Below are positions 1 through 64,000 of a stretch of 64,000 nucleotides of DNA, in pieces. Origin of the DNA: Candidatus Omnitrophota bacterium. Lineage in GTDB: Bacteria > Omnitrophota > Gorgyraeia > Zapsychrales > Fredricksoniimonadaceae. The translations under genes and the position numbers were made by a program. The DNA is taken from positions 272,648 to 336,647 of the forward strand of contig CAIOPG010000004.1 in NCBI GenBank assembly GCA_903860135.1, in the 5' to 3' direction. Under the pieces are notes generated by a model. The model did no database searches and was not told the origin of the DNA. It was given only the letters and a program-made list of their open reading frames with translations. How positions within the stretch are numbered: the first letter of the stretch is position 1; each line of letters begins with the position of its first letter.

Positions 1-951
1 GCCGGTAGCCTTCTGTTCAAAATCCGCCCGCGTCATCGTGTCTGGCTTGCCGACATCGATGACCTGCACCACATCAGCGTCAACGCCGGTAACCGTCACA
101 AAGTGTTCGCCCGCGAGGCTTGCGATAAATGGCGCGTTCAGCTTGAGCACATCGGCCTGTTTTAATTTAGCCGCGCTGAAATCCAGATCAAACGCTTCGG
201 CCACCCGTGAAAGGGCAAACAATGACGTTTTCAGCGTTTTATCACCTGGCTTAACAATGCCGCTGATCAAGTCAACCGTTAAGGTCATGACGGAAACTTC
301 TTCGGGCGTTTTCTGAATACCTTTAGCCACCAGAATATCGCCCAACGCATAAACACCGCAATTCAAATGATGCAATGCCGGATCAGCCAGCCAGGTGACA
401 ATGGCTTGTGTATCGGCGGCCGTAAAATTAACACGCGCATCAACGCTGAGCGTATGCTCCGGATGATTGAATGTAAAAAACGCATTCTTCTTGCCATCAT
501 CAAGTTTAAGATCGATGCGGCTCGAAGGCTTGCCAACCACCTGCGACAAGAGGTGTTGCATGCCGCCCGAGATCTGCATCGCCGTTTGTTCTGCCGGAGA
601 CAGTGTCGGCATCATTTCGATGTTGGGGGCTTTGGATCCGTAAAGAACCGCAGGATTGTAATTGAAAGCCCAGCTGATCTGATCAGGGATAAAAACGCAG
701 ATGATCAAAATGGCTATACCACGGATCCAGCCATTGAACCGGCTGGCAAACTGCCCCTCATAAAAATACACACCATTTGAGATTACAGCCGCGGCGGCGT
801 AATCTTCAAGCGATGCTTTAATTTTTAATGCTGTTTCTTGGGATTGGGAAGACGTTATGGTTTCGGAGCTGGGAGACAGGGCGATAGAAGGACTCTTATA
901 TATAAGAGTAGTAAAGAACTTTATTATATGTCCTTTAATCTTCTGTAGCAT
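1..951 (-). CDS. C39-like cysteine peptidase domain protein, partial (ATG at 951, runs off window start with no stop; 317 codons)
   Basis: Manual minus-strand translation: MLQKIKGHII... with a TM segment (IRGIAILIICVFIP). Later a Cys motif HHLNCGVYALGDIL, then ~90 aa on HFVTVTGVDADVVQVIDVGKPDTMTRADFEQKATG, resembling the C39/Peptidase_C39_2 Cys...His(HFVV)...DP.G...F pattern. Not in ORF track because no stop within window. Confidence 0.4.
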   Translation of the reverse strand, partial: MLQKIKGHIIKFFTTLIYKSPSIALSPSSETITSSQSQETALKIKASLEDYAAAAVISNGVYFYEGQFASRFNGWIRGIAILIICVFIPDQISWAFNYNPAVLYGSKAPNIEMMPTLSPAEQTAMQISGGMQHLLSQVVGKPSSRIDLKLDDGKKNAFFTFNHPEHTLSVDARVNFTAADTQAIVTWLADPALHHLNCGVYALGDILVAKGIQKTPEEVSVMTLTVDLISGIVKPGDKTLKTSLFALSRVAEAFDLDFSAAKLKQADVLKLNAPFIASLAGEHFVTVTGVDADVVQVIDVGKPDTMTRADFEQKATG

Positions 952-1163
952 CTTAGCCTCGGTTGCCATTCATGCACAATGCCTAAAAGCAATTCAACGA
1001 CTTAGGAAGTATAGCACAGAAAATTCGTCAAGCAAATTTTTAGATTTATTTTTACTTTTTTAAATGCTTTGTTATCAACACGTTACAGCTTTGTTTGAAT
1101 TTTTTATCTATTTATTTTATAATTTAAAATTTTTCTTTTGTATTGCCACCGTCGGATGGGAAG

Positions 1164-1239
1164 TCTGGACATTTAATGGCGTTCATCGGATTAACGTTCT
1201 TGTCTTCGTAAATGTCCAAGCTGTCCGTTTGGACATTTA
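1164..1239. promoter_or_regulatory. Three copies of TGGACATTTA (1166-1175 and 1230-1239 direct; 1209-1218 inverted as TAAATGTCCA) in the tadC/C39 intergenic region; the 1209-1239 pair forms a perfect 10-bp inverted repeat
   Basis: Read directly from sequence; position between tadC stop (1240) and C39 gene start (951) on the minus strand suggests an operator or hairpin. Confidence 0.3.
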
Positions 1240-2154
1240 CTAGCCACCGGTTAAATTCTTTAAAGGATTGTTATACATGAAATCCAAAAAGATAGGCGCG
1301 CCGACCAGGATGCCAACAACCGGAAAAATACAAAACAAAAGGGGCAGTAACATCTTTAAAGGCGCCTTGAGTGCCATGGCCTCACCCCGGCGATAGCGTG
1401 CAATGCGCATATCTTCAGAAAGGATATTGAGCGCCTCACTGACCGAAGTACCCATCTTGTCGGCCTGGATCAAGGTGCGCGAAAAAGTTGAAAGATCCGG
1501 GATCTCATACCTTTTTGCCAGATCACGCAGGGCGTCCCGGCGCGGTTTGCCGACATTTATTTCCTGAAGGACGTTATTCATTTCACTGATAAGGTGGGAC
1601 TGATTTGACTTCTCGACCACCCACTTGAGTGCCATCATAAAGTCAAGCCCTGCGTTAACACAAAGGCCGAGAAGATCGACCGTATCCGGCAATTGTTTGA
1701 TCACACTTTCTTTAACAGCTGCGATCTTACTGCGCAACCAGAATTCCGGAAGATAATAAGCTGCCGCCACGGAAAATACGATCCCCATGGGAAGCATTTC
1801 TTTTCCAATGAACGTAAGGGTTACGAAAACAAAGAACGCGCATACCAGTTCCTTGATCAAGAGAAATTCTTCGGGAGAAATGCCCGTAAAAGATACCGCA
1901 ATGCCCCGCATCATCTGCCGGCGCATTTCCTGGCTGATCAGGGGTTTGTTGAGGATCGCCAACCAACGGAAAATTGAGAAAATCGTTACCTGGCGTGAAG
2001 CCTTCTTCTGGGCTTGTGCCGACGATATAACCCCGAAATCATGAACTTTCAAGGTCGGCCTAGGTGTCAGGATATGCATACTAAAGCCAAATACCACCAG
2101 CATCCCCACCGCCACAAACAAAAAGAGAGCCGTCACCAGCATTAAAGCCTCCAT
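1240..2154 (-). CDS. tadC: Flp pilus assembly inner-membrane platform protein TadC-like (T2SS F family)
   Basis: 304 aa, multi-TM, T2SSF-type cytoplasmic domain (…ALRDLAKRYEIPDLSTFSRTLIQADKMGTSVSEALNILSEDMR…); adjacent second T2SSF paralog. Confidence 0.65.
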   Translation of the reverse strand: MEALMLVTALFLFVAVGMLVVFGFSMHILTPRPTLKVHDFGVISSAQAQKKASRQVTIFSIFRWLAILNKPLISQEMRRQMMRGIAVSFTGISPEEFLLIKELVCAFFVFVTLTFIGKEMLPMGIVFSVAAAYYLPEFWLRSKIAAVKESVIKQLPDTVDLLGLCVNAGLDFMMALKWVVEKSNQSHLISEMNNVLQEINVGKPRRDALRDLAKRYEIPDLSTFSRTLIQADKMGTSVSEALNILSEDMRIARYRRGEAMALKAPLKMLLPLLFCIFPVVGILVGAPIFLDFMYNNPLKNLTGG

Positions 2155-2163
2155 AATCCTGGG

Positions 2164-3021
2164 TTAATCATTAAATGAGCTGATCTTGATGATCAGGAAT
2201 GTGCCTACCAGCCAAAGTCCGAGCGCCGTCATGGTCAACATGCGCCCGAGATCCGTGGTCATCATGACATTAAAATATTTAGGGTTTGTCGAGTTAACGA
2301 GAAAAAAGAACCCCACAGGAAGCCCGCTCATAACAAGGGCCTGCAGTTTCCCTTGAACCGTCAATACCATCAGATTTTCTTCGATCTTGCGGCGCTCGCG
2401 GATCGTTCCCACAATGCGCGAAAAGATCAACGGTAAATTACCGCCCGTTTCACGCGAAAGCAGGATGGCGCTGATCATTTGCTGTAACGGCGGTGACAGC
2501 ATGCGCTTGTACAAGCGATTTAACGCCTCGTCGAGCGACACGCCCATCTTGTTTTCACCGAGCACAATGCCAAACTCATGATGGATCGGATTGGGCATTT
2601 CCTCAAAGACAGCCTCCATCGACTGGACCAGGCTCATGCCGCCGCGCAAGGAGCTAGACATGATCATCAAGGCATCGATGAGCTGTCCATCAAATTGACC
2701 CTTGCGTTGCTTCATCAAATGAGAGGCGTAAAACTTTGGCAGGGCCAATCCCAATAATCCACCCCCAAAAATGCCTGCCATACGAAAATTAGGATCTGGC
2801 ATGAGAAAAAACCCAATCGCCGCACCGGCAAAAGGCGCGATCACGAAAGCTTTCTGAACATTCTGTATATCCTCCGCGATCATCGAACGATCCATGCGCC
2901 GCGCAAAGTCTTTAGCGCGTTTTTTATTCATCTCATGAGCCCAGCGCACCGCCGCTGGAATTACAAAATATACGGTTAAAAGAACAGCTACAAAAACAAG
3001 AATAAAACTAACAGCCAGCAT
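2164..3021 (-). CDS. tadB: Flp pilus assembly platform protein TadB-like (T2SS F family)
   Basis: T2SSF-like (…GMSLVQSMEAVFEEMPNPIHHEFGIVLGENKMGVSLDEALNRLYKRM…). Start moved by inference to internal Met (MLAVSFILVF) to avoid overlap with the upstream pilin-like gene; track ORF is 2164..3093. Confidence 0.6.
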   Translation of the reverse strand: MLAVSFILVFVAVLLTVYFVIPAAVRWAHEMNKKRAKDFARRMDRSMIAEDIQNVQKAFVIAPFAGAAIGFFLMPDPNFRMAGIFGGGLLGLALPKFYASHLMKQRKGQFDGQLIDALMIMSSSLRGGMSLVQSMEAVFEEMPNPIHHEFGIVLGENKMGVSLDEALNRLYKRMLSPPLQQMISAILLSRETGGNLPLIFSRIVGTIRERRKIEENLMVLTVQGKLQALVMSGLPVGFFFLVNSTNPKYFNVMMTTDLGRMLTMTALGLWLVGTFLIIKISSFND

Positions 3022-3038
3022 AAACGTCTCTCTAGTTA

Positions 3039-3380
3039 TTAAGGTTGACCACTGCATGCTGCCTGACATGCCGTCCTTACATTGTCCGCACATGTATTAA
3101 ACTGGGTCGAACGCTTGCAGCCTGCCTTTAACAACTCATTATCAAAGCAAGCCTGGGAATACCATAGATGTAACATATCATCATACGCACAATCGATCGT
3201 CGCGCGCGGGCTATACTGCCGCAGGAACCCGATGGTTTCTCCAACCTTGCGGTATTGCCCCTGCAAGGCACGCTGAAGATAACCGCGAAAATAAACCATT
3301 ACCGTCAACACAATGACCATAAGGACAACATATTCCAACAAGCCGAAGGCTTTCTTAACACCTGATTGATCATGCCGCAT
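3039..3380 (-). CDS. Flp/TadE-like prepilin-type protein (113 aa, Cys-rich C-terminal part)
   Basis: N-terminus KKAFGLLEYVVLMVIVLTV matches Flp prepilin processing motif (A/G-XXXX-EY) followed by hydrophobic helix. Confidence 0.45.
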   Translation of the reverse strand: MRHDQSGVKKAFGLLEYVVLMVIVLTVMVYFRGYLQRALQGQYRKVGETIGFLRQYSPRATIDCAYDDMLHLWYSQACFDNELLKAGCKRSTQFNTCADNVRTACQAACSGQP

Positions 3381-3421
3381 GAGCGTCTCCGGTCATTATA
3401 AATCCCCGCCCGATACCATGG

Positions 3422-6211
3422 TTAAGAGCAACATTGAGAACATTTACGGAAAGCCATCTTGTATTTATTGTTTTCAATATAATATCGCGCACATGTTTCT
3501 GTCGCAACGCCCAGCCTCAACAAAGAATTGATATTATCCACGCACGTCACCCGCGTCGGAGCCTTTTGCGGATTCAACATGAACGCTTCGTTAAGGTGTT
3601 CCCCGGCCGGGATCGTGCCCGTTGGCTTGGTCTGCGGCAGGACACAGTTTGTCCACACCTGCGCGGCGGTGGCCGCGGTCTTGGGATTCCCGTGCGGATT
3701 ATGATAAAGGATCCGCCACAAAGAAAGGCCGCTCAGGAATTTTAGAAAACCATTCTCATTAAGATCATGATCTTCGTCATAACGCACCACCCGCAAACCA
3801 ACGCAACCCGAGGTATCTGTCAGCTCATAACACCGCGTAGAACCCAAGAAGCCCGTGGTATATGTTCTGATCCAAGGGAATCTATCCGTGCATGTGTTGA
3901 AACCAGCGGCACCGGTACTGCGGTTGGGTATGGCGGCTTCCACCTTGACAAGGTGCAAATAGCCATACCCGCGCGAGCCACTCCAGTCATCAGGCCGCGG
4001 AGAGAACCAGCCGTAAACAACCTGGTTGCCAAGACCACCGGCCTTTACCGCCGCATCCACAGCCAACACCAACTGCCTAAGCGTACCGGGAGCTGTGTTT
4101 AAATAAGCCAAGGCATTCTGCATAATAACCTTAGCGGCCTGGGCCTTTGTATTCATATCCTGCAAATACCGTTTGCGTGCGGCTATTTTTGCCACCTGAT
4201 TCATCGACAAATACGCACTTTCTTGTATATTTGCCAAATAACTGCTCGAGGCTGGCGAACATACCGCACCGGCACACACCGGCCTTCCGGGATCGGTGTT
4301 GGCATTGAACCCCGTCACCAAAGAACGCGGCATATTATTACAGGCGGTTGTAGGACACGACGGTGTCGCAACGGTGCAACCCGCACAAAGAACCTCGCAG
4401 GCATTAAAGGCGGTTGTTGCCCCCTCGTTGTATTCCAGGCATTTGATCACGCCGCCCAAGGACCCCCATGGCCCTCCTGTCAATATAGCATTGGCCTCTA
4501 TCGGCATAAGCCCCACTTGACTTGCCGGCACACACCAGCTTTGACTGTTGGCATACGGCCCCGCCTGCCAGGTATTGATCAACTGTATCCAACGTGCCAG
4601 ACGTGCCTGCCATAACACCATGGTATCGGCTGTCTGCAACACCGTTTCTTTCCAGGCACCTACCGAACTTAATATTGCTTTTTGCTTTGCGGCATCGGTC
4701 GTCAGCAAGCCTTCAAACGTAGCTTTAAAATAATCCGCCTCGATCGCAAAGGCGTCAAAAGCATCGTTCCTCCACAAATTTTTATGATCAGCGGCTGAAC
4801 AATTACAACCGTTCACAAGTGCCGCCGCCGTTTGGCCGGCTTCCTGACAAGCGGCCACGGCTGTGCCCGAGCTACCCGATTCCATCTTCACCGGATAAAT
4901 TTTTCCGGCTGTATCGGCGAACGTAGCCGAACCAAAATCTGCCCCTTTTTTCCAAACAAAATTTGTTGTCGCGTCAACGGCAGGGTCAACAGGACAGGCT
5001 GTGTCGGCAAGTGGCCGAAAAGCTGTTATATCCGCAACCGTATCGATGACACGCGTATCCAGGCTTGACGGTAAACTGCTTCGGTTACCAAAAACATGCG
5101 CACAACAACCGTTGCCCGTACACGGCTTGGGCAAAACCAGCTGATCATAGGCAACGGTCCCCGATGGACGATAAAGCAAGGGAGACGCCGTTTCCGGCGC
5201 ACACGTTCCAACAGCCGTTGCCGAACACCAATGACAACCGGGGCTGGTTGTTGCCAGACTGCTGTAAGAAAGGCTGGCCAATGCTGGCTGTGTATCCGCC
5301 AGAAGCCATAAAAACTTGAACATATCCCCCTTGCTGTCTCCGCCACGATAAATGCCCAGAGTATCTACCGCTTCGGAACCATAACTGGTGATATACCGCC
5401 GCGTATCCCCGTCATCAGCCTCGAGCACACCCATCAAGTTATTCCCTGGCGTCACTATGCCCAATCTGTCTTCAAAATCTTGCAAAAAGGCACGCAAGGC
5501 CTGAACCGATGCCACCGACACAGGCGCGATGCTTTTCATCCGTTCATTATAAAAATAAGCAAATCTGGGCACTTCTTCTCCGGGAATGCCTTTGTTAGTT
5601 AAAGCATCCGGATTATACCAACGTCCATCCATATCAAGATCCCAGCGATCATTCACCATCACGCCATCGCTCTGAACCGTACTCAAAGCCCCTTTAAGCC
5701 CGGCTTCAAGGTATTGATCTTCAACGGCCGGCATCGCCATCGCCGATTTATTCCAGGCCTTGGTCAGCCCAGGATCGCTGATACCCACCTGCAGTCCGAT
5801 CCCCACAGCCGTTAACACCGCCGCTGTTGCCGCGGCGGCAAAAACATTTCCGGCCAGCAAGGCACTAAAAAACGAACTGCCATTCAAAGAGGCTATCCCG
5901 CAACCCGGAACAAACACCATGATAGCAACAAGAAGAATTAGCGTAAGCAGGGAAGCAAAAAGCCCGGTGTATTGACACAGCTTAACGTTACCATCGAGCT
6001 GTGTCCCCATGATTTGACTTTGTCCATAGCTGGCCATCAACGACACCAGTGTCGATGCCCCGGTATTGGAAGAAATCGTGACCGCCGTCTTTATGGCTGT
6101 CATCCTGGACCAGTTCAGAGAAGCGGCATAAAGGATGAGGGCTACCGCTATCAGAACCATGATGATGAGGGACATTTGCCCTTTACGGCCTACTGGCATA
6201 ACCATCCTCAT
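3422..6211 (-). CDS. Large (929 aa) membrane-anchored, Cys-rich predicted extracellular protein of the Tad locus (TadG-like N-terminus; candidate pilus-associated adhesin)
   Basis: N-terminus RKGQMSLIIMVLIAVALILYA is pseudopilin-like; a second hydrophobic stretch; >40 Cys in the extracellular part; no recognisable enzyme motifs. Located between pilin array and tadB. Confidence 0.4.
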   Translation of the reverse strand: MRMVMPVGRKGQMSLIIMVLIAVALILYAASLNWSRMTAIKTAVTISSNTGASTLVSLMASYGQSQIMGTQLDGNVKLCQYTGLFASLLTLILLVAIMVFVPGCGIASLNGSSFFSALLAGNVFAAAATAAVLTAVGIGLQVGISDPGLTKAWNKSAMAMPAVEDQYLEAGLKGALSTVQSDGVMVNDRWDLDMDGRWYNPDALTNKGIPGEEVPRFAYFYNERMKSIAPVSVASVQALRAFLQDFEDRLGIVTPGNNLMGVLEADDGDTRRYITSYGSEAVDTLGIYRGGDSKGDMFKFLWLLADTQPALASLSYSSLATTSPGCHWCSATAVGTCAPETASPLLYRPSGTVAYDQLVLPKPCTGNGCCAHVFGNRSSLPSSLDTRVIDTVADITAFRPLADTACPVDPAVDATTNFVWKKGADFGSATFADTAGKIYPVKMESGSSGTAVAACQEAGQTAAALVNGCNCSAADHKNLWRNDAFDAFAIEADYFKATFEGLLTTDAAKQKAILSSVGAWKETVLQTADTMVLWQARLARWIQLINTWQAGPYANSQSWCVPASQVGLMPIEANAILTGGPWGSLGGVIKCLEYNEGATTAFNACEVLCAGCTVATPSCPTTACNNMPRSLVTGFNANTDPGRPVCAGAVCSPASSSYLANIQESAYLSMNQVAKIAARKRYLQDMNTKAQAAKVIMQNALAYLNTAPGTLRQLVLAVDAAVKAGGLGNQVVYGWFSPRPDDWSGSRGYGYLHLVKVEAAIPNRSTGAAGFNTCTDRFPWIRTYTTGFLGSTRCYELTDTSGCVGLRVVRYDEDHDLNENGFLKFLSGLSLWRILYHNPHGNPKTAATAAQVWTNCVLPQTKPTGTIPAGEHLNEAFMLNPQKAPTRVTCVDNINSLLRLGVATETCARYYIENNKYKMAFRKCSQCCS

Positions 6212-6227
6212 TTCATATTATGCGCGA

Positions 6228-6458
6228 CTATTTCATGGGCCGGACTTGATGAAAATCCGGGTTCAACTGTTGTTCCGTTGAGAGCGATGCGTTCCTTAAA
6301 ACCGCTTCATGATCAAACCGGCGCTCGGCCATATCCATCATGCCCCAGCGAAAAACACCGATCATGCCGTTAATGAGCAAACAGACGACGATCATTCCCG
6401 CCGTATATTCCAGGATAGCCTGCCCATCTTTCTGCTTGTTATGACTCTTTGACATCAT
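6228..6458 (-). CDS. Flp-family prepilin-like protein (76 aa)
   Basis: KDGQAILEYTAGMIVVCLLING = G-QAIL-EY motif plus hydrophobic helix. Confidence 0.5.
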   Translation of the reverse strand: MMSKSHNKQKDGQAILEYTAGMIVVCLLINGMIGVFRWGMMDMAERRFDHEAVLRNASLSTEQQLNPDFHQVRPMK

Positions 6459-7912
6459 GGGGCTGACGTACTTTCATTCCAGGGTTCGTCCATGGCTGTT
6501 ACCCATTTCCGGCCGCGCTTGTCACTGATACGGCTTCGGATAAAAAGTCTCTTCATGGCCGTATCAAAACAGGTGCGCTGGATCATGGCCGTATCCATGC
6601 AACAACTGACACCCGTGGCGGCAGCCCCGCAGGAAGCCTCGACCGACACCGGATTCCTGCTCACAAACCCAGCCGGATCCATCATGTTCCAGTTCAATTG
6701 GTACTCACGTTCTATGACATCATTCTGATTTTTTCTAATTGTACTAACATTCAATGGTTGGCCACCCAATGAAAAATTTTTACCTTCTCGCACATCAAAA
6801 TAGGTTACTTCTCCCGCGGCGCATGTCGCTGTCGCCGTGGGAACACATTGTGTCTGCGAATAGATCCGCATATCGGGCCGCATCCCGGGCTTACGTTCAT
6901 CGGTCCCCGCAAAATCCGCCGCCGACTTGTTTGCGTCCAGATCACCTGCCGTTGTATCAATGACCGCAACCGTATACGCCACATAACCAGCACAGGCCGT
7001 GCCAGCCCACGTCAATGCATAAACGGTCTCTTCGGTGCGATCCCCGTTGACATCATAAGAGGGATACGCCCCATTGTCCGTATCGATTGAATCGGCAACC
7101 TCTTTCAGTGTTTTCCATGTCCATTGCCACGTCGGATCTCCAGCCGTCGTCATATCATCTGTATAAATACCATTGCGATCCAAATCAAACCGTCGCACAT
7201 CGTAAGCATTAAAATCCGTGTTGTTAGCCGTGATGGCCGTATAAAAAGGGGGCGTGGTACCTGTTGCTGTCGCTGTGCCGTAATGTGTCCATTCATAAAT
7301 CAACCGTTGCCGGGCAAGCTTGTTATTGTCTGAATTGATATTGACCACACCAGCACCCCCTGAACACATGCTGTCTCCGCTACCATCAGAAGGCAACAGC
7401 AAGATCGTCAGCTGATCTGCATTCGCCGCCGCCATGGTTGCGGGTGGCGCGGCCAACGCCGACTGTTGAAGTAGCATTTTGTATTTTACGAAAGCCCCCG
7501 TCGACATGTGAAATTCCTGACCATTGATCTTCATATCTACCATGGGAAGATTTTGATCTTCCTTCCAATCTACCGGTAACATAGCATTTTTATTCAGCAT
7601 CCCGGCCCCGGTCACCATGACCGGCTGACGATCAAGAAATCCGTATCTCCCAAAATCACCGGTCAGACGATCTTCAAAAAACACATACGATGCCTGCACC
7701 CGCGACGCCGTGTTACTTTCAGAAGAAAGATACGAACGGCTCAGGGCAATGCGCATGGCCTGCAATTGGGCATTCTGTTGAAAAGAACCGGAAAGAAAAT
7801 TCGTGGCAATACCTGTTATAATAAAAAAAAGCACAGCTCCGAAAATGGCCAATTCAATGATGGATTGCGCCAATGTCGAAGACAGTGCTTTCTTCCTTTG
7901 ATTCTTCATCAT
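6455..7912 (-). CDS. TadG/TadE-like pseudopilin-type large protein (485 aa)
   Basis: N-terminus ALSSTLAQSIIELAIFGAVLFFIITG: A-QSII-E(L) prepilin-like with Glu at +5, single N-terminal TM, large extracellular domain. Confidence 0.5.
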   Translation of the reverse strand: MMKNQRKKALSSTLAQSIIELAIFGAVLFFIITGIATNFLSGSFQQNAQLQAMRIALSRSYLSSESNTASRVQASYVFFEDRLTGDFGRYGFLDRQPVMVTGAGMLNKNAMLPVDWKEDQNLPMVDMKINGQEFHMSTGAFVKYKMLLQQSALAAPPATMAAANADQLTILLLPSDGSGDSMCSGGAGVVNINSDNNKLARQRLIYEWTHYGTATATGTTPPFYTAITANNTDFNAYDVRRFDLDRNGIYTDDMTTAGDPTWQWTWKTLKEVADSIDTDNGAYPSYDVNGDRTEETVYALTWAGTACAGYVAYTVAVIDTTAGDLDANKSAADFAGTDERKPGMRPDMRIYSQTQCVPTATATCAAGEVTYFDVREGKNFSLGGQPLNVSTIRKNQNDVIEREYQLNWNMMDPAGFVSRNPVSVEASCGAAATGVSCCMDTAMIQRTCFDTAMKRLFIRSRISDKRGRKWVTAMDEPWNESTSAP

Positions 7913-8236
7913 TTATGGTCCCGTAGGCGACATTGTTGAAGAAACTGTCTTGGCTTCCGTGCTCGTTGAATCATCCACCCTGTACGTGATCGAACCATTG
8001 ACTCCGGATGCTGTCGCCGGAATAACATAAAGGCGTGACTGAGAGGTTGTGCTTAAGGCATAATGTGTTTGTCCGGTCAGCGCATTGGCATCATACTGAT
8101 CGCCCAGATCATCCACCGACTGTTTCATGCGCCCTTGAAACCCGCGCTTGATGTAGGCCTGCATGGTCAAGAAAGCGGCGATGATAATCATGAGCAATAG
8201 CGAGTATTCCAGAAAACTTTGGGCTTTTCTCATCAT
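7913..8236 (-). CDS. Flp-family pilin-like protein (107 aa, Ser/Thr-rich C-terminus)
   Basis: MMRKAQSFLEYSLLLMIIIAAF: A-QSFL-EY motif + hydrophobic helix. Confidence 0.55.
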   Translation of the reverse strand: MMRKAQSFLEYSLLLMIIIAAFLTMQAYIKRGFQGRMKQSVDDLGDQYDANALTGQTHYALSTTSQSRLYVIPATASGVNGSITYRVDDSTSTEAKTVSSTMSPTGP

Positions 8237-8237
8237 A

Positions 8238-8570
8238 TCAATCCAGGATAAATCCCATATTAGTCAAAGAATTTGTCATTGTCGTTACTTGCTCTTGCAC
8301 ATTGCGCACACTCCATCCGCCCGCATCATTGCGCACATTGTCAATCTGACTGCTTGTGACTGTATTTGATCCCTGCAAATAGGCATCACCCGTATTCATG
8401 TCCTGTTCCGCTCCTTTTTGATCACCGATCTGATCAGCCGCAGATTTCATCATGCTTTGCGTGGTGCGTTTGAGGCGGGGAAACATCGTCATAACGGCAG
8501 CCACAAGAATGGTGATCAGCAGAACATATTCCATCAATGACTGTGCCCGGCGTGACAACAACATATACAT
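8238..8570 (-). CDS. Flp-family pilin-like protein (110 aa)
   Basis: RRAQSLMEYVLLITILVAAV: A-QSLM-EY motif. Confidence 0.55.
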   Translation of the reverse strand: MYMLLSRRAQSLMEYVLLITILVAAVMTMFPRLKRTTQSMMKSAADQIGDQKGAEQDMNTGDAYLQGSNTVTSSQIDNVRNDAGGWSVRNVQEQVTTMTNSLTNMGFILD

Positions 8571-8586
8571 TACCTGTTGTATTAAA

Positions 8587-8925
8587 TTATTGTGGCGCTG
8601 CCTGACTGCTATTGGATACGATCAAACGCTGTGTGCTTGTGTCTTTTTGATACCCCGTAGCCACAGCTTTTTCAGTTGCCTTTGTGTCTGTGTCCGTCGT
8701 CGTTGTTGACGTGGTGTAATAAGGTTCATATTCAACCTGGACTGGTTTATAAAGAGCAAGCGCGGCCTTGGCAACCACGAGCGCATTAATATCAAAACTC
8801 CGGGCTTGCAAGGTGCGGCGAACATAGATTGACATGCCAATGAGCGCGCCAACAACCAAAAAAATCAAAATGACATACTCGGCACTGATACCCTGGGCTT
8901 TTGTACAACGTAACTTCCTTGACAT
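8587..8925 (-). CDS. Flp-family pilin-like protein (~112 aa, Thr-rich; YEPYY motif shared with 9322..9693 paralog)
   Basis: Start placed at internal ATG (8925) preceded by GAGGG RBS: MSRKLRCTKAQGISAEYVILIFLVVGAL. Track ORF 8587..8988 extends upstream through the terminator hairpin. Confidence 0.5.
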   Translation of the reverse strand: MSRKLRCTKAQGISAEYVILIFLVVGALIGMSIYVRRTLQARSFDINALVVAKAALALYKPVQVEYEPYYTTSTTTTDTDTKATEKAVATGYQKDTSTQRLIVSNSSQAAPQ

Positions 8926-8942
8926 ACACCGCCCTCTGATGG

Positions 8943-8979
8943 GTAAAAAGCAGAAAGGGCTCCCCTGAGCCCTTTCTGC
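8943..8979 (-). terminator. Intra-array palindromic hairpin with flanking T-tract (GCAGAAAGGGCTC-4nt-GAGCCCTTTCTGC), placed right after the stop of the 8989..9303 pilin gene
   Basis: 13-bp perfect stem read from sequence; T-tract on both sides (bidirectional terminator-like). Likely attenuates read-through into downstream pilin paralogs. Confidence 0.45.
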
Positions 8980-8988
8980 TTTTGCCAA

Positions 8989-9303
8989 TCAATTACCCCA
9001 ATATTCACCATCCGTATTCGTTCCAATAGCACGAACGGTATTCTGGATCGTGTCATGTACCAACCCAGTCGTTGCAACACCGGAAGTGGAATTTTCCTGT
9101 GTTCGCGAATTGGTTGTCACAACCTTATAATAATTTGCAGCTGATGCTATAGAATATTGATCGCCTATATCATCTGTTGCGCTTTTCAAACGACCTGAAA
9201 TACCACGTTTGATATACGTTTGCAATGTTAAAAGTGCCGCAATGATGATAACCATCAAAATAGCATACTCGAGCACGCTTTGACCACGCTTTGTTTGCAA
9301 CAT
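8989..9303 (-). CDS. Flp-family pilin-like protein (104 aa)
   Basis: MLQTKRGQSVLEYAILMVIIIAALLTLQ: canonical G-XXXX-EY Flp motif. Confidence 0.6.
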   Translation of the reverse strand: MLQTKRGQSVLEYAILMVIIIAALLTLQTYIKRGISGRLKSATDDIGDQYSIASAANYYKVVTTNSRTQENSTSGVATTGLVHDTIQNTVRAIGTNTDGEYWGN

Positions 9304-9321
9304 AATGCTTTGTCCTTTCTC

Positions 9322-9693
9322 TTAGAAACCGGCAGCTGTTTCAGCAGCAGCCAGACCTCCGCCAACGGCGTTTTTGTTATAGATTGACGTGTCAACGTAA
9401 CCAGCCGCAACTGTTGTGGCTACGCTTGTATCTGTTGCAATATTGGTGTTTTCAAACTTTGTTTTCTGTGAATCCTTTGTCTCACTCTTATTGGTATAAT
9501 ACGGTTCATACTGTAATGTTGTCCCGAGAGCATTTGTCTCATCACGGAACTTGACATTAACGTCGCGGATACGGCCTTGCAGGGTGCGCTGGGCATACAT
9601 TTGCATGGCAATAACACCGCCGATAACAAGTGCTATCAGGATGGCATATTCTGCTGTGTTTTGTGCTTTTTTATTTCTGAATCTTTTTAACAT
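9322..9693 (-). CDS. Flp-family pilin-like protein (~123 aa)
   Basis: Start at ATG 9693 with GGAGG RBS 6 nt upstream: MLKRFRNKKAQNTAEYAILIALVIGGV (A-QNTA-EY). Track start 9708 is a TTG. Confidence 0.55.
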   Translation of the reverse strand: MLKRFRNKKAQNTAEYAILIALVIGGVIAMQMYAQRTLQGRIRDVNVKFRDETNALGTTLQYEPYYTNKSETKDSQKTKFENTNIATDTSVATTVAAGYVDTSIYNKNAVGGGLAAAETAAGF

Positions 9694-9704
9694 TGTAACC
9701 TCCT

Positions 9705-9893
9705 TCAATGTGAAGCATTTAATTTGTCAGCCATTAATCCAATTCCATTGATCGCATCGCTAAACGACCGGTTGACGGTCGTACGGAATGGCGACCCAGG
9801 TGTTACAACAAGCCCGATGATGATAACAATAACAGCTGTGACCAAAAGCACATATTCCAGCGTGCTTTGACCCTTTCGGTAACATCTTGACAT
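9705..9893 (-). CDS. flp: Flp pilin (62 aa)
   Basis: MSRCYRKGQSTLEYVLLVTAVIVIIIGLVV: canonical G-QSTL-EY; size typical of Flp; AGGAGG RBS upstream. Confidence 0.7.
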   Translation of the reverse strand: MSRCYRKGQSTLEYVLLVTAVIVIIIGLVVTPGSPFRTTVNRSFSDAINGIGLMADKLNASH

Positions 9894-9918
9894 GGCATTC
9901 CCTCCTGTTTAATTAAGC

Positions 9919-10065
9919 TTATTCTCTTTGGAATTCCGCTGTTATGCATTTTTGCTTCGACTGGACAGCACGGTACACATAGGTACTCATCGCAACAGCC
10001 GCTGTTGTGACAATGGCGACGACAAGGGCATATTCAACAACATTCTGGCCTTTGTAACGACACAT
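9919..10065 (-). CDS. flp: Flp pilin (48 aa), not present in the supplied ORF track (<60 aa)
   Basis: Manual translation: MCRYKGQNVVEYALVVAIVTTAAVAMSTYVYRAVQSKQKCITAEFQRE*; G-QNVV-EY motif; GAGG RBS upstream; first gene of the pilin array. Confidence 0.65.
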   Translation of the reverse strand: MCRYKGQNVVEYALVVAIVTTAAVAMSTYVYRAVQSKQKCITAEFQRE

Positions 10066-10282
10066 TGATAACCTCATCGCCGTTCCCCGTGTGCGTTAAG
10101 ACATAACACCCGAGACCCCCTGAATCTTTTGGGAGCGGGAATCCACCCGGGCACTCTATGTTGACGCTGGTTACCCTCGTCAACCCGATCCGGCCCCTAC
10201 AGAACCGATTTCGATGATGCTCCGTCAAAGAACGGAGCTGTAAGACATCCTACACAAGAAAAACAAACACATTCATAAATTG

Positions 10283-10310
10283 AAGTATAACATACATATA
10301 ATAAGTGTCA
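10283..10310 (-). promoter_or_regulatory. Candidate sigma70-type promoter for the flp array (TTGACA-16-TATACT on minus strand), implying a ~210-nt leader
   Basis: Hexamers read from sequence (TGTCAA 10305-10310, AGTATA 10283-10288 on plus strand). Weak evidence, AT-rich context. Confidence 0.2.
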
Positions 10311-10366
10311 ACGTGCAGAAGCCCGTCATAGACAAGCCTTTGCGGCCCATTGAAAAGATAGGCGAA

Positions 10367-12154
10367 CTATGCTTTATTTTCAATGGAAAACCACCATTTT
10401 TGTCTATTTCTTTCGGCGATATCCACACCATTGATCTTGCGCAACAGGGTTGCCAGTTGATCCCTGCCCCCAAAACCCTGCGGAACAACCAACCTAACAA
10501 AAACAGAACCATTCCGTCGTTGTAAATACCCTGAAAGCGTATAGATGGATGATAATAGCTCCACATTGTCAAGTCCATAACGCTGGGCTAAATATACCTG
10601 ACATATGTTCAGCATTTTTTTCAAAACAACACCCGGTGCCGTATGGTCGGTATTTTCAATCTGTAAATAACGTTGTTTGTTTGTGGCTGTGGCATCATGA
10701 TCGTTGTGAAAATTTTCCAAACAGGAAAACTTTTCCAGGTAATGATCTACAATATCTTTAGCGGAAGCTTGTCCTGCCAGCAGGTTTGTAATAAAAAACA
10801 GTTTCTTTTCATTCCCGGGTACTTTTACAACCAAGCCTCTTAATATTTCAGATTGTTTATCAGCATCTGTAAACTGACAAAAACCATCGATCATTGAATA
10901 ATATTGGTCCAAAATAGCGTTGTACACTTTTTGGGGAGTGCCTGTTTCATCAAAAAGAAGCTTGTCAAAGAAACAACTTTCAATGTTGAAACCAGCAATA
11001 AAATTAATTTTTTTCGATGGGTCAAGACGGCCTTCCCACAACAAATCCTTCGCGCCTCCCCACAAACAAATTTTAACTGGTTTTTCTTCAGCCGCGCCAC
11101 TTAAGAACATCAGTGTCTCTTTTATGGCATCGGTTAAACCTTCCGAACACCTTAAAACCAGTGGCTTGACAGGGCAGGCAACACGATCAACAGCGTTCTC
11201 AACAGATTTAACGATCGAACACATATGGGCTTCTGGCACTTTATCCAGAAAACACCCCAGATCATGCCTCAACAAATAATGTTGTGCTTTATTACTTTCA
11301 AATGAAAAATATGCATTATCCACCACAGCCACAGCAACCTCAACATCGATGGCAGCCGCAAGGGACTTGTTCGAGTCGATATCATTTAATAATGTGTGGA
11401 AGGAAGAATCCATTAAAGGTTGTTCCTGTCCAAGCAATGTCCAAACAGACAATGCCTGTGCCTGTTCAATTTCTTTACCCCGTTCATATCCAAGCCCCTT
11501 GAACAAAACACCGGCTTCGAATAAACGCCGTCCCTCCATTATGTTACCGGCTATCCCCACAAACAACTCTTCGGTCAACTGACCGCTCAAAATGTCCAAT
11601 AAAGCCACATACAGAATGCTTATGCCCAAATTATTAATAATGGGATATGCCTCCTCTGCCCAAATATACGAACCCCTCACATCAAAAGAAACATCTTGAA
11701 CGACATCCGCTTGATTCCTGGCTAATAAATCAGGACTGAGCGTGGCTTGCTCAAACGTTGCGTCTTCTATGTTATCAATCAATCCCATATTGGGTGGCTT
11801 ACTAATGTTCACATCACTGTCCACAACATTTATACTGCTTAATACGCCTGTAGTTAAAATATTCCCTTGCGCCATGCTATCATCTTTTAACTCGTGCAAG
11901 AATGGCTTCACTTCAGCTAATAATTGTTCTTTTTTGTCTTTGGGGATAAAGAAATTCTTGGCAGAGGCACGGCCAACCGGATTACTTAAATTATATTCTT
12001 TAATAATGGCATTAATGGAGGATTTTGAAACTTCGATCTGGAAGGCTTCACGCACAATAGCTACAAGTTTTCGACAACTTAAAGAAGGCACTTCTTTCTT
12101 TTTGTCGATAATTAAATCTACAACATCTTTTCTTAATTTATAAGTAACACCCAT
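10367..12154 (-). CDS. Hypothetical protein (595 aa), lower GC than neighbours, N-terminal HTH-like segment
   Basis: Long ORF; N-terminus LSCRKLVAIVREAFQIEVSKSSINAIIKEY resembles a transposase-type HTH, but no DDE or other catalytic motif recognised. Confidence 0.35.
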   Translation of the reverse strand: MGVTYKLRKDVVDLIIDKKKEVPSLSCRKLVAIVREAFQIEVSKSSINAIIKEYNLSNPVGRASAKNFFIPKDKKEQLLAEVKPFLHELKDDSMAQGNILTTGVLSSINVVDSDVNISKPPNMGLIDNIEDATFEQATLSPDLLARNQADVVQDVSFDVRGSYIWAEEAYPIINNLGISILYVALLDILSGQLTEELFVGIAGNIMEGRRLFEAGVLFKGLGYERGKEIEQAQALSVWTLLGQEQPLMDSSFHTLLNDIDSNKSLAAAIDVEVAVAVVDNAYFSFESNKAQHYLLRHDLGCFLDKVPEAHMCSIVKSVENAVDRVACPVKPLVLRCSEGLTDAIKETLMFLSGAAEEKPVKICLWGGAKDLLWEGRLDPSKKINFIAGFNIESCFFDKLLFDETGTPQKVYNAILDQYYSMIDGFCQFTDADKQSEILRGLVVKVPGNEKKLFFITNLLAGQASAKDIVDHYLEKFSCLENFHNDHDATATNKQRYLQIENTDHTAPGVVLKKMLNICQVYLAQRYGLDNVELLSSIYTLSGYLQRRNGSVFVRLVVPQGFGGRDQLATLLRKINGVDIAERNRQKWWFSIENKA

Positions 12155-12190
12155 ATTTTTTGTCCATTCTGGACATTGCTGCGGCGTTGG

Positions 12191-12538
12191 CTAAAAAGCT
12201 TTAATTTCAATTACATCACCTACGCTGGTCTCTGTTTGCTTAATGGTGCCGATAGGAAGTTCAATGGCACATGTCGCTTTCCAGAAAACAGAACTCATCT
12301 GGTTTGGTTTAATTTCTTCGACCAAACCAACAACAACGCCACGCCTATCAATAAAAACAACATCGATGGCCACTGACATAAAAAACATATGAATAGAATT
12401 GCATGATGTGATCACAAGCCCTTGACCTGGTTCAAGTGACTGCCGTCCTATTAAGCCTTTTGCTCTTGAAAATGGAGTTTTAGCTACTTCAGCGTGTTGG
12501 CTCAAACACTTATTATTCTTAAGATTTTTAATGATCAC
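12191..12538 (-). CDS. DUF192 (COG1430) family protein
   Basis: 115 aa; pattern …AKTPFSRAKGLIGRQSLEPGQGLVITSCNSIHMFFMSVAIDVVFIDRRGVV… typical of DUF192. Confidence 0.5.
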   Translation of the reverse strand: MIIKNLKNNKCLSQHAEVAKTPFSRAKGLIGRQSLEPGQGLVITSCNSIHMFFMSVAIDVVFIDRRGVVVGLVEEIKPNQMSSVFWKATCAIELPIGTIKQTETSVGDVIEIKAF

Positions 12539-14714
12539 TGGCAGGTGCGGCTTTATTTAACGCAAACATCCCCACGTTAAGCTCAACGCCGCGCTTGAGA
12601 AAGTCATCATAACACTTTGGAATATACCCTGTCGGTCTATAGTCACCCAAAACTCGTCCAGACGAATCAATCCCGCCTTGTTCAAAAACAAAAACATCCC
12701 GTAATTCGGGTAAACCATCAACAATGACCTTGGTTACCTCCGTAATCCCGGTGATCTTACGCGAACCATCAGAAAACCTGGAAACTTGAATAACAAAATC
12801 AATGGAAGAAGCGATCATTTCATAAACAGCACGCAAAGGCAGTTCAATGCCACTTAAAATGATCATGGCATTCAAGCGCGTGATGGCATCTCGTGTCGAA
12901 TTGGCGTGTAAAGTTGTCATGGATCCATCATGACCGGTATTCATGGCCTGAAGCATATCCAAAACTTCTGCCCCGCGACACTCACCCACAATGATCCGAT
13001 CCGGCCGCATACGCAACGTATTAATAAAAAGATCCCTGATCATGATCGCACCCTTGCCCTCAACATTCGGTGGGCGCGATTCAAGTCTGGCCCAGTGGGC
13101 TTTGTTGATCTTCAATTCCGCCGCATCCTCAATGGAAATGATACGTTCACCATCTGGAATGCACTCAGAAATAATATTGAGTAATGTTGTTTTACCCGAA
13201 CCGGTTCCACCTGAGACGACCATATTCTTGCGCGCGATGACAGCGGCTTGAATAAACGCCGCCATATCAGGCGTTAAACTTTTAAAACGATTCAAAAGAT
13301 CATTCATAACATACCGATCCTGACCAAACTTACGGATCGTGATCATGGGACCGCGCAAGGATAATGGCGGAATGATCGCATTAATACGTGAACCGTCAGG
13401 AAGGCGTGCGTCAACCATGGGTGTTGACTCATCAATACGTCGCCCAAGCGGAGCAATGATGCGGTCAATGACCGATCGCACCTGCTGATTGGATACAAAT
13501 CGCCTGTTCGTTAGTATGATCTTGCCGCCTTTTTCAACATAGATCTCATCTTTATTATTCACCATGATATCGGTGATCTCTGGGTCGGCAAGAAGCTCTT
13601 CAATCGCCCCAAACCCCAGTGCTTCATTAACAATATCAACAACAAGCTTGGTCCTTTCTTGATGCGAAGAAATAAGGACGCCTGTTTCTTCAGCCAACAA
13701 ATTGACAATGATCCGTTCTGCCTGTTTCTTTATTTGTGCAGCCTGTTCTACATCAGCCAAGGCCTCTGGTGTCACTGCCTGGAGATTCATGCGGTCGATG
13801 AGCTTCTCATGTATGCGTTTCTTTAACGCAATTATCGCTTCTTCTTCTTTACTTACAATGCGCTTGCTTGAGGGCCCCGTCGCAATGGTGTCATTAGCGC
13901 CTGTGGACATCCATAAATTATCAGTTTTTGCGTCTTCTGTTGAACGACCACGAACAACTTCTGTTGTATTAACATACAATTCTTCATGATCGATGTCTTT
14001 AATCAACTGCATGAACGCAAAAGATACTTTGGCCTTGGGATTGTCCACAACAACAGGGACTCCCTTGTTCAAAGCCATCCCAACAACCTTACCATCCGAA
14101 GGTATCTTTGTGATAATATCACACGAAAGCGCATCTTTAACTTCTTGCCATGCAACACCACCGTGACTTTCCGCACGATTGAGCACAAGCTTGATCATTT
14201 TGAGCGGGAAATGCTGACTTTGTAGAATTTCAAGACCCCATTTGATCTGATAAACAGCAAGAATATCCGGTGTCGCCACCAAAAGGATCAAATTTGTCAT
14301 GTCAAGAATAGACACCAATGTTTCCGTAAAAGCCTTCCCGACATCAATAATGATATAATCATAATGCGGGGCAACTCTTTTAAGGAACAACTTCACATTA
14401 TCTGGTGTGATATGGCCTGTTTGATGAATGGTGATAACAGCTGAAATAAAATCCAGACCTGAAGAATGCGTTACCATCAAGTTCTTGATACTTTCAAAAT
14501 CCATTGATTCCTGAATTTCAGGTAAAATATCAACAATGGACTTCTTCGGTGCCACATTCAACATGCGCGCCATATCTTGACCGGATTGAAAATCGAGGTC
14601 AATAACAAGCGTTTTTTTGCGTGATAGTGCCAGCGTAACAGCCGTGTTGACACAAACAAACGTTTTGCCGACGCCACCTTTATTGCTAAAAACCGTTATT
14701 GTTCTTGCTGCCAT
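12528..14714 (-). CDS. Fused TadZ/CpaE-like (MinD/ParA-type ATPase) – TadA/CpaF (secretion ATPase) protein, 728 aa
   Basis: N-terminal TVFSNKGGVGKTFV deviant Walker A of the MinD/CpaE family. C-terminal region has VSGGTGSGKTTLLN Walker A, IIVGECRGAEVLDMLQAMNTGHDGSMTTLHANS His-box and the CpaF signature, in one continuous frame. Confidence 0.75.
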   Translation of the reverse strand: MAARTITVFSNKGGVGKTFVCVNTAVTLALSRKKTLVIDLDFQSGQDMARMLNVAPKKSIVDILPEIQESMDFESIKNLMVTHSSGLDFISAVITIHQTGHITPDNVKLFLKRVAPHYDYIIIDVGKAFTETLVSILDMTNLILLVATPDILAVYQIKWGLEILQSQHFPLKMIKLVLNRAESHGGVAWQEVKDALSCDIITKIPSDGKVVGMALNKGVPVVVDNPKAKVSFAFMQLIKDIDHEELYVNTTEVVRGRSTEDAKTDNLWMSTGANDTIATGPSSKRIVSKEEEAIIALKKRIHEKLIDRMNLQAVTPEALADVEQAAQIKKQAERIIVNLLAEETGVLISSHQERTKLVVDIVNEALGFGAIEELLADPEITDIMVNNKDEIYVEKGGKIILTNRRFVSNQQVRSVIDRIIAPLGRRIDESTPMVDARLPDGSRINAIIPPLSLRGPMITIRKFGQDRYVMNDLLNRFKSLTPDMAAFIQAAVIARKNMVVSGGTGSGKTTLLNIISECIPDGERIISIEDAAELKINKAHWARLESRPPNVEGKGAIMIRDLFINTLRMRPDRIIVGECRGAEVLDMLQAMNTGHDGSMTTLHANSTRDAITRLNAMIILSGIELPLRAVYEMIASSIDFVIQVSRFSDGSRKITGITEVTKVIVDGLPELRDVFVFEQGGIDSSGRVLGDYRPTGYIPKCYDDFLKRGVELNVGMFALNKAAPASDH

Positions 14715-14724
14715 AGTAGATTCT

Positions 14725-16578
14725 TTATTTATGCGCGGAAATATTATTTAAAAATGAATCCAGGCTATATAAAATAGAAACTGTAATTTCCAATGTTTCA
14801 GCCTGAATAGTCTGTGGAAAAGCATCATACGGTGCCAATATTTGTGCCGTATTAACCGCATCTTGATCAAAGACGGGGTGTCCTGAAGATTTTTTTACAA
14901 CAACATCTTTAAGTGTGCCGTCTTTTGTTATGACCAGAGCTAGCTGAACGATGCCTTTCCAATTCTTTTCCTGCGCTTCATACGGATACGCAATGGCCGT
15001 TGATATTTTTTCCTGGATCAATTTGGCATATTTATCTTCCTCTGAAACAATGGGAGAGGATGATTTTACCGGTTCGACTTTGGATGCTATTTTGTTATTA
15101 ACAGGTGTCGTTGGTGCCGGTGCCGTTTTATTCACCATTGATTTTACAGGATTGGAACCCCCGACAACGTCGGTTAAAGCCGGAGCCCTATTGACTTCAG
15201 CCTTCAACTGCCGGGCAAAGTCATCCGCTTTATCTTCTGCGGCAAACGCTGAGCCGCTCTTTTGCGGCACATCAAGGCTTGCTGGTGTTTTCTTATCTTT
15301 GCCGTTAGTATCCAACAGCTTATCCGTGTCTTCGATCAGCTTTTTATCATTAGGTAGAATGGTTGCCGTAATGGAAATAACAACCTCGGTTTCTTCATTG
15401 GGTGCTGGCGTTTTTGAACTGCGGAAAAATATTCCCACAACCGGGATCTTGCTAAGGAAAGGAACACGACGAACCACTTCCGTATTCCGGCGCTTGATCA
15501 TGCCCGCAAGAACAATGGTCTGATGGTCTTGCAATAAAAGTTGTGTTTTTGCAGATCGCGTTAAAAAGGCAACGTCCGTCCCTGTAGGCTTTGAACCATC
15601 GATTTCGCTGATCTCGGCATTGAGCAAAATATTTACAAGATTGCCAGCCTGAATCGATGGTGTAACCGCCATAGTAACACCGTAAGGTTTAAATGTCTTG
15701 TTTTGCTGTGTCGATCCGCCACTGGCACTCGTCGTCGTTGTATTGATCGGGATTTCTCCGCCAACCAAAAAGGTCGCTTCTTTTCCACTGATAACCACAA
15801 GTCGCGGCTTCGAAAGGATCTTGCCTTTCCCTTCTTCGATCAACGCATTGACGGCACCGACCAGCGCATTGGTACGGCTAAGGCTTCCGATCCTCCATAT
15901 GTCGCTCAATGAACCCTGATTCGTTGGGATTGTTTCCTGATATGTGGGATTCAACGGATTAGTTGCGCCATCCATACCCCAATCGATCCCCATCTCTTTG
16001 GTAAGCGTTGTGGACAACTCGGTGATCTGCATATCGATCTGAACAAGGTCTTCAATCTTTTCTTTCTGAACAAGATTAATGATGCGGTCCATGAAAGGAT
16101 CAATGACCTTGATCAACACCTCCATCTTTTCTTCCGACAGCGCACCTGTAAGAACGACCTTGCCTTCATCTTTATTTTCACTTAATACCACATTCTTAAT
16201 GCCAACGCCCGCCAGTAAAGATTGAAGCCTTTTCCTGACAAGGCCGGGATCTTCCTGAACAACACGAATGATAACCGTCCGTTTCCCGCTATCATCCCAA
16301 ATAAACAAAACCGTCTGCCCCGGATCAATGGCTATAATATCCACAGAATCAATGCGCGCATCGTTAATATCAGCAACAACAGGATCTGTGATCGAAACTC
16401 TTTTTAAATTTTTCGCGGGAATGCTTTGAATGTCACCCTTAACAATTTGAAGCTCTTCATTTCCTTTTTCTGCGGCCGCAAAAGAAAGCGTCGGCATGCC
16501 ACTTGACAACATAACAACCGCCAAAGCAATTGATAACGCGGTTCTCATCACCCTGGAAAAATCAACCGTGTTCATCAA
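14725..16578 (-). CDS. Secretin (CpaC/RcpA-like) with C-terminal TonB_C-like domain
   Basis: Signal peptide; secretin C-domain (…VPFLSKIPVVGIFFRSS…EVVISITATILP). A Pro/Lys-rich linker follows. The C-terminus YPYEAQEKNWKGIVQLALVITKDGTLKDVVVKKSSGHPVFDQDAVNTAQILAPYDAFP matches the TonB C-terminal domain pattern. Confidence 0.75.
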   Translation of the reverse strand: MMNTVDFSRVMRTALSIALAVVMLSSGMPTLSFAAAEKGNEELQIVKGDIQSIPAKNLKRVSITDPVVADINDARIDSVDIIAIDPGQTVLFIWDDSGKRTVIIRVVQEDPGLVRKRLQSLLAGVGIKNVVLSENKDEGKVVLTGALSEEKMEVLIKVIDPFMDRIINLVQKEKIEDLVQIDMQITELSTTLTKEMGIDWGMDGATNPLNPTYQETIPTNQGSLSDIWRIGSLSRTNALVGAVNALIEEGKGKILSKPRLVVISGKEATFLVGGEIPINTTTTSASGGSTQQNKTFKPYGVTMAVTPSIQAGNLVNILLNAEISEIDGSKPTGTDVAFLTRSAKTQLLLQDHQTIVLAGMIKRRNTEVVRRVPFLSKIPVVGIFFRSSKTPAPNEETEVVISITATILPNDKKLIEDTDKLLDTNGKDKKTPASLDVPQKSGSAFAAEDKADDFARQLKAEVNRAPALTDVVGGSNPVKSMVNKTAPAPTTPVNNKIASKVEPVKSSSPIVSEEDKYAKLIQEKISTAIAYPYEAQEKNWKGIVQLALVITKDGTLKDVVVKKSSGHPVFDQDAVNTAQILAPYDAFPQTIQAETLEITVSILYSLDSFLNNISAHK

Positions 16579-17414
16579 TTAGTCCCCCTTCCACTTTTGA
16601 AGATCTGAATGGCAGGCCCTTGCGAAAGTCCCAATGAGGCAGCGCCTGACGATGCGGTATCCGATACATTAAGGTCCGCCCCGGTATTTTGTAACACATA
16701 CTCGGCCAGTGTTGACCATGTCGCGGCAGAGATCATGGTGGACTTTTTTTCATTCGGTGAACGAAGGGCTAATTCAAGTTTGCCATTCTTTTCCGCAAAG
16801 GACAACAGGCTGGCCTCTTCGGGCGATACAGCAAAGGTGATCTTCAGCGAACGATCGTTTTGCTGTTGATCATAACCGCCAGGTTGATCAATATTGGTAT
16901 TAATGGCCAGTATCTGAAGATTCTGAAAGATCATGGCTGTTACAGCCTCTCTCTTTTCCTTATCTTTCTTTCTTCCCATCGAAGACTCCATATCGGGAAG
17001 ATTCAGTTGCGCGATAATATCCACATAATCACCAGGATTAAGCAAGCCACCCACAGCACCGAGAGAATCTATCATCAGTGTCAGCGCACGTTTCCCGGCC
17101 GGCATACGCAAGGCCAATGAAACAGCCTTGCGTTCCTTCCCTGGAACTTCCGCCACAGCGACGGCTCCTGCATTCTGCGCAGATTTCTGCATATTCTGCT
17201 CGACTTGAGCAATCTTTTGATTGAGTGCCCCGAGTTCCTGTTTATAAGCATCATCACGTTGCTTTTGATCTTTTTGATATTTCTGCGCAATCTTGGTTGT
17301 CTGCTCATTGATCGATTGCGTCACATAAACACTGACCAAATAAGCGGCAAGAAGACCTATGCCCACAGCAAGGAGAAGCACCAACAACTGATTCTTATTT
17401 TCCATCAATGCCAT
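16575..17414 (-). CDS. Flp pilus assembly protein CpaB/RcpC-like
   Basis: N-terminal TM, coiled-coil, SAF-like segment RALTLMIDSLGAVGGLLNPGDYVDIIAQLN; located directly upstream of secretin. Confidence 0.5.
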   Translation of the reverse strand: MALMENKNQLLVLLLAVGIGLLAAYLVSVYVTQSINEQTTKIAQKYQKDQKQRDDAYKQELGALNQKIAQVEQNMQKSAQNAGAVAVAEVPGKERKAVSLALRMPAGKRALTLMIDSLGAVGGLLNPGDYVDIIAQLNLPDMESSMGRKKDKEKREAVTAMIFQNLQILAINTNIDQPGGYDQQQNDRSLKITFAVSPEEASLLSFAEKNGKLELALRSPNEKKSTMISAATWSTLAEYVLQNTGADLNVSDTASSGAASLGLSQGPAIQIFKSGRGTN

Positions 17415-17430
17415 AAAGCCATCTCCTGAT

Positions 17431-18372
17431 TTACTCTTTTAAAAGGCTCTCGTTAACCTGAACCTTGATTGCTTTCTGAATATCTTTTACTCTCGCCTGG
17501 AGCAATTCCTGCTGTTTGCGCAGTTTTAGGAAACTCATAAGATCCGCCTTAATCTCGGCCAGTGCAACAGTATCACCACCCTGAACGGTTTCAACCTTAA
17601 CAATATAAAAACCATCGGGCCCCTCAAACACAGAAGAAACATCACCTGCATTTAAGTTGGCAACAGCCGCTGCCATAGCGGGCACCGCTACCTCGGCATT
17701 CAACGCAACCACGCCACCATCTGCCGCTGTTTTGCCCTTTGACTTATCTTTGGCAAGCTGGGCAAAATCCGACCCTTGAAGGATTTGAACAAGAATGGCA
17801 TTGGCGTCAGCTTTTGTTGCCACCACGATTTCGCGCAAGTGCTTTTCTTTCGGTTTTTTAAATTCGTTGGGATTTTCATTGTAATATTTTGTTACTTCTT
17901 CATCACCAATAACAACATCCTTGGTAATTTGCGTGACCGATTCCTGCACTAAAAGTGTATTTTCAAACTCTTTCATGGCCGTCTTAACTGTGCTGCTACT
18001 ATCAAGCTGATCCTTGCGTGCCTGCTGAATCAAAAGCTGTTGACGCACAAGCTCATTAAGGAGCATGGCCTTGGCACCTGGTTCTTTTTCATTAAAATCT
18101 TTAACTGATTCTTTAACCACCTTGATGCGCTGATTAAATTCATCGCTCGTAATCGTCCAGTCACCCACTTTTGCCAATACATCGGCAGGCAACGCCACTG
18201 TTTCGACCGGTTGATTGGTGCTCTCGGCAACAGGTGTAATGGACACCGCCACCGGTGTTGCTGGCGCTTTGACGACCTTGCGCGGCTCAACCTTATTGCA
18301 CCCCATGATGGCCAAAACAAAAAAACTAGAAACAAAAACTAAAAATTTATTTACCCTCATTCTACCCTCCAT
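17431..18372 (-). CDS. Parvulin-type peptidyl-prolyl cis-trans isomerase lipoprotein (PrsA/SurA-like)
   Basis: Lipobox (VLAIMGC); SurA_N-like region; PpiC-type PPIase motif (…FAQLAKDKSK…DGGVVALN…GFYIVKV). Confidence 0.7.
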   Translation of the reverse strand: MEGRMRVNKFLVFVSSFFVLAIMGCNKVEPRKVVKAPATPVAVSITPVAESTNQPVETVALPADVLAKVGDWTITSDEFNQRIKVVKESVKDFNEKEPGAKAMLLNELVRQQLLIQQARKDQLDSSSTVKTAMKEFENTLLVQESVTQITKDVVIGDEEVTKYYNENPNEFKKPKEKHLREIVVATKADANAILVQILQGSDFAQLAKDKSKGKTAADGGVVALNAEVAVPAMAAAVANLNAGDVSSVFEGPDGFYIVKVETVQGGDTVALAEIKADLMSFLKLRKQQELLQARVKDIQKAIKVQVNESLLKE

Positions 18373-18465
18373 GCTTTTTTATAACCAATTATACCTGTTA
18401 TTCCTGCTAAAAACAAGCTGTTCGCCCACACAATTAATCCTATGAATTTATTTCAACAATTACTT

Positions 18466-19440
18466 TTATTGCAACAAACTCAACACTTGATCTCTTTCTT
18501 CGAGCAATTCTTTCAATGTTATGGAAATCTTTTCCTGAGCGAACGCATCGTGCTTGAATCCAGGAACAATCCGGCAATCCACGCCGTCCGAAACAAGCGG
18601 AAAGCCAAAAACAAGACCTTCCGTGATCCCATAACTCCCGTCGGAAACAACAGCGGCCGAAAAAAACATCCCTTCGGGTGTCGGCTGACATATCGCACGC
18701 ACGGTGTCAATCACCGCATTGGCCGCCGAGGCTGCTGAGGAAAACCCCCGTGCCTTGATAATCTCGGTGCCACGCTGCTGAACCTTTTCAAGGAACGACC
18801 CTTTGAGCCAGACCTGATCGTTAATAACTTCTTCTGCCGGAATTTTGTTGATCAATGCTTGTTGAAACCCAGGAAACTGTGTGCTTGAATGATTGCCCCA
18901 GATAGCAACGCGTGAAACATCCTTGCAGGCCACCCCTGCCTTAAGTGCCAACTGCGCCACCGCGCGATTTTGATCGAGCATGGTCATGGCAAAAATGCGC
19001 CTCGGATTTATTTTCTTGGCACATTCCTTTGTAATAAAAGCGTTGGTGTTACAGGGGTTCCCAACAACAAGTACCCGGCAATCTGGTTTGGCGCTTGCCG
19101 ATAAAGCCTTGCCTTGCGTCAAGAAAACACGCGCATTGATTTTAAGCAAATCCCCGCGTTCCATCCCCGCCTTGCGTGGCACGCTCCCGATCAAAAGCGC
19201 CCAGTCACAATCATGAAACGCTTCCACGGGGTCTGCCGAGATACTGATTTTTCTTAGCAGAGGAAAGGCACCATCTTCCAACTCCATAACAACGCCACGC
19301 AACGCAGGCAACGACAACTCAAGCTCCAGTAAAGACAATTCAATCGGTGTGTCCTGACCAAACATTTCTCCGGCAGCAATCCGAAAAAGCAACGCATAGC
19401 CGATCTGTCCTGCTGCGCCAGTAACTGCAATTTTAATCAT
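18466..19440 (-). CDS. mdh: Malate dehydrogenase (LDH-like cytoplasmic type)
   Basis: [22 protein letters not shown] Rossmann N-terminus typical of MDH; start taken at MIKIAV (track start 19464 further upstream). Confidence 0.85.
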
Positions 19441-19570
19441 ACCATTTAATTCTCCCGCAATCATTGTAATGATTCCGGTAAAATTACGAATAGTTTTTTT
19501 ATTTTTTTACGCCGAATGTCTGTGAAACTGCAGGAATTGCTTCTACTCGGTATGCTGAAAGATTTTTTAA

Positions 19571-19644
19571 TGACCCCAGCGGGATTTGAACCCGCGTTCC
19601 AAGCTTGAAAAGCTTGTGTCCTGACCAGGCTAGACGATGGGGTC
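19571..19644 (-). tRNA. tRNA-Glu (anticodon UUC)
   Basis: Manual cloverleaf: GACCCCA acceptor, anticodon stem CAAGC/GCTTG with loop TTTTCAA, T-arm GCGGG-TTCAAAT-CCCGC; closely resembles E. coli tRNA-Glu; CCA not encoded. Confidence 0.85.
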
Positions 19645-19664
19645 AAGGCTCAAAAGTGTTCCCT

Positions 19665-19692
19665 ATTATATTTTTTCATCTCTCCACGTCAA
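19665..19692 (-). promoter_or_regulatory. Sigma70-type promoter for tRNA-Glu (TTGACG-16-TATAAT on minus strand)
   Basis: Hexamers read from sequence; -10 ends ~20 nt upstream of the tRNA 5' end. Confidence 0.4.
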
Positions 19693-19715
19693 GGGAAATA
19701 TAACATGCTGTCTTA

Positions 19716-22181
19716 TTATTCTTCTGCCGCGTCATCTTCGCGCGCCACCACATTGGCGATAGAAGCCACCGCGTCTCCGGTCTCGAGCATCACCAGCCGC
19801 ACCCCCATGGCACTGCGACCTGTCAGACGGACATCCGCCGGATTACAACGGATCATCATGCCCTGTTTGGTCATGGTCATCAGCTCGCCATCCTCATGCA
19901 CGACAAGCACGCTGACCACCTGACCATTCTTCGCCGTGCATTTCAAGTTGATGATACCCTTGCCACCGCGCGACTGCACGCGGTAATCTTCAAACTTCGA
20001 ACGCTTCGCATACCCCAGCGAGGCAACGGTCAATAGCGTATTGCCGGTCTTATCCGCATTCTGATCAAAAACGATCATGCCAACCACGGCGTCTTTAGAC
20101 GCCAGGCTGATGCCGCGCACGCCCCTGGCCCCGCGGCCGATATCGCGCAATTGCTGTTCCTGGAAGCGCAGGGATTTGCCCAAACGCGTTGCCAAAAGCA
20201 CATCCTTGTTGCCGTCGGATATTTCAACACCGATCAACACATCATCTTTATCCAGCGTGATGCCGATGATCCCGCCCTTGCGCGGATTGCTGAAGGCGGA
20301 AAGTTTCGTCTTCTTCACAACGCCGTGTGCCGTGGCCATCAGAAGGAACTGGTCGTCCTTGAATTCCTTGACCGCGACAATGGCCGTGATGTATTCATCT
20401 GACGAAAAAGATAAAAGATTAACAATGGCCTTGCCCTTGGACTGCCGGGAAGCCACCGGGATCTCGTACACCTTGAGCCAGCGGATAACGCCCTTGTTAG
20501 AAAAGATAAGAAGATAATCCTTGGACGAGGCCACGAACAGCCTTTCCACAAAATCTTCTTCTTTGGTTGTCATGCCGGTAACACCCTTGCCGCCACGCTT
20601 CTGCTTGCGGTAAGTCTGGACGGGAATGCGCTTGACATAACCCGTATTGGAGATCGTGATTGCCATGTCTTCCTCGGCAATCAGGTCTTCCATTTCTATC
20701 TCTTCGGCTTTCCCGGCAATTTCGGTGCGGCGAGGATCGCCAAATTTCGCCTTAAGGTCAGCCAATTCTTTTTTAATGATCGCATCGACCATGGCGGCAC
20801 TGGCAAGAATGGCACGGTAACCATCGATCGCCTTGAGCAATTCGTTGTATTCCGCGTCAATTTTATCGCGTTCCAGACCTGTCAGTTTCTGCAACTGCAT
20901 TTCCAGGATCGCCTGGGCCTGGATCTCGGTGAGGCCGAACAGCCTCATCAACGATGCCTTGGCCTCGGGTGTCGACGGGGACTTACGGATCGTCTGAATG
21001 ATCTCTTCTATGTTCTTTAGGGCGATGCGCAGGCCTTCGAGGATATGCGCGCGGCGCAGGGCTTTATCAAGATCAAATTGTGTGCGTTTGCGGATAACAA
21101 TACGACGATGATCAATATAATAATCCATCAACTGCTTGAGGTTGAGCACGCGCGGATTATTGTTCACTAAAGCAAGGTTGATAATACCAAACGTGGTCTC
21201 GAGCTGGGTGTGCTTGAACAAATAATTAAGGACAATTTGCGCTTCCACATCACGCCGCAATTCAATGACGATACGAATACCGTCCTTATCCGATTCATCG
21301 CGCAAGTCCGTAATACCGTCAACGGCTTTATTCTGCACCAACGAGGCAATGCTCGACACCAGGTTGGACTTATTCACCTGATATGGGATTTCGGTGATAA
21401 TAATAAAATCTTTGCCATTCTTTTGCTGTTCAATGGCAGCTTTGGCGCGAAGATTGATCTTGCCACGGCCCGTCATGTAAGCATCCCTGATGCCCTCCTT
21501 GCCGCAAATAATCCCGGCTGTCGGGAAATCCGGGCCCTTGACAAAACGCATCAGGTCCTTGATCTCGGCTTCAGGATTTTCGATCAGATGCACAACCCCG
21601 TCGATGATTTCGCCCAGGTTGTGCGGTGGCATATTCGTAGCCATACCAACGGCGATACCGCTGGAACCATTCACCAGCAAATTCGGCATCCCCGACGGAA
21701 GGATCGTCGGCTCTTCGAGCGTTGCGTCAAAATTTGGCGCAAATTTAACGGTTTCCTTATCAATGTCTGCCAGCATACTCTCGGTGATCGACGCCATGCG
21801 GGCTTCCGTGTAACGCATCGCGGCCGCCGCATCACCGTCAACCGACCCGAAGTTACCCTGACCATCAACCAACGGATAACGCAGGGAAAACTCCTGCACC
21901 ATGCGCACCATGGTTTCATACACCGCGGAGTCGCCGTGCGGATGGTATTTACCCAACACTTCACCGACGATACGCGCACTCTTCTTATAAGACTTGTTAT
22001 GCTCCAGATGCAACTCTTTCATCGCATACAGGACCCTGCGGTGCACAGGCTTCAAGCCGTCGCGGACATCCGGCAGGGCGCGCCCCACAATAACGCTCAT
22101 GGAATACGCCAGATAAGAGGACTTCATTTCCTCTTCAATGGCAACAGGAACGATCTTTTCTTTCTTAGTGAAATCTTTCAT
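19716..22181 (-). CDS. gyrA: DNA gyrase subunit A
   Basis: 821 aa; N-terminal …[25 protein letters not shown]… QRDR region; C-terminal beta-pinwheel repeats. Confidence 0.95.
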
Positions 22182-22205
22182 CTATGAAACCTTTGTTAAA
22201 CAAGA

Positions 22206-25000
<2,795 letters not shown>

Positions 25001-26181
25001 AATTTTCTTTACGGATCACACACTTTGTGTCTTGCCCTGATAACTCAAGCTCCACTTCTGTATCCGTTATGTTTTTCAGGATATCCTGCATGTATTGTGG
25101 ATTATACCCCACCATCACTTCATTGCCGCCATAAACGATCGGCAATTCCTCACGGGACTCTCCAATATCGGGTGTTGTTTTTGTCACTATCAATTTATCT
25201 TTGAAAACTTCAAATTTTACTGCCTGATAATCAGGTATAGATAATAAATTGGCTCGACGGATAGCCGCCAGAAAATCCTGGGTGTTGATTCTAACTTTTA
25301 CAGCCGTTTCTTTGGGAATAACCTGTGAATAATTTGGAAAATCTCCTTCAATGATGCGTGTGGCAATTAAAACGCCATTGATATCAAACATCACCTGACT
25401 GGTTCCAGGAACAAACAGCACATCTCCAATATCTTTCAGATTTCTATTTATTTCAGCAACGGCTTTAATAGGTAATATAAAACTTACATCTTGTATTACA
25501 GGTTCCAGCAAAGCGCACTCCATTTTAGCCAAGCGACGACCATCGGTTGCCACTAGACGTAAAATATTTTTTGTGGCTTCCATTAATATACCATTAAGCA
25601 CATACCGTGATTCTTCATGAGAAACAGCAAACGCTGTCATACGAAACATTTCTTTTAGATCTGACTGTTTGATCTTAATGGCTTCTTTATCTTTAAATTC
25701 CGGGAATTTTGGAAATTCTTCTTTGGGCAAACCTAATAATTTAATATTGCAATGCTGACCTTCAATGTCAATTTGATTATTTTTTCGGGTATTGATTACC
25801 ACATCTCCACTGGGAAATTCACGAATAATATCGCTGAATCTTTTGGCTGGAATGGTAATAGCTCCATCCTCCATAATACTAACAGGGATCTCACAGCAAA
25901 TCCCTATATCAAGATCAGTTGTATATAAACATAATGTATCTTTTTTTGTTTCCAACAACATATTGGAAAGAATCGGCAGTGTGGCTTTTGATGAAACAAC
26001 ATTTTGAACAGTTTGGATTCCATAAAGCAGAGCTTCTTTAGTTATTTTAACCTTCATGTTATACACAACTCCTTTATTTCTCTATTTAAAAACACGTTTA
26101 GTAATAATGGTTATAGGTGCTGTGAATATTTTAATAAGTTCAAAAACTATTCAAACATAACGAGTTGTAAAATATATACAT

Positions 26182-26190
26182 TGTGGATAA
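26182..26190 (-). promoter_or_regulatory. DnaA box (TGTGGATAA = TTATCCACA on minus) in dnaN–dnaA spacer
   Basis: Perfect 9-mer consensus read from sequence. Confidence 0.5.
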
Positions 26191-26208
26191 CTTGCAACAT
26201 ACGGTGAA

Positions 26209-27561
26209 CTATTGTTTAAGAATCACCGTTAGCTTATCAATAATATACTTTATTTCACTGTTTTTACTAAGGTTTTCCTCAACTTTTTTACAGGCGTATA
26301 AAACAGTTGTATGATCTTTGCCTCCAAAAGCTTTGCCTATTTCAAGAAGAGAGTGGCGCGTTAAAGTTCGTGTTAAATACATGGCAATTTGCCGCGGAAA
26401 AACAAAAGTTTTTGTTCTTTTGGAACTTTTTAGGTCATTAATATTTAATTTGAAATGATCACAAATGATTTGTTGAACCATTTCAACACTGATAATTTTA
26501 GTTGTTTCCTGAACCATATTTTTTAATACTATTTGTGCTAACAGCATCGTGATTGGCTTTTCCTGAAGGATGGAACTTGCCACAACACGAATAAGGGCAC
26601 CTTCAAGTTCACGTATATTGGTTTTGATTTGTTCAGCAATAAAATATACAACCTCATCTGGAACATGCACATTTTCCAGTTCAAGTTTTTTACGCAAAAT
26701 GGCCACACGATTTTCAAAATCGGGCGGTTGTATATCAACTGTCAAGCCCCATAAGAAACGTGTGACAAGGCGCTCTTCCAGGTCGGAAATTTCTTTGGGA
26801 GGCCGGTCGGAACTGATAACGATCTGTTTACGGTTATCATGCATAGCGTTAAAAGTATGAAAAAATTCTTCCTGAGTTGAACGTTTTCCGGCAATAAATT
26901 GAATATCGTCAATAAGAAGGATGTCGACATTGCGGTATTTTTGTTTAAATTCATTGGTTGTTTTATGATGAATGGATTCAATTAGCTCATTGGTGAACTG
27001 TTCCGACGTTAAATAAACGCATTGGGCAACAGGATTCATGCGTAATACTTCATGCACAAGTGCTTGCATCAAATGTGTTTTTCCGAGACCAGACTGACCA
27101 TAAATGAATAAAGGATTGTAAGCTTTGGCCGGTGCATTGGCAACGGCCTGACTGGCGCGGCAGGCCATTTGATTGGATGACCCAATAACAAAATTTTCAA
27201 ACGTTAGGCGTGGATTAAGATTTGATCTGCCGGGTTTTTTTATAGAAGAAAAAGCCGGTGGTGTTGCTAAAGGGATTGCAATAGCGGGAACATGTTGTTG
27301 ATGAGCCAATGCTTCAAAAGGAACAACCCGTGTTTCGATTTGAATATTTTTTTGTGTATGTGTTTTCAGGATTTCTTGAATCGTATCAAAATAATGTTCT
27401 ACAACCCAATTTTTAAAGAATTCATCTGGGGTTATTAAAGTAAGGGTGTTTTCAGCTTCAGAAACCACATGAAAGTTTGAAAACCACGATAGGTAAGCAC
27501 TATCCCCTATTTTCTGACGAATTTCAGTTTGAGCTTCAGTCCAGACTTTAAGGGTATCCAT
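26209..27561 (-). CDS. dnaA: Chromosomal replication initiator protein DnaA
   Basis: AAA+ Walker A GQSGLGKTHL, DnaA signature, C-terminal HTH (…RQIAMYLTRTLTRHSLLEIGKAFGGKDHTTVLYACKKV…); start taken at MDTLKVW (track start 27597 is a TTG). Confidence 0.9.
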   Translation of the reverse strand: MDTLKVWTEAQTEIRQKIGDSAYLSWFSNFHVVSEAENTLTLITPDEFFKNWVVEHYFDTIQEILKTHTQKNIQIETRVVPFEALAHQQHVPAIAIPLATPPAFSSIKKPGRSNLNPRLTFENFVIGSSNQMACRASQAVANAPAKAYNPLFIYGQSGLGKTHLMQALVHEVLRMNPVAQCVYLTSEQFTNELIESIHHKTTNEFKQKYRNVDILLIDDIQFIAGKRSTQEEFFHTFNAMHDNRKQIVISSDRPPKEISDLEERLVTRFLWGLTVDIQPPDFENRVAILRKKLELENVHVPDEVVYFIAEQIKTNIRELEGALIRVVASSILQEKPITMLLAQIVLKNMVQETTKIISVEMVQQIICDHFKLNINDLKSSKRTKTFVFPRQIAMYLTRTLTRHSLLEIGKAFGGKDHTTVLYACKKVEENLSKNSEIKYIIDKLTVILKQ

Positions 27562-27597
27562 AATACCAGATATTCTTTCTATAGTGGAACATATCAA

Positions 27598-27878
27598 AAC
27601 ACATAAGTCTAATCAAATTAACAACATAGGCGTTTACTAAAAAACAATTAACAAGTTATCCACAGGTGTTAAAATCTTTACGTTGTTGTTTTTGAATATG
27701 TATCATTTAGTTTGGAAGTAGGATTATCTTTTTGCTATAAAAATCAAATTTTGGTTATTATAGCAAAGAACATTTCAATTTCAATGTCATTCTTCCTGAC
27801 CGTCTCAATTCTTGGGTTTGATAATTCAGAATACAGGCTATTGACTTCACAAGAGCGTGTGTTATAATTTGACCCATT
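27598..27878. other. Candidate oriC: AT-rich dnaA–rpmH intergenic region with a perfect DnaA box TTATCCACA at 27656-27664 and AT-rich unwinding-type tract (27700-27780)
   Basis: Position between divergently transcribed dnaA and rpmH; consensus box read directly; other boxes may be degenerate. Confidence 0.45.
27841..27868 (+). promoter_or_regulatory. Sigma70 promoter of rpmH (TTGACT-16-TATAAT)
   Basis: Near-consensus hexamers 11 nt upstream of the rpmH ATG. Confidence 0.6.
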
Positions 27879-28016
27879 ATGAAAAAAACATTAAAAACAC
27901 CCACAAAGATCAAAGGTAAAAAAACACACGGCTTCCGTACACGTATGGCGACAGCAGATGGTCGCAAGGTGTTGTCGAAAAGGCGTGCCAAAGGTCGCAA
28001 GCGTTTAGCCGTTTAA
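27879..28016 (+). CDS. rpmH: 50S ribosomal protein L34
   Basis: Manual translation [45 protein letters not shown] (45 aa); below track size cutoff. Confidence 0.9.
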
Positions 28017-28034
28017 CTGACAGCTGTCACGTTT

Positions 28035-28235
28035 ATGATCTGTTTTTTAATCAGGACCTATCAGACCGCGAGCAGGTTGTTTCTTCCTAAAGCTTGCCGT
28101 TTTTATCCGTCTTGTTCAGCATATACGTTAGAGGCTATTCAAAAATACGGCACCTGCAAAGGCCTGAGGGTGGGGTTTCTCCGTATTTTAAAATGTTCCC
28201 CATTTTCACGCGGGGGCTATGACCCGGTAAGGTGA
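28035..28235 (+). CDS. yidD: Membrane protein insertion efficiency factor YidD
   Basis: CRFYPSCSAY motif; 66 aa. Confidence 0.85.
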   Translation: MICFLIRTYQTASRLFLPKACRFYPSCSAYTLEAIQKYGTCKGLRVGFLRILKCSPFSRGGYDPVR

Positions 28236-28239
28236 TTGT

Positions 28240-29847
28240 ATGGAAAAAAGGTTTTTTCTTGCGGCTGTTTTATCATTAGGTGTTCTTTTTGGTTTTCAAT
28301 CATTTTTTGGGCCAGCGAATAAAAAAGCTCAGCCATCTGCACCTACCCCTCCTTCACTGACCTCTTTTGAAAAAAGCATTGTTCCCGATCCGTTGAACGT
28401 TACCACATCTTTAGCGGAGATTGCCAAAGACACGGCTTCTTTTAATGAAAAAAACATCACATTGGAGAACAAACATTACCAGGTTGAACTGACAAACAGG
28501 GGGGCCAATGTTTCACGGCTTATATTAAAGGAATACGCGTATTCGCTCCCTGTTAGAAACTTGGCTACCCTCGATGCGTTTGATAACCTACCCTTCGCGT
28601 TTGATTTGATTGATAAAAATAAGCTTAAAAGTACACACCAAGGTGACGGATGGTTAGTTGAAAAAGATATCACATTAAATGATAATTTTACGATCAGTAC
28701 CACTATCGTTGTAAAGAATACAGCCACAGTTCCACAAAATTTTATTTCAAAAAGCACAAATATTCTTGTGGACATGAACAGACTGGACAAAAGCAATGTC
28801 CAGTCTGATATGACTTTATTTGAATATGTATTTAAATCAGATAAAAAATTCATCCGTAAAAATAATGTTTCAAATTTTAATGAAAAGTGGAATAAACAAG
28901 AAACATTAAATATTAATTGGGTCGCTTTCAGAGATAAATATTTCGTTGTTCTTGTTCAACCCAAACAAGAAGAAATGAACTATGCAACAAACTTTATTTC
29001 TCCAAAAGAACTTGTCCTAGGCACGCAAAATGAAATAAAAACGGTTGCCCCTGGTCAAACCATCATATATGAGTATAAGATTTTCGCCGGCCCGCAAAAG
29101 TTGGATGTTCTAAAAAATGCCAATAATGGGTTTGAGAAGGTTTTAGTTTTTAGCGATTGGGGTTGGCTCGACGCCGTATCCAAAGCCATTTATTGGATGC
29201 TCGGCGCTATGCACAAGATTGTGCCCAATTGGGGTATCTGCATCATATTTATAAGTCTTTTTGTTTATGGAATTATGTACCCTTTGACTTTAAAAAGTCT
29301 TCTTTCGATGAAGAAGCTTCAAGCACTACAGCCAAAAATGAAAGAACTGCAAGAAAAATATAAAAACAACCAGGAGCGTTTGAGCAAAGAAATCATGGAG
29401 TTGTACAAGGTTAACCAGGTTAATCCTTTGGGCGGCTGTTTACCCATGATCTTGCAAATGCCCATTTTTGTTGGTTTATATCAGGTGCTCTGGCGTTCTG
29501 TTTACTTTCGTGGTGAAAGTTTTCTTTGGATTAAAGATTTATCTATGCCCGATCACACCATTAAACTTCCGTTTACTATTCCTTTTTTAGGAGAATACGT
29601 AAATATTTTGCCTATCCTCATGATTATCATTATGGGAATTCAGCAAAAGTTGAATCTGCAATCGAATAGCACGGGAACAGAAGAGCAGGTTTCACAGCAA
29701 AAAATGATGGCGGTCATGCTCCCTATTCTTATTGGGTTCATCTTCTATAATATGGCCAGCGGTCTAAATCTTTATTTTGTGGTGTTTTATATATTGTCCA
29801 CACTGAGCCAATGGCACATTTCAAAAGACGTGAAAGCCATTGTTTAG
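28240..29847 (+). CDS. yidC: Membrane protein insertase YidC
   Basis: 535 aa; N-terminal TM + periplasmic domain, C-terminal 60KD_IMP core (…PLGGCLPMILQMPIFVGLYQVL…). Confidence 0.9.
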   Translation: MEKRFFLAAVLSLGVLFGFQSFFGPANKKAQPSAPTPPSLTSFEKSIVPDPLNVTTSLAEIAKDTASFNEKNITLENKHYQVELTNRGANVSRLILKEYAYSLPVRNLATLDAFDNLPFAFDLIDKNKLKSTHQGDGWLVEKDITLNDNFTISTTIVVKNTATVPQNFISKSTNILVDMNRLDKSNVQSDMTLFEYVFKSDKKFIRKNNVSNFNEKWNKQETLNINWVAFRDKYFVVLVQPKQEEMNYATNFISPKELVLGTQNEIKTVAPGQTIIYEYKIFAGPQKLDVLKNANNGFEKVLVFSDWGWLDAVSKAIYWMLGAMHKIVPNWGICIIFISLFVYGIMYPLTLKSLLSMKKLQALQPKMKELQEKYKNNQERLSKEIMELYKVNQVNPLGGCLPMILQMPIFVGLYQVLWRSVYFRGESFLWIKDLSMPDHTIKLPFTIPFLGEYVNILPILMIIIMGIQQKLNLQSNSTGTEEQVSQQKMMAVMLPILIGFIFYNMASGLNLYFVVFYILSTLSQWHISKDVKAIV

Positions 29848-30034
29848 TATGGCTGTAATGTCCAAGTCCGTTGAGTTTGAAGGCAAGACATTAGAAATCG
29901 CTATAAAAAAAGCGGAAGATATGTTCAATGTTTCACGTGAAACATTGGATATTAAGGTTGTTTGTGAAGAACAGCGCGGACTGTTTGGTATGGAAGGCGC
30001 TAAATTAGCCAAAATCAAGGCCAAGCGTAAATAA
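29840..30034 (+). CDS. Jag_N-domain-only protein (KhpB N-terminal domain homolog, 64 aa)
   Basis: SKSVEFEGKTLEIAIKKAEDMFNVSRETLDIKVV…GLFGMEGAKLAKIKA matches Jag N-terminal domain; no KH/R3H part follows. Confidence 0.5.
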   Translation: MFSMAVMSKSVEFEGKTLEIAIKKAEDMFNVSRETLDIKVVCEEQRGLFGMEGAKLAKIKAKRK

Positions 30035-30065
30035 TATTTTTTAGATTTTTTACAAACAGTTAAAT

Positions 30066-30081
30066 AGTTTCACGTGGAACA
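30066..30081. promoter_or_regulatory. parS-like site AGTTTCACGTGGAACA (14/16 match to TGTTTCACGTGAAACA)
   Basis: Read from sequence ~160 nt upstream of parA. Confidence 0.55.
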
Positions 30082-30242
30082 CCACTCTAAGCACGTGTTA
30101 TTAATAAGAATATAATATAGACAAAACAGCGCGTTTCTCAAGTACAGGATCACTGAAAGCAAGTTGAGAATAAAATACATGTTTATGTGTGCGGCAACGT
30201 CGGGAAATAAAGGCTAATACACAATCCGGGGTTAAGGCGCGT

Positions 30243-31028
30243 ATGGCTAAAATCATTACGATTTGCAATCAAAAAGGTGGCACAGGAAAGACAACAACCG
30301 CGGTTAATTTATCAGCGGCCTTGGCTGACTGCGGTAAAAAGGTTTTACTTGTAGATATGGACCCGCAGGGTAATGCTACCAGCGGGGTGGGTATCAACAA
30401 GAACGAGATAAAACACTCCGCTTACGAAGTTCTACTACACAAAATACAAGCCCCCCAGGCTATTCTTAAAACAGCGAACACCAAGCTAGATGTTATTCCT
30501 TGCAACATTCATCTTACAGGTGCTGAAATTGAGCTTGTTGGGGTATTATCGAGGGAAAATCGGCTGAAGAAGGCCCTTATTGAAGTGCGGTCGCAGTATG
30601 ATTATATTTTATTAGATTCACCCCCATCGTTAGGTTTACTCACGTTAAATGCATTGGTCGCTGCGGATTCGATCATTATCCCTATTCAGTGTGAGTTTTA
30701 TGCCTTGGAAGGCGTTTCACAGTTGCTCAATACTATTGGTCTTGTCCGAGATGGTCTTAACTCAAATCTTGAAATCGAGGGTGTGCTATTAACCATGGCA
30801 GACATTAGAACAAATTTAAGTGTTGAGGTTATTAATGAAATCCGAAATTATTTTAAAGAAAAAGTTTATCAGGCAATCATCCCGCGCAACATTCGTTTAA
30901 GTGAAGCACCAAGCCACGGTAAGCCGATCAATGCGTACGATCCGTCTTCTATCGGAGCCAAGAAATATGCTGAATTGGCAGAAGAAGTGATACGAAGAAA
31001 TAATCCGACGGCGATATTGTCCAAATAG
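30243..31028 (+). CDS. parA: Chromosome partitioning ATPase ParA/Soj
   Basis: MAKIITICNQKGGTGKTTTAVNL deviant Walker A; start taken at MAKI (track 30189). Confidence 0.9.
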   Translation: MAKIITICNQKGGTGKTTTAVNLSAALADCGKKVLLVDMDPQGNATSGVGINKNEIKHSAYEVLLHKIQAPQAILKTANTKLDVIPCNIHLTGAEIELVGVLSRENRLKKALIEVRSQYDYILLDSPPSLGLLTLNALVAADSIIIPIQCEFYALEGVSQLLNTIGLVRDGLNSNLEIEGVLLTMADIRTNLSVEVINEIRNYFKEKVYQAIIPRNIRLSEAPSHGKPINAYDPSSIGAKKYAELAEEVIRRNNPTAILSK

Positions 31029-31077
31029 CACTTGTACAAATGTCCAATAAATACGTCCAATCTGATAAGGTGAGAAT

Positions 31078-31926
31078 ATGGCATTAGGTCGTGGTCTTTC
31101 TGCGTTAATCGCCGAAAGAAAAGAAGTTCCGCCAGCGTCTACAGGTCAGTTGCACGTTGATATTGCACTGATCAATGACAATCGGTTTCAACCGCGCCAG
31201 ACGTATGATATTGCTAAAATTGATGAATTGGCGGCTTCTATTAAGGATCAAGGGTTGTTGCAGCCCTTGGTGGTTAGGCCGATTGATCATGGGTTTGAGG
31301 TGGTGGCTGGTGAGCGTCGTTTGAAGGCGGCGCGCAAGCTAGGCTTGTTGCAGGTGCCGGTGATCGTGCGTGACGTTACCGATCAGGAGGCACTGGTTTT
31401 AGCTTTGGTTGAAAATCTTCAGCGTGAGGAGTTAAATCCCATTGAAGAGGCGGAAAGTTTTCGGCGTCTGGTAGATGAGTTTCAGCAGTCCCAAGAAGAC
31501 GTGGCGCGCCTGGTCAGCAAAGATCGTGCCACCGTAGCCAATCTTTTGCGTTTATTGAAGTTGCCCAAAGACATACAGCGAGCCGTGTCCGACGGACGTA
31601 TTTCCGCGGGTCATGCGCGGGCTATCCTTGCCGTAGATTCAGCGGAACGTCAGCGCGAAATTTTCACCCGCATCCTTGACGAAAAACTTTCGGTGCGCGA
31701 AGCCGAAGCGTTGACAAAAGCCGATGCAGCGCAAGTGATTGCGAAAGATAAGCATAAGTTAAAGCCTTTGAAAGACCCTGAAATAGCAGCCCTTGAAACG
31801 GAATTGCGTGGCATCTTTGGAGTCAAAGTTCAGGTGTGCAATGCGCGCGGCAATAAGGGGAAAGTGGTGATAGAGTATTATTCGCTCGATGATCTTGACC
31901 GTATATTAGAGGTGGTGCGTCGATGA
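31078..31926 (+). CDS. parB: Chromosome partitioning protein ParB/Spo0J
   Basis: ParB box …GLLQPLVVRP…EVVAGERRLKAA…, HTH, C-terminal dimerisation domain. Confidence 0.9.
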   Translation: MALGRGLSALIAERKEVPPASTGQLHVDIALINDNRFQPRQTYDIAKIDELAASIKDQGLLQPLVVRPIDHGFEVVAGERRLKAARKLGLLQVPVIVRDVTDQEALVLALVENLQREELNPIEEAESFRRLVDEFQQSQEDVARLVSKDRATVANLLRLLKLPKDIQRAVSDGRISAGHARAILAVDSAERQREIFTRILDEKLSVREAEALTKADAAQVIAKDKHKLKPLKDPEIAALETELRGIFGVKVQVCNARGNKGKVVIEYYSLDDLDRILEVVRR

Positions 31927-32417
31927 AGGAGAATATCCTTGTTATTGTGAAGCCTGATGGCATGGTTAAGGGGCACGCGGGGCATGTGTTGACGCGTTTT
32001 GAGGAAACCGACCTTAAACTTGTTGGAGCACGGGTTGTTAAGGTGACGCGTGAGCTGGCCGAGGCGCATTATTTCCAGCTACGCGAAAAACCGTTCTTTG
32101 ATGAGCTCATTCATTTTTTGATGGGCGATCTGCACAATCATCAAGACATGGTGCTGGCGATGGCTTTTACGGGCGAAGACGCGGTCAAGAAGGGGCGTCA
32201 GATCGCCGGAGCCACTAATCCTGAGTTGGCTGACCCTCATTCGATCAGGGGCAGTATGGGGCGCGTAACGACCAAGGGTGTTTTTGAAAATGTCATCCAC
32301 GTCTCTTCTGATACAAACGAAGGGGAGCGCGAGATCAAACTATGGTTCACCCCCGAAGAAGTCGCCTTGGCACTTTTTTCGGTGGCAACATCAGGTCACA
32401 GAAAGGTTTGGGCATGA
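31923..32417 (+). CDS. ndk: Nucleoside diphosphate kinase
   Basis: …LVIVKPDGMVKGHAGHVL…; NDK fold motifs; C-terminally extended relative to typical 140 aa. Confidence 0.8.
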   Translation: MKENILVIVKPDGMVKGHAGHVLTRFEETDLKLVGARVVKVTRELAEAHYFQLREKPFFDELIHFLMGDLHNHQDMVLAMAFTGEDAVKKGRQIAGATNPELADPHSIRGSMGRVTTKGVFENVIHVSSDTNEGEREIKLWFTPEEVALALFSVATSGHRKVWA

Positions 32418-33235
32418 TCACAGGAATGACAGGTTTTGGCGCCGCAGGGTTTGCCATTGGCAGGATCAAGGGGCAGATCGAGATCAAGAGTGTCAATCAC
32501 CGTTATTTAGACATTGCTTTTTATTTACCGTTGGGTTGCGGGATGATGGAAAACAAGATCCGTGAAATGCTCGCCAAGGTTATTTCTCGCGGGAGGATCA
32601 CAGTGTCGGTGCGCATTACGGACAAACCATCCCAGACCGTGTCTTTCAACGAGGATCTGATTGAAGAATACCTGCGCCATGCGCGCAGTATTGAAAAGAA
32701 ATATAAATTATCTAATAATCTAACACTTGCTGACCTTATCCGCATGCCGGGGATCGTTGATGTCAAGGAAGTGTTTATCGAGGCGGAGCAGTTGTGGCCG
32801 GCGGTTGAAAAGGGCTTGTTGGCGGCGATCAAAGGCTTTAAGGTCATGCGCCAGCGCGAGGGCAAGAGCCTGACAGCAGACATCGACGACAAACTCAAGC
32901 GCATGACTGCCAAGCTTAAGGCAATACAGAAACAGCACGATGATCTTTTAAAGGCTTACAGCAAGGCGAACAAACCCGAAGATTTTGCCTCATACCAGAA
33001 GAGCATCGACGTCAATGAGGAGATCAAGCGCTTCACGCATTATATCGCTGAAATGCGCGCGCTCCTGAAAGCTGCGGATCCTTCGGGCAAGAAAATGGAT
33101 TTTATCGCCCAGGAAATGCAGCGTGAGACCAATACGCTTGGATCCAAGCTTCAAGACCAGATGGTGTCCAACGCCGTCATTGCCTTAAAGAGCAAGATCG
33201 AAAAGATCCGCGAACAGGCCAACAACGTCGAGTGA
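32414..33235 (+). CDS. yicC: YicC family stress-induced protein
   Basis: MITGMTGFGAAGF… N-terminal YicC_N and C-terminal DUF1732-like region; start at MITGMTG overlapping ndk stop (ATGA). Confidence 0.75.
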   Translation: MITGMTGFGAAGFAIGRIKGQIEIKSVNHRYLDIAFYLPLGCGMMENKIREMLAKVISRGRITVSVRITDKPSQTVSFNEDLIEEYLRHARSIEKKYKLSNNLTLADLIRMPGIVDVKEVFIEAEQLWPAVEKGLLAAIKGFKVMRQREGKSLTADIDDKLKRMTAKLKAIQKQHDDLLKAYSKANKPEDFASYQKSIDVNEEIKRFTHYIAEMRALLKAADPSGKKMDFIAQEMQRETNTLGSKLQDQMVSNAVIALKSKIEKIREQANNVE

Positions 33236-33834
33236 TGACCAGGGGCCGCATCATCATCCTTTCAGGGCCGTCGGGGGTTGGCAAGACCACCCTGCACGAC
33301 CTTCTTTTGTCAACGCCTCCTTTTAAGGGCCGCATTGTGCGGTCGATCTCTGCGACAACACGACAACCGCGCGGGCAGGAACGCCACGGGAGGGATTATC
33401 TTTTTCTTTCTCCCAAAATGTTCGCGTACAAGGTTCGCGCCGGGCATTTTCTGGAATGGATGAAGGTGTTCGATCATTATTACGGAACACCCTTAAAGAA
33501 TGTGCACGACGCCCAGGCCCGGGGCCAGCATGTCCTTTTGTGCATTGATGTGCACGGGGCACTGGCCGTGAAGGCCAAAATACTTGACGCGCTCATGATC
33601 TTTGTGAAAACCCCGACGCCAGAAGAGCTTCGCCGCCGCCTAGAGGCACGCGGGACGGACTCGCCCGCAAGTGTCGCCATCCGCCTCAAGAAAGCCTGCG
33701 CCGAGATCGACCTCGCCGCGCGCTATGACCATGTGGTCGTCAACAACACCCTGCCCGAAGCCTTCAAACAATTAGCCACGATCGTAGCACAAGAATTGGG
33801 GATTGTGCTGAAGGGGAACGTGACTGAGGCGTAA
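33232..33834 (+). CDS. gmk: Guanylate kinase
   Basis: P-loop LSGPSGVGKTT; GK signature …RQPRGQERHGRDYLF…. Confidence 0.85.
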   Translation: MMTRGRIIILSGPSGVGKTTLHDLLLSTPPFKGRIVRSISATTRQPRGQERHGRDYLFLSPKMFAYKVRAGHFLEWMKVFDHYYGTPLKNVHDAQARGQHVLLCIDVHGALAVKAKILDALMIFVKTPTPEELRRRLEARGTDSPASVAIRLKKACAEIDLAARYDHVVVNNTLPEAFKQLATIVAQELGIVLKGNVTEA

Positions 33835-33929
33835 CATCTTTTTCCGTCGGGATGCGTTGACATTTGGGCGGGGTTGTGCTATATAACAATGCTATTCTTC
33901 AGGTTAAAAGATGATTAGGGAGGGTTACG

Positions 33930-34169
33930 ATGGCGTATTTACCGTTGGAAGACTTGTTGCCGCGCGCGGCTAACAGTTCGTATAAGTTGGTTCGCATGGT
34001 TGCCATGCGGGCGCTGGAGGTTGGCGAAGGCGGGGCAAAGCTGGTCGCGTCGTCGATCAACGAGAAGCCGGTAACAACCGCCATGCGCGAAGTTATCGCC
34101 GGGTGTGTGATGACCAAAGAAGCTTCTGATATCATGAAGAAGGCGGCCAAGGCGGCCAAGCACGCGTAA
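33930..34169 (+). CDS. rpoZ: DNA-directed RNA polymerase omega subunit
   Basis: MAYLPLEDLLPRAANSSYKLVRMVAMRALEV… typical RpoZ; classic gmk-rpoZ linkage. Confidence 0.8.
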   Translation: MAYLPLEDLLPRAANSSYKLVRMVAMRALEVGEGGAKLVASSINEKPVTTAMREVIAGCVMTKEASDIMKKAAKAAKHA

Positions 34170-34173
34170 TTCG

Positions 34174-34728
34174 ATGGGTAAGCCGTGCGTTGTTCTGGGT
34201 GTGACCGGAAGCATTGCCGCGTACAAGGCGGGTGATATTATCCGTCGGTTGCACGATGAGCACTGTGACGTTGTTGTTGTGATGACGCCGGCCGCGGAAA
34301 AGTTTGTGACACCGCTGACGTTTGAAGTTCTTTCCCGGGGTCCTGTTTATCGGGATATGTTTGCGCGTGAGGGCAATTGGGATATTGCCCATGTGGCGCT
34401 GGCCCAGCGGGCTGATATTTTTCTGATCGCGCCGGCAACGGCTGATTGCCTTGCCAAGGTTGTGGCGGGGATAGCCGATGACCTGGTATGTTGTACCGCC
34501 GTGGCGACTAAAGCGCCGGTCGTGATCGCTCCGGCGATGAATACAGATATGTTCACGAGTGCTGTTGTTCAGGAAAATATCGCCCGGCTGACAGCGCGGG
34601 GCATTAAATTTGTTGCACCTAAAGAAAATTCCCGTTTGGCGTGTGGCGTGACGGGGCAGGGTGCCCTGGCGGATGTGGATGTGATCGTCAGGACGGTCGT
34701 TGATCTTTTGAAATCTGTGGCGCGGTAG
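34174..34728 (+). CDS. HFCD-family flavoprotein (phosphopantothenoylcysteine decarboxylase CoaC-like domain only, 184 aa)
   Basis: CVVLGVTGSIAAYKAGDIIRRL flavin-binding N-terminus, PxMNxxMW-like motif (APAMNTDMF); no CoaB domain follows; 3' end overlaps tRNA-Cys by 10 nt. Confidence 0.65.
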   Translation: MGKPCVVLGVTGSIAAYKAGDIIRRLHDEHCDVVVVMTPAAEKFVTPLTFEVLSRGPVYRDMFAREGNWDIAHVALAQRADIFLIAPATADCLAKVVAGIADDLVCCTAVATKAPVVIAPAMNTDMFTSAVVQENIARLTARGIKFVAPKENSRLACGVTGQGALADVDVIVRTVVDLLKSVAR

Positions 34729-34793
34729 CCAAGTGGTAAGGCAGCAGTCTGCAAAACTGCTATGCACCGGTTCAAATCCGGTCCGCGCCTCCA
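34719..34793 (+). tRNA. tRNA-Cys (GCA)
   Basis: Manual fold: acceptor GGCGCGG/CCGCGCC, anticodon stem GCAGT/ACTGC with loop CTGCAAA, T-loop TTCAAAT, 3' TCCA encoded. Confidence 0.85.
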
Positions 34794-34814
34794 ATGTTTT
34801 TGCCGGATGTATAC

Positions 34815-34897
34815 GGGCGAGTGGTGGAATGGTATACACGAAGGACTTAAAATCCTTTGGCTGAAAGGCCTTGAGGGTTCAATTCCCTCCTCGCCCA
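34815..34897 (+). tRNA. tRNA-Leu (TAA), long variable arm
   Basis: Acceptor GGGCGAG/CTCGCCC, anticodon stem AAGGA/TCCTT with loop CTTAAAA, long variable arm, T-arm GAGGG-TTCAATT-CCCTC; similar to E. coli tRNA-Leu(UAA). Confidence 0.8.
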
Positions 34898-34976
34898 TGT
34901 TTTTGGATGGCAGGAAAGATTTTTCTTGTGGCTTTTTGTTTCACACGATATACTCTTGAAAAATTTCGCGCTTATT

Positions 34977-35054
34977 GGACCCATAGCTCAGTTTGGTTAG
35001 AGCGCTTCCTTGACATGGAAGAGGTCAGAGGTTCGAGTCCTCTTGGGTCCACCA
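34977..35054 (+). tRNA. tRNA-Val (GAC)
   Basis: GGACCCATAGCTCAGTTTGGTTAGAGCGCTTCCTTGACATGGAAG… near-identical architecture to E. coli tRNA-Val(GAC); CCA encoded. Confidence 0.85.
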
Positions 35055-35064
35055 TTTTTAACCC

Positions 35065-36828
35065 TTGCCGACGGATATGTCGGTTTTATTTTCTATGGAC
35101 TATTCACGCGATATTGATAAATTACGTCACACCTGCGCTCATGTGATGGCCCAGGCGGTCAAACTGTTGTGGCCCGAGGCCAAGGCGGCGATCGGCCCGG
35201 CGATCGACAACGGTTTTTATTATGACTTCGATAAGAAGGAGCCGTTCACCGACCAGGACCTGGCCCAGATCACCAAGGCCATGCAGAAGATCATTAACAA
35301 AGACCTTCCGCTGACGGCAACGCTCGTCGATAAAAAGGCGGCGATTGATATTTTCAGCAACCTGGGCGAGACGTATAAGATTGAGCTGATCAACGGAATC
35401 GTTGACGAAAAAGTTTCCATTTATACGACGGGCGACAACCAGTATGCGGACTTGTGCAAGGGGCCGCATGTGGCGTCCACCGGCGCGATCAAGGCGTTCA
35501 AACTTATGTCTGTCGCCGGGGCGTATTGGCGCGGTGATCAGAAGAACGCCATGCTTCAGCGCATTTACGGTACATGCTTTGCGTCGAAAGAAGAGCTGGA
35601 TCAATATTTGAAAGGCATTGAGGAAGCGGACAAGCGTGACCATCGCAAGATCGGTGCCGCGCTTGACCTGTTCCATATTTATCATGAAGAAGCCGGCGCG
35701 GGGTTGGTGTTCTATCACCCCAAAGGGGCTTTGATGCGCAAGATCCTCGAGGATTTTACGCGCAACCTGCATTTGAAGCGCGGGTATGACCTTGTGCAGA
35801 CGCCGAATTTCCTGCGCGGGAAGCTGTGGGAAATCTCCGGCCACGCGGACCATTACCGCGAGAACATGTATTATTTCAAGATCGACGACGAGGAATATGC
35901 GGTCAAGCCCATGAACTGCCCGGGCCACATGCTCATTTACAAGCATCGCCTGCATTCATACCGAGAACTGCCGATCAAGCTGTTTGAGCTGGGTACGGTT
36001 TATCGTTATGAAAAAGCGGGCGTATTGCATGGCTTGTTGCGGGTGCGCGGCTTTACGCAGGACGATGCGCATATTTTCTGCCGCCGCGATCAGGTAAAGG
36101 TTGAAGTTGAAAAGGTGCTCGACCTCGCTTTTGAAATCCTTTCCGCGTTCGGGTTTAAGGATTACACGATCAAGCTGAGTACGCGTCCTGAAAAATTTAT
36201 CGGCCGGCCTGAAGATTGGGCGTTGGCGACAGAGTCCCTCAAGCAGGCACTTGAAAGCAAGGGCATTGCCTATGAGATCAATGAAGGCGATGGCGCTTTC
36301 TACGGGCCCAAGATTGATTTGAAGCTTAAAGATGCGTTGGGCCGTGAATGGCAGTGCAGTACGATCCAGTGTGATTTTGCCCTGCCCGAACGCTTTGACC
36401 TTTCGTTCATGAATGACCAGGGTGTGGCCGAACGGCCGATCATGCTCCATCGTGCGCTTTTTGGCAGTGTGGAGCGCTTCTTTGGTACACTCATTGAGCA
36501 CCATGCCGGCAATTTTCCGTTGTGGCTGGCACCGGTGCAGGTCATTGTTGTTCCGATCAAGTCCGATCATGATGCATTTGCCAAAGCCGTGGTGGAAAAA
36601 TTGCGCCAGGAAGATATCCGTGTTGAGCTCGATGCGCGCAATGAATCGTTGGGAAAACGTATCCGCGAAGCGCGCCTTCAGCGCACCCCGTATGTCCTTG
36701 TCATTGGGGATAAAGAGGTGGCGGGGGCCATGGTCGCGGTCAGAAAACGCCCGGAAACGGACCTGGGCGCGATGCCCGTGGAGCAGTTCTTAAGCCTTGT
36801 ATGTAAAGAGATTGTTGACAAAATTTAG
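35065..36828 (+). CDS. thrS: Threonyl-tRNA synthetase (lacks N-terminal TGS/N1 domain)
   Basis: Aligns to E. coli ThrRS from about residue 64 (HTCAHVMAQAVKLLWPEAKAAIGPAIDNGFYYDFD…); class II motifs and anticodon-binding domain present; TTG start 11 nt after tRNA-Val. Confidence 0.9.
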   Translation: MPTDMSVLFSMDYSRDIDKLRHTCAHVMAQAVKLLWPEAKAAIGPAIDNGFYYDFDKKEPFTDQDLAQITKAMQKIINKDLPLTATLVDKKAAIDIFSNLGETYKIELINGIVDEKVSIYTTGDNQYADLCKGPHVASTGAIKAFKLMSVAGAYWRGDQKNAMLQRIYGTCFASKEELDQYLKGIEEADKRDHRKIGAALDLFHIYHEEAGAGLVFYHPKGALMRKILEDFTRNLHLKRGYDLVQTPNFLRGKLWEISGHADHYRENMYYFKIDDEEYAVKPMNCPGHMLIYKHRLHSYRELPIKLFELGTVYRYEKAGVLHGLLRVRGFTQDDAHIFCRRDQVKVEVEKVLDLAFEILSAFGFKDYTIKLSTRPEKFIGRPEDWALATESLKQALESKGIAYEINEGDGAFYGPKIDLKLKDALGREWQCSTIQCDFALPERFDLSFMNDQGVAERPIMLHRALFGSVERFFGTLIEHHAGNFPLWLAPVQVIVVPIKSDHDAFAKAVVEKLRQEDIRVELDARNESLGKRIREARLQRTPYVLVIGDKEVAGAMVAVRKRPETDLGAMPVEQFLSLVCKEIVDKI

Positions 36829-36945
36829 TTTTTTAAGATAATAGGGCATTGAATTTTTTTCCAAAAGCCTTTCTGACGCGTTGTCAGCAGGGAAATGGAT
36901 GGCAGTCCCGCCGGAAATGCGAGACTTTATAGGGAGGTGGTCGTT

Positions 36946-37464
36946 ATTCAAAAGAGGATCCGTATCAATGAGCAGATCCGTTCGAATGAGGTTCGTGTCA
37001 TAGGACCTAACTCGGAACAGCTCGGTGTAGTAACGTCAATCCGGGCCATGGAACTTGCGGATCAGCATGAACTTGACCTTGTTGAAGTTGCACCTACAGC
37101 CAAGCCGCCTGTTTGCCGCATCATGGATTTCAGCAAGTATAAATATGAGCAGGAAAAGAAGGAACGTCGCGCCAAGAAACACGCGCACATCTCCCAGCTC
37201 AAGCAGATCAAGATCAAGCCGCATATCGAGGAACATGATTATCAGACCAAGCTGAAGCAGACGCTGGCGTTCCTTGATAAAAAAGATAAAGTAAGGATCA
37301 ACCTGTTTTTCCAGGGTCGTGAAATGGCATTCCGCGAAAAGGCCAAGACGCTCCTGGATCGGTTCGTGACCGATACCGCCGAGGTTGCGCAGATAGAAAA
37401 AGATGTGATGATGGAAGGCAAAGTCATGTCCATTGTCATCGCCCCGAAGGCTGATAAGGCGTAA
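36946..37464 (+). CDS. infC: Translation initiation factor IF-3 (inferred AUU start)
   Basis: IF3 N and C domains (…INEQIRSNEVRVIGPNSEQLGV…). In-frame ATT at 36946 lies 9 nt after GGAGG, matching the conserved non-AUG infC start. Track ORF starts at ATG 36895. Confidence 0.75.
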   Translation: MQKRIRINEQIRSNEVRVIGPNSEQLGVVTSIRAMELADQHELDLVEVAPTAKPPVCRIMDFSKYKYEQEKKERRAKKHAHISQLKQIKIKPHIEEHDYQTKLKQTLAFLDKKDKVRINLFFQGREMAFREKAKTLLDRFVTDTAEVAQIEKDVMMEGKVMSIVIAPKADKA

Positions 37465-37495
37465 CAGCAAGGGTTAACAAAAGAGGTCGTAGAGT

Positions 37496-37693
37496 ATGCC
37501 CAAGTTAAAAACAAAAAAAGGCGTGGCCAAGCGCTTTAAGATCACCAAGTCTGGTAAGATCAAGAAACGCAGTGCGGGCCGCGGACACATTCTTTCTAAA
37601 ATGACACGTAAACGTAAGCGCAAACTCCGCAAAAGCGGTTATCTTGCCGGCGTCGAAGTAAAGAAGATCAGGAGGATGCTCCCGTATGGTTAA
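37496..37693 (+). CDS. rpmI: 50S ribosomal protein L35
   Basis: MPKLKTKKGVAKRFKITKSGKIKKR…. Confidence 0.9.
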   Translation: MPKLKTKKGVAKRFKITKSGKIKKRSAGRGHILSKMTRKRKRKLRKSGYLAGVEVKKIRRMLPYG

Positions 37694-38078
37694 GATCAAG
37701 AATTCCGTCGCGCGGAAAAAAGGGCGTAAACGCGTTTTTAGACTGACCAAGGGTTTTTATGGTCAGAAAAAGAATCGCTGGGGTCAGGCCATGCGCGCGC
37801 TCATCAAGGCGTTGCGTTACAGTGCCCGCGACAGAAAGGCCCGTGCCCGCGCTTTCCGCAGTCTGTGGATCGTGCGTATTAATGCCGCGTGCCAGTCACA
37901 TGGTTTGGTTTACAGCCGTTTTATCAAGGGGCTGAAGGCTGCCAAGATCGAGATCAACCGCAAGATGCTGGCGGAGATCGCGCTGAATGATGCGCCTACG
38001 TTCAAGAAGATCGTTGATATCGCGGACAAGGCTATTCCGGCCAATGTCACGCGCAAAAAGGTTCCCGCCAAGGCGTAA
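37686..38078 (+). CDS. rplT: 50S ribosomal protein L20
   Basis: …RKKGRKRVFRLTKGFYGQKKNRWGQA…; classic infC-rpmI-rplT operon. Confidence 0.9.
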   Translation: MVKIKNSVARKKGRKRVFRLTKGFYGQKKNRWGQAMRALIKALRYSARDRKARARAFRSLWIVRINAACQSHGLVYSRFIKGLKAAKIEINRKMLAEIALNDAPTFKKIVDIADKAIPANVTRKKVPAKA

Positions 38079-38101
38079 GCTTTTTCCTTGGAGAAACTAT
38101 T

Positions 38102-38130
38102 AAGGGCTCCTTTCTTAAGGAGCCCTTTTT
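38102..38130 (+). terminator. Rho-independent terminator after rplT (AAGGGCTCCTT-tctt-AAGGAGCCCTT + TTT)
   Basis: Perfect 11-bp stem, 4-nt loop, T-tract; read from sequence. Confidence 0.7.
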
Positions 38131-38178
38131 ATGTTATAATATGATTTTTAATGACTAACATCGACGATAAGGCTTGAG

Positions 38179-39192
38179 ATGAGTTGGGATTTTGAGACGA
38201 TAAAACACGATGTAGCGATCCAGGTGGCAGGGGCTGGGGTGCTCGACGCGCTCGAGGCGGTACGCATTAAGTTCCTCGGCAAGAAGGGCCTTGTGCCGGA
38301 GATGTACGCGGCACTTCCGTCGGCGGCGCCTGATGAGAAAAAGGCACTGGGCAAAAATGCCAATGAAATCAAGGTGCTGGCGGAAACGCTGATCGCGGCG
38401 CGCAAGGTGGCGCTAACGGCGCAGGCCAAGGTGGGGGACGCCCTTGATGTTACGCTTCCGGGCATGGCCGTGGCGCAGGGGACACAGCACTTGATCAATC
38501 AGACGCTCGAAGAGATCTGTGATGTTTTTTTGCGCATGGGCTTTGTGATCGAGCGTGGGCCCGAGATCGAAACAGAGTTCCATAATTTCACGGCCTTGAA
38601 CATTCCGCTCGACCATCCGTCGCGCGATGCGTTTGATACGTTTTATCTGGATGAGAAAGATCCGGGGGCGGACGGCCGGTATCTGCTCTTGCGCAGTCAT
38701 ACGTCGCCGGGGCAGATGCGGGTTATGAAACAACACAAGCCGCCGATGGCGGTCATCATCCCGGGTAAGGTATATCGACCCGACGCGGTGGACGCGAGCC
38801 ATTCGTTCATGTTCCATCAGATCGAGGGTCTTCTGATCGACAAGAATGTTACGTTCGCGGACCTTAAGGGGCTGTTGACGGCGTTCTGTAAAAAGTTTTT
38901 TGGTGATGATGTGAAGATGCGGTTCCGCCCGCATTTCTTTCCGTTCACGGAGCCGTCGGCGGAGGTGGATATTCAGTCGAACATTTTCAAAGGGAGAGCC
39001 GGCAAGTGGCTGGAGATCCTGGGGTGCGGCATGGTGCATCCTAAGGTGTTCGAACATGCGGGTTATCCGCCGGGTGAATATACGGGGCTGGCGTTTGGCC
39101 TTGGGGTGGAACGCATTGCCATGCTCAAGCACGGCATTGGCGATATTCGTGTTTTTACTGAAAACGATCTCAGATTCCTTAAACAATTTTAG
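38179..39192 (+). CDS. pheS: Phenylalanyl-tRNA synthetase alpha subunit
   Basis: Class II aaRS motifs (…FRPHFFPFTEPSAEVD…, …GCGMVHP…GLAFGLGVERIAM). Confidence 0.9.
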   Translation: MSWDFETIKHDVAIQVAGAGVLDALEAVRIKFLGKKGLVPEMYAALPSAAPDEKKALGKNANEIKVLAETLIAARKVALTAQAKVGDALDVTLPGMAVAQGTQHLINQTLEEICDVFLRMGFVIERGPEIETEFHNFTALNIPLDHPSRDAFDTFYLDEKDPGADGRYLLLRSHTSPGQMRVMKQHKPPMAVIIPGKVYRPDAVDASHSFMFHQIEGLLIDKNVTFADLKGLLTAFCKKFFGDDVKMRFRPHFFPFTEPSAEVDIQSNIFKGRAGKWLEILGCGMVHPKVFEHAGYPPGEYTGLAFGLGVERIAMLKHGIGDIRVFTENDLRFLKQF

Positions 39193-39198
39193 GACTTT

Positions 39199-41223
39199 AT
39201 GAAATTAAGTTTGAATTGGTTAAAGCATTACATTGAGCATGGGTTGACGGCCGCTGAACTTTCTGCGCGCATGACCATGGCGGGGTTGGAAGTGGAACAT
39301 CAGGAAACGGTCGATGGCGATACCGTCTTTGAGATCGAGATCACGCCCAATCGGCCCGATTGCCTTAACATGCTGGGGCTGGCGCGTGAGGTGTCGGCGA
39401 TCACAGATAAAGCGTTGTGCCTTCCGGTGGTGAATGTTCATGCGGATCAGGCGGGGATTGAGATTGTTGTTGAAGATAAAGAGGCTTGTCGTCGATATAT
39501 TGGCACGCTGATCGAAGGCGTGACGGTGCGTGAATTTCCGGCGGACAAGGCGAAGGTCTTGCAGGCCATCGGGGTGAAGACGATCTCCAACATTGTTGAT
39601 GTTACCAATTTTGTATTGTTTGAATACGGACAGCCCCTGCATGCGTTTGATGCGGACAAACTTGTCGGTGGCAAGATCGTCGTGCGCCGGGCGAAGAAGG
39701 GTGAGAAGCTTGTGACGCTCGATGAGGTGGAGCGGGTGCTGGATGAAAGTATTCTGGTGATCGCGGATGCGGAAAAACCTGTGGCCATCGCCGGTATTAT
39801 GGGCGGGAAAGCAACGGGTGTGACGTCGGCGACGAAGCGCATTATCTTGGAGAGTGCCTATTTTGATATGGGGCTTGTCCGTCGGGCGTCGCGCAAGCTC
39901 GGGCTGGGCAGTGATGCCAGTTACAGGTTTGAGCGCGGGGTGGATATGGGCGGTGTGGTGAAAGCATCAGATCGTGCGACGGACATGATCCTCGCCCTGG
40001 CCGGTGGCAAGGTCGTGGCCCGGCGAGATACGGGTGCCGGTATCACGGCGGCGGTGCGTCTTGCGATCACGGTGTCTGCCAATGATATAAAAAAACTTTT
40101 GGGTACAACGATTGATACGGCCCGGGCGCGGCGTATCCTGGAGCGTTTGGGCTGTGCCGTGACGGTGGCCGGTGATGTGATGACGGTGATCCCCCCGGAC
40201 AATCGCAATGATCTAAAGATCAAGGAAGATATTATCGAAGAAGCCGGGCGCGTGGTCGGGTTTGATAATTTGCCGCTGACCTTGCCGCGTGTGGGGGCGT
40301 TGAATATTCCCGTTGATCTGGAGCGTGAGGATTTCAACCGGCGCGTGGCGGCCAGTTTTATGGCCCAGGGGTTTAATGAAATATTGACCTATGCCATGAT
40401 CAGCCGTGCGGCGTTGGAAAAAGCCGGGTACGACGGGGTTAAGCCGGTGGCCATGCAGAATCCGATGTCAGCGGAGCAGGAATTGATGCGCCCGGCGGTA
40501 TTGGCGAATATGCTTTTGGTTGTGGCATCGAACATGAACCATGGGCAGAAGGATCTTTGTTTGTTCGAGGTCGGCAAGCGGTACCTGCCGACGGGTGAAC
40601 GGTGGACGCTGGGTGTGATCCTGACGGGGCGGCGTGCCAATGACTGGCGTCGGGGTAAACGTGAGGCCATGGATTTCTTTGATATCAAAGGCGCGGTTGA
40701 AACGGCCTTTGGGCGTCAGCGTGTGGCGGGTTTGAAATTTATCGTCGGCAAAGATGCTGGGTTAGAGCCGGGGCAGACGGCGCGGGTTTTGATCGGAAAT
40801 CAGGATGTAGGCCGTATCGGGAAAGTGGCTGAGCAGGTGCTGCTTAATTTTGAGATCAAGAAGGCGGATGTTTATTTTGCGGAGATTGACCTGGAATATG
40901 CGCGTGATGCCGTAACGCCGCGGTTGAAGTTCGAGGCGCTGGATGAATATCCTTCCGTCGTGCGGGATGTGAGCCTGGCGGTGAAGGATGTGGTGTTTGA
41001 AGACTTGCGTGCGTTGTGTTTGGCTAATGGCCAGGGGTTGTTGCGCAAAGTTGAGCTTGTGGAAGAGTACCGTGGTGATAAGATAGAGGCTGGATTTAAG
41101 GGGCTGGTTGTTTCCTTGACGTATCAGGCCAAGGACAGGACATTGACCGAGGATGTGATCACAGCGTTGCATGAGGGTATTGTGGCAAAATTGCTGGGAA
41201 GTTTTACAGCACGCCGGAGATAA
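39199..41223 (+). CDS. pheT: Phenylalanyl-tRNA synthetase beta subunit (short form, 674 aa)
   Basis: MKLSLNWLKHYIEHGLTAAELSARMTMAGLEVE… B3/4, B5, FDX-ACB domains. Confidence 0.9.
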   Translation: MKLSLNWLKHYIEHGLTAAELSARMTMAGLEVEHQETVDGDTVFEIEITPNRPDCLNMLGLAREVSAITDKALCLPVVNVHADQAGIEIVVEDKEACRRYIGTLIEGVTVREFPADKAKVLQAIGVKTISNIVDVTNFVLFEYGQPLHAFDADKLVGGKIVVRRAKKGEKLVTLDEVERVLDESILVIADAEKPVAIAGIMGGKATGVTSATKRIILESAYFDMGLVRRASRKLGLGSDASYRFERGVDMGGVVKASDRATDMILALAGGKVVARRDTGAGITAAVRLAITVSANDIKKLLGTTIDTARARRILERLGCAVTVAGDVMTVIPPDNRNDLKIKEDIIEEAGRVVGFDNLPLTLPRVGALNIPVDLEREDFNRRVAASFMAQGFNEILTYAMISRAALEKAGYDGVKPVAMQNPMSAEQELMRPAVLANMLLVVASNMNHGQKDLCLFEVGKRYLPTGERWTLGVILTGRRANDWRRGKREAMDFFDIKGAVETAFGRQRVAGLKFIVGKDAGLEPGQTARVLIGNQDVGRIGKVAEQVLLNFEIKKADVYFAEIDLEYARDAVTPRLKFEALDEYPSVVRDVSLAVKDVVFEDLRALCLANGQGLLRKVELVEEYRGDKIEAGFKGLVVSLTYQAKDRTLTEDVITALHEGIVAKLLGSFTARRR

Positions 41224-41386
41224 TTTTATCTGCCTGCTGTGTTCGTCAGGGGGTATGTAAATTTGAACCAATGCGTTTCTAAAGGGGTTTGTTGTCTTGC
41301 GCGCCCAAGGGCCGTGAGCTTTTCCCCACCTGTCTACCAGGTTCGAATACGCACGCTCTCAACGGCATAAGCGGGTTTTATTTCAG

Positions 41387-41423
41387 CCCTGCGCTCAACA
41401 TAAGAGCGCGGGGTTCATTTTTT
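41387..41423 (+). terminator. Hairpin (CCCTGCGCTC-7nt-GAGCGCGGGG, one G:U) followed by TTCATTTTTT, just upstream of rarA start
   Basis: Read from sequence; may terminate pheST transcripts or act as attenuator/5' structure of rarA. Confidence 0.35.
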
Positions 41424-41435
41424 ATGAGGGTTACT

Positions 41436-42740
41436 ATGGGACTTTTTGAAGAAGAGCAGGGGTCGAACAAGCCGTTGTCGGTGCGCATGCGCCCGGCATC
41501 TCTCGATGAGATCGTCGGGCAGGAGCATATCCTGGGCCCGGGAAAATTGCTGACACGCGCGGTTGACGCGGATCGGGTATCGTCGATCATCCTTTATGGG
41601 CCGCCGGGTGTCGGGAAGACGACGTTGGCTTTATGTATCAGCAAGAAAACGGAAGCACAGTTTGAAAGTGTGAATGCCGTGGCATCGAATGTGGAGGAAT
41701 TGCGCCGGATCATCGCCGGGGCCAAAAATCGTCTGGCTACAACCGGGCGCAGGACTATTCTTTTCATCGACGAGATCCATCGCTTCAACAAGGCCCAGCA
41801 GGATGTGTTGATGCCTGATGTGGAAAACGGTATCCTTGTCCTGATCGGTGCCACGACCATGAATCCTTTCTTTTCCCTTGTTACGCCGCTCTTGTCGCGA
41901 TCGTTGGTGTTTGAATTAAAACCGTTAGGGCCGCTGTCGTTGATGGTTCTTTTGGAGCGGGCTTTGTTGGATGCCGTGCGGGGGTTGGGGCGGTTGCCTG
42001 TCAAGGCGGATAAGGCGGCGTTGGAATTTTTGGCAGACATTTCCGACGGGGATGCCCGGCGGGCGCTCAATGCGCTGGAGATCGGGTGCCTGAGTGTGCC
42101 CAAGAATGAAGCCGGCGAGATTGTTTTTGATCTGGCCGCGGCACAGGAGTCGATCCAGAAAAAGCAGGTGCAGTATGACGGGGACGGCGATGTGCATTAT
42201 GACACGATTTCAGCGTTCATTAAATCCATGCGCGGGTCTGACCCGGATGCCGCCTTGTACTGGCTGGCCAAGATGATCTACGCCGGCGAAGACCCCCGGT
42301 TCATTGCCCGGCGCATTGTGATCTGTGCCGCTGAAGATGTGGGCAATGCTGATCCGCAGGCGCTGGTCCTGGCGAACACCGCCGCCCAGGCGTCGGAGTT
42401 CATTGGTTTCCCTGAAGCCCGGATCATCCTGGCGCAAGCCGTGACCTATGTGGCCTGCGCCCCCAAGTCCAATGCCGCTTATTTGGGGATCGACAGGGCC
42501 CTGGAGGATGTGCGCAACAAAAAAGCCGGTAATGTCCCGTCACACCTTAAAGATGCGTCTTATGCCGGCGCGAAAAAACTCGGCCACGGCCAGGGCTACA
42601 AATACGCCCACGATTTCCCGGATCATTACGTGCCGCAGGAGTATATGCCCTTTAAAGCCACCTATTACGAACCAACGGATCTCGGCTACGAAAAAAAGAT
42701 CCGCGACCGCCTGGAAGTGCTGAGAAAAAGGGCGGGGTGA
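41436..42740 (+). CDS. rarA: Replication-associated recombination protein A (RarA/MgsA, AAA+ ATPase)
   Basis: MRPASLDEIVGQEHILG…, Walker A GPPGVGKTT, MgsA C-terminal domains; start at MGLFEEE with GAGGG RBS (track ORF starts 41289). Confidence 0.85.
   Translation: MGLFEEEQGSNKPLSVRMRPASLDEIVGQEHILGPGKLLTRAVDADRVSSIILYGPPGVGKTTLALCISKKTEAQFESVNAVASNVEELRRIIAGAKNRLATTGRRTILFIDEIHRFNKAQQDVLMPDVENGILVLIGATTMNPFFSLVTPLLSRSLVFELKPLGPLSLMVLLERALLDAVRGLGRLPVKADKAALEFLADISDGDARRALNALEIGCLSVPKNEAGEIVFDLAAAQESIQKKQVQYDGDGDVHYDTISAFIKSMRGSDPDAALYWLAKMIYAGEDPRFIARRIVICAAEDVGNADPQALVLANTAAQASEFIGFPEARIILAQAVTYVACAPKSNAAYLGIDRALEDVRNKKAGNVPSHLKDASYAGAKKLGHGQGYKYAHDFPDHYVPQEYMPFKATYYEPTDLGYEKKIRDRLEVLRKRAG
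42671..42740 (+). repeat. Direct repeat copy 1 (last ~70 nt of rarA); near-identical (~93%) to 43792..43861
   Basis: Manual alignment ACCAACGGA(T/C)CTCGGCTACGAAAAAAAGATCCG(C/T)GACCGCCTGGAAG(T/C)GCTGAG(A/G)AA(A/G)(A/C)GGGCGGGGT(G/A)(A/G). Confidence 0.6.
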
Positions 42741-42742
42741 AC

Positions 42743-42781
42743 TGTGTTAATAACATATGCGTTGAAAATGTTATTAACACA
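42743..42781. promoter_or_regulatory. Perfect 14-bp inverted repeat TGTGTTAATAACAT-N11-ATGTTATTAACACA immediately upstream of fic start
   Basis: Read from sequence; candidate operator / recombination site at the island boundary. Confidence 0.4.
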
Positions 42782-42796
42782 TGTTATCCTTCAAGC

Positions 42797-43768
42797 ATGA
42801 AGCCGCCATTTGATATTACCCTTAAAATTTTGAATCTTGCCACCGAGATCAGTGCCCTGGTTGGCCGGCTGGAAGGGGCGCGATTGAAGGTTCCTCTCGT
42901 TGATCTGCGGCGCCAGATTGATGCGTCCTCTGTTCATTCCAGCTGTGTGATCGAAGGTAATCGTTTGACGCTGGATCAGGCGACAGATGTGATCAGCGGT
43001 AAACGTGTTGTAGGTTCCCCCCAAGATATCCTGGAGATCAAGAATGCGCATGAGCTTTACGCGATGATTGAGGATATTGATCCCCGCCGTGGCAAAGACC
43101 TTTTGCGGGCGCATGGGGTGCTGATGAAAGGCCTTGGGGTGAGCGCAGGTCAATACCGACAGACCGGCGTTGTGGTCAGAAGTCAGCGGGTTGTGGTGCA
43201 TACAGCCCCGCCATACAGGAAAGTCCCGGAATTGATGGAGCAACTTTTTGAGTTCATCAATCACCCAGAGGGAATACATGCTCTGATCGCGTCCAGCATT
43301 TTTCATTATGAGTTTGAATTTATTCATCCGTTCGAGGACGGGAACGGCAGGATGGGCCGTTTCTGGCAAACCTTGATGCTGCGGCATGCCCAGCCATGTT
43401 TCAGTCTTGTGCCGATCGAGAGCACCATCAAGGATCATCAGCAAGCCTATTATGAGGCGATCGCGCGTTCGAGCAAGGAGGGGAAATCCACGGTTTTCAT
43501 TGAATTCATGCTCGGGGTTATTTTTGAAGCGGTGCAGGGCCTTGAGAAGCTTGCATCAGGTAAGGCAAAGCCTTCGGAGCGGATCGCGTTCATGATGAAA
43601 CATTGCCCCAGGCAGTTTACCCGCAAAGAGTATATTCAGCTTATTGGCGATATCGAGGCGCATACAGCCTCCAGGGATTTGAGCGAGGCGGTTGAACAGG
43701 GGCTGATCGTCATGAACAGCTCCCGCGCCAGGGCTGTGTATAGGAAAGTGTTAGATAGGAAGAAATAA
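42797..43768 (+). CDS. fic: Fic/DOC family protein (class II, intrinsic inhibitory SxxxEG motif; C-terminal wHTH)
   Basis: Canonical Fic active-site motif HPFEDGNGRMGRF; N-terminal SSCVIEGN inhibitory motif; start at MKPPFD (track GTG 42737 overlaps rarA stop). Confidence 0.85.
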   Translation: MKPPFDITLKILNLATEISALVGRLEGARLKVPLVDLRRQIDASSVHSSCVIEGNRLTLDQATDVISGKRVVGSPQDILEIKNAHELYAMIEDIDPRRGKDLLRAHGVLMKGLGVSAGQYRQTGVVVRSQRVVVHTAPPYRKVPELMEQLFEFINHPEGIHALIASSIFHYEFEFIHPFEDGNGRMGRFWQTLMLRHAQPCFSLVPIESTIKDHQQAYYEAIARSSKEGKSTVFIEFMLGVIFEAVQGLEKLASGKAKPSERIAFMMKHCPRQFTRKEYIQLIGDIEAHTASRDLSEAVEQGLIVMNSSRARAVYRKVLDRKK

Positions 43769-43770
43769 AG

Positions 43771-43790
43771 ACAGTGTGTCCTGACTTTTT
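43771..43790 (+). repeat. Post-gene motif copy A: ACAGTGTGTCCTGACTTTTT (3 nt after fic stop)
   Basis: Same ~20-nt motif recurs at 44219-44237 and 45177-45196, each directly after a stop codon. Confidence 0.5.
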
Positions 43791-43791
43791 A

Positions 43792-43861
43792 ACCAACGGA
43801 CCTCGGCTACGAAAAAAAGATCCGTGACCGCCTGGAAGCGCTGAGGAAGCGGGCGGGGTAG
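43792..43861 (+). repeat. Direct repeat copy 2: duplicated rarA 3'-terminal fragment (encodes …PTDLGYEKKIRDRLEALRKRAG*) downstream of fic
   Basis: See copy 1; indicates insertion of fic cassette into the 3' end of rarA with target-end duplication. Confidence 0.6.
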
Positions 43862-43914
43862 GTCTCGCGGAACAACAACTTGTCAAAGCCGGCGAAGCCT
43901 GCCATAATTTTAAT

Positions 43915-44214
43915 ATGACAACACAACAAAAAATCCTTCAACAATTTGATACGCACGAAGCTGACATCCGGTCTTTCGGTGTCAAACGCATCGGCCTTTT
44001 TGGTTCTTTTGCCCGGGGGCAGGAGAATACCCGGAGCGATCTCGACGTTCTTGTTGAATTTAATCGGGGGCAAAAGACGTTTGATCATTTCATGGATTCA
44101 AAGTTTTTCTTGCAGAAACTTTTTGGCAAGAAAATAGACCTTGTGCTCAAAGACTCTTTGAAGCCGTCCCTGCGGCAAAGAATTTTGAAGGAAGTGATTT
44201 GTGCGGGATTATAG
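43915..44214 (+). CDS. Nucleotidyltransferase (MNT/MntA-like antitoxin-type, 99 aa)
   Basis: GLFGSFARGQENTRSDLDVLVEF = GSx9-13DxD minimal nucleotidyltransferase motif; no HEPN partner adjacent. Confidence 0.75.
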   Translation: MTTQQKILQQFDTHEADIRSFGVKRIGLFGSFARGQENTRSDLDVLVEFNRGQKTFDHFMDSKFFLQKLFGKKIDLVLKDSLKPSLRQRILKEVICAGL

Positions 44215-44218
44215 AAAA

Positions 44219-44237
44219 AACAGTGTGTCCCGATTTT
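44219..44237 (+). repeat. Post-gene motif copy B: ACAGTGTGTCCCGATTTTT (after MNT stop)
   Basis: See copy A. Confidence 0.5.
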
Positions 44238-44310
44238 TCCGATTTCTTAAATATGCATGTAGGGTCAGGTTTTCAACCTGACCATTTCTAATGTAATTGG
44301 AATAAAACAT

Positions 44311-45168
44311 ATGCCCCAACAAGCTATGCCGGAAACAAAAATTGCGATTTTCAGAAGGAAAGAGATCCGCAAGGCTATTCATAACGATGAGTGGTGGTTT
44401 GTGATCGTGGATGTGATCGCGGCATTGACAGATTCTGTTCAACCGGAGGGTTATATCAAGGATATGCGTCGTCGTGATTCGGAATTATCTCAAGGGTGGG
44501 GGCAAATTGCCACCCCCCTTTCTATTAAGACTCCTGGTGGTTTGCAAAGACTGAACTGCGCCAATACGGAAGGTGTTTTTCGGATCATCCAGTCGATCCC
44601 TTCTGCCAAGGCTGAGCCTTTTAAGAAATGGCTGGCGAAGGTGGGGTATGAGCGTATTCAGGAGATTGAGAATCCGGAATTAGGCACTAGGCGTACTCGG
44701 GCATTGTATAAGGCTAAAGGGTATTCGGATGACTGGATTGAAAAGCGGATGCGCGGGATCACTATTCGGGAAGAATTGACTGATCAGTGGAAAAAGCACG
44801 GCGTCAAAGGGGCCCGCGAATATGAGATCCTGACGGCGGAAATATCCCGGGCAACTTTTGGTCTGACGCCTGATAAATACAAGAAATTGAAAAGCCTTAA
44901 ACGAGAGAACCTGCGCGATCATATGACGGACCTTGAGTTGATCTTTTCCATGCTTGGCGAGGCATCAACGACGCAGATCACGAAGGTAGAGCACCCGGAA
45001 GGTTTTATTGCCAACAAGGCCGTGGCCGTTCGCGGTGGCAGTGTTGCGGGTATCGCCAGGAAGAAGCTTGAACAGGAAACGGGGCAGAAGGTTGTCAGTA
45101 AGATCAGCTATGTCCAGGTTCCGCAAAAGAAACTAATATCTAAGGTTTCCGTGTCAAAGCCTGCGTGA
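44311..45168 (+). CDS. Bro-N domain protein, DinD (DNA-damage-inducible protein D)-like
   Basis: N-terminal Bro-N pattern (KIAIFRRKEIRKAIHNDEWWFVIVDVIAALTD…RIIQSIPSAKAEPFKKWLAKV); C-terminal part resembles DinD family. Confidence 0.6.
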   Translation: MPQQAMPETKIAIFRRKEIRKAIHNDEWWFVIVDVIAALTDSVQPEGYIKDMRRRDSELSQGWGQIATPLSIKTPGGLQRLNCANTEGVFRIIQSIPSAKAEPFKKWLAKVGYERIQEIENPELGTRRTRALYKAKGYSDDWIEKRMRGITIREELTDQWKKHGVKGAREYEILTAEISRATFGLTPDKYKKLKSLKRENLRDHMTDLELIFSMLGEASTTQITKVEHPEGFIANKAVAVRGGSVAGIARKKLEQETGQKVVSKISYVQVPQKKLISKVSVSKPA

Positions 45169-45176
45169 AGAAGTAA

Positions 45177-45196
45177 AACCGTGTGTCCCGATTTTT
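45177..45196 (+). repeat. Post-gene motif copy C: ACCGTGTGTCCCGATTTTTT (after DinD-like stop)
   Basis: See copy A. Confidence 0.5.
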
Positions 45197-45516
45197 TCTA
45201 CATCTTACTTTTCAGATCCTGGGGGAAATTGTTTCAAGAAGTTTCCAGTACGCCGTTGAAGATAGAATAGTTTATTTGACATATTTGCCAGTGCATTCAT
45301 ATCTAATAGAAGCATACAATTTAGTATCCTTTCATGCAGTATTATTATGTTCCCATCATTTACCGCAGGGGCGGGTTCTAAACCCGCCCTTTATGGTTAA
45401 CGCCTCGTGTTTGCCCGAGTTCAATGATTTCAAGGAAATTCTGCTATCGAAAAGGGATGGTTGATGATATTATAGGACGGTTTTTGAAGGTTTTTTACTT
45501 GTTATAGAAGGTATGT

Positions 45517-46077
45517 GTGTTGATTCCAACCAAAGATGAATTACGGCAGTTGATGCTTGGCCGCATTAAGGCACAAAAGGAGGCAGTCGCTTTATTCAAG
45601 AGCCAGGTCATTTGTGAGAAGGTTGTGGATTTGCCGGTTTTCAGGAGTGCACGGACGATTTTATGTTACGCGTCCTTTGGTGGCGAAGTGGATTCTTTTG
45701 CCCTGATGCAAAAGGCCCTGGACCAGAAGAAACGCGTGGCGTTGCCGCTGGTTAGGAAAGAAGATAAACGCATTATTGCCATGTTGATAAATTCCCTTAA
45801 CGGGCTTAAGCCGGGCGCTTACGGCATACCAACACCTGCGGATATCGCAGGGAATGCCGTGGCACCTGAAGAGCTCGACCTAGTCGTTGTGCCCGGAGTG
45901 GCGTATGATCGCCTGAATAACCGTCTGGGCCGCGGCGCGGGATATTATGACAGATTTCTTTCCGCATTGCCTGCTGCAACGCCGACCATCGGCCTCGCGT
46001 ATGATATCCAGATGGTGGATGTCTTGCCAAGGATCGAAGCGCATGACCGTCCGGTTTCGCTAGTTATCACCAATTAA
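45517..46077 (+). CDS. 5-formyltetrahydrofolate cyclo-ligase (MTHFS) family protein
   Basis: …LVVVPGVAYDRLNNRLGRGAGYYDRFL… conserved G-x-G-x-G-YYD motif. Confidence 0.7.
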   Translation: MLIPTKDELRQLMLGRIKAQKEAVALFKSQVICEKVVDLPVFRSARTILCYASFGGEVDSFALMQKALDQKKRVALPLVRKEDKRIIAMLINSLNGLKPGAYGIPTPADIAGNAVAPEELDLVVVPGVAYDRLNNRLGRGAGYYDRFLSALPAATPTIGLAYDIQMVDVLPRIEAHDRPVSLVITN

Positions 46078-46213
46078 CATCATCACGAAGCGCCCGGATA
46101 TTTCCGGGAGACACATGAAGAACAGCTTGCGCGCAACGCATCCGCTTTGAGGGTGTCGCCGCCATGCTGGATCAAACCAACCGCGTTGCACGCGATAAAG
46201 AAGGAGTTATTGT

Positions 46214-47785
46214 ATGGGCGAGAATGTGTTATTGAATATCCTGGTTTTTCTGGCCGTGGGCGGCGGGGCTTTTGCCGGAGGTTATTTTTTGAGCCGTTTT
46301 TTCAAGGGCCAGCAGTTTGCCAAGGTTGAGCAGGAAGCATCCACGATCCGCGATATGGCGCGCCGCGAAGCGGAAACGTACAAGAAAGAATCCGAGCTTT
46401 ACGCCAAAGATACGCTGTTAAAACTGCGGCAGGAATTTGAGCAGGAAAGCAAGCAGCGCCGCGAAGAACTTTCCACCACCGAGCGCCGTCTTTTGCAGAA
46501 GGAAGAAAACGTCGAAAAGCGCCTGGACCTCCTGGACAAGAAGGAAAAGGACCAGACGACCCGCCTCGATACCCTTAAGCAGAAAGAAACTGAAAACACG
46601 TTAAAGGCGGATGAGCTCACGAAGCTGATCCAGCAGGAGAAAGATACGCTTTTCCGCATTTCGAATTTGAGCCGCGATGAAGCCAAAAACATGCTGTTGG
46701 CGCGCGTGGATGAAGAGCTGGCCCATGAGAAGGCGGTGCGTATCCGTCAGGTCGATGAGGAGATCAAGGAGAGCGCGGACAAGAAGGCCCGCGAGCTCAT
46801 TTCGATCGCCATGCAGCGCTGTGCGTCTGATCATGCGGCCGAAACCACGATCAGCGTGGTGCAGCTGCCGTCAGATGAAATGAAAGGCCGCATCATCGGC
46901 CGTGAAGGGCGCAATATCCGCGCCCTGGAACAGGCTACCGGCGTAGATATTATTATCGACGATACGCCCGAAGCGGTGACCATTTCCGGTTTTGATATGG
47001 TGCGCCGCGAGATCGCGCGCATTGCCCTTGAACAGCTTATTTCTGACGGACGCATTCATCCGGGACGCATTGAAGAGGTGGTTGAGAAGGCCAAGAAGAC
47101 GCTCGATCAGAAGATCAAGGAAGAGGGCGAGCAGGCCGTATTTGAACTGGGTATCCACAACATGCACCCTGAACTCGTGAAGCTCATCGGCCGCCTCAAG
47201 TACCGCACGAGTTTTGGCCAGAACGCCTTGCAGCATACAAAGGAAGTGGCACGCCTCATGGGTGTCATGGCGTATCAGCTGGGCATTGATCCGCAGCAGG
47301 CCAAGCGCGCCGGTATCCTGCACGATATTGGTAAGGTTGTTTCAACCGAAGCCGAGGAGGGCACGCACGCGGTTGTCGGGGCGCGCCTCGCACGGAAATT
47401 TGGCGAGGTTGAGCTGGTGGCGCGCGCGGTTGAGTCGCACCACAATGAGGTTGAGGTAGCATCGGTATTTGGCGTGCTGGTGTGTGTGGCCGATACGGTG
47501 AGCGCGTCACGTCCGGGCGCCCGTGCGGAATCGCTTGAAACTTATGTCAAGCGCCTTGAAGGGCTTGAGAAGATCGCGTATTCGTTCAAGGGTATCGAGA
47601 AGGCCTTTGCCTTGCAGGCGGGCCGCGAGATCCGCGTCATGGTTGATCCGGCCAAGATGAACGACGATGAAGCCGTTGTCCTTTCGCGTGATATCAAAAA
47701 GAAAATCGAGGCCGAGATGGAATATCCCGGCCAGATCAAGATCCTGGTTGTCCGTGAAACACGCGCCATGGAGTATGCCAAGTAA
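46214..47785 (+). CDS. rny: Ribonuclease Y
   Basis: N-terminal TM, coiled-coil, KH domain (GRIIGREGRNIRALE), HD domain (ILHDIGK…). Confidence 0.9.
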   Translation: MGENVLLNILVFLAVGGGAFAGGYFLSRFFKGQQFAKVEQEASTIRDMARREAETYKKESELYAKDTLLKLRQEFEQESKQRREELSTTERRLLQKEENVEKRLDLLDKKEKDQTTRLDTLKQKETENTLKADELTKLIQQEKDTLFRISNLSRDEAKNMLLARVDEELAHEKAVRIRQVDEEIKESADKKARELISIAMQRCASDHAAETTISVVQLPSDEMKGRIIGREGRNIRALEQATGVDIIIDDTPEAVTISGFDMVRREIARIALEQLISDGRIHPGRIEEVVEKAKKTLDQKIKEEGEQAVFELGIHNMHPELVKLIGRLKYRTSFGQNALQHTKEVARLMGVMAYQLGIDPQQAKRAGILHDIGKVVSTEAEEGTHAVVGARLARKFGEVELVARAVESHHNEVEVASVFGVLVCVADTVSASRPGARAESLETYVKRLEGLEKIAYSFKGIEKAFALQAGREIRVMVDPAKMNDDEAVVLSRDIKKKIEAEMEYPGQIKILVVRETRAMEYAK

Positions 47786-48558
47786 TGAAGGTCTTATTCC
47801 TGGGCGATATTGTCGGGAATCCCGGGCGGGAAGTTTTCGCCAAACATGTGCCGGCCATGCGCCGTAACGGCGAGGTGGATTTTGTGATCGCCAATGCCGA
47901 GAATGCGGCCGGTGGTTCCGGTATTACCGAGACGGTGGCGCGCGAACTCTTTTCGTTCGGCTGTGATGTGATCACGCTTGGGGATCATGTGTGGGACAAG
48001 CGCGAGGTGTATCCGTATTTAAATAGCGCCCCTCATGTGGTGCGGCCTGCGAATTTTGCTTCCGAAGCGCCGGGCCGCGGGATGTGTGTGGTGGATGTCA
48101 ATGGCACGCGGGTGGCGGTGATCACGCTCATGGGGCGTACGTTCATGAAGTTTCTGGTGAATTGCCCGTTCCGGGCGCTGGATGTCCTTCTGGGCGACCT
48201 GACGGGAGCCAGGGTGGTTGTGGTTGACATGCACGCCGAAGCGACCAGTGAAAAAGTGGCCATGGGTTGGTATGCCGACAGCAGGGTCAGCGCGGTCTTG
48301 GGGACGCATACGCACATTCAAACGGCCGATGAAAAGATCCTGCCCGGCGGGACGGCATATATAACGGATGCCGGCATGACCGGACCGTATGATTCTGTGA
48401 TTGGCCAAATCAAAGAGCGCATTGTTGCGCGCTACTTGACTGGGCTTCCGAATAAATTCGAAGTGGCCCCGGGCAAGGCCACGCTGTGCGGGGTGGTGGT
48501 TGACATTGATGAGACCACCGGTCGTGCGCGATCGATCGTGCGTGTTCAAAAAGATTGA
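47785..48558 (+). CDS. YmdB-like metallophosphoesterase (TIGR00282 family)
   Basis: MKVLFLGDIVGNPGREV…ANAENAAGGSGIT…; conserved rny–ymdB gene pair. Confidence 0.8.
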   Translation: MKVLFLGDIVGNPGREVFAKHVPAMRRNGEVDFVIANAENAAGGSGITETVARELFSFGCDVITLGDHVWDKREVYPYLNSAPHVVRPANFASEAPGRGMCVVDVNGTRVAVITLMGRTFMKFLVNCPFRALDVLLGDLTGARVVVVDMHAEATSEKVAMGWYADSRVSAVLGTHTHIQTADEKILPGGTAYITDAGMTGPYDSVIGQIKERIVARYLTGLPNKFEVAPGKATLCGVVVDIDETTGRARSIVRVQKD

Positions 48559-48959
48559 ACAGAGGAGGTAATATGACCTGGGAAGGATTAAATCGCCGGC
48601 AATTTCCACGTGCTAATTTTCCGTGCCTGATCAAGATCGTGCATGACGGCCAGGGGGATGAGGCTATCCTGACGCATACGGAAAACATCAGCACCGGCGG
48701 CAGTTCGGTGATCATCAAGAAGTCCCTGGAGTTGTTCATGGCTGTCAAGGTTGAGGTTGATCTGATGGATGGCGGAGACATTGTTGCCAGCAATGCGAAG
48801 GTGGTATGGGCGGTGCGCCGGAAAGCGATCGAGGAGCAGAAGCCATCATTTTATGATGTCGGTTTGGAGTTTCTTGATTTGAATGAAGTGGCTCGTCAGC
48901 GCGTGGCCCGCACGGTTGAGCATTTGGTGCGTTTTGGTCGCCAGACACCTATGTATTAA
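48555..48959 (+). CDS. PilZ domain protein (c-di-GMP binding)
   Basis: RRQFPR (RxxxR) and NISTGG (D/NxSxxG) PilZ motifs. Confidence 0.65.
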   Translation: MNRGGNMTWEGLNRRQFPRANFPCLIKIVHDGQGDEAILTHTENISTGGSSVIIKKSLELFMAVKVEVDLMDGGDIVASNAKVVWAVRRKAIEEQKPSFYDVGLEFLDLNEVARQRVARTVEHLVRFGRQTPMY

Positions 48960-48971
48960 AGAGAGGCGTAT

Positions 48972-50249
48972 ATGGTCAAGGTACGGTTTGCCCCGAGTCC
49001 GACGGGGAATTTACACATTGGTGGTGCGCGCACGGCTCTGTTCAATTGGATGTACGCCAAAGCCCAGGGCGGGCAGTTTGTTCTGCGGGTCGAGGACACC
49101 GACCTTGAGCGTTCCAAGCCTGCGTATGAGGCAGAGATATTGAACAGCATGGCCTGGCTCGGCTTGACGTGGGATGAGTTTTACAAGCAGAGTGAGCGGT
49201 TTTCTATTTACAGGGAACACGCCGAAAAGCTTGTGGCTGAGGGGCGGGCTTACCGTGATGGGACGGCCGTGCTCCTTACAGTTGACAAAAGTCGCGATAT
49301 CAAGTTCGACGATCTTATCCGTGGGCTTATCACATTCAATACTGATGAGATCAAGGATCAGGTGTTGATGAAATCCGACGGGTCGCCGGCCTACAGTTTT
49401 AGCTGTGTTGTCGATGACGCGCTTATGGGGATCACCCATGTCATCCGCGGTGAGGACCACATATCCAATACACCCAAGCAAATCCTGATTTATGAAGCCC
49501 TGGGGTTCAAGCCGCCCAAGTTCGGGCATTTGCCGCTCATTATGGGGGCTGACGGGGCACGTTTGTCGAAGCGTTTCGGGGCGGTGGCGGTCAGCGATTA
49601 CCGCGGCGAAGGTTTCTTGCCTGAAGGGCTCGTTAACTATCTGATGCTGCTGGGCTGGTCGCCGGGCAATCAGGAGATCATTGATTTAAAAAGTGCGTGT
49701 GCGAAATTCTCGATCAAGAAGGTTAATAAGACCGCCGCGCAGTTTGATATGGAAAAGCTCAAGTGGACCAATGCGCAGTACATCAAACAGGTCGACACCG
49801 CGGTGCTGACGGAGCTGATCATTCCCTTGCTCAAGGAAGAAGGTATGATCCTTGACGGGTACGACAAAAAGCGTATCGCTACGGCCGTGCATCTTTTTAA
49901 GTCGCGCATGGCGACCTTGCGTGATTTTATCGAAAGGGCAGGGTTTCTTTTTGTAAGGGATTTGCCCTGGACTGACGCGCTCAAGGCCGAACTTCGCGTG
50001 AAAGATCTGTCGCGGGAATTTCATATGCTCGCTGATCGCCTGACAATGGTTGAATCGTTCGATACCGCGACGGCCGAGCAGGTTTTCCGTGCCCTGGTGG
50101 CGGAGCTGGGTATTCCCAGCGGCGATCTGGTGCATCCGGTGCGTTTGGCCATCAGTGCCTCTGCGGTGGGTCCCGGACTTTTTGAGACGATGGCTGTTCT
50201 TGGCAAGGACTGGACGGTGGCGCGCCTGCGCGCGGCCTTTGATCTATAA
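48972..50249 (+). CDS. gltX: Glutamyl-tRNA synthetase
   Basis: Class I HIGH-type motif (PSPTGNLHIGGARTALFNW) and LSKR (KMSKS-like); 425 aa. Confidence 0.85.
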   Translation: MVKVRFAPSPTGNLHIGGARTALFNWMYAKAQGGQFVLRVEDTDLERSKPAYEAEILNSMAWLGLTWDEFYKQSERFSIYREHAEKLVAEGRAYRDGTAVLLTVDKSRDIKFDDLIRGLITFNTDEIKDQVLMKSDGSPAYSFSCVVDDALMGITHVIRGEDHISNTPKQILIYEALGFKPPKFGHLPLIMGADGARLSKRFGAVAVSDYRGEGFLPEGLVNYLMLLGWSPGNQEIIDLKSACAKFSIKKVNKTAAQFDMEKLKWTNAQYIKQVDTAVLTELIIPLLKEEGMILDGYDKKRIATAVHLFKSRMATLRDFIERAGFLFVRDLPWTDALKAELRVKDLSREFHMLADRLTMVESFDTATAEQVFRALVAELGIPSGDLVHPVRLAISASAVGPGLFETMAVLGKDWTVARLRAAFDL

Positions 50250-50324
50250 TCAGCAAGCTTTTTCTTTTGACAATTGGCGCTCTTGCCGGTATATTTGAGG
50301 CTCCTGAAAAGCCGCTCAATTTAT

Positions 50325-50395
50325 TGACCCGTTGTGTAATGGTAGCACGACAGCCTCTGGAGCTGTTTGTCTAGGTTCGACTCCTAGCGGGTCAG
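50325..50395 (+). tRNA. tRNA-Gln (CTG)
   Basis: U1:A72 acceptor (TGACCCG/CGGGTCA) typical of bacterial tRNA-Gln; anticodon stem ACAGC/GCTGT with loop CTCTGGA; T-arm CTAGG-TTCGACT-CCTAG. Confidence 0.75.
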
Positions 50396-50488
50396 TTATT
50401 TCTTCCCTTCCGAAAAACAATCCAAATACCCGTTGTTATTATTATTTTGCCCGTGTATACTTTTGATAATTACTAAATTCCTAATGCA

Positions 50489-51607
50489 TTGATTTTGTCA
50501 AGTTTAATAAATAAGAGGGCGACATTGAGAAAAATCGCGCTGATCTGGCTGGTGCTGTGTTCGCTATTGACTGTTGCCGCGCGGGCAGAGGATTTCGGTC
50601 TTGAAGCGCAGATGGAGCCGCCAACGGCCCGGGCAGTCACGTTGCCGGGGCTGGTTTCCTCTGAACCCGTTGAATATGCTGAGGCACAGCCGGAGGCTGT
50701 GCGCAACAATGAGATCGCTTTTCAGATCGCCAGCTTTTTGTGTCAAACCGGAGACCGTTGGCCGAATAATTACGCCGCCGCTTATTCGTCATCGGATAAA
50801 ATGAGAAAAAGTGGCACTCTCATAGGTGTTGCAGGTGCCAAAACATGGCAATTTTATGAGCCGATCCATGCCTGGAGTGATGTGTCGCAAAGGGCATCGA
50901 TGCCGAATATTGTTAAAATCCAGGGGGAATTTTCCCAAGGGAATATGGATTACGATTCGTATGTGACGGGAAAAAAGAAGAGCTTTGATGTCAAGGAGCT
51001 TGACTTGCGCTTGTTGGCAGGGTATGCGATTGCCCTCAATGACCGGACGCTCGTCACGCCGTACGTCGGGATCGGTTACCGTTCATCGTCGAATAATGCG
51101 GGCGGTTATGTGGATTACTTTGTTTATGATTATGCAAAGTTTACAGTAAAGAATAATCTTTATTATCTTCCTATTGGTGTTGAAACGCTCACACGCTTGA
51201 ATGCGCAGTGGGATGTAGGTCTTAATCTTGAAGCGGATTGGGTCATCGGGGGTGATGTTGATTATTATCTGAATGAAATTGACGGGCTTTTCCCTATGGT
51301 AGATGTTAATACAGGCGAAGCCTTACAGGTGCAAACGCGAAAGGCTTCTTCACATTTGAATGGCGGGTTTGGTTTCAGGACATCAGTAAAACTTATTCGA
51401 AAGTTTGAGAAAATCAATTTCTTTGTTGAGCCTTATTTGAAATTTTGGAGTTTGAACAAGAGCAAGCCGACGGAGGCTCATGCCTATGCGGTTAATAATG
51501 GCAAGGATTATGTGTCAGTATATCCGGATAAGAATATTTACAAGCCGTTGTGGGAGGCGGATACGTATACGATTTATACGGGCTTGCGCATGGGGGTTCA
51601 GTTTTAG
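50489..51607 (+). CDS. Putative outer-membrane beta-barrel protein (porin-like), unknown family
   Basis: Signal peptide, alternating amphipathic beta-strand pattern, C-terminal aromatic residue (…GLRMGVQF). Confidence 0.45.
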   Translation: MILSSLINKRATLRKIALIWLVLCSLLTVAARAEDFGLEAQMEPPTARAVTLPGLVSSEPVEYAEAQPEAVRNNEIAFQIASFLCQTGDRWPNNYAAAYSSSDKMRKSGTLIGVAGAKTWQFYEPIHAWSDVSQRASMPNIVKIQGEFSQGNMDYDSYVTGKKKSFDVKELDLRLLAGYAIALNDRTLVTPYVGIGYRSSSNNAGGYVDYFVYDYAKFTVKNNLYYLPIGVETLTRLNAQWDVGLNLEADWVIGGDVDYYLNEIDGLFPMVDVNTGEALQVQTRKASSHLNGGFGFRTSVKLIRKFEKINFFVEPYLKFWSLNKSKPTEAHAYAVNNGKDYVSVYPDKNIYKPLWEADTYTIYTGLRMGVQF

Positions 51608-51742
51608 GAAGTTCAGCGTGTTCTGTAATCGTGTTGCGGTGTTATATGAAAGGTCTACTGTCTTTGATGTTATGCGTTCATGCCTGAGCTATCTTGCCGT
51701 TACTGGTTTCTTGCCTGTTGTCGATTACAAGAAAAACTATTC

Positions 51743-53479
51743 ATGTTAGACATTGTTCAGCGTATGCGTTATGGTTGGCCTTGGTTTTTGCTGGCAGGAT
51801 TGATGCTGGCTGTTTATTGGCCTTCTTTCTGGGCGCAGTACATTAATTATGATGATCCGGGGCATTTTCTTAACGGTCTTTTTTCAAAGCCGGGCAGTAT
51901 TTTCCTGACAGGCAATAGCGTTTACAAGACGTATGTTCCGTTAAGCATTATTAGTGCGTATATTGAGAATATCTTCTTCAAAACAAATCCTCACGTGACA
52001 CATATCATCAATTTTCTTCTGCATGGGTGTGTGGTATTTCTGATTTTTCATTTGGCGTGCCGTCTGGGTGTAAAAAAGCCGGCGGCATATATCGCGGCAC
52101 TTATTTTTGCGGTGCACCCGATGCATGTCGAATCGGTCGCCTGGGCCACAGAAAGAAAGGGGCTTCTTTATGCTAATTTCTATCTGATGGCGCTGCTTTT
52201 TTATTGTGATTATGCCGACACGAAAGCGGCACGCGCCTATGTCTTTGCCTTGGCCTGCGCGCTGTTGAGTGTGTTGTCCAAGCCCATGGCGCTGAGCTTG
52301 CCGCTGGTCTTGTTCTTGATCGATTACATGAGGGGCAGGGGGTTGTCTTTGGCCGGTGTTATGGACAAGGTGCCTTTCTTTTTGGTTGTTGAACCTGTGG
52401 TTTTGATCACATATCTACAAAACAGCAGGCATCTGGACATGGTTTGGCCCGGGGCCTTGATGTTGTGGGCCTGGTGCGGTGCCTTTTATATTAATACATT
52501 CTTTTGGCCGGCGCATTTGTTGCCTCTTTATGGGCCTCCGGTGATGGAAGGCTTCTCGTTGGTGGCACAGATCTTTTTGCCGGTTGCCGGGAGTGCGGGG
52601 GCGTGGCTTGTGTTGCGGGAGGCTACAAGAAAGTGGATTGTCTTCGCGTTGTTTTTTTATTTTTTATCAACCTTCTTTTTGTGGCGTTTCGACATCGTGC
52701 AGGATTTAAATTTTGTTGCAGATCGTTTCATGTATCTTCCCAGTTTTGGCTTTTGCCTGTTGGTGGGCGTTGTTGTTCATGAATGGTTTTTGAGTTTACA
52801 GGTTGTGCGGCAAAAGATTCTGTTCTGGATGGTGATCCTTGTTATTTTGACGTCGATGATTTATAAATCCTGCCAGCAAGTCCGGGTGTGGGATAACGGG
52901 GTTCGATTTTTTAGTTGTATTCTTGAGGAGCGGCCGGGTATGTTTTTTGCTTTGGTGGGCAGGATACGCGCGGTGTTGGGAGTGGACCCTGTCTTTGAGC
53001 GCGGAGGGGATGATGATATCAGACAATCGGTTGATCCCAGATATTGGCGCGCGGTGGCGCGGCGGCAAGGAGGCGAGGTTGAAATACAAAGAAAGACATT
53101 TTATTTAAGGCAGCTTTGGGCGTTGAGAGACCTCAGGGTTCTTGCCCAGAACTATGCTGGCAGTGCGAGTTATAATTGTTATTCGGCCGTTGTCCATGAG
53201 AATTGGTGCCACAATAATAATGCGGCGTGCGGAAAGTCTTTGGATGCGTATTCTCTGGCGATAGGTGTTGCCGGCAACAATGCACAGTTGTTCTTCGGCC
53301 GGGGGCGCCTTGCCTTGAAAATGAATCGGAATAAAGCGGCATTGAGGGATGCGCTGACAGCGATAAAGCTTTCACCCGGGACAGCCGCTTACCATGAACT
53401 GGCTGTTTTATCGGCACTGCACGGCAGGGACGTTGTATTAGCCAAGCATCTTTTTGCTAGATTTCAGCGTCAGCGTTAA
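51743..53479 (+). CDS. PMT/ArnT-like (GT39/GT83-type) membrane glycosyltransferase with C-terminal TPR repeats
   Basis: ~11 TM helices with conserved DxD-like motif near first loop (YDDPGHF), C-terminal TPR-like repeats; start at MLDIVQR (track 51680). Confidence 0.55.
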   Translation: MLDIVQRMRYGWPWFLLAGLMLAVYWPSFWAQYINYDDPGHFLNGLFSKPGSIFLTGNSVYKTYVPLSIISAYIENIFFKTNPHVTHIINFLLHGCVVFLIFHLACRLGVKKPAAYIAALIFAVHPMHVESVAWATERKGLLYANFYLMALLFYCDYADTKAARAYVFALACALLSVLSKPMALSLPLVLFLIDYMRGRGLSLAGVMDKVPFFLVVEPVVLITYLQNSRHLDMVWPGALMLWAWCGAFYINTFFWPAHLLPLYGPPVMEGFSLVAQIFLPVAGSAGAWLVLREATRKWIVFALFFYFLSTFFLWRFDIVQDLNFVADRFMYLPSFGFCLLVGVVVHEWFLSLQVVRQKILFWMVILVILTSMIYKSCQQVRVWDNGVRFFSCILEERPGMFFALVGRIRAVLGVDPVFERGGDDDIRQSVDPRYWRAVARRQGGEVEIQRKTFYLRQLWALRDLRVLAQNYAGSASYNCYSAVVHENWCHNNNAACGKSLDAYSLAIGVAGNNAQLFFGRGRLALKMNRNKAALRDALTAIKLSPGTAAYHELAVLSALHGRDVVLAKHLFARFQRQR

Positions 53480-53706
53480 AGCCATGAGGATGTGTCCATG
53501 TTTAAAAGAATCCCGGTGATCAAGGCCTTGCACTGCGCACGCAAGCGATGTCAGACCCAGAAGCTGATGGGCAGATGACCTCGGCCGCTGCGGACGATGG
53601 CCGTGTGGTTTCTCACCCGTAGTCCTTTTAAAACATAGAATTCATGTTAAAATAAATATTTCAATCCGGCATTAGGTTCGAAGGATAAAGATGAGGGAAA
53701 TATTGA

Positions 53707-54168
53707 ATGCCTGAAAAGTCGCGGAACGTCAAAGAACGGTTGTACCGGCTTTTGATATTGAACAGTTCACCGCATGGCATCGCGTTGGGGGTGGCTGTGG
53801 GTGTTTTTATCGGGATGCTGCCGCTCTACGGCTTGCACACGGGGCTGGTTATCGTTGCCGCGTTTGTATTGAAAGATGTGAATAAGGTTGCGATCTTCTT
53901 AGGGACCAGTGTATCGATTCCACCGACGGTGCCGTTCATTTCATGGGCCGGTTACAGCATTGGCACGTTTGTGTTGGGCGGAACTTATCCGCCGTTCCCG
54001 TGGGATTTCTTTAGTCATTTTTCTTACCGGGAATTGTGGCGTCTTTATTTGCCGTTGTTTACGGGCAGTCTTATCCTGGCTTTTGTGTCGGCAGTTGTAT
54101 TTTATGTTTTGATCATATGGGGCGCGGGCAAATGGATGGCGCGCCGGCAGCGGCGGGCAAGGGCATGA
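53707..54168 (+). CDS. DUF2062 family membrane protein
   Basis: …SPHGIALGVAVGVFIGMLPLYGLHTGLVIVAAFVLKDVNKVAIFLGTSVSIPPTVPFISWAGYSIG…. Confidence 0.5.
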   Translation: MPEKSRNVKERLYRLLILNSSPHGIALGVAVGVFIGMLPLYGLHTGLVIVAAFVLKDVNKVAIFLGTSVSIPPTVPFISWAGYSIGTFVLGGTYPPFPWDFFSHFSYRELWRLYLPLFTGSLILAFVSAVVFYVLIIWGAGKWMARRQRRARA

Positions 54169-54181
54169 TCAGGGTGACGCG

Positions 54182-54442
54182 ATGGACTATGTAAAGCAGA
54201 GCGACTTGCTCAAGGCATTGGCACATCCGGTTCGGCTCAGGATGGTTGAGGGCCTCTTGGGGCATGAGTGTCATGTGGACAGGATGGTCCGTGGCCTCGG
54301 ACTGCCACAATCGACGGTGTCTCAGCATCTGGGCGTGCTCAAAAGCAAGGGCATTGTTCAGGTGCGTAAAGAAGGCGTTAAAACGTGTTATAAGGTGCTG
54401 CATCCGGCCGTGGCCAAGATCGTGGCGGCACTCGGGAAATAA
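54182..54442 (+). CDS. ArsR/SmtB family transcriptional regulator
   Basis: …[17 protein letters not shown]…[31 protein letters not shown]… wHTH. Confidence 0.7.
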
Positions 54443-54462
54443 AATACGACGGAAAGGTTGTT

Positions 54463-56196
54463 ATGAGCGTATCGCCGGAAGATCAGCCCAGGGATTTTAT
54501 CCGCGACATTGTTGCGGGGCATGTTGAGGAAAAAAGGTATCCGGGTATCGTGACGCGTTTTCCGCCGGAGCCCAATGGGTATCTGCATATCGGGCACGCG
54601 AAATCGATCTGCCTTAATTTCGGGATCGCCCGGGAAAATAACGGGCGCTGCAACCTGCGCATGGACGATACCAATCCGGCGAAGGAAGATGTGGAGTATG
54701 TCGATTCGATCACGGCTGATGTGGCGTGGCTGATCGACGGTTGGGCCAACAAAGCCCTGGGGTTAAGAGCCGACGGGAGGCCGTTCTTTGCCAGTGATTA
54801 TTTTGACGCGCTGTATGAATATGCGCTCACGCTGATCCGCAAGGGCAAGGCCTATGTGTGCGACCTGACGCCTGAGGATACGGATAAATTCCGCGGCGCG
54901 CCCGACAAGCCCGGCGTGGAAAGCCCGTTCCGTTATCGTGCGATGGAGGAAAGCTTGGATCTTTTCCAGCGCATGAAAGCCGGAGAGTTTCCCAACGGCG
55001 CGCGAACCCTGCGCGCCAGGATCGATATGGCCGCGCCGAATGTCTGGCTGCGCGACCCGATCCTTTACCGGATCCGTCATACGGAACACCACCAGTCCGG
55101 CCGGCAGTGGTGCATTTATCCGATGTATGATTTTGCGCATGGCCTGAGTGATTATACCGAGGGGGTCACCCACAGCATTTGCACCCTTGAATTTGAGGTG
55201 CACCGCCCGCTGTATGACTGGATCCTCGAGGTGCTCGACCTTCCTTTGCCGTTGCCGCATCAATATGAATTTGCCCGTTTGAATGTAACGCATACGGTCA
55301 TGAGCAAGCGCAAACTTCTGGAACTTGTTCAGAAGGGACTGGTGTCCGGGTGGGATGACCCGCGCATGCCCACGATCTCCGGTATGCGGCGACGGGGCTA
55401 TCCGGCCGCGGCGATCCGGGAATTTTGCCGTCGCATCGGTGTGGGTAAAGTGGAGAATATGATCGACCTTTCCCTGCTGGAATTTTGTGTGCGCGAACAG
55501 CTTAACAAAGCAGCGTTACGCCGGATGGCCGTGCTCCGGCCGCTTAAAGTTGTGATCGAGAATTATCCTGACGGGCAGACGGAACAGCTGGCGGCGGTCA
55601 ATAACCCCGAAGACGCTGGTGCCGGGTCGCGGCTGGTGCCTTTCAGCAAGGTCATTTACATCGAGCAGGATGACTTTCGCGAGAACCCACCCAAGGAGTT
55701 CTTCCGCCTGGCACCGGGGCGTGAGGTGCGGTTGCGGTATGCGTATTTCATTGTCTGCCGCGATGTTGTTAAAGACCCGCTGACGGGTGCGGTTGTGGAA
55801 TTGCACTGTACCTATGATCCCGCCACGCGCGGGGGGGATTCGCCCGACGGGCGTAAAGTGAAGTCCACAATCCACTGGGTGGCGGCGAACGAGGCGGAGG
55901 ATATTGATGTCCGGCTGTATGACCGTTTGTTTACCGTTGAAGACCCGGCAAGGATCGAGTCTGGCGTGGACTACAAGGAGCTTCTCAATGCCTCATCCTT
56001 GACGCTGATCAGCCAGGCCAAGGCGGAGCCGTCGTTGCTGACGGCTGTGCCGGGGGCGGTGGTGCAGTTTGAGCGCCTGGGGTATTTTTGTGTGGACCGG
56101 GACAGCTCATCCGGGCATAAAATATTCAATCGTACGGTAACACTCAAAGATGACTGGGCGAAGATCGAAAAACGGGGCTGTTTGCCCAAGCGTTAA
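54463..56196 (+). CDS. glnS: Glutaminyl-tRNA synthetase
   Basis: [23 protein letters not shown] (HIGH), VMSKR (KMSKS), GlnRS anticodon-binding beta-barrels. Confidence 0.9.
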
Positions 56197-56290
56197 CAGG
56201 TGATGATTTTTATGAAATTTGTATGTTTTCAGGGTATACTTTAAAAAGAATTAAAAGATAACAGCAAGTTAAACCTCCAGGGGAGAAGAA

Positions 56291-56701
56291 ATGAAAAAGT
56301 TTATCAAAGCTGACGGCTGGGTTAAAGTTCCGGTACAGACCAAGGCGTATCCCTTGCAAGCGATCTATTCTGCCGGATATGTTTTCATGGACAAGGCATA
56401 CCTTTACCTTGACCTTGAGGCCAAGGACAAGGTGGTGGTGTGGCTTAAGCCCAAGGCCAAGGCTGACCTTGACAAGCTGGCCATGGAGTTTTGCCAGGAA
56501 CTTTTAAATTACGCGCATTATTTCTCCAGTTTGAAAGTCAATGCCGAGAGCACGAAGCTTCTCTTGCAGCGCGCGCTATTTTCGGCGGCTCCGTCGATGG
56601 TCAAGGAAGCTGAAGAGAAAGAGATCCAGGACCTCATCAAGGAGCTCGAGCAGGAAGAGGAGAAAGAAAACCGCAAGCCTGTCAAGAAAGGCAAGAAATG
56701 A
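56291..56701 (+). CDS. Hypothetical protein (136 aa, Lys/Glu-rich C-terminus) at head of radical-SAM cluster
   Basis: ORF only; no motif recognised. Confidence 0.3.
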   Translation: MKKFIKADGWVKVPVQTKAYPLQAIYSAGYVFMDKAYLYLDLEAKDKVVVWLKPKAKADLDKLAMEFCQELLNYAHYFSSLKVNAESTKLLLQRALFSAAPSMVKEAEEKEIQDLIKELEQEEEKENRKPVKKGKK

Positions 56702-56925
56702 GCACGCCTTTTTTAAAGAAAGACAAGACGGGCATTTGCCTTAAACTGCATACGGCTCTGTATGGGCACGATGCCATTGAGCAGTTCAGGGGTGCTTACG
56801 GTGACGGGCTGACATTCGTCAGGCGTGGCGCGTACTGGATCCTTTCTTTTGCCGATGCCCTTGAAGAAGATGTTGTTGATTCTCTGGACAGCCTTCTGGT
56901 TTTATCGCGGAACAGAAAAAAGTAA
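56698..56925 (+). CDS. Hypothetical protein (75 aa)
   Basis: ORF with 4-nt overlap to upstream gene. Confidence 0.3.
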   Translation: MSTPFLKKDKTGICLKLHTALYGHDAIEQFRGAYGDGLTFVRRGAYWILSFADALEEDVVDSLDSLLVLSRNRKK

Positions 56926-56952
56926 TATCAATCCTATTGTGAGAGATGCCCT

Positions 56953-58356
56953 ATGGCCCGAACGAATGATGACGTGATCCTGCCGTTCAATTCCGCTAGG
57001 ATCCGTGATAAATATCTGGTAACAAATATGCTCGGTGCCTGGGAGGTGCTTGATCCGGCGGAATTCAGGCTGTTGAATGCCTTAAAACCCCTGCCCGGGA
57101 CGCCGCTGTGGACGCGCCTCAAAGAGCGCGGGATCGTGGTCGATGACAAGAATATCCTGCCCATGCTTCAGAAGTACCGGGAGCTTAACAGCAATCTTTT
57201 TTCAGATACGTCATTGCACATCGCGGTGGCAACGACGAAATGTAATTTAAGCTGTGCGTATTGTCAGGCAGGAGCCGTACCTCAAGAGGATATGACGTAT
57301 GAGGTGGCCGCCAAGGTGCTCGAATATCTTTTTGGTGTGCGCAATACATCTGTTTCTCTGGAATTCCAGGGCGGGGAGCCGCTCATGAACTGGCCGGTGG
57401 TCAAGTTTGCCATTGAACATGCGCGTCAATATAATACGACGGGAAAGAAGCTCAGGATTTCTGTTGTGACCAATATGCTTCTATTGGATGATGAAAAAAT
57501 GAAGGTTTTGGCGGACAACGATGTTGACGTGTGCACATCTTTAGATGGCCCTAAAGCGGTGCATGATAAAAACAGAAAGTATGTGAGCGGCCTTGGTTCA
57601 TATGACGAGGTGATGGCCAAGATCCGGCGCTTCAAGGAAAGATTTGGCCGGTCTACAGGTCTTTTAGCTACGATTACGGCGGCTTCACTCGATCATGCCG
57701 AGGCGATCGTGGATGAGTATGTCCGGCTTGGCCATACGGAGATATGCCTGCGGCCTGTTAATAACATGGGCACGGCGCGTTGTTCCTGGAGTGATATTGG
57801 TTATTCAGCGGAAGAGTTCAATGCCTTTTACGGTCGCGCGATGGATCACATCCTGAAGCTGAACGCCAAGGGGACATTGATGATGGAGCGGATGGCGCGT
57901 GTGATCCTGACCAAGGTGCTCGAGGGGAAGGACCCCGGGTATGTGGATCTCATGAACCCTTGCGGCGCCGGGCGCACGACCATGGCGTATATGCCCGACG
58001 GCAGTTGTTATCCGTGCGATGAAGCGCGCATGATCGGCGAAGACATGTTCAAGCTGGGGAATATCCTTTTAGAAACATATGATGACATGATCAAGAAAGA
58101 AAACCTGCAACATCTTTTGCAGGCGTCATGTACGAATTTATGGCAGGCGTCGTCAGTGTTTTCCCCCTGGAGCGGGCATTGCCCGGTGGTCAATTATGCC
58201 CTTCAGCAGAATATTGTCCCCAAGGTGCACTGCTCTTCCCAGCACAAGATCATGACCGGGCAGTTCATGTATTTATTTGACAAGATCGTGGCGCAAGGGG
58301 CGGCTCTGGAGACATTCAAGCGGTGGTTAGCAGGAGACAGTCATGGAAAAAAATAA
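56953..58356 (+). CDS. Radical SAM enzyme with SPASM/twitch-type C-terminal Cys cluster (467 aa)
   Basis: CNLSCAYC = CX3CX2C; GGEP motif; C-terminal …NPCGAGRTTMAYMPDGSCYPCDE… and further Cys pairs. Confidence 0.8.
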   Translation: MARTNDDVILPFNSARIRDKYLVTNMLGAWEVLDPAEFRLLNALKPLPGTPLWTRLKERGIVVDDKNILPMLQKYRELNSNLFSDTSLHIAVATTKCNLSCAYCQAGAVPQEDMTYEVAAKVLEYLFGVRNTSVSLEFQGGEPLMNWPVVKFAIEHARQYNTTGKKLRISVVTNMLLLDDEKMKVLADNDVDVCTSLDGPKAVHDKNRKYVSGLGSYDEVMAKIRRFKERFGRSTGLLATITAASLDHAEAIVDEYVRLGHTEICLRPVNNMGTARCSWSDIGYSAEEFNAFYGRAMDHILKLNAKGTLMMERMARVILTKVLEGKDPGYVDLMNPCGAGRTTMAYMPDGSCYPCDEARMIGEDMFKLGNILLETYDDMIKKENLQHLLQASCTNLWQASSVFSPWSGHCPVVNYALQQNIVPKVHCSSQHKIMTGQFMYLFDKIVAQGAALETFKRWLAGDSHGKK

Positions 58357-58636
58357 GAAACAACCCCGGAAGAAGATCGAGATCAAAAAGACCCTGAAAG
58401 CTTTTCTGGCCGATGAGGATGGCTTTGTGAGCAAGGAAACGATCCTCAAGGTCGGCCTCGCCACGGTGGCCGGCATCGGGGTGTTGGGTGCGATGTCACC
58501 CGCTGACGCAGGGCATACCAATTATATGACGCATAATAACACGATGAATTTTACGCCGCAGGTTGTTGATGGTTGTTTGGTTCCCAACACAACGCACACG
58601 AATATGGATGTGCCGTATTCACATAACAGTTATTGA
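58343..58636 (+). CDS. Small protein (97 aa): Lys-rich N-terminus, hydrophobic segment, His/Asn/Thr-repeat C-terminus – candidate precursor peptide
   Basis: …GHTNYMTHNNTMNFTPQVVDGCLVPNTTHTNMDVPYSHNSY with four H-x-(N/S)-x repeats; overlaps the end of the upstream rSAM gene. Confidence 0.4.
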   Translation: MEKNKKQPRKKIEIKKTLKAFLADEDGFVSKETILKVGLATVAGIGVLGAMSPADAGHTNYMTHNNTMNFTPQVVDGCLVPNTTHTNMDVPYSHNSY

Positions 58637-58660
58637 AAAAGTTTCTGCGCGAGGGCCGCA

Positions 58661-59491
58661 ATGAAGAAGTTGTGCAGCATTAATTGTTTATTATTTCTAC
58701 TCGCCGTGTCGTTGTTTGCTGTCACATTTGCTGTTGCCCAAGAAGGGCCTGCACCTGGCGTGGAAGAATCCAGACCTCAGGAAGAAGCTTTGCCAGATGG
58801 TCAGGCATCGTCACATGATTTTTCCAGGATGAGCCCGGTGTTATGGTCTTACGCGGTGGCGGCGACGGATGGGGCGGTTTCGTGTCAGGAGTTATCGACA
58901 GAGAATGGCAAACGGTCGTGTCAACTAGAGGCTAAAGTATTGGCAAGTCGCAGATTGCTGGCAGAAGGACGGTGCGGGCGGTTTGAGTCAGGATCTATTG
59001 CTTTGAAGGTGTGCACGGCCATTAAGGGCAGGAGTTGTGCCTCTTGGCAGGAGCCGATCAGAAGCATATGTGAGGCTGTTATTAAGACAGGCGCAATGGA
59101 TCAACGCACGGTCATGGTGAAAGATGTTGCTGAAAAAGTTGAAATGGCATCACAGGAAGAAACAGATCAAGGCGTGGCGTGGCGGGCAGAGGTTGGCGGA
59201 TTGAAATTGAGCGACCTTGCCATACTTTTTGCAGTTATACAGGGATACCGTGAGCCCGTATTAACCCGACGACAGGAAACGTGCGAAGCGTATGCACGGG
59301 CATATTATGTTGGGGATGGCTTTGATCCTGAATATTTTCGATGTACCATACTGTTCAGCGATGATCCTGTTAAGAAGGCTAAGGATATTGATCGCGACCT
59401 GGACGTGTATCGTTCCGTGCGTAGCGGCGCGGGACGTGAGGCGTGTGACAGCATCCAAACGGTCGTATTGCGGGAAGCCTGCGTGCGTTAA
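58661..59491 (+). CDS. Secreted Cys-rich hypothetical protein (276 aa)
   Basis: Signal peptide (LLFLLAVSLFAVTFAVAQE), ~14 Cys. Confidence 0.4.
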   Translation: MKKLCSINCLLFLLAVSLFAVTFAVAQEGPAPGVEESRPQEEALPDGQASSHDFSRMSPVLWSYAVAATDGAVSCQELSTENGKRSCQLEAKVLASRRLLAEGRCGRFESGSIALKVCTAIKGRSCASWQEPIRSICEAVIKTGAMDQRTVMVKDVAEKVEMASQEETDQGVAWRAEVGGLKLSDLAILFAVIQGYREPVLTRRQETCEAYARAYYVGDGFDPEYFRCTILFSDDPVKKAKDIDRDLDVYRSVRSGAGREACDSIQTVVLREACVR

Positions 59492-59494
59492 TTA

Positions 59495-60514
59495 TTATAC
59501 AGTTTCATGTGGTATAAGGTTCCCGACAGGGAACTTTTTTGTATAGACGGATCGATGTGATTTTATAAAAAGAGGATCCGGTGCCATATAAGAGCCAGAT
59601 ATTGTGTGGGCAAGTGCACGGCTTCCTCCACAGCATTGTGCCAGGCAGATACAAGCGTGGCAGGTCGCCGGAAGGTATGCGGGATCGTTGAGTTGCCTTA
59701 AGAAAGGATGTTTCCATGCGGCCTGCAGATCTGTACCCAGGTTTTCAGGGATAAAGTAACTTGGCTTCCAGAAGCCACGCGCATCCCAGACAAGCCTAGA
59801 ACGTCCGTCGTCGGCCTGGCCGCCAGCCATGACTTTCCTGGCGATTGAAGTGTTGAGCGGGAGGCACAGGGGGAGCGCGTTGCCGATGATGGCATGGATC
59901 CCGTCACCTTGGAGTTTGAGCAATGACCAGCATAATCCGCTATATCTCTTTCGGTCTTGGTCAGGCGGCAGGAACGGCCCAGTCATGGGTCGAAACAGTT
60001 CCCAGGTGTGTGGCCTGATCTTCTTGACAAGGGTCGTGTATTTCGAGAAATTTTGAAGGAGGGTTGGCGTGATCACCGTCCCAAGGCGGACGACAGGGAG
60101 GCAGGCCTTGAGCAGGAAGATATTTCTGATCTTTTCTTCGAATGAAGCGGATGTTCGGGTCATCGCTTGTGTTGAGGTGCTATTAAAGCCCTGCAGGGAA
60201 ATCAGGGCATTGTCAACATGGCTGATGAGGACATTGAGTGCTTGGGGTGTGAGTAAGGTTGCGTTGGTGTTCAGTAAGACATAGAATTTGTGTTGTTTGG
60301 CATAAGCCAGCATGCGCGACAGGTCTGGCACAAGCAAGGGTTCGCCGCCGGTAAAGCGCACGGCGGGAACGTGATAATGCCTGGCCTGGTCGAGGATGTC
60401 TTTGACGGCTGAGAATGTCATGTGCGGGGCGCGTGCGGCAGAATTGGTGCAGTAGCCGCAGTGCATATTGCATTGGCCGGTGATTTCGATGACGATTTCG
60501 GATGGATTCTTCAT
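59495..60514 (-). CDS. Radical SAM enzyme with C-terminal SPASM/twitch-type Cys motif (339 aa)
   Basis: CNMHCGYC = CX3CX2C; GGEPLL; C-terminal …ATCHACICLAQCCGG…. Confidence 0.8.
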   Translation of the reverse strand: MKNPSEIVIEITGQCNMHCGYCTNSAARAPHMTFSAVKDILDQARHYHVPAVRFTGGEPLLVPDLSRMLAYAKQHKFYVLLNTNATLLTPQALNVLISHVDNALISLQGFNSTSTQAMTRTSASFEEKIRNIFLLKACLPVVRLGTVITPTLLQNFSKYTTLVKKIRPHTWELFRPMTGPFLPPDQDRKRYSGLCWSLLKLQGDGIHAIIGNALPLCLPLNTSIARKVMAGGQADDGRSRLVWDARGFWKPSYFIPENLGTDLQAAWKHPFLRQLNDPAYLPATCHACICLAQCCGGSRALAHTISGSYMAPDPLFIKSHRSVYTKKFPVGNLIPHETV

Positions 60515-60557
60515 GTGGCTTTCATGTGTTAAAGATTAATCGAATGTTGATTATAGC

Positions 60558-61343
60558 ATGTGTGTGTTCACCATGCGTTTTGAAGAGAGATTCGGGGGTG
60601 TTGCCATGAATAGGCCGTTGGTTTTCTTGCGCGATGATGATATAGGGACAGATGACGGCATTTTTTTTGAGTTGGCATCTTTTTATTCTGAACGACATAT
60701 CCCGGTTGTTTATGGGGTTATTCCGGATCGTTTGGAATTGCGCATGATCAGCGTCCTTCGGAAAGCCAAAAAGATTGATCCTGGTCTTGTTGATATTGTT
60801 CAGCATGGCTTTCGGCATATAAATTACGCGGCGCCTAAACTGGCAAAATATGAATTTGGCGCACGACGTACGTATGCGCAGCAGTTGCAGGATATTAAGT
60901 CGGGGCTAGGTATCATGCGTAATATTTTCAGTGAAGACTTTACACCAGCTTTTATTCCACCGTATCACGGGTATAATCAGGACACGTTAAAGATTATACA
61001 GGAACTTGGATTTTCTATTTTTTCAGCAGGGCAGTTGGCGGCTCTTTCCGGTAAGGCATTTCTTGATCTTCCGGCGAGGGTGTCTTTGAATGAATTTCAA
61101 CCTGATGGTTCTTCCAGGGTGCTCAATGTCCAAGAAATGATGGCAACGTTTCGGCGGGTGTTTGTGACAGGCGGTGTGATTGGCATTGTGTTTCATCATC
61201 ATCTCATTAAAACATCGGCAGATATGCGAGCGATGAAAGATTTCTTTCGTTCTTTGGTACGCTGGCGAGATGAGGAGAAAATAAGGTTCGGTCTTTTTTC
61301 TGATTTTATTCGTGCACAGGCCAAGAAAAGTGCGGTTGCATGA
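60558..61343 (+). CDS. Polysaccharide deacetylase-like (NodB/DUF2334-like) protein
   Basis: …RDDDIGTDDG…VVYGVIPD…VQHGFRHINY… resembles carbohydrate esterase 4-type D…D / H…H motifs; true start possibly MNRPLVF (60606). Confidence 0.4.
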   Translation: MCVFTMRFEERFGGVAMNRPLVFLRDDDIGTDDGIFFELASFYSERHIPVVYGVIPDRLELRMISVLRKAKKIDPGLVDIVQHGFRHINYAAPKLAKYEFGARRTYAQQLQDIKSGLGIMRNIFSEDFTPAFIPPYHGYNQDTLKIIQELGFSIFSAGQLAALSGKAFLDLPARVSLNEFQPDGSSRVLNVQEMMATFRRVFVTGGVIGIVFHHHLIKTSADMRAMKDFFRSLVRWRDEEKIRFGLFSDFIRAQAKKSAVA

Positions 61344-62233
61344 GAATCCTTTCGCCGTTGCTTTCGGTTAATGAGGTTCAGCCCTTGTGTGAGGTGGGTG
61401 CAGATGATTTCTTTTGTGGTTTGGTAGATAAAGAAAGAACATTGAATAGCCGCCCGAATACCGCAGAGCACAGCTTCAGCAACAAGGAGGATCTTCGACG
61501 GGCTGTGGTTCTGACGCATGCCCAAGGGCGGCGTATCTTTCTGGTCATTAACAGTTTGCCCCCGCTCGACATCAATCGGGGGCTGCGTCAGGCTGTCATA
61601 GCCAAAGAAATCGGGATAGACGGGCTTATTGTGGCCAGTCTTTTGCTCATCAAGAAAATCGATGATCTTGGCCTTGGTCTTGAATTGCAGGCCAGTAGCT
61701 TGACCACGGCGATTAATAGCGAGGCAGTTTTGTTCGCGCAGCGGCTGGGGGTGTCTCACGTTCATCTGCCGACGCAGATCGGCATGGAAGAGCTTGGGCG
61801 AATGATGAAATATGTCCCTGGGATTAAGTTCAGCATTTTTGTCCTCGGCGGCTTGTGTGTTTATGCCGAACAGTTTTGTTCCCTGCATGAAGGTTTCGCC
61901 GAGGATTTTATTCCATGCCAGCATTTTAGGGCTTTGGGCATGGTTGGACGCGGTGGTATGCCTCTAGCAGAATGTGACAAAAGACATAATCAGCCGGCAT
62001 TCAGCTGTGGGCTTTGCGTGGTAAGAAAGTGCCTGTCTTTGGGGGTGGATACGTTGAAAATCGAGGGGCGCTATTTGCCGTTGGACAAAAAAGCACAACG
62101 GGTTTCCATGGTCAGGCAAGTTATTCAGGCAGCAGTGGCTAGTAAGGATGATAATGTTTTTATTCAGCATTGTCAGGGAATTTTTCAAAAGGATCAGGGA
62201 CGTCCATGTAAGCCGGAATTCTGCATTTTTTAA
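61340..62233 (+). CDS. Peptidase U32 family protein
   Basis: N-terminal MRILSPLLSVNEVQPLCEVGADDFFCG (ELLAPAG…GADAVY pattern) and C-terminal …VDTLKIEGR motif characteristic of U32. Confidence 0.6.
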   Translation: MRILSPLLSVNEVQPLCEVGADDFFCGLVDKERTLNSRPNTAEHSFSNKEDLRRAVVLTHAQGRRIFLVINSLPPLDINRGLRQAVIAKEIGIDGLIVASLLLIKKIDDLGLGLELQASSLTTAINSEAVLFAQRLGVSHVHLPTQIGMEELGRMMKYVPGIKFSIFVLGGLCVYAEQFCSLHEGFAEDFIPCQHFRALGMVGRGGMPLAECDKRHNQPAFSCGLCVVRKCLSLGVDTLKIEGRYLPLDKKAQRVSMVRQVIQAAVASKDDNVFIQHCQGIFQKDQGRPCKPEFCIF

Positions 62234-62249
62234 GAACTGGTTGCTGAGC

Positions 62250-62909
62250 ATGACAATGAAAAAAAGTTTGCATAAGGTTCAGCGGTTTGAGCTGGGGCAT
62301 GAAGCCTGCGAGCGGCTGTTGCCATTGCCCATGGTCATTGCCAACGAGAAGAAAAGGGTTGGTCGCGGAGGGCTTTCGCTTGTAACGCCGATCGTCAGTC
62401 AGGATGGATTGAAGCGCATTCAGGATTGGGCACTATTATTGGATGACAATGATGAAATTGTAGCCAATGACCTTGGTGTCCTTGTGATGGTGGATCGTGA
62501 TTTTAGAGCCAGGCCTTTGATCGGCCGTATCCTTGGCCGGAATATTATTCTTTCTTTGGTCGGAATGATCCATGATCCTGTTTTAGCGGAAGAGTTTCTT
62601 GCATTATTAGGCAAGAGGATCGCCGGGATCGAATGTGATGCTGACAGTTCTCCTGATGTGATGTTTTTTTTACAGTCGAAGATGGAGATACGTCCATGCC
62701 ATCGTTCCGGTAAGATATTTGGTGTTACCCGGCGGTGCATCTTTAAGGCCAAAGTGGCAGATAAGTTTGGTGCTTGCCGTAAGGAATGTCAGCATATGAA
62801 AATATTGGCAGCCAATGCGGTGCTGGGCAAGTTGTTTGTGTTGCAAGAGAATGCCCTAATTTTGCATTCATCACCCAGTAACGGGATAAAACGGATGAAA
62901 GACACATGA
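62250..62909 (+). CDS. Hypothetical protein, possible second U32-like subunit
   Basis: Position and weak similarity only; start inferred at MTMKKSL after upstream stop. Confidence 0.3.
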   Translation: MTMKKSLHKVQRFELGHEACERLLPLPMVIANEKKRVGRGGLSLVTPIVSQDGLKRIQDWALLLDDNDEIVANDLGVLVMVDRDFRARPLIGRILGRNIILSLVGMIHDPVLAEEFLALLGKRIAGIECDADSSPDVMFFLQSKMEIRPCHRSGKIFGVTRRCIFKAKVADKFGACRKECQHMKILAANAVLGKLFVLQENALILHSSPSNGIKRMKDT

Positions 62910-63871
62910 TTTTAGAAGCTGGTGAAAAACGCAGGCGTTTTTTGCGGCGCGTTGCCGGGGCCGTGGACGGCAAGGTTTATATTGGTCCGGAACAGGTCTA
63001 TTTGCCGGTTACCAACCGTTGTAATCTGAGTTGCCGTTACTGCTGGTTTCATTCTCCCGGAAATCCCTTGCGCTTGCATCCTCGGCAAGATATGCCGTTA
63101 GCGGATTTTAAGAGGATCGTGCGTGAATGTGTTGCCCTTGAAGTGGATACTCTTTTTCTTTCTGCTGAAGGAGAGCCGACATTACATCCGGAATTCTTCA
63201 GCATGATGTCTTTTTTGAAAAAGCAACCGCTGGAAGTGACCATTTTCAGCAACGGCACATTTTCCTCTGCGCGACGGAAGGATGTTCTTAAAGCGGATCG
63301 TATTGGTATTAATCTTGGTGCCCCGGAGCGTGAAGGTTATAAATTATTGCAGGGGGAGGATCTGTTTGATCATGTGATCAAGAATATAAATTTTTTGGTC
63401 AAGGCTCGGGATAAAAATAAGAAATCATTTAAGATTGGTGTGGATTATGTGGTTAATAAAGATAATATTCATCAGATAAAAGAAACTGAGAAATTCTTAA
63501 GCTGTCTGGGAGTTGATTCTTTCACGCCGACGCTGATGAAGGAGCACGACTGGAATGGCGGCGTGCGCGTGGATGATCCATCGACGTTGTTTTTGGCTGA
63601 AGGCAAACCTTCGCCGCGTTGTTTTCACGGTTGGTTCCAGATGATCAGGGCACTTGATGGCCGGATACGGCTTTGTCCGCAGTTATCGCAGGAGATCATC
63701 GTCGTCGATCAGAATTCTTTACGTGAAACATGGTTTTCAGATAAATTTATGGAATCGCGGTTAAGGGGGCGGTGCGGTGATTTTGGAAAAAAGTTTCGTG
63801 ACTGCAGGCAATGTCTTTATCATCAACGTAATACAGCAGTATTGAAAAGAGTTTTAAAAAGAACGGTATAA
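62906..63871 (+). CDS. Radical SAM enzyme with C-terminal Cys-rich (SPASM-like) region (321 aa)
   Basis: CNLSCRYC = CX3CX2C; …GEPTLHPEF…; C-terminal CFHGW…LCPQ…CGDFGKKFRDCRQC. Confidence 0.8.
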   Translation: MILEAGEKRRRFLRRVAGAVDGKVYIGPEQVYLPVTNRCNLSCRYCWFHSPGNPLRLHPRQDMPLADFKRIVRECVALEVDTLFLSAEGEPTLHPEFFSMMSFLKKQPLEVTIFSNGTFSSARRKDVLKADRIGINLGAPEREGYKLLQGEDLFDHVIKNINFLVKARDKNKKSFKIGVDYVVNKDNIHQIKETEKFLSCLGVDSFTPTLMKEHDWNGGVRVDDPSTLFLAEGKPSPRCFHGWFQMIRALDGRIRLCPQLSQEIIVVDQNSLRETWFSDKFMESRLRGRCGDFGKKFRDCRQCLYHQRNTAVLKRVLKRTV

Positions 63872-64000
63872 GGGTAGTCGGGTATGGGGAAGCTATTGAA
63901 ATATTATGATTATTGCCATGAAGCTTATGAGCCGTTGACAGCTTGCCGGAAGAAGCTATCGTCTGACAGGTTGTTTTATAATTCTCTTGAGGGAAGTTCA

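Follow-up and report, generated by a model that had tools for sequence, protein, structure and literature searches.

Canonical Tad loci follow the order flp-tadV-rcpCAB-tadZABCDEFG in Aggregatibacter and pilA-cpaA-F in Caulobacter, and contain roughly one to three Flp genes plus TadE, TadF and TadG; a Tyr at position +6 of the prepilin is a hallmark of Flp. A Tad-like system of the predator Myxococcus xanthus, Kil, is needed for contact-dependent killing: it acts at the prey contact site, its pilins are required for killing and it includes accessory proteins of unknown function (Seef 2021, PMC8460266). In Omnitrophota, Tad genes have been counted in 74 of 116 Velamenicoccia species, and 'Candidatus Velamenicoccus archaeovorus' LiM expresses its Tad complex when co-cultured with the archaeal host Methanosaeta (Seymour 2023, PMC10066038). 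The Tad cluster of the LiM chromosome, as relayed there (Kizina 2022 via PMC10066038), covers ~17 kb at 12-30 kb and thus probably lies near the replication origin. The available sections of West-Roberts 2023 (bioRxiv 10.1101/2023.11.21.568195, Fig. 7A) describe a locus for secretion, with over 10 subunits, that precedes Omnitrophota giant genes. Its parts are a Rotamase_2 PPIase, rcpC, gspD, gspE, gspF and numerous small genes with class III signal peptides. The giant gene that follows it directly encodes an N-terminal C39 domain, and the locus is interpreted as T2SS-like.

The window that we analysed, 64 kb from an Omnitrophota metagenome-assembled genome (MAG), contains a conserved Omnitrophota Tad-type pilus/secretion gene cluster directly upstream of a giant gene (Table 1). 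Every component listed in the available sections of West-Roberts 2023 is present, with no difference in kind, making this one further instance of an already published locus type whose arrangement is standard across the phylum Omnitrophota and not peculiar to the source genome. The original prediction, made from this DNA alone, had proposed a Tad/Flp locus with non-canonical gene order and a prepilin-like array, and was right in this: each ORF that it listed is present on the minus strand where it had been placed, and the order departs from the canonical one, being reversed and having the pilin genes between the ATPase and platform genes. Its view of the locus as atypical does not stand for the source genome, given that gene order is kept position by position in ~50 other Omnitrophota loci. 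The unit that it delimited was also too small, as the PPIase gene belongs to it as well and the giant gene follows. Relatives of the TadZ::TadA protein numbered 190 confirmed, of which 80 were kept (51-86% identity), nearly all labelled Omnitrophota. The locus is 9-25 kb from dnaA; the LiM cluster, likewise an Omnitrophota Tad locus, may be comparable.

Table 1. Features of the locus, from high to low coordinates. A slash in an N-terminal motif marks the predicted cleavage position.
Feature	Coordinates	Strand	Support and remarks
Lipoprotein PPIase, SurA_N + Rotamase_2, lipobox AIMGC	17431..18372	-	Pfam; first gene of conserved unit
RcpC/CpaB	16575..17414	-	Pfam RcpC E=2.3e-24; weak match to PDB 9gzr RcpC
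RcpA/CpaC-type secretin with C-terminal TonB_C (residues 529-606)	14725..16578	-	Pfam, PDB
TadZ (residues 4-250) fused to CpaF/TadA ATPase (residues ~283-711), 728 aa	12528..14714	-	Pfam, PDB
DUF192 protein without signal peptide	12191..12538	-	Pfam DUF192 4.6e-20; 11-nt overlap with ATPase stop
P595, 595-aa cytoplasmic protein	10367..12154	-	N-terminal HTH, linker, alpha/beta core
Promoter, sigma-70-type, TTGACA-N16-TG-TATACT	10284..10311	-	~200 nt upstream of first pilin gene
p52, Flp-sized prepilin, YKG/QNVVEY	9919..10077	-	Flp_Fap E=0.023
p62, Flp-sized prepilin, RKG/QSTLEY	9705..9893	-	Pfam Class_IIIsignal 23.9 bits (gathering score 23.7)
p123, long prepilin, KKA/QNTAEY, YEPYY motif	9322..9693	-	Motif, orthologs
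p104, long prepilin, KRG/QSVLEY, Y.KRG.QGR.K...DDIGDQY	8989..9303	-	Motif, orthologs
p112, long prepilin, TKA/QGISAEY (one extra residue before E), YEPYY	8587..8925	-	Motif, orthologs
p110, long prepilin, RRA/QSLMEY	8238..8570	-	Motif, orthologs
p107, long prepilin, RKA/QSFLEY	7913..8236	-	Ser/Thr fraction 0.34 past residue 45
P485, large prepilin-like protein, TLA/QSIIEL	6455..7912	-	8 Cys; EF-hand-like loops DLDRNG, DVNGD
p76, short prepilin, KDG/QAILEY; EF in orthologs	6228..6458	-	Motif, orthologs
P929, Cys-rich (30 Cys) membrane-anchored protein, RKG/QMSLII	3422..6211	-	G-Q but no Glu at +5
p113, prepilin, KKA/FGLLEY, 6 Cys	3039..3380	-	Flp1_like E=0.13
TadB (T2SSF), 285 aa	2164..3021	-	Pfam T2SSF 2.5e-14; start from public gene calls
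TadC (T2SSF), 304 aa	1240..2154	-	Pfam T2SSF 2.2e-14
Giant ORF, 15,764 aa; N-terminal 323 aa within window	969..1	-	Gene call on source contig, open frame

Pfam searches supported the assignments of RcpC, the secretin, TadZ/ATPase, DUF192 and the two T2SSF proteins. The secretin matched Secretin (4.8e-39), T2SS-T3SS_pil_N and TonB_C (8.4e-16) as well as PDB secretins including RcpA 8odn, and all 77 secretin ORFs orthologous to it had the TonB_C fusion as well. The TadZ part of the ATPase polypeptide matched AAA_31, ParA and CbiA in Pfam and ParA 3ea0 in the PDB (1.3e-16), its ATPase domain matched T2SSE (5.4e-59), and the two domains shared one ORF in 82/82 loci. In 56 of 61 related loci, the PPIase gene is the direct upstream neighbour of rcpC and has the same orientation, consistent with its listing as a locus member in the available sections of West-Roberts 2023, and the DUF192 gene is present in 77/82 loci. 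In P595, a strongly conserved three-helix HTH is followed by a disordered linker and the alpha/beta core. The longest tadB ORF would encode 309 aa (2164-3093). Among the locus proteins scanned, no Pfam domains of TadD (TPR lipoprotein), RcpB or TadG with Tad/vWA were found.

The locus thus has CpaF/TadA, TadB, TadC, RcpA/CpaC, RcpC/CpaB, TadZ/CpaE and G/xxxxEY-type prepilins in common with canonical Tad/Cpa systems. It differs from them in the TadZ-TadA and secretin-TonB_C fusions, in TadV, TadD and RcpB not being found in the locus, in its 11 prepilin-like genes with invariant Gln at +1 and frequent Ala at -1, and in its additional DUF192, HTH protein and PPIase genes. Kil is likewise a Tad-derived machine of a predator with accessory proteins, but it is encoded in two clusters, comprises a single Flp with two pseudopilins, and includes FHA-domain proteins and a dedicated prepilin peptidase, KilA (PMC8460266), none of which is seen here.

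Several features would fit a T2SS-like machine, in which a short periplasmic pseudopilus, and no long adhesive pilus, drives cargo out through the secretin: either hydrolases or fragments of the downstream giant protein, which its C39 peptidase domain might set free. The giant gene constantly adjoins the locus, minor-pilin-like subunits are many against two that are Flp-sized, and a periplasmic PPIase chaperone is part of the unit; the available sections of West-Roberts 2023 read the locus in this way, and Seef 2021 (PMC8460266) leaves such a role open for the Kil Tad system. The machine itself argues against membership of the type II secretion systems. Compared with PDB structures, the ATPase scored far higher with Caulobacter CpaF (9e24, E=1.2e-116, 394 bits) than with FlaI, VirB11, GspE or PilT (archaeal FlaI 1.6e-36; GspE ~1e-7, ~33 bits). 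The platform consists of two adjacent half-size proteins, TadB and TadC, with one T2SSF domain apiece, and not of a single GspF, and none of the locus proteins compared with Pfam matched a GspC, GspL or GspM domain. The prepilin N-termini are of Flp/archaeal type (Gln at +1, EY), not G/FTLxE with Phe or Met at +1. Finally, giant proteins carry many TM segments, according to the available sections of West-Roberts 2023, and present no obvious folded periplasmic cargo. On balance we consider a T2SS-like function unlikely.

We scanned all six frames of the window for ORFs with Lys/Arg upstream of [GA][QF]x3-4E[YFL] and, after it, 18 residues of which 15 or more are hydrophobic or small. Ten ORFs carried this motif, all on the minus strand (scan hits between 3042 and 10095, ORFs between 3039 and 10077) and none elsewhere in the 64 kb, against a mean of 0.17 in triplet shuffles of the window (n=30). 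Nine encode small proteins of 52 (48 from an internal Met), 62, 123, 104, 112, 110, 107, 76 and 113 aa, and the tenth is the 485-aa protein, which has the same type of N-terminus. The nine-member Flp-motif array originally proposed is therefore real, as is the YEPYY motif common to the 123-aa and 112-aa proteins. The label 'TadG-like' for P485 was not sustained: its prepilin N-terminus is the only basis for it, and the protein had no Pfam match at all.

Orthologs from ~50 other genomes kept the motif [G/A]-xxxx-EY, in agreement with the conservation expected of a genuine array. Gln at +1, Glu at +5 and Tyr at +6 are essentially invariant in most orthogroups (for p62, Gln +1 and Tyr +6 in 65/65 and Gly -1 in 62/65). 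Ala at -1, noted in the original prediction for several pilins, occurs in six of the 11 prepilin-like proteins, and residue -1 alternates between Gly and Ala within orthogroups (Gly:Ala 21:15 for p52, 15:15 for p110 and 12:20 for P485). Past residue 45, the Ser/Thr fraction of the five long pilins is 0.18-0.34, an enrichment as had been described; that it reflects glycosylation is speculation.

It is extremely improbable that the small ORFs are ordinary single-pass membrane proteins whose likeness to class III signals is incidental. Most have no Pfam match above threshold, some relatives are named 'cytoskeletal protein RodZ' by JGI and a peptidase was not found nearby, all as such proteins would have it. 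Against this, the basic leader, [G/A], Gln +1, Glu +5, Tyr +6 and ~20 hydrophobic residues are kept over hundreds of sequences, the genes are placed between the Tad ATPase and platform genes, and pilin HMMs match many orthologs. At E<=0.1, 135 orthologs gave matches to Class_IIIsignal (42), Flp_Fap (31, best 2.2e-7), DUF4244 (10), TadE (7) and Flp1_like (7). Within the window, p52 was the only pilin to match Flp_Fap, below the gathering score, and the sole pilin above any Pfam gathering score was p62, with the archaeal Class_IIIsignal and not with Flp_Fap.

Pilins with the archaeal class III signal peptide (Epd/UPF0333-type, PF04021) likewise have Gln +1, Glu +5 and a short basic leader, and the PF04021 N-terminus, Q-x-S-x-E-x-x-x-L, is matched by p62 and by those 42 of the 135 orthologs. 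This resemblance is limited to ~25 residues. An archaeal Epd-type assembly machine, with archaeal ATPase and platform and no secretin, does not agree with the CpaF-type ATPase, the secretin and RcpC, which are those of a bacterial machine.

Multiple flp or pilin cassettes occur in pathogens, and the array could in principle hold interchangeable major-pilin variants serving antigenic or phase variation or host-range switching. One N-terminal module is common to the nine paralogs, their C-terminal halves diverge fast, and some relatives have two or three tandem copies of the p62-p123-p104 triplet (for example loci L008, L017, L019, L029 and L080). Yet every position has an ortholog in the same order even where the ATPase is only 51-60% identical, and neither invertible elements nor silent cassettes were observed. 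In addition, orthogroups have signatures in the pattern of specialised minor subunits: YEPYY in p123 and p112, DDIGDQY in p104 and p107, and FrW in p76. We therefore hold a variant array to be very improbable. As each paralog keeps its own conserved signature, the comparison of sequences suggests that the paralogs are specialised subunits and not variants of one another.

The promoter is the best promoter-like site in 1000-18500, with 11/12 matches and an extended -10, and TTGACA ... TGnTATACTT is kept in an alignment of 13 loci. The first gene past it encodes p52, the most conserved protein of the array (consensus kgQnliEYAiVvalv.Aa..AMsTYVfRsVQ); on both grounds p52 is a candidate major pilin. 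A family profile of p104 matched 1487 clusters, labelled 'hypothetical' or 'UPF0333 family' (JGI), and the AF2 model of p104 has one long N-terminal helix, confident at residues 10-50, with the remainder at low confidence. Three hydrophobic segments are predicted at the N-terminus of P929, which also carries a conserved DxDxDG loop (D188, D191, D193, G196). Its family comprises 382 representative clusters, in which source-named members are Omnitrophota hypotheticals, and comparison of the family with Pfam gave no domain save an inserted CBM60 in one member.

The GxGDxK motif of A24 prepilin peptidases (TadV/CpaA) was absent from all ORFs of the window and of the 82 loci including up to 10 kb of flank per side, and no recurrent small multi-TM family was present in these flanks. 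Prepilin processing is consequently assumed. The processing peptidase may be encoded elsewhere in the genome and would have to tolerate Gly as well as Ala at -1. The available sections of the West-Roberts 2023 and Seymour 2023 accounts mention neither this lack of a peptidase from the locus nor the universal TadZ::TadA and secretin::TonB_C fusions, the conserved pilin-operon promoter or the paralogs as ancient orthogroups; those of West-Roberts 2023 do not mention the CpaF type of the ATPase, the fixed orthologous order of the 11 prepilin-like proteins or the Gly/Ala alternation at -1.

Taken together, the locus probably encodes a phylum-typical Tad-like (type IVc filament) machine that works as follows. 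Prepilins would be cleaved between [G/A] and the invariant Gln, and the short, highly conserved p52, perhaps with p62, would form the fibre, the other seven small prepilins acting as minor subunits that prime or cap it. P485 and P929 may be carried at the fibre tip or base as Ca2+-dependent adhesins, a role suggested by the EF-hand-like loops and by the CBM60 insertion in one P929 relative. Such a fibre would mediate contact with host or prey cells and may cooperate with, or help to deploy, the giant surface protein encoded directly downstream.

The giant gene starts 270 bp past tadC on the same strand and runs beyond the window; its product begins with a TM segment followed by Peptidase_C39 (Pfam E=8.1e-7, residues 248-326). 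A bolder reading, which we regard as distinctly improbable, is that the giant gene belongs with the Tad-derived machine in one functional unit, in which an 11-subunit pilus or pseudopilus deploys the giant protein, or is capped by it, at host contact, and in which maturation depends on something other than an A24 peptidase encoded in the locus. Such unusual maturation would account for the lack of a peptidase in 82 loci, for the free choice of Gly or Ala at -1 and for the invariant Gln at +1, which is also found in archaeal pilins. If this reading were true, the locus would be a Tad-based effector-deployment system, going beyond an adhesive pilus.

Closely packed ORFs occupy the minus strand between 1240 and 17414, and most components of the core machine could be named from Pfam matches (table below). 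In PDB searches with the TadZ::TadA fusion protein, the best matches of the ATPase domain were to CpaF of Caulobacter (E=1e-116, 394 bits), as against 1.6e-36 for archaeal FlaI and about 1e-7 for GspE or PilT, and the N-terminal domain matched ParA/MinD-type proteins. Two half-size T2SSF proteins accompany this CpaF-type ATPase, as do RcpC and a secretin resembling RcpA, and the set identifies the machine as bacterial Tad (type IVc) rather than a T2SS or an archaeal system. The main rival reading, that the locus has a T2SS-like export role, is in our judgment improbable. Unlike the canonical tad locus, this one is without TadD, RcpB, a recognizable TadG and, most strikingly, the prepilin peptidase TadV/CpaA.

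Coordinates of the locus and of features in its surroundings
Feature	Position	Strand	Basis or remark
RcpC	16575-17414	-	Pfam
Secretin: N-terminal T2SS-T3SS_pil_N, C-terminal TonB_C	14725-16578	-	Pfam
C-terminal part of secretin with TonB_C domain (residues 515-617)	14725-15000	-	
TadZ::TadA: ParA/AAA_31 (TadZ-like) and T2SSE ATPase in one 728-aa polypeptide	12528-14714	-	Pfam
DUF192 protein	12191-12538	-	Pfam
Gap between P595 and p52 genes	10078-10366	-	289 bp
TTGACA-N16-TG-TATACT	10311-10284	-	sigma-70-like site
Ten prepilin-type N-termini	3042-10095	-	strict regular expression, six frames
TadB (T2SSF)	2164-3093	-	Pfam
TadC (T2SSF)	1240-2154	-	Pfam
Giant ORF	969 to 1	-	open frame, runs off window end
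ORFs overlapping giant ORF	38-1243	+	probably spurious
SurA_N/Rotamase_2 lipoprotein PPIase	17431-18372	-	
Replication-origin neighbourhood	~19571-29900		
tRNA	19571-19644		
dnaA	26209-27597		
YidC-like ORF	28240-29847		identity by eye only
6S/SsrS RNA	41228-41381	+	Rfam RF00013, 57.7 bits
Predicted 483-aa ORF	41289-42740		start overlapped by 6S/SsrS RNA
599-aa protein	51680-53479	+	no Pfam match at E<=0.001
Radical SAM enzyme with SPASM domain	56953-58356	+	

Two components of the core region deserve separate mention. The DUF192 protein has no signal peptide, its start and the ATPase stop codon overlap, and it is kept in 77 of the 82 related loci that we fetched; we came across no publication that connects DUF192 with type IV filament systems. 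The secretin ends in a TonB_C domain, and the genes with a 'TonB C-terminal domain' that a 2026 preprint places beside giant genes may be this same secretin.

The original prediction had centered on an array of nine Flp-motif genes, and this array is real and well above chance expectation: the strict scan returned 10 prepilin-type N-termini, against a mean of 0.17 in 30 triplet shuffles. Nine small ORFs (52, 62, 123, 104, 112, 110, 107, 76 and 113 aa, hereafter p52, p62 and so on) each encode a short basic leader, [G/A]-Q(F)-x3-E-Y and about 20 hydrophobic residues, with one additional residue ahead of the Glu in p112. The same pattern opens the 485-aa protein P485, and the 929-aa protein P929, which has 30 Cys and three predicted hydrophobic segments, begins RKG-QMSLII, without the Glu. 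Finer points of the prediction also held: Ala replaces Gly at -1, just before the predicted cleavage site, in 6 of 11 proteins, a YEPYY motif is found in two, the longer proteins have Ser/Thr-enriched C-terminal tails, and the reported 48-aa gene is p52 started at an internal Met. Only p62 passes a gathering score in the window (Class_IIIsignal, 23.9 bits against 23.7), and the only Flp_Fap match there is at E=0.023, on p52. NCBIfam gave no meaningful match on ten pilin-like proteins, nor did a PDB sequence search give any with p52 and p104. In an AlphaFold model of p104 built from 117 sequences, only a helix at residues 10-50 is confident; the rest of the protein is Ser/Thr-rich and poorly defined.

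Among orthologs, whose register is anchored by Glu +5, Gln +1 is invariant (p52 36/36, p62 65/65, p110 30/30, p107 43/43, P485 32/32, p76 22/22) and position +6 is Tyr, replaced by Phe in p76 and by Leu in P485. Gly and Ala alternate at -1 even within single orthogroups (G/A 21/15 in p52, 34/44 in p123, 72/27 in p104 and 15/15 in p110). A Pfam run on 135 orthologs, counted at E<=0.1, matched Class_IIIsignal in 42, Flp_Fap in 31 (best E 2.2e-7), DUF4244 in 10, Flp1_like and TadE in 7 each and archaeal Pilin_N in 1, which places the family between archaeal class III models and Flp/TadE models. HMM failure or motif loss had been proposed as grounds for abandoning the pilin assignment; the motif is kept and pilin HMMs match the family, and it is unlikely that the small proteins are not pilins. 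The p104/p107 family profile retrieves 1487 clusters, unannotated save for a few JGI labels, 'UPF0333 family' or 'RodZ'; UPF0333 is the archaeal class III family, and the RodZ label is spurious. Because every orthogroup has its own conserved signature outside the common helix, the paralogs are subunits specialized long ago and not recent variants; that the array serves antigenic variation is correspondingly unlikely.

TadZ::TadA has 190 confirmed relatives in a collection of species-representative genomes. Nearly all of the best 80, which we kept (51-86% identity), are labelled Candidatus Omnitrophota or Omnitrophica, the few 'Planctomycetales' or 'Elulimicrobium' labels being MAG names, and the protein is present in identical form in ENA and Logan metagenome contigs. 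When the window proteins were blasted against every ORF of the 82 fetched loci, about 50 loci shared one gene order at every position: RcpC, secretin, TadZ::TadA, DUF192, P595 (595 aa), p52, p62, p123, p104, p112, p110, p107, P485, p76, P929, p113, TadB and TadC. The TadZ-ATPase fusion is found in 82/82 loci and the secretin-TonB_C fusion in 77/77 secretin ORFs. Since the PPIase gene lies directly upstream on the same strand in 56/61 loci, it is part of the conserved unit.

Variation within the array was also seen. Some relatives, such as loci L008, L017, L019, L029 and L080, carry two or three tandem copies of the p62-p123-p104 triplet, and in many a second p62-like gene, absent in the window's lineage, stands ahead of p112. 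Loci L016, L025, L026, L028, L030, L032, L033 and L050 also show changes of these kinds. These copies suggest that the array arose through ancient duplication of a p62/p123/p104-like module and grew by module duplication. In one subclade, L009-L015 (L009, L010, L012, L013 and L015), the locus breaks off after DUF192, and ilvD and unrelated genes come next; the pilin/platform half must be at another place in the genome or have been lost.

P595, P485 and P929 represent three lineage-specific families, P595 and P929 being found only in Omnitrophota. Even at E<=10 none of the three matches a Pfam model meaningfully, and the single match is DUF2070 on P929 at E=5.9. For P929, a word-based search gave 5 homologs, insufficient for a useful model, and an exhaustive HMMER search gave 382 representative clusters of 600-1700 aa, in which all source-named members are Omnitrophota hypothetical proteins. 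Conserved in the family are a G-Q N-terminus and numerous Cys, and D182, D188 and D191, within a DxDxDG-type loop, are invariant; across the 382 clusters we found no known domain save a CBM60 carbohydrate-binding module inserted in one member. In P485 orthologs the prepilin N-terminus is retained, along with parts of two EF-hand-like loops. The analogy with PilY1-type proteins suggests that P929 and P485 may be extracellular Ca2+-dependent adhesin or tip proteins.

The gap between P595 and p52 is the sole sizeable intergenic gap of the cluster and contains the top sigma-70-like site in the whole 17.5 kb, kept as TTGACA-N16-TGnTATACTT when 13 diverse loci are aligned. Three transcription units are predicted: PPIase to P595, p52 to tadC with a start at about 10280, and the giant gene. 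Because p52 is first after this promoter, Flp-sized and the most conserved of the set, we infer that it is likely to be the major subunit. The leader between promoter and p52 spans about 200 nt. It has no Rfam match, its folding energy is not unusual (z = -1.2), and RNAalifold on the gappy leader alignment gave no consensus structure, so these analyses provide no evidence for a riboswitch. GC-rich hairpins lie immediately 5' of the ribosome-binding site in several loci.

No ORF of the window or of the 82 loci, with up to 10 kb of flank per side, contains the GxGDxK signature of a prepilin peptidase, and the same flanks hold no recurrent small multi-TM family. On the source contig, a giant ORF of 15,764 aa begins 270 bp beyond tadC and on its strand (locus L083, 11186 onward); the N-terminus has a Peptidase_C39 domain (residues 248-326) as well as a TM segment. 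We judged this domain unlikely to process the pilins, since residues -2/-1 are K/R then G/A and there is no double-glycine site.

The genes beyond the opposite end of the locus are mdh, a tRNA, gyrA, gyrB, dnaN and dnaA, and 28/50 relatives have GyrA no more than 10 kb upstream. GC skew switches sign at about 26-28 kb, and GC content falls to 0.36-0.38 at 26-30 kb. Farther away, the start of the 483-aa ORF is probably miscalled, given its overlap with the 6S/SsrS RNA; the 599-aa protein has at least seven predicted hydrophobic segments; and radical SAM/SPASM enzymes often take part in peptide maturation.

Neither the system nor its array of small class III signal genes is new, and the window is one more instance. 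Seymour et al. (PMC10066038) report TadBC/RcpA in 74/116 Velamenicoccia species, and West-Roberts et al. 2023 (bioRxiv 10.1101/2023.11.21.568195) describe the same locus type and giant proteins that begin with C39 peptidase domains; the 2026 preprint again reports the association of locus and giant gene. Several features did not turn up in the accessible portions of the literature on this locus: the assignment to CpaF together with a TadZ fusion that is universal, the fusion of secretin and TonB_C, the number (11) and constant orthology of the prepilin-like proteins, their Q+1/E+5/Y+6 pattern with either G or A at -1, the lack of a peptidase, the conserved promoter, and the P595, P485 and P929 families.

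Most probably, the locus encodes a Tad-type fibre machine for contact with host or prey, functionally coupled to the giant protein. The fibre would consist of one or two Flp-sized major subunits and a large set of specialized minor subunits, with the two big Cys-rich proteins as its tip or anchor. The annotation holds up, and the comparative details have their use and explain why most of these genes escape standard pilin HMMs; both the type of system and its oddities have already been published. The window holds no categorically new element, and the comparative details may help dissection of the system. Omnitrophota are abundant, uncultivated and ultra-small, and are thought to be predators or parasites. 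The locus and the adjoining giant gene are the main genomic candidates for their host attachment and attack.

Follow-up and report, generated by a model that had tools for sequence, protein, structure and literature searches.

A gene fusing a TadZ/CpaE-type positioning ATPase to a CpaF/TadA motor in the Tad pilus operon of an Omnitrophota-like bacterium

Tad systems employ a single bifunctional motor that both extends and retracts the pilus (bioRxiv 10.64898/2026.07.08.737194). TadZ has been described as a hub for recruitment to the pole whose Walker A motif is atypical, and canonical TadZ is reported to bind ATP and to hydrolyse it poorly (PMC6668835). Placement at a pole or other site and recruitment of TadA with the rest of the Tad machine are known for canonical TadZ/CpaE and for TadZA of Bdellovibrio. 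[quoted passage not shown] The Omnitrophota have not been cultivated, are mostly ultra-small and are suspected of being predators or parasites, one of the main genomic arguments being a conserved origin-proximal Tad locus (PMC10066038). The searchable literature contains no mention of the occurrence of TadZA in Omnitrophota.

In this study, a stretch of 64,000 nucleotides (the window) was analysed around one such gene. It joins a TadZ/CpaE-type positioning ATPase to CpaF/TadA within the Tad pilus operon of an Omnitrophota-like bacterium, and the fusion is genuine and conserved. The ARD-less TadZ–TadA design itself is already known from Bdellovibrio and is widespread in metagenomes, and is not a new kind of protein.

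The fused gene and its Tad operon

The gene is a single open reading frame that begins with ATG, encodes 728 amino acids and contains no stop codon other than the terminal one.

12528..14714, minus strand: complete tadZA-type gene of 728 codons and a stop (open reading frame list; more than 110 homologous full-length clusters)

The original prediction of one polypeptide uniting a TadZ/CpaE-like deviant-Walker-A ATPase with a complete CpaF/TadA was borne out by the reading frame, the motifs and the domain models. Both Pfam and NCBIfam recover a MinD/ParA-type and a CpaF/TadA module, and the deviant Walker A, the CpaF Walker A and the Asp and His boxes lie at the predicted positions. The match of the protein to two modules is far beyond chance. 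The following genes surround it.

16575..17414, minus strand: cpaB/rcpC, which opens the Tad operon (Pfam RcpC, E = 2e-24; TIGR03177 above cutoff)
14725..16578, minus strand: RcpA/CpaC-type secretin, TonB_C domain at its C-terminus (Pfam Secretin, E = 5e-39; T2SS-T3SS_pil_N; TonB_C, E = 8e-16)
12191..12538, minus strand: DUF192 gene with a GTG start (Pfam DUF192, E = 5e-20)
6455..10077, minus strand: eight Flp/TadE-like prepilin genes ([GA]|Qxx(x)EY motif in the translations)
1240..3093, minus strand: platform genes, tadB-like (2164-3093) and tadC-like (1240-2154) (Pfam T2SSF, E = 2e-14 each)

A gap of 10 nt separates the secretin gene from the fusion gene downstream of it, and the DUF192 gene shares its first 11 nt with the end of tadZA. 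The gene order is matched in three Omnitrophota loci, from MDH to DUF192 in L001, from PPIase to DUF192 in L003 and over the CpaB–secretin–fusion core in L004; the DUF192 gene follows the fusion in the first two and lies elsewhere in the locus in the third. Neither a second TadZ nor a second CpaF is present within the 64-kb window. Among the unknown open reading frames of the operon, searches with Pfam and NCBIfam within the window found no receiver-domain or RomR-like gene and no recognisable TadD/E/F/G/V.

The fixed 1:1 stoichiometry proposed for the two modules would follow from the covalent link, provided that neither an internal start nor processing occurs, and neither is seen in the sequence. 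No Shine–Dalgarno (SD)-preceded start for a CpaF-only product is found near the junction; this is a weak test, as the start of the gene itself has no obvious SD, and initiation within the gene could still yield CpaF alone as a shorter product.

Motor module, tether and proposed mode of action

The C-terminal two-thirds of the protein are an orthodox CpaF/TadA motor with the following elements.

12528..13838, minus strand: CpaF/TadA module, residues 293-728, comprising an N-terminal helical bundle, an NTD and a RecA-like CTD (CpaF structures, Foldseek, T2SSE)
13185..13211, minus strand: CpaF Walker A GGTGSGKTT, residues 502-510 (G502, G503, T504, G507, K508, T509 and T510 invariant)
12906..13139, minus strand: Asp box ISIEDAAE (526-533), Walker B DRIIVGE (572-578) and His box TGHDGSMTTLH (593-603) (motif positions)

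T2SSE matches residues 367-643 (Pfam, E = 5e-59), a TadA-family model matches residues 326-657 (NCBIfam, E = 6e-96), and the solved CpaF hexamers 8rjf, 8rkd and 9e24 match the fusion with E = 6e-117 in sequence and E = 3e-36 in Foldseek. The 28 homologues share E529, D530, E533, D572, E578, H595 and H603 without exception. Compared with solved structures, the module scores 393 bits against CpaF, 130 against FlaI/GspE and 102 against VirB11, and the NCBIfam models of PilB, PilT and GspE reach at most 50 bits on the fusion. The assignment to CpaF/TadA is based on a T2SSE domain with all of its boxes, on CpaF being the closest relative and on the presence of TadB/TadC, the secretin, CpaB/RcpC and Flp pilins alongside. 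By homology, the module would assemble into a hexamer whose ATP hydrolysis drives pilus dynamics, powering both extension and retraction of the Flp pilus on the TadB/TadC platform.

The two modules are separated by a poorly conserved segment.

13839..13964, minus strand: inter-domain linker, residues 251-292 (low AF2 pLDDT, low conservation)
13899..13916, minus strand: LWMSTG, residues 267-272, a degenerate copy of [DNE]FWEKFG[IV] in which only W268 and G272 are kept

Residues 258-290 have AF2 pLDDT values below 40 and are predicted to be disordered, giving a tether of ~35-40 amino acids. The linker is the least conserved internal region, with a column identity of 0.52 versus 0.74-0.86 in the ATPase domains and 0.69 in the helical bundle. 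Within it, [DNE]FWEKFG[IV] or a one-residue variant occurs in 27 of the 28 aligned Omnitrophota homologues. This Omnitrophota-specific motif appears to be undescribed in the literature searched, and is a candidate interaction motif for finding the Tad positioning factor of Omnitrophota. Docking that depends on it may be weakened in the present protein because its own copy is degenerate.

The fusion, of the TadZA type, is probably the only cytoplasmic ATPase of a Tad (type IVc) pilus machine encoded on the chromosome, and would couple motor recruitment to site selection. The TadZ/CpaE ATPase domain, having presumably lost the receiver-like ARD, would hang on the disordered tether. This module is expected to bind ATP and to form MinD-style sandwich dimers. 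It probably also hydrolyses ATP, because its catalytic residues are fully conserved; canonical TadZ is reported to hydrolyse it poorly, however, and the conservation of these residues therefore does not prove turnover. Together with the linker, the TadZ module may tie the motor to the membrane platform or to a partner that determines the site, so that site selection and motor recruitment would be joined in one polypeptide at a fixed ratio. Each hexamer would then carry six TadZ modules, able to form up to three dimers.

Alternatively, the N-terminal modules might clamp the CpaF hexamer under nucleotide control, with ATP-dependent dimerization of neighbours switching the motor between extension, retraction and an idle state. 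A single motor that serves both extension and retraction needs a switching mechanism, and the invariant catalytic residues of the N-terminal module suggest real nucleotide cycling. The short tether would hold the six modules near the ring, a number that fits three dimers, and TadZA of B. bacteriovorus is not fixed at a pole but highly dynamic. However, the AF2 monomer model shows no confident packing between the domains (pTM 0.44), and the role demonstrated for TadZ and the linker in B. bacteriovorus is binding to the polarity hub. We consider such a clamp unlikely as the main function. A clamp role and a positioning role of the module are not mutually exclusive.

The motor of the Omnitrophota Tad locus is a TadZA-type fusion like that of Bdellovibrio, which is essential for prey invasion and wired to the polarity hub, and this offers a concrete, testable parallel between the two groups.

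Nature of the N-terminal ATPase domain

13965..14714, minus strand: N-terminal TadZ/CpaE-type ATPase domain, residues 1-250, with no ARD ahead of it (Pfam, 3ea0 match, CpaE homology)
14661..14684, minus strand: deviant Walker A NKGGVGKT, residues 11-18, with the signature Lys12 and the P-loop Lys17

The N-terminal domain is predicted to be folded and MinD-like, with AF2 pLDDT values mostly of 70-90. Pfam matches AAA_31, ParA and CbiA at residues 4-253 (E = 1e-16 to 9e-13). Residues K12, G13-G16, K17, D39, D41 and D124 are invariant in the alignment of 28 homologues.

A rival reading is that the domain is a generic ATPase of the MinD/ParA/FlhG type from the cell-division or partition machinery and that 'TadZ-like' is a misnomer. 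The domain has the full MinD-type P-loop KGGxGK[ST] instead of the 'atypical' K/RGGxGx[ST] and is without the ARD of TadZ; NCBIfam MinD models match residues 4-250 at E = 5e-24, and IMG labels many homologues 'septum site-determining protein MinD'. These model scores are nevertheless far below the cutoffs (TIGR01968, 78.5 bits against 212.9; TIGR01969, 84.8 bits against 201.75), the C-terminus runs on into CpaF and the gene lies in a Tad operon. The domain is homologous to the C-terminal half of CpaE encoded upstream of cpaF in ~55 loci from many phyla. It scores 50-158 bits against these CpaE reading frames and 100-158 bits against those of Firmicutes, Chloroflexota and Actinomycetota; the highest-scoring MinD structure reaches 46.7 bits and the ParA of the window itself 29.8 bits. 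The best relatives are unfused CpaE proteins encoded directly upstream of cpaF, and 18 of the 47 scored also have the KGGxGK[ST] loop. The top solved match in both sequence (E = 4e-17) and fold (TM 0.89, r.m.s.d. 2.3 A) is 3ea0, which has the TadZ-type loop KGGDGGS. Furthermore, the order of the domains in the fusion is that of the tadZ and tadA genes. A cell-division or partition origin is thus very improbable. With so many unfused CpaE proteins having the same loop, the full KGGxGK[ST] P-loop was also rejected as a hallmark of the fusion.

The assignment to TadZ/CpaE is based on a loop of the form K/RGGxGx[ST], a domain of the ParA/MinD superfamily directly 5' of the cpaF sequence and CpaE as the closest relative. 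The receiver-like N-terminal domain is missing, as the ATPase domain begins at residue 4 and leaves no space for an ARD. All complete unfused homologues have an N-terminal extension of 120-225 amino acids (~365 in L009), and the unfused CpaE of L005 consists of Response_reg and AAA_31 (Pfam). The earlier descriptions of the module can accordingly be kept in part: it is related to the ATPase half of TadZ, but is not a full TadZ, being without the atypical receiver domain of every unfused homologue examined, and 'MinD-type' holds at the level of the superfamily, although bit scores and fold place its nearest relatives among the ATPase domains of CpaE/TadZ and not MinD.

Homologues are named variously in the databases, as 'MinD', 'CpaF' or 'T2SS/T4P/T4SS ATPase' besides the septum-site name above. 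The TadZA identity corrects these names.

Spread, origin and comparison with known systems

The same fusion was found in relatives, in more than 110 distinct full-length clusters in one frame, and all those that are named come from Candidatus Omnitrophota/Omnitrophica. In metagenomes, 64 of the 150 best representatives at 50% identity are true fusions. The fusion had been called unusual, which applies only by comparison with textbook systems, considering its frequency in metagenomes and the known TadZA of B. bacteriovorus. Matches over the full length were obtained by tblastn in ~15 phyla. The near-universal fusion that this result suggested was rejected, as most of these matches are adjacent cpaE and cpaF genes at the level of open reading frames. 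In most of the 80 loci a separate CpaE of 380-470 amino acids, with its ATPase domain starting at residue ~120-225, is followed directly by CpaF, whereas in fused forms the ATPase domain begins at residues 1-20. True fusions in the tblastn sample are confined to Omnitrophota, Bdellovibrionales, WOR-3 (L070), an uncultured MAG (L012) and a triple fusion in Eremiobacterota (L053).

An artefact, with a frameshift from sequencing or assembly, or the loss of a stop codon, joining neighbouring cpaE and cpaF genes into one frame, would fit the canonical arrangement of two adjacent genes in the order of the fused domains and a junction in a poorly conserved linker, but is practically ruled out because a single frame of 698-739 amino acids is conserved across the distinct clusters at 61-97% identity; the homologue P0001, which comes from another ENA assembly, is colinear (728 amino acids, 97.4% identical, 19 substitutions, no indel), the junction at 13839-13964 has no homopolymer of 6 nt or longer and has 8 and 10 stops in its other two frames, the same architecture occurs in the cultured, complete Bdellovibrio genomes L026 (NZ_CP178619) and L045 (CP025734), and the full-length tagged TadZA protein of B. 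bacteriovorus has been detected experimentally (bioRxiv 10.64898/2026.07.08.737194). The sequencing error that had been feared at ~13,900-14,000 is thereby excluded.

The fusion most likely originated by read-through of the universally adjacent tadZ–tadA pair. In neighbour-joining (NJ) trees, the Omnitrophota and Bdellovibrionales fusions are sisters for the N-terminal domain with a bootstrap of 0.40 and for the concatenated modules with 0.43, and the value in the CpaF tree is 0.0. A wider tree of the N-terminal domain contains about nine all-fused clades, and the contigs of other fused clades confirm a Tad context. FHA–CpaF sequences lie near the TadZ-fused CpaFs in the NJ tree.

More tentatively, the ARD-less fusion could be a hallmark of Tad machines with which predators and epibionts (Bdellovibrionota, Omnitrophota and a number of metagenomic clades) attack or attach to other cells, with FWEKFG in Omnitrophota as the docking site for a hub of polarity or prey contact; by analogy this is conceivable, and we would not count it as likely. 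If it were true, the fusion could have arisen several times or been passed on by transfer of the entire locus, and the near-invariant FWEKFG in the disordered Omnitrophota linker would take over from the lost receiver domain, in analogy to the binding of RomR to TadZ with its linker in Bdellovibrio.

The closest known counterpart is TadZA of tad locus 1 of B. bacteriovorus (bioRxiv 10.64898/2026.07.08.737194), likewise a single open reading frame of ~720-750 amino acids with an N-terminal ARD-less TadZ of the ParA/MinD type, a flexible linker and a canonical TadA/CpaF. It is also encoded after cpaB/rcpC and the secretin and is the sole TadZ of its Tad locus. The proteins of L026 and L045 have the same Pfam architecture and ~37-40% full-length identity. 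The linkers of the Bdellovibrionales fusions, however, cannot be aligned with the Omnitrophota linker and have no FWEKFG, their P-loop is KGGVGKS compared with KGGVGKT here, and the gene downstream of the fusion is tadB in Bdellovibrio and DUF192 here.

Canonical TadZ/CpaE (Aggregatibacter actinomycetemcomitans, Caulobacter crescentus and Eubacterium rectale) has an ATPase domain that is homologous to the one here and carries a KGGxGx[ST] loop, and it occupies the same place relative to the CpaF coding sequence in the same type of operon, but is encoded by a separate gene; here, the receiver-like domain is missing and the C-terminus is joined covalently to CpaF. The CpaF of C. crescentus (8rjf, 8rkd and 9e24) shares 45-47% identity over ~420 aligned residues and all catalytic boxes. 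Stand-alone CpaF has only a short N-terminal region (the match to 9e24 starts at residue 98 of 501), in contrast to the 250-residue ATPase domain and tether found here. KilF of the Kil system of Myxococcus xanthus is also a Tad-type motor with an N-terminally fused regulatory or targeting domain; this module is, however, an FHA phosphopeptide-binding domain and not a P-loop ATPase, and no TadZ accompanies it (PMC8460266). MinD, FlhG and FleN share the fold (TM 0.69-0.83 to the predicted N-terminal domain) and the deviant Walker A, yet their sequence scores are far below those of CpaE, the fusion has no amphipathic membrane-targeting helix at a free C-terminus, and its gene lies in neither a min nor a flagellar context.

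A TadZ–CpaF polypeptide within a Tad operon

The gene at 12528..14714 (-), here tadZA, is a single open reading frame of 728 amino acids with an ATG start and one stop codon, which is terminal. As the original prediction held, it places a TadZ-like ATPase and a CpaF motor in one polypeptide: both domain sets are recovered by Pfam and NCBIfam, and the expected deviant Walker A, CpaF Walker A and Asp and His boxes are all present. Residues 4–253 match AAA_31/ParA/CbiA (Pfam, E = 1e-16 to 9e-13) and residues 367–643 match T2SSE (Pfam, E = 5e-59); residues 326–657 match a TadA-family model (NCBIfam, E = 6e-96) and residues 4–250 match MinD models (NCBIfam, E = 5e-24), with scores well under the model cutoffs. 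Residues ~320–711 match the solved Caulobacter-type CpaF hexamers 8rjf, 8rkd and 9e24 (E = 6e-117).

Sequence motifs of the fusion protein
Residues 11–18: NKGGVGKT, deviant Walker A of the N-domain
Residues 502–510: GGTGSGKTT, CpaF Walker A
Residues 526–533: ISIEDAAE, Asp box
Residues 572–578: DRIIVGE, Walker B
Residues 593–603: TGHDGSMTTLH, His box

An AlphaFold2 model built from an alignment of 28 Omnitrophota homologues (mean pLDDT 67.7) contains a confidently folded MinD-type domain at 1–250 and a disordered stretch at 258–290 (pLDDT <40), C-terminal to which lie the helical bundle, NTD and CTD of CpaF. Column identity among the Omnitrophota homologues is 0.74 in the TadZ domain, 0.52 in the linker and 0.69, 0.86 and 0.80 in the bundle, NTD and CTD, respectively. 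The protein comprises two intact, conserved nucleotide-binding modules and a disordered tether between them.

The Tad operon genes are tightly packed and all lie on the minus strand.

Neighbouring genes of the Tad operon, in order
First in order (-): PPIase, ahead of cpaB/rcpC
16575-17414 (-): cpaB/rcpC
14725-16578 (-): secretin with C-terminal TonB_C, directly ahead of tadZA
12191-12538 (-): DUF192 gene, its first 11 nt shared with the end of tadZA
10367-12154 (-): 595-aa ORF, next after DUF192
6455-10077 (-): eight consecutive Flp/TadE-like prepilin genes with a [GA]|Qxx(x)EY motif
3422-6211 (-): 929-aa ORF
3039-3380 (-): 113-aa ORF
1240-3093 (-): tadB-like and tadC-like genes

The fusion gene is the sole ATPase gene of the operon; no further TadZ-like or CpaF-like ORF occurs elsewhere in the 64 kb, and no Peptidase_A24 (TadV/CpaA) gene was seen. 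The prepilin-like genes (52, 62, 128, 104, 133, 110, 107 and 485 aa) match no pilin model in Pfam or NCBIfam, and the 595-, 929- and 113-aa ORFs have no family assignment in either. A weak homologue of the 595-aa ORF occupies the equivalent position in the Omnitrophota locus L003, and an ORF at 1-969 (-), continuing past the window end, weakly matches Peptidase_C39. The secretin (Secretin, T2SS-T3SS_pil_N and TonB_C, the last at E = 8e-16) is a second unusual fusion in this operon, with homologues of 537–607 aa in the Omnitrophota loci L001, L003 and L004. DUF192 genes were noted in these three loci and in L005 and L010, and follow tadC in Firmicutes tad loci that lack the fusion; the DUF192 protein may be a component accessory to the Tad system that has gone unrecognised. 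The stretch from MDH to DUF192 keeps its gene order in L001, as does the shorter part starting at PPIase in L003, and L004 retains the CpaB–secretin–fusion core.

The Tad locus lies ~9 kb from dnaA (26209-27597, -), with dnaN, gyrB, gyrA (also on the minus strand) and mdh in between. The chromosomal origin region lies at ~19700-32000, where GC skew changes sign and GC content falls to 0.355 at 26–28 kb; yidC, parA (30189-31028, +) and parB lie on the plus strand across the skew switch. This setting resembles the origin-proximal Tad locus of Ca. Velamenicoccus archaeovorus LiM (PMC10066038).

Conservation of the fusion and its linker

The original prediction allowed that a sequencing error, masking a stop or frameshift at ~13,900–14,000, might have created the fusion artificially. 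Among 5.8 billion clustered proteins, both domain sets recur together in more than 110 distinct clusters (61–97% identity, 698–739 aa), and all the named ones are Candidatus Omnitrophota/Omnitrophica. The relative P0001, from a different ENA assembly, is 97.4% identical, with 19 substitutions and no indels. The junction DNA (13839-13964) contains no homopolymer of at least 6 nt, and its two alternative frames hold 8 and 10 stops. A sequencing artefact is therefore ruled out. Across the 28 homologues, K12, G13–G16, K17, D39, D41 and D124 of the N-domain and the Walker A, E578, H595 and H603 of the CpaF part are invariant. Judged from sequence, the fusion gene is real, selected and functional.

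Within the variable, disordered linker (around residues 266–273), 27 of the 28 homologues carry [DNE]FWEKFG[IV], exactly or with one residue changed. This short linear motif is a candidate for mediating an interaction or membrane contact. The window protein has a degenerate version, LWMSTG (13899-13916, -), retaining W268 and G272 alone, and P0001 shares it.

Identity of the N-domain and distribution of fusions

The family alignment picked up 80 loci when GTDB species genomes were scanned with it, and ORF continuity was checked because tblastn coverage of residues ~3–718 occurred in many phyla. About 55 loci (Firmicutes, Actinomycetota, Chloroflexota, Acidobacteriota, Nitrospirales, Proteobacteria and others) hold two separate genes, a CpaE/TadZ of 380–470 aa with its ATPase domain starting at residue ~120–225 and, directly after it, a CpaF of 430–480 aa; the CpaE N-extension in L005 is a bona fide Response_reg domain. 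The window N-domain scores 50–158 bits against unfused CpaE ATPase domains, at most 46.7 bits against MinD structures and 29.8 bits against the ParA of the same window. Its top solved match by sequence (E = 4e-17) and by predicted fold (TM 0.89, r.m.s.d. 2.3 Å; MinD, FlhG and FleN, 0.69–0.83) is 3ea0, which belongs to the ParA family and has a KGGDGGS loop resembling that of TadZ. These scores and matches argue that the N-module is a TadZ/CpaE ATPase domain that keeps to the ancestral gene order and has lost the receiver-like N-terminal domain (ARD). A complete KGGxGK[ST] loop does not set fusions apart, since 18 of 47 scored unfused homologues have it.

True single-ORF fusions also occur in Bdellovibrionales (among them Bdellovibrio sp. 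HCB288 and sp. qaytius, whose genomes are complete), in a WOR-3 MAG (810 aa) and in an uncultured MAG (702 aa). When 1.84 billion representatives at 50% identity were searched exhaustively, 41,481 matched, of which the best 150 comprised 64 ARD-less TadZ–CpaF fusions, 57 with another N-extension (those checked being FHA, of the KilF type), nine tandem CpaF–CpaF proteins and 20 plain CpaFs. Two more fused representatives from metagenomic lineages are single gene calls inside complete Tad loci. The original prediction described the fusion correctly and overstated its rarity.

Other architectures were encountered. The tandem representatives, together with P0017, P0019, P0022 and P0059, are proteins of ~1150–1600 aa that score very highly against the query and contain at least two full CpaF modules in tandem, making them covalent CpaF dimers or multimers. 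An Eremiobacterota MAG (L053, CAWCIZ010000003.1, 9128-12910, +) encodes a 1260-aa ORF (CbiA 294–481, T2SSE 626–901, T2SSF 1092–1217), an apparent TadZ–TadA–TadB triple fusion as assembled, which may retain an N-terminal extension. In L042, L044, L047, L048, L051, L055, L058, L065, L074, L077 and L079, CpaF bears a non-TadZ N-extension of 130–330 aa with no TadZ adjoining; it is FHA, the known KilF type, in the Myxococcota loci L048 and L055, and has no recognisable domain in L065 (Acidithiobacillus). These proteins intermix with TadZ-fused CpaFs in a neighbour-joining tree.

In distance trees, the fused proteins of Omnitrophota and those of Bdellovibrionales each form a robust clade (bootstrap 1.0 and 0.99–1.0). 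The sister grouping of these clades receives 0.40 from the N-domain, 0.43 from the concatenation and 0 from CpaF, where FHA-CpaFs intersperse; their linkers are unalignable, the WOR-3 fusion is placed elsewhere, and a larger tree of the N-domain contains about nine clades made up entirely of fusions. The tadZ–tadA pair, always adjacent, has probably fused repeatedly, although distance trees cannot settle the question. L002 (CAYZPQ010000129.1, 'uncultured Planctomycetales'), fused and 60% identical to the query, nests in the Omnitrophota clade of the N-domain tree; its bin label is probably wrong.

Proposed role and the Bdellovibrio TadZA

By homology, the CpaF part is predicted to form a hexamer and power pilus dynamics, and TadZ/CpaE proteins act as hubs that localise the Tad machine. 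The tethered TadZ module, perhaps helped by the linker motif, would serve to dock the motor, either to a positional cue or to a platform. Six modules per ring, perhaps dimerising in an ATP-dependent manner, would hard-wire site selection and motor recruitment at 1:1. Alternatively, N-module dimerisation might gate the bifunctional motor, which is compatible with docking.

A 'TadZA hybrid protein' was described in Bdellovibrio bacteriovorus in a 2026 preprint, and the fusion was noted still earlier (reference 13 therein; bioRxiv 10.64898/2026.07.08.737194). That protein lacks the ARD, its gene cannot be deleted, its TadZ and linker are necessary and sufficient for binding the polar hub RomR, and it shuttles rapidly from pole to pole, favouring the invasive one (bioRxiv 10.64898/2026.07.08.737194). 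The fusion is not mentioned in the Omnitrophota literature searched. The present gene is a new Omnitrophota example of this known architecture; its breadth across metagenomes and the conserved linker motif, which the Bdellovibrionales fusions lack, are modestly new details.

Follow-up and report, generated by a model that had tools for sequence, protein, structure and literature searches.

What does a TonB-type domain do at the end of an outer-membrane pore? The question is raised by a gene in a 64,000-nucleotide stretch of Omnitrophota DNA (the window), where an initial annotation had noticed a secretin with a TonB-like C-terminus. Secretins in general need help with their targeting, assembly and fixing in the envelope, and the studied solutions differ, ranging over pilotins, AMIN domains, TsaP, CpaD and ExeAB. 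The Tad machine, to which this secretin belongs, is the main candidate for the attachment of Omnitrophota to host cells or for attack on them. It is expressed in the sole cultured representative of the phylum (PMC10066038). According to our analysis the gene may embody a phylum-wide and so far unstudied answer to the problem of fixing a secretin, namely a TonB-type domain on a leash. A full-text literature search found no paper describing a secretin-TonB_C fusion, and Seymour et al., in their analysis of Tad in Omnitrophota, mention neither TonB nor secretin.

The open reading frame is uninterrupted over the whole gene (Table 1), counts 617 aa from a TTG codon and closes with TAA at 14725-14727. 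The ATG at 16575, one codon past the TTG, is the likelier start and gives a product of 616 aa; we favour it because it overlaps the stop codon of cpaB, follows the Shine-Dalgarno-like motif GGAAGGGGG and fits the 616-aa database protein P0001, which is 99% identical to the window secretin.

Table 1. The secretin gene, its domains and the neighbouring Tad/Flp genes, with positions in the window
Feature	Position	Strand	Basis
Whole gene, Tad-type secretin with C-terminal TonB_C	14725..16578	(-)	ORF listing, end sequences, Pfam, NCBIfam, P0001
Sec-type signal peptide, ~residues 1-36	16471..16578	(-)	read from translation; AF2 helix 4-25
T2SS-T3SS_pil_N, residues 41-106	16261..16458	(-)	Pfam PF13629, 29.5 bits vs cutoff 23
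Second periplasmic ring-type alpha/beta domain, residues 111-172	16063..16248	(-)	AF2 elements
Secretin core, residues 178-408	15355..16047	(-)	PF00263, Foldseek
Disordered low-complexity tether, residues 416-511 (96 aa)	15046..15333	(-)	pLDDT, alignment
TonB_C domain, residues 512-606, with extra N-terminal helix	14761..15045	(-)	PF03544, TIGR01352, AF2, Foldseek, phmmer
Short C-terminal helix, residues 607-617, SLDSFLKNISAHK	14728..14760	(-)	AF2 H606-616, alignment A1
PpiC/SurA-like parvulin, lipobox-like IMGC	17431..18372	(-)	Pfam Rotamase_2 75.4 bits; SurA_N_3 25.9 vs 27.2
cpaB/rcpC, 279 aa, periplasmic alignment-ring protein	16575..17414	(-)	Pfam RcpC 85.9 bits; TIGR03177 94 bits vs 71
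Fused cpaE(tadZ, MinD-like)-cpaF(tadA) ATPase, 728 aa	12528..14714	(-)	Pfam, synteny
DUF192 protein	12191..12538	(-)	Pfam DUF192 72 bits; always directly after cpaE-F
~8 small Flp/class-III-signal pilin-like genes and a 485-aa pilin-like protein (6455-7912)	6228..10077	(-)	motifs
tadB, inner-membrane platform protein	2164-3093	(-)	Pfam T2SSF
tadC, inner-membrane platform protein	1240-2154	(-)	Pfam T2SSF

The window secretin serves a Tad/Flp (type IVc) pilus machine as its outer-membrane pore, and the locus is complete, with ppiC, cpaB, the secretin gene, a fused cpaE-cpaF, a DUF192 gene, about eight pilin genes, tadB and tadC. The cpaB gene is syntenic in every related locus. The cpaE-cpaF fusion, also seen in all loci, begins 10 nt after the secretin stop and joins AAA_31/ParA (residues 4-241) to T2SSE (367-643), with a TadA-family score of 321.5 bits that lies under the 373.15-bit cutoff. 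Translations of the pilin-like genes carry an N-terminal G/Q-S-x-x-E-Y followed by a hydrophobic helix; the one at 9705-9893 matches Class_IIIsignal at 23.9 bits against 23.7, and Flp_Fap is sub-threshold. T2SSF scores of tadB and tadC are 53.8 and 53.9 bits. The parvulin gene stands directly upstream of cpaB, is syntenic in the loci reaching that far and occurs likewise in a distant locus, L078; its product is a candidate chaperone and putative operon member. No cpaD/tadD-type gene separates the secretin from cpaE-F here, no CpaD, TadD, TPR or pilotin gene was detected by Pfam within the locus, and no homology to CpaD, TadD or RcpB was found for the secretin at E<=1 or for the other locus proteins at E<=1e-3 to 1. 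A scan for perfect DnaA boxes gave two only, flanking dnaA, which together with GC skew is suggestive of a position of the Tad locus beside oriC.

The greater part of the protein is a conventional secretin of the Tad type. By eye, its signal peptide has a basic N-region, the hydrophobic ALSIALAVVMLSS and SFA/AAA ahead of E37. T2SS-T3SS_pil_N is the beta-rich N-domain typical of CpaC/RcpA-type secretins, and here it is predicted as all-beta with pLDDT >90 (AF2) and has 50% mean pairwise identity within the family. The second periplasmic domain, modelled at pLDDT ~90 as H111-125, E131-135, E140-147, H149-165 and E166-172, has a sub-threshold match to the Pfam YscD BON-like family. Pfam Secretin PF00263 covers residues 245-408 (134.1 bits, E 4.8e-39, cutoff 27.5, profile positions 1-168 of 169). 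Outside the C-terminal domain the AF2 model retrieved in Foldseek 39 secretin chains at E<=2.3e-11, and its matches include secretins of T2SS, T3SS and T4P types, RcpA itself (8odn_A) being matched by the secretin part at E 5e-13. The Pfam secretin match, the pil_N domain, the fold, which includes RcpA among its relatives, and the Tad/Flp locus thus agree on a Tad-type secretin. The model is a monomer with pTM 0.40 and is silent on the docking site of the TonB_C domain. Residues 397-403, ETEVVIS, were considered as a Ton box and rejected, because they form the last barrel strand, which is common to secretins.

Beyond the barrel there is no short C-terminal S-tail for a TadD-type pilotin; the chain continues into the 96-aa tether and the TonB_C domain. 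The tether has pLDDT <50 over residues 425-510 in the AF2 model and is composed of K (12.5%), A (12.5%), V (10.4%) and D, P and S (9.4% each), so that its proline and lysine are only mildly enriched over the whole protein (5.2% and 7.9%); Glu-Pro or Lys-Pro repeats of the TonB type are absent from it. The segment had initially been described as a proline-rich spacer as in TonB; it is a hypervariable K/A/V/D/P/S tether and not a TonB-like rod.

The domain that follows is matched by Pfam TonB_C PF03544 over residues 529-606 (profile positions 3-79 of 79, 58.6 bits, E 8.4e-16, cutoff 24.6), by Pfam TonB_2 over residues 515-577 (23.3 bits, cutoff 22) and by NCBIfam tonB_Cterm TIGR01352 (46.6 bits, cutoff 27.1), and as profile scores these are far beyond chance. 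AF2 predicts the C-terminal region (~residues 511-617) as folded, with pLDDT of 86-96 overall and of 89-96 for residues 512-606, and with the topology helix-helix-strand-strand-helix-strand-helix. In Foldseek it matches solved C-terminal domains of H. pylori TonB (5lw8/6sly), of TonB bound to TbpA (9dc4_T) and to BtuB (2gsk_B), and of FusB, HasB and TolAIII, with target TM 0.62-0.77; for 5lw8, 9dc4_T and 2gsk_B the TM is 0.73-0.77 and the rmsd 1.5-2.3 Å. A phmmer search of the domain against PDB returned only H. pylori TonB (6sly/5lw8, E ~1e-4), a match silent on the ligand. In alignment A1 of 40 sequences the YP motif has Y531 nearly invariant and P532 invariant, the SSG motif has S564 nearly invariant with S565 and G566 invariant, and 10 invariant residues, from Y517 to Y604, lie within or immediately ahead of the domain. 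The concordance of Pfam, NCBIfam, the predicted structure and Foldseek confirms a genuine TonB_C fold. Thus the union of a secretin with a TonB_C-like C-terminus in a Tad locus, as initially claimed, stands, and the outcomes named beforehand as fatal to it, a sub-threshold profile match or a disordered C-terminus, are the opposite of what was obtained. The terminal helix is conserved in a sub-clade only, and the tail beyond the domain varies from 0 to 28 aa among loci.

Is the fusion a peculiarity of one genome? Secretin plus TonB_C is found in every one of the 120 matches listed for the window protein and of the 120 listed for a 33%-identical member. At the locus level the fusion occurs with the same synteny in 79 of 79 informative species-level loci. 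The only one of the 80 compared that seemed to be without TonB_C, L071, has at this place a stretch of N that the translation renders as X, and we do not count it as a real loss because the region is masked. The gene order ppiC-cpaB-secretin-cpaEF-DUF192 is fixed across these related loci. Mean pairwise identity amounts to 53.8% for TonB_C and 54.4% for the secretin core but to 16.6% for the linker, whose length ranges over the 79 loci from 25 to 227 aa with a median of 55, and six species have two TonB_C copies on the secretin. Carriers, both among the matches listed and among the loci, are labelled nearly all as Omnitrophota; a few bear the names Planctomycetales, Elusimicrobia, Phycisphaerae or Deltaproteobacteria. 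We read these, short of proof, as binning or taxonomy labels and not as independent occurrences, because the loci with context share the exact Omnitrophota synteny; the protein labelled Deltaproteobacteria comes with no genomic context to compare. The available sequences indicate that the architecture is the rule throughout Omnitrophota and not a quirk of a single genome. The initial remark that it is not a standard Tad or T2SS arrangement is accordingly right in relation to the studied models, where RcpA has a short tail (PMC10499894), and does not apply within Omnitrophota, where 240 matches listed and 79/79 loci make it standard. In loci with a gap of 1-1.3 kb between secretin and cpaE-F a conserved partner gene was sought there and rejected, because the insertions, an AAA-ATPase-like one in L008 and a 336-aa beta-barrel-like protein in L040, are not common to other loci.

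The secretin is not the only channel of this phylum to be so equipped. The TolC-like outer-membrane efflux proteins P0302, P0390, P0391 and P0380 of Omnitrophota have 2-7 N-terminal TonB_C repeats, closely related to the window domain (E 4.7e-17), and the locus of P0302 is an RND operon adjoining a giant ORF. They share with the secretin the fusion of TonB_C, in cis, to an outer-membrane channel that is a multimer. They differ in belonging to another channel family, in carrying the modules at the N-terminus and not at the C-terminus, and in having more of them. The presence of TonB_C on efflux channels suggests a generic, putative ligand and not a Tad-specific one.

Comparison with better known systems helps to see what the tail might replace. 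With RcpA of P. aeruginosa and CpaC of C. crescentus the window protein shares the signal peptide, the pilus-N beta domain, the secretin core and the fold of 8odn, as well as the vicinity of cpaB/rcpC and of the ATPase genes cpaE/cpaF within a Flp pilus locus. The C-terminus of RcpA is a short unstructured tail, of which the final 4 residues bind the pilotin TadD (PMC10499894), while the Omnitrophota secretin has ~200 extra residues, the tether and TonB_C, and no pilotin gene in its locus. In C. crescentus the gene that directly follows cpaC is cpaD, whose product, an OmpA-like belt, is essential and fixes the secretin to peptidoglycan (PMC13170226). CpaD has in common with the tail the operon slot after the secretin and before cpaE/F and a proposed position around the barrel, tying it to the envelope (PMC13170226), but it is a separate lipoprotein of predicted OmpA-like fold with no sequence relationship to the tail, so that any resemblance of the latter to CpaD, TadD or RcpB would be one of position and function only. 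PilQ with its AMIN domains and the LysM protein TsaP of type IVa systems similarly provide accessory modules tying a secretin to the cell wall, and the AMIN domains are likewise fused in cis; these modules are N-terminal or act in trans, have other folds, and the demonstrated or accepted peptidoglycan binding is theirs.

On the TonB side, the domain shares with TonB C-termini an above-threshold PF03544 match, the YP and SSG motifs and the alpha/beta fold (TM 0.7-0.77), and with H. pylori TonB in particular the extra N-terminal helix. It differs in sitting on an outer-membrane protein, with no inner-membrane anchor, no ExbBD context and no Glu-Pro/Lys-Pro rod, and hence the secretin cannot pass on proton-motive force as TonB does. 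An inner-membrane anchor, a rigid proline-rich spacer and, among the annotated ORFs of the 64-kb window, exbB, exbD or transporter genes were all sought and not found; the Omnitrophota secretin is not a TonB-type energy transducer. There are precedents for a link of TonB-family C-terminal domains to type IV pilus and secretin function, namely PocAB-TonB3 of P. aeruginosa and TonB2 of A. baumannii. Genetics in these two species shows that type IV pili need such homologues in order to assemble or to function, and TonB3 is proposed to contact the N0 domain of PilQ in P. aeruginosa (PMC5285504, PMC8811193). Those proteins, however, are free-standing, anchored in the inner membrane and served by ExbBD-like partners, whereas here the domain is covalently within the secretin.

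We propose that the tail is a cis-tethered anchoring or assembly module for the pore, with a putative ligand-binding activity, and put the chances of this at about even. Each subunit would pass from its last barrel strand into a disordered, freely evolving tether and then into a folded TonB_C. Canonical Tad secretins are 13-14-mers, and if the same holds here, 13-28 leashed TonB_C modules would ring the periplasmic side of the pore. Extrapolating the exit point from P. aeruginosa RcpA, they would leave the barrel where that protein shows its pilotin-binding tail, and by analogy the tail would fill the operon position of the Caulobacter belt lipoprotein CpaD, which binds peptidoglycan. It may thus be a cis-encoded stand-in for such trans-acting accessory factors, mooring the pore, helping in its assembly or both through a generic, outer-membrane-proximal component of the envelope. 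The shortest tethers, of 25-34 aa, would place a common target within roughly 10 nm of the barrel wall. To our knowledge, TonB_C has one well-established activity only, the pairing with Ton boxes of TonB-dependent transporters, and beta-strand augmentation is the only binding mode documented for the fold. One candidate ligand, taken up in this way, would be a short peptide in extended form from an abundant protein of the envelope; the cell wall would be another, and neighbouring TonB_C modules, together making a belt, a third. Binding of TonB to peptidoglycan was reportedly seen by Kaserer et al. in 2008 and is not generally accepted. The TonB_C domains are acidic, with a median pI of 4.85, 90% of them below pH 7 and a net charge of about -4, which mildly disfavours, without excluding, a simple electrostatic binding to anionic peptidoglycan. 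On the whole, the evidence favours a general tethering or assembly role without choosing the ligand. Alignment of the pore with the inner-membrane platform would probably still be achieved, as in Pseudomonas, by docking of CpaB on the secretin N-domain. In P. aeruginosa a beta-hairpin of RcpC/CpaB docks onto the N-domain of RcpA (PMC12307814), and since this contact is known and both partners are present here, that role would already be covered.

By analogy with the TonB3-PilQ N0 contact proposed for P. aeruginosa, one may suppose instead that TonB_C captures a Ton-box-like strand of a dedicated partner in the pilus machine and so aligns or gates the pore, the partner being CpaB, a minor pilin, a protein of 485, 929 or 595 aa from the locus, or the N-terminus of the secretin itself. 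Peptide beta-augmentation is the documented mode, the model superposes on TonB of the BtuB and TbpA complexes with an rmsd of 1.5-1.6 Å, and the fusion is strictly tied to a fixed Tad gene set; the requirement of type IV pili for TonB homologues (PMC5285504, PMC8811193) points the same way. We nevertheless regard such docking as rather unlikely: TolC-like channels have TonB_C likewise and no Tad partners, alignment A1 contains no conserved extended (Ton-box-like) motif in the N-terminal variable region of the secretin or in the linker, the CpaB hairpin-secretin N-domain interface already explains the alignment, and tethers of 25 aa are too short for inner-membrane partners. A built-in assembly aid is a different thought, in which the tail would work during biogenesis only, recruiting a chaperone (for example the SurA-like parvulin) or BAM/Lol, or driving oligomerisation, and would leave a pilotin-independent secretin with no later structural role for its tail. 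The tail does stand in place of the RcpA pilotin-binding tail in a locus with no pilotin gene, and secretins and TolC-type channels, both with TonB_C, are composite barrels of unusual assembly demands. The lipobox-bearing PpiC/SurA-like gene stands immediately ahead of cpaB wherever a locus extends that far, but this synteny may merely reflect a frozen gyrA-mdh-ppiC neighbourhood, and a contact of TonB_C with the parvulin is only hypothetical. Two copies on some secretins and 2-7 in tandem on efflux proteins suit avidity for a persistent ligand and not a transient signal, and a role confined to biogenesis seems to us improbable.

Coupling of the Ton type, with TonB_C engaging the Ton boxes of TonB-dependent transporters, competing with a real TonB or letting an ExbBD/TolQR-like motor gate the pore, would agree with a sequence and fold indistinguishable from bona fide TonB C-terminal domains. 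We consider it highly improbable, since the protein begins with a cleavable signal peptide and continues as a secretin, with no inner-membrane anchor to take the force, the tether is disordered and hypervariable in place of a rigid rod, and a scan of the ORFs in the 64-kb window (those of >=150 aa and the small ORFs of the Tad locus) found no exbB, exbD, tolQ, tolR or Plug/TonB_dep_Rec gene. A recent Omnitrophota preprint likewise reports that the regions it examined lack canonical clusters of TonB-dependent receptors (10.64898/2026.06.07.730766). Nor does it help to regard the gene as an accident, in which mis-assembly or read-through joined a secretin to a tonB-like gene downstream of it and the fusion itself is devoid of function, as the apparent lack of TonB_C in L071 at first allowed: the frame runs without a break in 79 independent assemblies and across several hundred protein clusters, TonB_C is conserved as strongly as the secretin core, and L071 is merely N-masked. 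An artefact has next to no chance of being the explanation, and the conservation data have already refuted it.

Returning to the anchoring or assembly module, we may extend the proposal, tentatively and with less than an even chance of its being right, to the phylum as a whole: in Omnitrophota the TonB_C fold would have been freed from the Ton system and put to general use, tethered in cis, as a device that anchors multimeric outer-membrane channels in the envelope or helps to assemble them. It would act from the C-terminal end in the Tad secretin and, in 2-7 copies, from the N-terminal end in the TolC-like proteins, replacing trans-acting pilotins and peptidoglycan-binding lipoproteins. The parallel TolC-like fusions suggest such a broader principle of envelope organisation in Omnitrophota. 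If the tail does anchor or assemble the pore, it would offer a concrete and testable handle on pilotin-independent secretin biogenesis, and the TonB_C fold would gain an ExbBD-independent role, a second and energy-independent function for a well-known periplasmic domain. It would also be a lineage-specific way for cells that are ultra-small, and possibly predatory, to keep large pores fixed in their envelope. On the practical side, it would correct the half-right annotations of these proteins, which are named 'TonB family protein' by NCBI and 'CpaC' by JGI, each name covering one half of the architecture.

The minus-strand reading frame considered here encodes a genuine Tad-family secretin, and the TonB_C domain it carries is equally genuine. 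The initial annotation had proposed such a union from the sequence alone, and had named the lack of a TonB_C HMM hit or a disordered C-terminus as outcomes that would refute it. Neither is the case, and the observation therefore stands. Counting Pfam hits only above curated thresholds, TonB_C reaches 58.6 bits where 24.6 would suffice, TonB_2 likewise exceeds its threshold, and NCBIfam tonB_Cterm agrees (46.6 bits against 27.1); a Sec signal peptide can be read at the N-terminus of the translation. In an AlphaFold2 model built from a 40-sequence alignment, pLDDT is about 90 in both N-domains, variable in the barrel core (about 70-90 past residue 250, with smaller values in the loop region at 200-245), below 50 at residues 425-510 and again 86-96 in the C-terminal domain, which is folded as helix-helix-strand-strand-helix-strand-helix. 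Foldseek matched the secretin body to 39 PDB secretin chains, the Tad secretin RcpA (8odn) among them, and paired the C-terminal domain with TonB C-terminal domains of known structure (H. pylori 5lw8/6sly, TbpA-bound 9dc4_T, BtuB-bound 2gsk_B) as well as with FusB, HasB and TolA domain III, with target TM of 0.62-0.77 for the TonB-type structures and best rmsd of 1.5-2.3 A; by sequence, H. pylori TonB is the closest solved relative.

The spacer between the two parts was only partly as first described: it is mildly enriched in Pro and Lys (K 12.5%, A 12.5%, V 10.4%, D, P and S 9.4% each) but lacks the Glu-Pro/Lys-Pro repeats of TonB, and it is a disordered leash rather than a proline rod. In related loci its length varies from 25 to 227 residues (median 55). 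Mean pairwise identity across the 40 sequences is 50.2% for the pilus-N domain, 54.4% for the secretin core, 53.8% for TonB_C and 16.6% for the linker, and ten invariant columns fall within or just ahead of TonB_C (Y517, Q522, P532, G542, G554, S565, G566, D571, I602, Y604). TonB_C is constrained as strongly as the pore, whereas the tether need only be present.

Other genomes share this architecture. Of the homologues listed for the window protein (38-99% identity), all 120 combine TonB_C with Secretin, as do all 120 listed for a Candidatus Gygaella obscura member of 33% identity, whose search gave no fewer than 530 hits (E<=1e-10). These homologues are annotated as 'TonB family protein' or 'pilus assembly protein CpaC', and the named ones all belong to Candidatus Omnitrophota/Omnitrophica save one labelled Deltaproteobacteria. 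When a single genome was scanned for each GTDB species, relatives turned out to be encoded in at least 495 stretches; among the best 80 loci, gene order is virtually fixed (gyrA-mdh-ppiC-cpaB-secretin-cpaEF-DUF192-595-aa protein), and an HMM from the alignment detects TonB_C in 79 of the 80 secretin frames, as a single copy in 73 and a tandem pair in six (loci L009, L013, L014, L015, L024 and L073). The one exception, locus L071 (1802-5185, secretin and cpaE-F as one 1127-aa ORF devoid of TonB_C), is due to a masked run of N in the record, with no real deletion or fusion. A few loci and proteins carry labels of other phyla (Planctomycetales, Elusimicrobia, Phycisphaerae, one Deltaproteobacteria); we infer that these are binning artefacts and not independent occurrences, because synteny is identical to that of Omnitrophota loci wherever context exists, the Deltaproteobacteria-labelled protein having none. 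In the 1091-aa database protein P0363, a secretin and two TonB_C domains are accompanied by about 500 more residues.

The secretin gene sits in a densely packed Tad/Flp locus, whose members are collected in the table together with other features of the window.

Features of the secretin and of the window (nucleotide positions unless residues are indicated)
Feature	Position	Strand	Remarks
Secretin ORF	14725-16578	-	617 aa counted from TTG
T2SS-T3SS_pil_N domain	residues 41-106		29.5 bits (Pfam)
Secretin domain	residues 245-408		134.1 bits, E 4.8e-39 (Pfam)
TonB_C domain	residues 529-606		E 8.4e-16; profile positions 3-79 of 79 (Pfam)
tadC	1240-2154	-	
tadB	2164-3093	-	
929-aa protein	3422-6211	-	pilin-like N-terminal helix, no Pfam match, Cys-rich
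About 8 small class-III-signal/Flp-like pilin genes	6228-10077	-	
485-aa protein	6455-7912	-	pilin-like N-terminal helix, no Pfam match
595-aa protein	within 10367-12538	-	after DUF192; no Pfam match
DUF192 gene	12191-12538	-	
CpaE/TadZ (MinD-like) and CpaF/TadA ATPase, fused	12528-14714	-	728 aa; begins 10 nt past secretin
cpaB/rcpC	16575-17414	-	
PpiC/SurA-like parvulin	17431-18372	-	lipobox-like IMGC signal
dnaA	26209-27597	-	
Perfect DnaA boxes	26182; 27656		
Fic-domain and Bro-N-domain proteins	42737-45168	+	amid housekeeping genes
GluRS-type paralogue	48972-50249	+	425 aa
GlnRS-type paralogue	54463-56196	+	577 aa

In studied Tad systems CpaE/TadZ and CpaF/TadA are separate proteins, whereas in the window they form one fused protein, and so they do in all related loci that extend far enough. 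The DUF192 gene and the 595-aa protein always follow cpaE-F and are constant, uncharacterised members of the locus; only the N-terminal ~90 residues of the latter, resembling a helix-turn-helix, are conserved between loci. The array of pilin-like genes is unusually large. The parvulin gene lies directly upstream of cpaB in the window and in related loci, the distant L078 included, and could encode a dedicated secretin chaperone or be a mere part of a frozen neighbourhood.

Despite its domain, the protein is not a TonB. Its signal peptide is followed by secretin domains, with no inner-membrane anchor through which ExbBD force could be received, the tether is a disordered leash, and there is no Ton/Tol motor gene nearby: the ORFs scanned across the 64 kb include no exbB, exbD, tolQ, tolR, Plug-domain transporter, TPR pilotin or CpaD-type gene. 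It has the features of a Tad secretin and of a TonB_C protein and lacks those that define a TonB energy transducer; genuine Ton coupling is very improbable.

Three kinds of evidence bear on how the tail works, its position first. RcpA of P. aeruginosa ends in a short tail without structure, whose last four residues bind the pilotin TadD outside the barrel (PMC10499894), and in Caulobacter cpaC is immediately followed by the gene for CpaD, an essential lipoprotein of predicted OmpA-like fold that forms a belt around the barrel, linking it to peptidoglycan (PMC13170226). The Omnitrophota tether and TonB_C fill the structural slot of the former and the operonic slot of the latter, and no gene separates secretin from cpaE-F apart from non-conserved insertions in some loci, such as an AAA-ATPase-like gene (L008, 11753-12928) and one for a 336-aa protein that has a signal peptide and closes with GIQF, similar to an outer-membrane beta-signal (L040, 11628-12638). 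The shortest tethers, of 25-34 aa, span about 10 nm when fully extended; a target common to the family would therefore lie close to the barrel wall and no deeper than the cell-wall layer, the inner membrane being too far away. The use of the domain is also wider than the pilus. A phmmer search of the full library with TonB_C alone gave 4852 hits, 190 at E<=1e-10, and its close relatives beyond secretins include TolC-like outer-membrane efflux proteins with 2, 3 or 7 N-terminal TonB_C repeats (P0302, P0316, P0308, P0380, P0390, P0391), with homologues named Candidatus Omnitrophica. P0302 (L081, 8001-10076) is the first gene of an RND efflux operon, and the ORF next to it, at least 4373 aa long, is a giant of the kind typical for the phylum; in the homologue P0395, TPR repeats stand instead of TonB_C. 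Two unrelated families of multimeric outer-membrane channels bearing the domain in cis, in several copies, suggest that the ligand is a generic part of the envelope and not a partner specific to the pilus, and that the domain anchors or scaffolds by avidity.

From the tail position, the short reach and this generality it would be logical to suggest, with confidence standing about midway, that tether and TonB_C serve as a cis-encoded mooring and/or assembly module in place of trans-acting pilotin or belt proteins. The one binding mode documented for the fold, to our knowledge, is the pairing with a short peptide by beta-strand augmentation. TonB is said, by Kaserer and colleagues in 2008, to bind peptidoglycan, but the family's TonB_C domains are acidic (median pI 4.85, 90% below pH 7), which mildly disfavours this ligand; self-association into a belt around the pore is possible. 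Docking to a Tad-specific partner, or gating, would agree with the need of type IV pili for TonB3 and TonB2, and against the generic ligand suggested by the TolC-like channels it seems unlikely. A role at the biogenesis stage only, possibly together with the syntenic SurA-like lipoprotein, is rather improbable, and the chance that the fusion is an artefact, set beside its recurrence across genomes, is negligible. Alignment with the inner-membrane platform probably still proceeds as in Pseudomonas, where RcpC adds its C-terminal beta-hairpin to the sheet of the secretin N-domain and thereby completes it (PMC12307814); both elements are present in the window locus.

The pore type and the TonB_C domain are each familiar on their own, and their combination is already in public databases, where every source names one half. 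The Tad system is a hallmark of the phylum, expressed in cultured V. archaeovorus from an origin-proximal locus, in an account that makes no mention of TonB or secretin architecture (Seymour et al., PMC10066038). We found no published description of the fusion in the searchable full-text literature; as far as that literature shows, its covalent nature, phylum-wide fixation and the parallel decoration of TolC-like channels are new. It overturns nothing and its mechanism is inferred, and it may be of note for specialists in secretion systems, being experimentally tractable.

The secretin frame is open throughout and matches the initially annotated coordinates exactly. Its second codon, an ATG at 16575 sharing bases with the TGA stop of the upstream gene, is preceded by a GGAAGGGGG motif, and it is probably the true start rather than TTG, because a 99%-identical database protein has 616 aa. 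The window spans the chromosomal replication origin at about 26000-28200, to judge from the GC-skew sign change and GC minimum (0.355) at 26-28 kb, the DnaA boxes, and the flanks, with mdh, gyrA, gyrB, dnaN and dnaA upstream of the Tad locus and the other replichore opening with yidC and parAB before housekeeping genes; the Tad locus thus lies close to the origin, in line with what is reported for V. archaeovorus LiM. On that other side, the Fic/Bro-N pair may represent a small insertion of mobile or phage origin, and the two class-I Glu/Gln-tRNA synthetase paralogues, 4 kb apart, enclose 372-aa and 599-aa proteins with no Pfam match.

Follow-up and report, generated by a model that had tools for sequence, protein, structure and literature searches.

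Integrative elements of the ICE, IME and CIME types insert in the 3′ end of protein-coding genes with reconstitution of the gene. Integrons carry IntI with an adjacent attI, and their attC sites are imperfect inverted repeats of 57–141 nt that fold as hairpins. For orphan immunity arrays, a route that combines an upstream homology anchor with an illegitimate joint has been proposed (Kirchberger et al. 2017, PMC5361080), and the same paper cites C-terminal displacement in rhs (Jackson et al. 2009). Here we analyse a 64 kb stretch of DNA from an uncultivated Omnitrophota bacterium (the window), in which the 3′-terminal 69 nt of rarA recur directly after a fic gene. We give an even chance to the reading that this repeat arose by recombination in which homology of the flanking core served as the anchor and a single novel joint formed 69 nt inside the resident rarA, a course that we call tail displacement.

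Results

The end of rarA recurs as an untranslated stub

A repeat search returns one direct-repeat family at the locus (Table 1), with copies at 42670–42738 and 43791–43859 that are spaced 1121 nt apart and match at 63 of 69 positions (91% identity), or at 63 of 71 when the stop codons are included. The ~70-bp duplication of the rarA end in the initial annotation, placed there at 42671–42740 and 43792–43861 with ~93% identity, is therefore real, at the coordinates and identity given here. An assembly artefact is excluded as its source, since L002, an independent Logan assembly of run ERR4195066, agrees with the window at 100% identity throughout 5916 nt that take in both junctions, and the gene order is the same in a contig at ENA from a third sample (ERZ1426828).

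The downstream copy begins 22 nt past the fic stop. Read from the sequence, it contains no ATG, GTG or TTG and follows immediately on an in-frame TAA, and so is not translatable. Its hypothetical peptide, PTDLGYEKKIRDRLEALRKRAG*, equals the end of RarA P0122 from the related strain L099 (...LEALRKRAG), as compared with ...LEVLRKRAG* in the live copy. The description of this copy as an orphan RarA C-terminal remnant is thus borne out, and the remnant is a former functional rarA end whose peptide is that of a live protein. Five of the six differences between the copies are synonymous, and the stop is kept as TGA or TAG through a double change; at least five synonymous changes of six would arise with P ~0.017 from random changes with the same transition/transversion mix. 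Both copies therefore diverged while serving as live ends of rarA, a pattern that points to two functional rarA alleles brought together rather than a fresh duplication. The differences are allelic and mostly synonymous, and an identical crossover core is not obvious. Their uneven spread, with one in the first 34 nt against seven in the remainder (Fisher p ~0.06), hints at a crossover or gene conversion within the repeat.

Table 1 Features of the rarA–fic locus, in window coordinates.
Feature	Coordinates	Strand	Basis
rarA/mgsA, intact, 434 aa, stop TGA	41436..42740	+	Pfam MgsA_C (PF12002) E=2.6e-72, AAA_assoc_2 (PF16193), RuvB_N, AAA; length equals homologues P0122, P0123
DR-L, upstream repeat copy; functional final 23 codons of rarA (...LEVLRKRAG)	42670..42738	+	Repeat search, translation
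Perfect 14-nt inverted repeat TGTGTTAATAACAT-N11-ATGTTATTAACACA; fic unit left end; probable fic operator/promoter	42743..42781	+	Kept upstream of fic homologues elsewhere (L084/L100, L085, L090)
fic, 323 aa	42797..43768	+	Pfam PF02661 E=3.4e-19; NCBIfam Fic adenylyltransferase match weak
Motif copy 1, AAGACAGTGTGTCCTGACTTTTT; fic unit right end	43768..43790	+	Repeat and motif search
DR-R, downstream repeat copy; untranslated rarA tail stub, stop TAG	43791..43861	+	22 encoded residues equal C-terminus of RarA P0122 (L099)
Promoter-like site TTGTCA-17-CATAAT for nucleotidyltransferase gene	43880..43908	+	Directly after live rarA stop in L099
MntA-like nucleotidyltransferase, 99 aa, without HepT/HEPN partner (orphan antitoxin-type)	43915..44214	+	Pfam NTP_transf_2 2.7e-14; NCBIfam MntA_antitoxin 5.2e-12, below family cutoff
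Motif copy 2, AAAACAGTGTGTCCCGATTTTTC	44217..44239	+	Repeat and motif search
Bro-N/DinD-like protein, 285 aa	44311..45168	+	Pfam Bro-N 1.1e-11
Motif copy 3, AAAACCGTGTGTCCCGATTTTTT	45175..45197	+	Repeat and motif search
AT-rich island-specific spacer, GC ~0.39	45198..45432	+	Sister species L102 alignment restarts at 45433
5-formyltetrahydrofolate cyclo-ligase gene, conserved right-hand rarA neighbour	45517..46077	+	Pfam 5.5e-40; synteny in ~50 loci

fic belongs to an array that varies between strains

The fic gene is not an isolated cassette but one member of an array. Positions 42741 to 45432 (2.7 kb), between rarA and the 5-FTHF cyclo-ligase gene and ~15 kb from dnaA, form a strain-variable patch of toxin–antitoxin and defence-type accessory genes. 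The 1051 nt between the repeat copies are wholly taken up by a self-contained fic unit, which opens with the 14-nt inverted repeat; a promoter-like site, TTGAAA-17-TATCCT (42762–42790), overlaps this repeat, and the two together are the probable fic operator/promoter. The translated protein carries the catalytic motif HPFEDGNGRMGR, of the Fic/Doc active-site form HxFx(D/E)GN(G/K)R, and an N-terminal SxxxEG (SCVIEG), a motif of the inhibitory-helix type. Homologues of the Bro-N protein at 75–88% identity occur in several phyla, and in L109 and L110 the homologue lies within HTH_3–Bro-N–large-serine-recombinase elements. Truncation of the Bro-N protein at the downstream motif was considered and rejected, because its length equals that of full homologues.

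Pfam searches of the large ORFs of the whole 64 kb window, together with precomputed Pfam results for 32.8–53.8 kb, give no Phage_integrase, Resolvase/Recombinase, rve or other transposase match, in keeping with the earlier remark that no integrase is visible; six of the large ORFs have zero Pfam matches.

Each cassette gene is followed past its stop codon by a 22-nt motif, AAAACAGTGTGTCCCGATTTTT, which coincides with the junction and whose conserved part covers 22–30 nt. Three copies are present in the 64 kb, all within the array, where 0.03 would be expected. In the window and its relatives the motif lies 0–17 nt past the stops of four unrelated genes, namely fic, the mntA-like gene and Bro-N (these three in the window and L099) and higA (L100/L084). 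It is absent beside fic or Bro-N homologues at other loci, and is therefore a property of the locus or of a mechanism, not of the genes. Neither dyad symmetry nor a stable fold is found in it (RNA folds of four cassette 3′ ends give z-scores of −1.3 to +0.5 and have no structure in common), Rfam returns no match on 42500–45600 at E<=1, and no inverted copy occurs in the window. Local alignment of the array spacers reveals no significant degenerate rarA-tail remnant past the other motifs. A scan of JGI metagenomes returns six matches, two of which are sister-strain contigs (SESG/SESB); the other four were set aside as unrelated, eukaryote-like inverted-repeat elements. A scan of viral contigs gives one match, in line with chance and in an unrelated phage-like context. 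The motif sample comprises four cassettes from three strains of one species.

Relatives lack the stub and share parts of the array

In L099, a strain with a RarA 97% identical to that of the window, the order is rarA–NTase–Bro-N–cyclo-ligase–rny, with a single rarA tail and fic absent. The empty site expected in relatives by the initial annotation is thus present, with one copy of the repeat, and the sister species are also without the fic stretch. In sister lineages rarA is followed directly by the cyclo-ligase gene across a gap of 74–274 nt (121 nt in the P0125 lineage, eight contigs), and the sister species L102 aligns up to window position 42701 and then from 45433. L100, L084 and L096 have rarA–higB–higA–fic–Mrr–SLFN in place of the window array, and a solo higA is found in L096. 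A 3.7-kb unit (higA to SLFN) is joined head to tail in L100 and L096, as a tandem repeat or circle, and the junction holds the left half of the motif only. The same fic unit is found in L100 behind higBA, where there is no stub, and at unrelated loci in L085 and L090. The unit shared by the window and L100 spans 42745–43787 and ends in the motif; the stub starts 3 nt later. The breakpoints within the motif differ: in the window the break follows the T-run, and in L100 it follows AAAAC.

The ancestry of the locus is mosaic. Identity between the window and L099 is 91.9% across rarA and the end of pheT and ~97% from the stub stop codon onward (96.8% for L099 1552–5952 against window 43793–48199), whereas the stub differs from the L099 tail at 7 of 67 nt (P ~0.006 against the downstream rate). 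The idea that the jump in identity coincides with the fic junction was rejected, as the jump starts at the stub stop codon and not at the stub start; it is therefore not informative as to which side is the insert. On these sequences the stub–NTase–Bro-N block could equally be the newcomer, and the direction of the event is ambiguous. Against L100, identity is equal for rarA (90.7%) and the fic unit (90.6%), as if the two had travelled together.

When the final 40 RarA residues are searched by tblastn against 80 other rarA loci of Omnitrophota, Verrucomicrobiota or Planctomycetota, the 6 kb downstream of rarA yield no second C-terminal fragment in any of them. A duplication with no gene between the copies, which had been named as the observation that would speak against an insertion, is seen in none of the 80, and across these loci the rarA 3′ end does not appear to be a recurrent target. 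No relevant flanking repeats occur at fic homologues of other loci (L085, L089, L090), exact-protein look-ups of Fic, RarA, NTase and Bro-N return the same arrangement only, and the island shows only weak coding similarity, to fic and Bro-N genes, when compared by blastn with plasmids and phages. In more distant Omnitrophota, gaps of 1–5 kb separate rarA from the cyclo-ligase gene; these were considered as a general hotspot and rejected, since most hold a recurring ORF pair (~217 and ~145 aa) and thus probably consist of conserved genes.

Discussion

The repeat may be read as a joint at which two chromosomal lineages recombined. One would have supplied rarA with its own complete tail together with the self-contained fic unit (operator/promoter, fic and 3′ motif), and the other a rarA tail followed by the NTase gene, Bro-N and the downstream core genes, an arrangement that persists in L099. 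A single novel junction would join the end of the fic unit to position −69 of the second lineage's rarA, such that one rarA end stayed functional and the other, shifted downstream, became a dead stub. The likely route pairs homologous recombination, in core genes that flank one side, with a joint on the other side that was illegitimate or used short homology (homology-facilitated illegitimate recombination). A small circle bearing the tail and fic, entering by a single crossover of the Campbell type, would be equivalent; an element-encoded integrase would not be required. Several points argue against tail displacement. No available strain, donor or recipient, is an exact match for either half. 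The array holds one stub only, where repeated displacement would predict several, and the uneven spread of differences between the repeat copies hints at an exchange inside the repeat. The joint also coincides exactly with the end of the motif shared by all cassettes, a placement that a random illegitimate joint does not predict.

That placement bears on a different and rather unlikely reading, in which the unit-closing motif (GAAATAAAAAC/AGTGTGTCCCGATTTTT) is the site of a cassette system whose recombinase is encoded elsewhere in the genome and acts in trans, with docking at the rarA 3′ end; the repeat itself could then have formed when the fic cassette gained a rarA tail by aberrant excision and re-integrated. 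The restriction of the motif to the array well above expectation, its position just past the stops of four unrelated genes, its failure to travel with fic or Bro-N homologues to other loci, the closure of the shared fic unit in the motif just ahead of the stub, and the half-motif at the head-to-tail junction in L100 and L096 all favour such a system. Yet the window contains no recombinase, the motif has no dyad symmetry, stable fold or Rfam match, its breakpoint shifts between the window and L100, and conservative site-specific recombination does not itself yield a 69-nt duplication. The sample is small, and the one metagenome scan added genuine-looking matches in two sister-strain contigs only. 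The stronger claim, that an undescribed cassette-recombination system of Omnitrophota, acting in trans, recognises the 22–30 nt motif as its site and stacks genes in integron-like fashion at the rarA stop codon but without attC hairpins, we consider quite improbable. Were it true, the rarA stub and the head-to-tail 3.7-kb unit would be by-products. The motif is the only part of the locus that could lead to novelty, as a cassette recombination site or as a dedicated 3′ element.

It is doubtful that the locus is the relic of an integrase-borne, CIME-like island whose attP held the rarA 3′ end and from which deletion afterwards removed the integrase and most of the cargo, so that fic remained between attL and attR. 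The geometry is that of the textbook, with direct repeats, a gene made complete by the upstream copy and a relative whose site is empty. Related Omnitrophota have Bro-N homologues in small serine/tyrosine recombinase elements in the same chromosomal neighbourhood (L109, beside gltX–pilZ–ymdB), so integrative elements do visit the region. Set against this, the sequence between the repeats is fully accounted for by a fic unit that has the same ends in L100 without repeats, with neither an integrase pseudogene nor a spare ORF; an att-like stub is seen in none of the 80 other rarA loci, and, among the fic homologues examined, none has a linked integrase that bears a rarA fragment. A purely local event, in which the rarA end was duplicated in tandem in situ (for example as a long target duplication on insertion) and later diverged, is already disfavoured and very improbable, even though the repeat flanks the fic unit exactly with no extra bases. 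A decaying stub should gain mostly non-synonymous changes and lose its stop, contrary to what is seen; its peptide is moreover that of the live allele P0122, and the flanks differ in ancestry. The 69 nt also far exceed known transposition target duplications.

The initial annotation took the repeat as a site-specific insertion with reconstitution of the target. The part of this that concerns the outcome is supported, as relatives have empty sites, the stub is a former rarA end and the upstream copy completes rarA. The part that concerns the agent is not supported, as the window has no recombinase, the target is not recurrent among the 80 rarA loci, no crossover core is obvious and the fic unit occurs elsewhere without a stub. 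A duplicated 3′ end is by itself no proof of an integrase.

Tail displacement would make this an ordinary event in an unusual phylum. The stub would be a small molecular fossil, recording that accessory toxin-type genes beside a core gene are swapped as blocks between diverged lineages, with the end of the core gene carried along, in an uncultivated phylum.

Comparison with known systems

DDE and HUH transposons, which have a transposase, terminal inverted repeats or subterminal hairpins and a short identical target duplication, differ from the locus, where there is no inverted motif copy and no transposase and the 69-nt duplication is diverged. Integrons and CALINs, like the locus, stack same-orientation genes against a fixed point, with a shared sequence after each gene, strain-variable content and, if fic is the insert, the newest member nearest that point. 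Here, in contrast, IntI is absent, the shared sequence is 22–30 nt and does not fold as an attC inverted repeat, promoter-like sites of their own are present in the fic and nucleotidyltransferase units at least, and an integron insertion would leave no 69-nt duplicated stub. With elements of the ICE, IME and CIME types the locus has in common flanking direct repeats, of which the upstream one completes the target gene (rarA, 434 aa), and an empty site in a relative. It differs in having no integrase in or near the insert, an insert of a single 1-kb gene unit, a site that is not reused and repeats that differ by allelic changes throughout.

The C-terminal displacement behind the orphan-module arrays of rhs, CDI and T6SS effector-immunity loci departs from the present case in that the anchor here is a housekeeping AAA+ gene and not a polymorphic toxin, the displaced tail is not a variable toxin domain, one stub is present in place of serial stubs, and the cargo consists of unrelated stand-alone genes with their own promoters. 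The likenesses are several. The homology anchor is a conserved gene lying upstream, and the incoming DNA brings its own 3′ end (PMC5361080), while the resident 3′ end and the downstream genes are shifted back as an orphan, as the stub here precedes the NTase gene and Bro-N. Homologous recombination with an illegitimate joint and no integrase is proposed for both, and the arrays are strain-variable. The mntA-like gene without hepT and the solo higA of L096 parallel orphan immunity genes, and the divergence of the stub is typical of a once-functional allele. If our preferred reading is right, the locus offers a clean case of tail displacement in a setting other than polymorphic-toxin loci.

Organization of the rarA-fic locus

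The pheS-pheT-rarA-cyclo-ligase-rny-ymdB order is kept in about 50 loci, and queries with RarA against species-representative genomes found matches in Candidatus Omnitrophota and the neighbouring phyla alone, the best at 75% identity. As dnaA, dnaN, gyrB, gyrA and parAB also lie within the window, the accessory patch that follows rarA is about 15 kb from dnaA. The replication-origin neighbourhood (19716-31926) consists of minus-strand gyrA, gyrB, dnaN and dnaA, then yidC and parA/parB. A Tad/Flp-type pilus cluster (1240-17414) comprises two T2SSF genes and encodes a T2SSE ATPase, RcpC/CpaB and a TonB_C-containing secretin; Pfam matches none of three large ORFs in this stretch (929, 485 and 595 aa).

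Features of the rarA-fic locus and of related loci
Feature	Sequence	Position	Pfam
rarA	window	41436-42740	RarA/MgsA
Perfect inverted repeat, 14 nt	window	42743-42781	
fic	window	42797-43768	Fic
22-nt motif, copy 1	window	43768-43790	
rarA tail copy (stub)	window	43791-43861	
MntA-like nucleotidyltransferase gene	window	43915-44214	NTP_transf_2
Motif, copy 2	window	44217-44239	
Bro-N/DinD-like gene	window	44311-45168	Bro-N
Motif, copy 3	window	45175-45197	
AT-rich spacer	window	45198-45432	
5-formyltetrahydrofolate cyclo-ligase gene	window	45517-46077	5-FTHF_cyc-lig
Motif, sister strain	L100	2580-2602; about 3915-3935	
HTH_3 - Bro-N - large serine recombinase elements	L109; L110	4666-8354; 5197-8160	
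Repeat copies (GGGGCTTTTAGCTCTAAGCTC...)	L090	7013-7096, 8978-9051, 10332-10457	

The inverted repeat 5′ of fic overlaps a promoter-like site, TTGAAA-17-TATCCT, and also accompanies fic homologues in the sister strain and at two unrelated loci (L085 and L090); its most likely role is that of operator/promoter for fic. In L090, another Omnitrophota genome, a different repeat of 43-78 nt separates the fic homologue and its neighbours, and an rve-type transposase lies directly 3′ of that homologue.

The stub is a former end of rarA

The initial annotation described a duplication of the rarA terminus after fic, and we confirm it as a 69-nt direct repeat with 63 of 69 positions matching. The downstream copy is untranslatable: it lacks a start codon and is directly preceded by an in-frame TAA. 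An assembly artefact is excluded by L002, assembled independently from another sequencing run, which agrees with the window at every position over 5.9 kb across both junctions.

Comparison with relatives reveals the locus without fic. The spacing between rarA and the cyclo-ligase gene is 74-274 nt in the closest species and 121 nt in the eight contigs of a closer lineage with 84% identical RarA. Alignment of the window with one of these (L102) ends at 42701 and restarts at 45433, which makes about 2.7 kb (42741-45432) specific to the species of the window. Among the nearest relatives of RarA, at 97% identity, P0122 ends in ...LEALRKRAG, exactly the peptide encoded by the stub. On its contig, L099, rarA is followed directly by the nucleotidyltransferase, Bro-N, cyclo-ligase and rny genes with no fic, the sequence 3′ of the rarA stop is that found 3′ of the stub, and positions 1552-5952 match window 43793-48199 at 96.8%. 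The stub was therefore formerly the live end of a rarA with the nucleotidyltransferase gene directly after it. L099 thus supplies the single-copy empty site by which the proposed insertion was to be checked, and none of 80 rarA loci has the duplication without an intervening gene.

The repeat copies diverge as coding sequence does. Five of their six differences are synonymous (P ~0.017 for at least five if changes fell at random with an unchanged transition/transversion mix) and the remaining one is Val/Ala; none of the three or four changes confined to the stub alters an amino acid, and the stop codons are TGA and TAG. With mostly synonymous differences and both stops kept, the copies represent two alleles, each shaped under coding constraint, rather than a fresh duplication that decayed afterwards. 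Differences are skewed along the repeat, with 1 in the first 34 nt versus 7 in the remaining 37 nt (Fisher p ~0.06), and a crossover or conversion inside it may be the cause. A further RarA variant (P0124, on an ENA contig of 1895 nt) derives its first ~130 residues from another lineage and is otherwise 100% identical to window RarA, Val-type tail included; it is either the product of recombination within rarA or an assembly chimera.

Identity to L099 is unequal along the locus: 91.9%, evenly distributed, over rarA and the pheT end, and ~97% from the stop codon of the stub on. The stub itself has 7 mismatches in 67 nt against the L099 tail (~90%), with P ~0.006 if the downstream rate applied. 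The locus thus consists of two halves with different histories. Against the sister-strain contig L100, rarA is 90.7% and the fic unit 90.6% identical. From these identities, the later arrival would be either rarA and fic into an L099-like chromosome, or a block of stub, nucleotidyltransferase, Bro-N and core genes into a rarA-fic chromosome. Both routes give the same product with one novel joint, linking the end of the fic unit to position -69 in the rarA from the other lineage.

Array content and the cassette-end motif

The sister-strain contigs (L100, L084 and L096) carry rarA-higB-higA-motif-spacer-fic-Mrr-SLFN, with homology of the fic unit restricted to window 42745-43787; together with L099, array content differs among three strains. 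The array encodes typical mobile cargo: Fic, MntA-like, HigBA, Mrr-type nuclease, Schlafen/AlbA_2 and Bro-N/DinD-like. The MntA-like gene has no HepT/HEPN partner and is thus an orphan antitoxin-type gene; the motif begins 2 nt past its stop. Homologues of the Bro-N/DinD-like protein are 75-88% identical in several phyla, and the closest (82-88%) belong to the small recombinase elements of L109 and L110. The former has a weak tyrosine-integrase match besides and adjoins gltX-pilZ-ymdB, a chromosomal neighbourhood shared with the window.

Three copies of the motif, AAAACAGTGTGTCCCGATTTTT, are present in the window (0.03 expected), all inside the array and none elsewhere in the 64 kb. In its 22-30 nt form (GAAATAAAAAC AGTGTGTCCCGATTTTT) it follows the stop of each of the array's accessory genes, and across three strains four unrelated genes have it 0-17 nt past their stop codons. 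It has neither dyad symmetry nor a stable fold, has no Rfam match, and was not found beside fic or Bro-N homologues at other loci. A JGI metagenome scan placed it in the sister strain only, apart from eukaryote-like matches (L093 2470-2760 and L094 885-1172), which we rejected as outside Omnitrophota and unrelated to the rarA-fic array; there a ~290-nt element has CAGTGTGTCC as its terminal inverted repeats.

In the sister strain, L100 2242-5998 and the whole of L096 join a 3.7-kb unit head to tail, implying the path rarA-higB-higA-motif-fic-Mrr-SLFN-higA-motif-fic; this is either a tandem duplication or a circular form. Of the motif, just the left half survives at this join, which produces a solo higA lacking higB. 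Seen at four cassettes in one species, the motif is compatible with a putative recombination site or a functional 3′ element. It is the sole lead here worth following.

Origin of the arrangement

The best-supported reading, to which we give an even chance, is that recombination displaced the rarA tail. One side would be explained by homologous recombination in the conserved flanks, the other by a joint that was illegitimate or relied on short homology; a Campbell-type crossover of a circle bearing tail and fic would be equivalent. Two observations count against tail displacement: the array has one stub only, and the joint falls on the conserved motif, the stub starting 3 nt past the end of L100 homology, where the T-run of the motif finishes. 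A site-specific cassette system acting in trans is a less probable explanation, and the relic of an integrase-borne island an unlikely one. Pfam searches of all large ORFs of the window, together with precomputed calls for 32.8-53.8 kb, recovered no integrase, resolvase or transposase, an absence that is not absolute as six large ORFs are matchless. The earlier proposal of insertion draws support from the empty site; a reading with a site-specific integrase is not supported. Duplication in situ, given the coding-type divergence of the copies, is very improbable.

The event is of an ordinary kind: a variable accessory patch, here in a poorly known phylum, bears the scar of recombination. The logic of the tail-displacement reading has also been proposed for orphan immunity arrays in the T6SS clusters of Vibrio and for the displacement of C-termini at rhs (PMC5361080).
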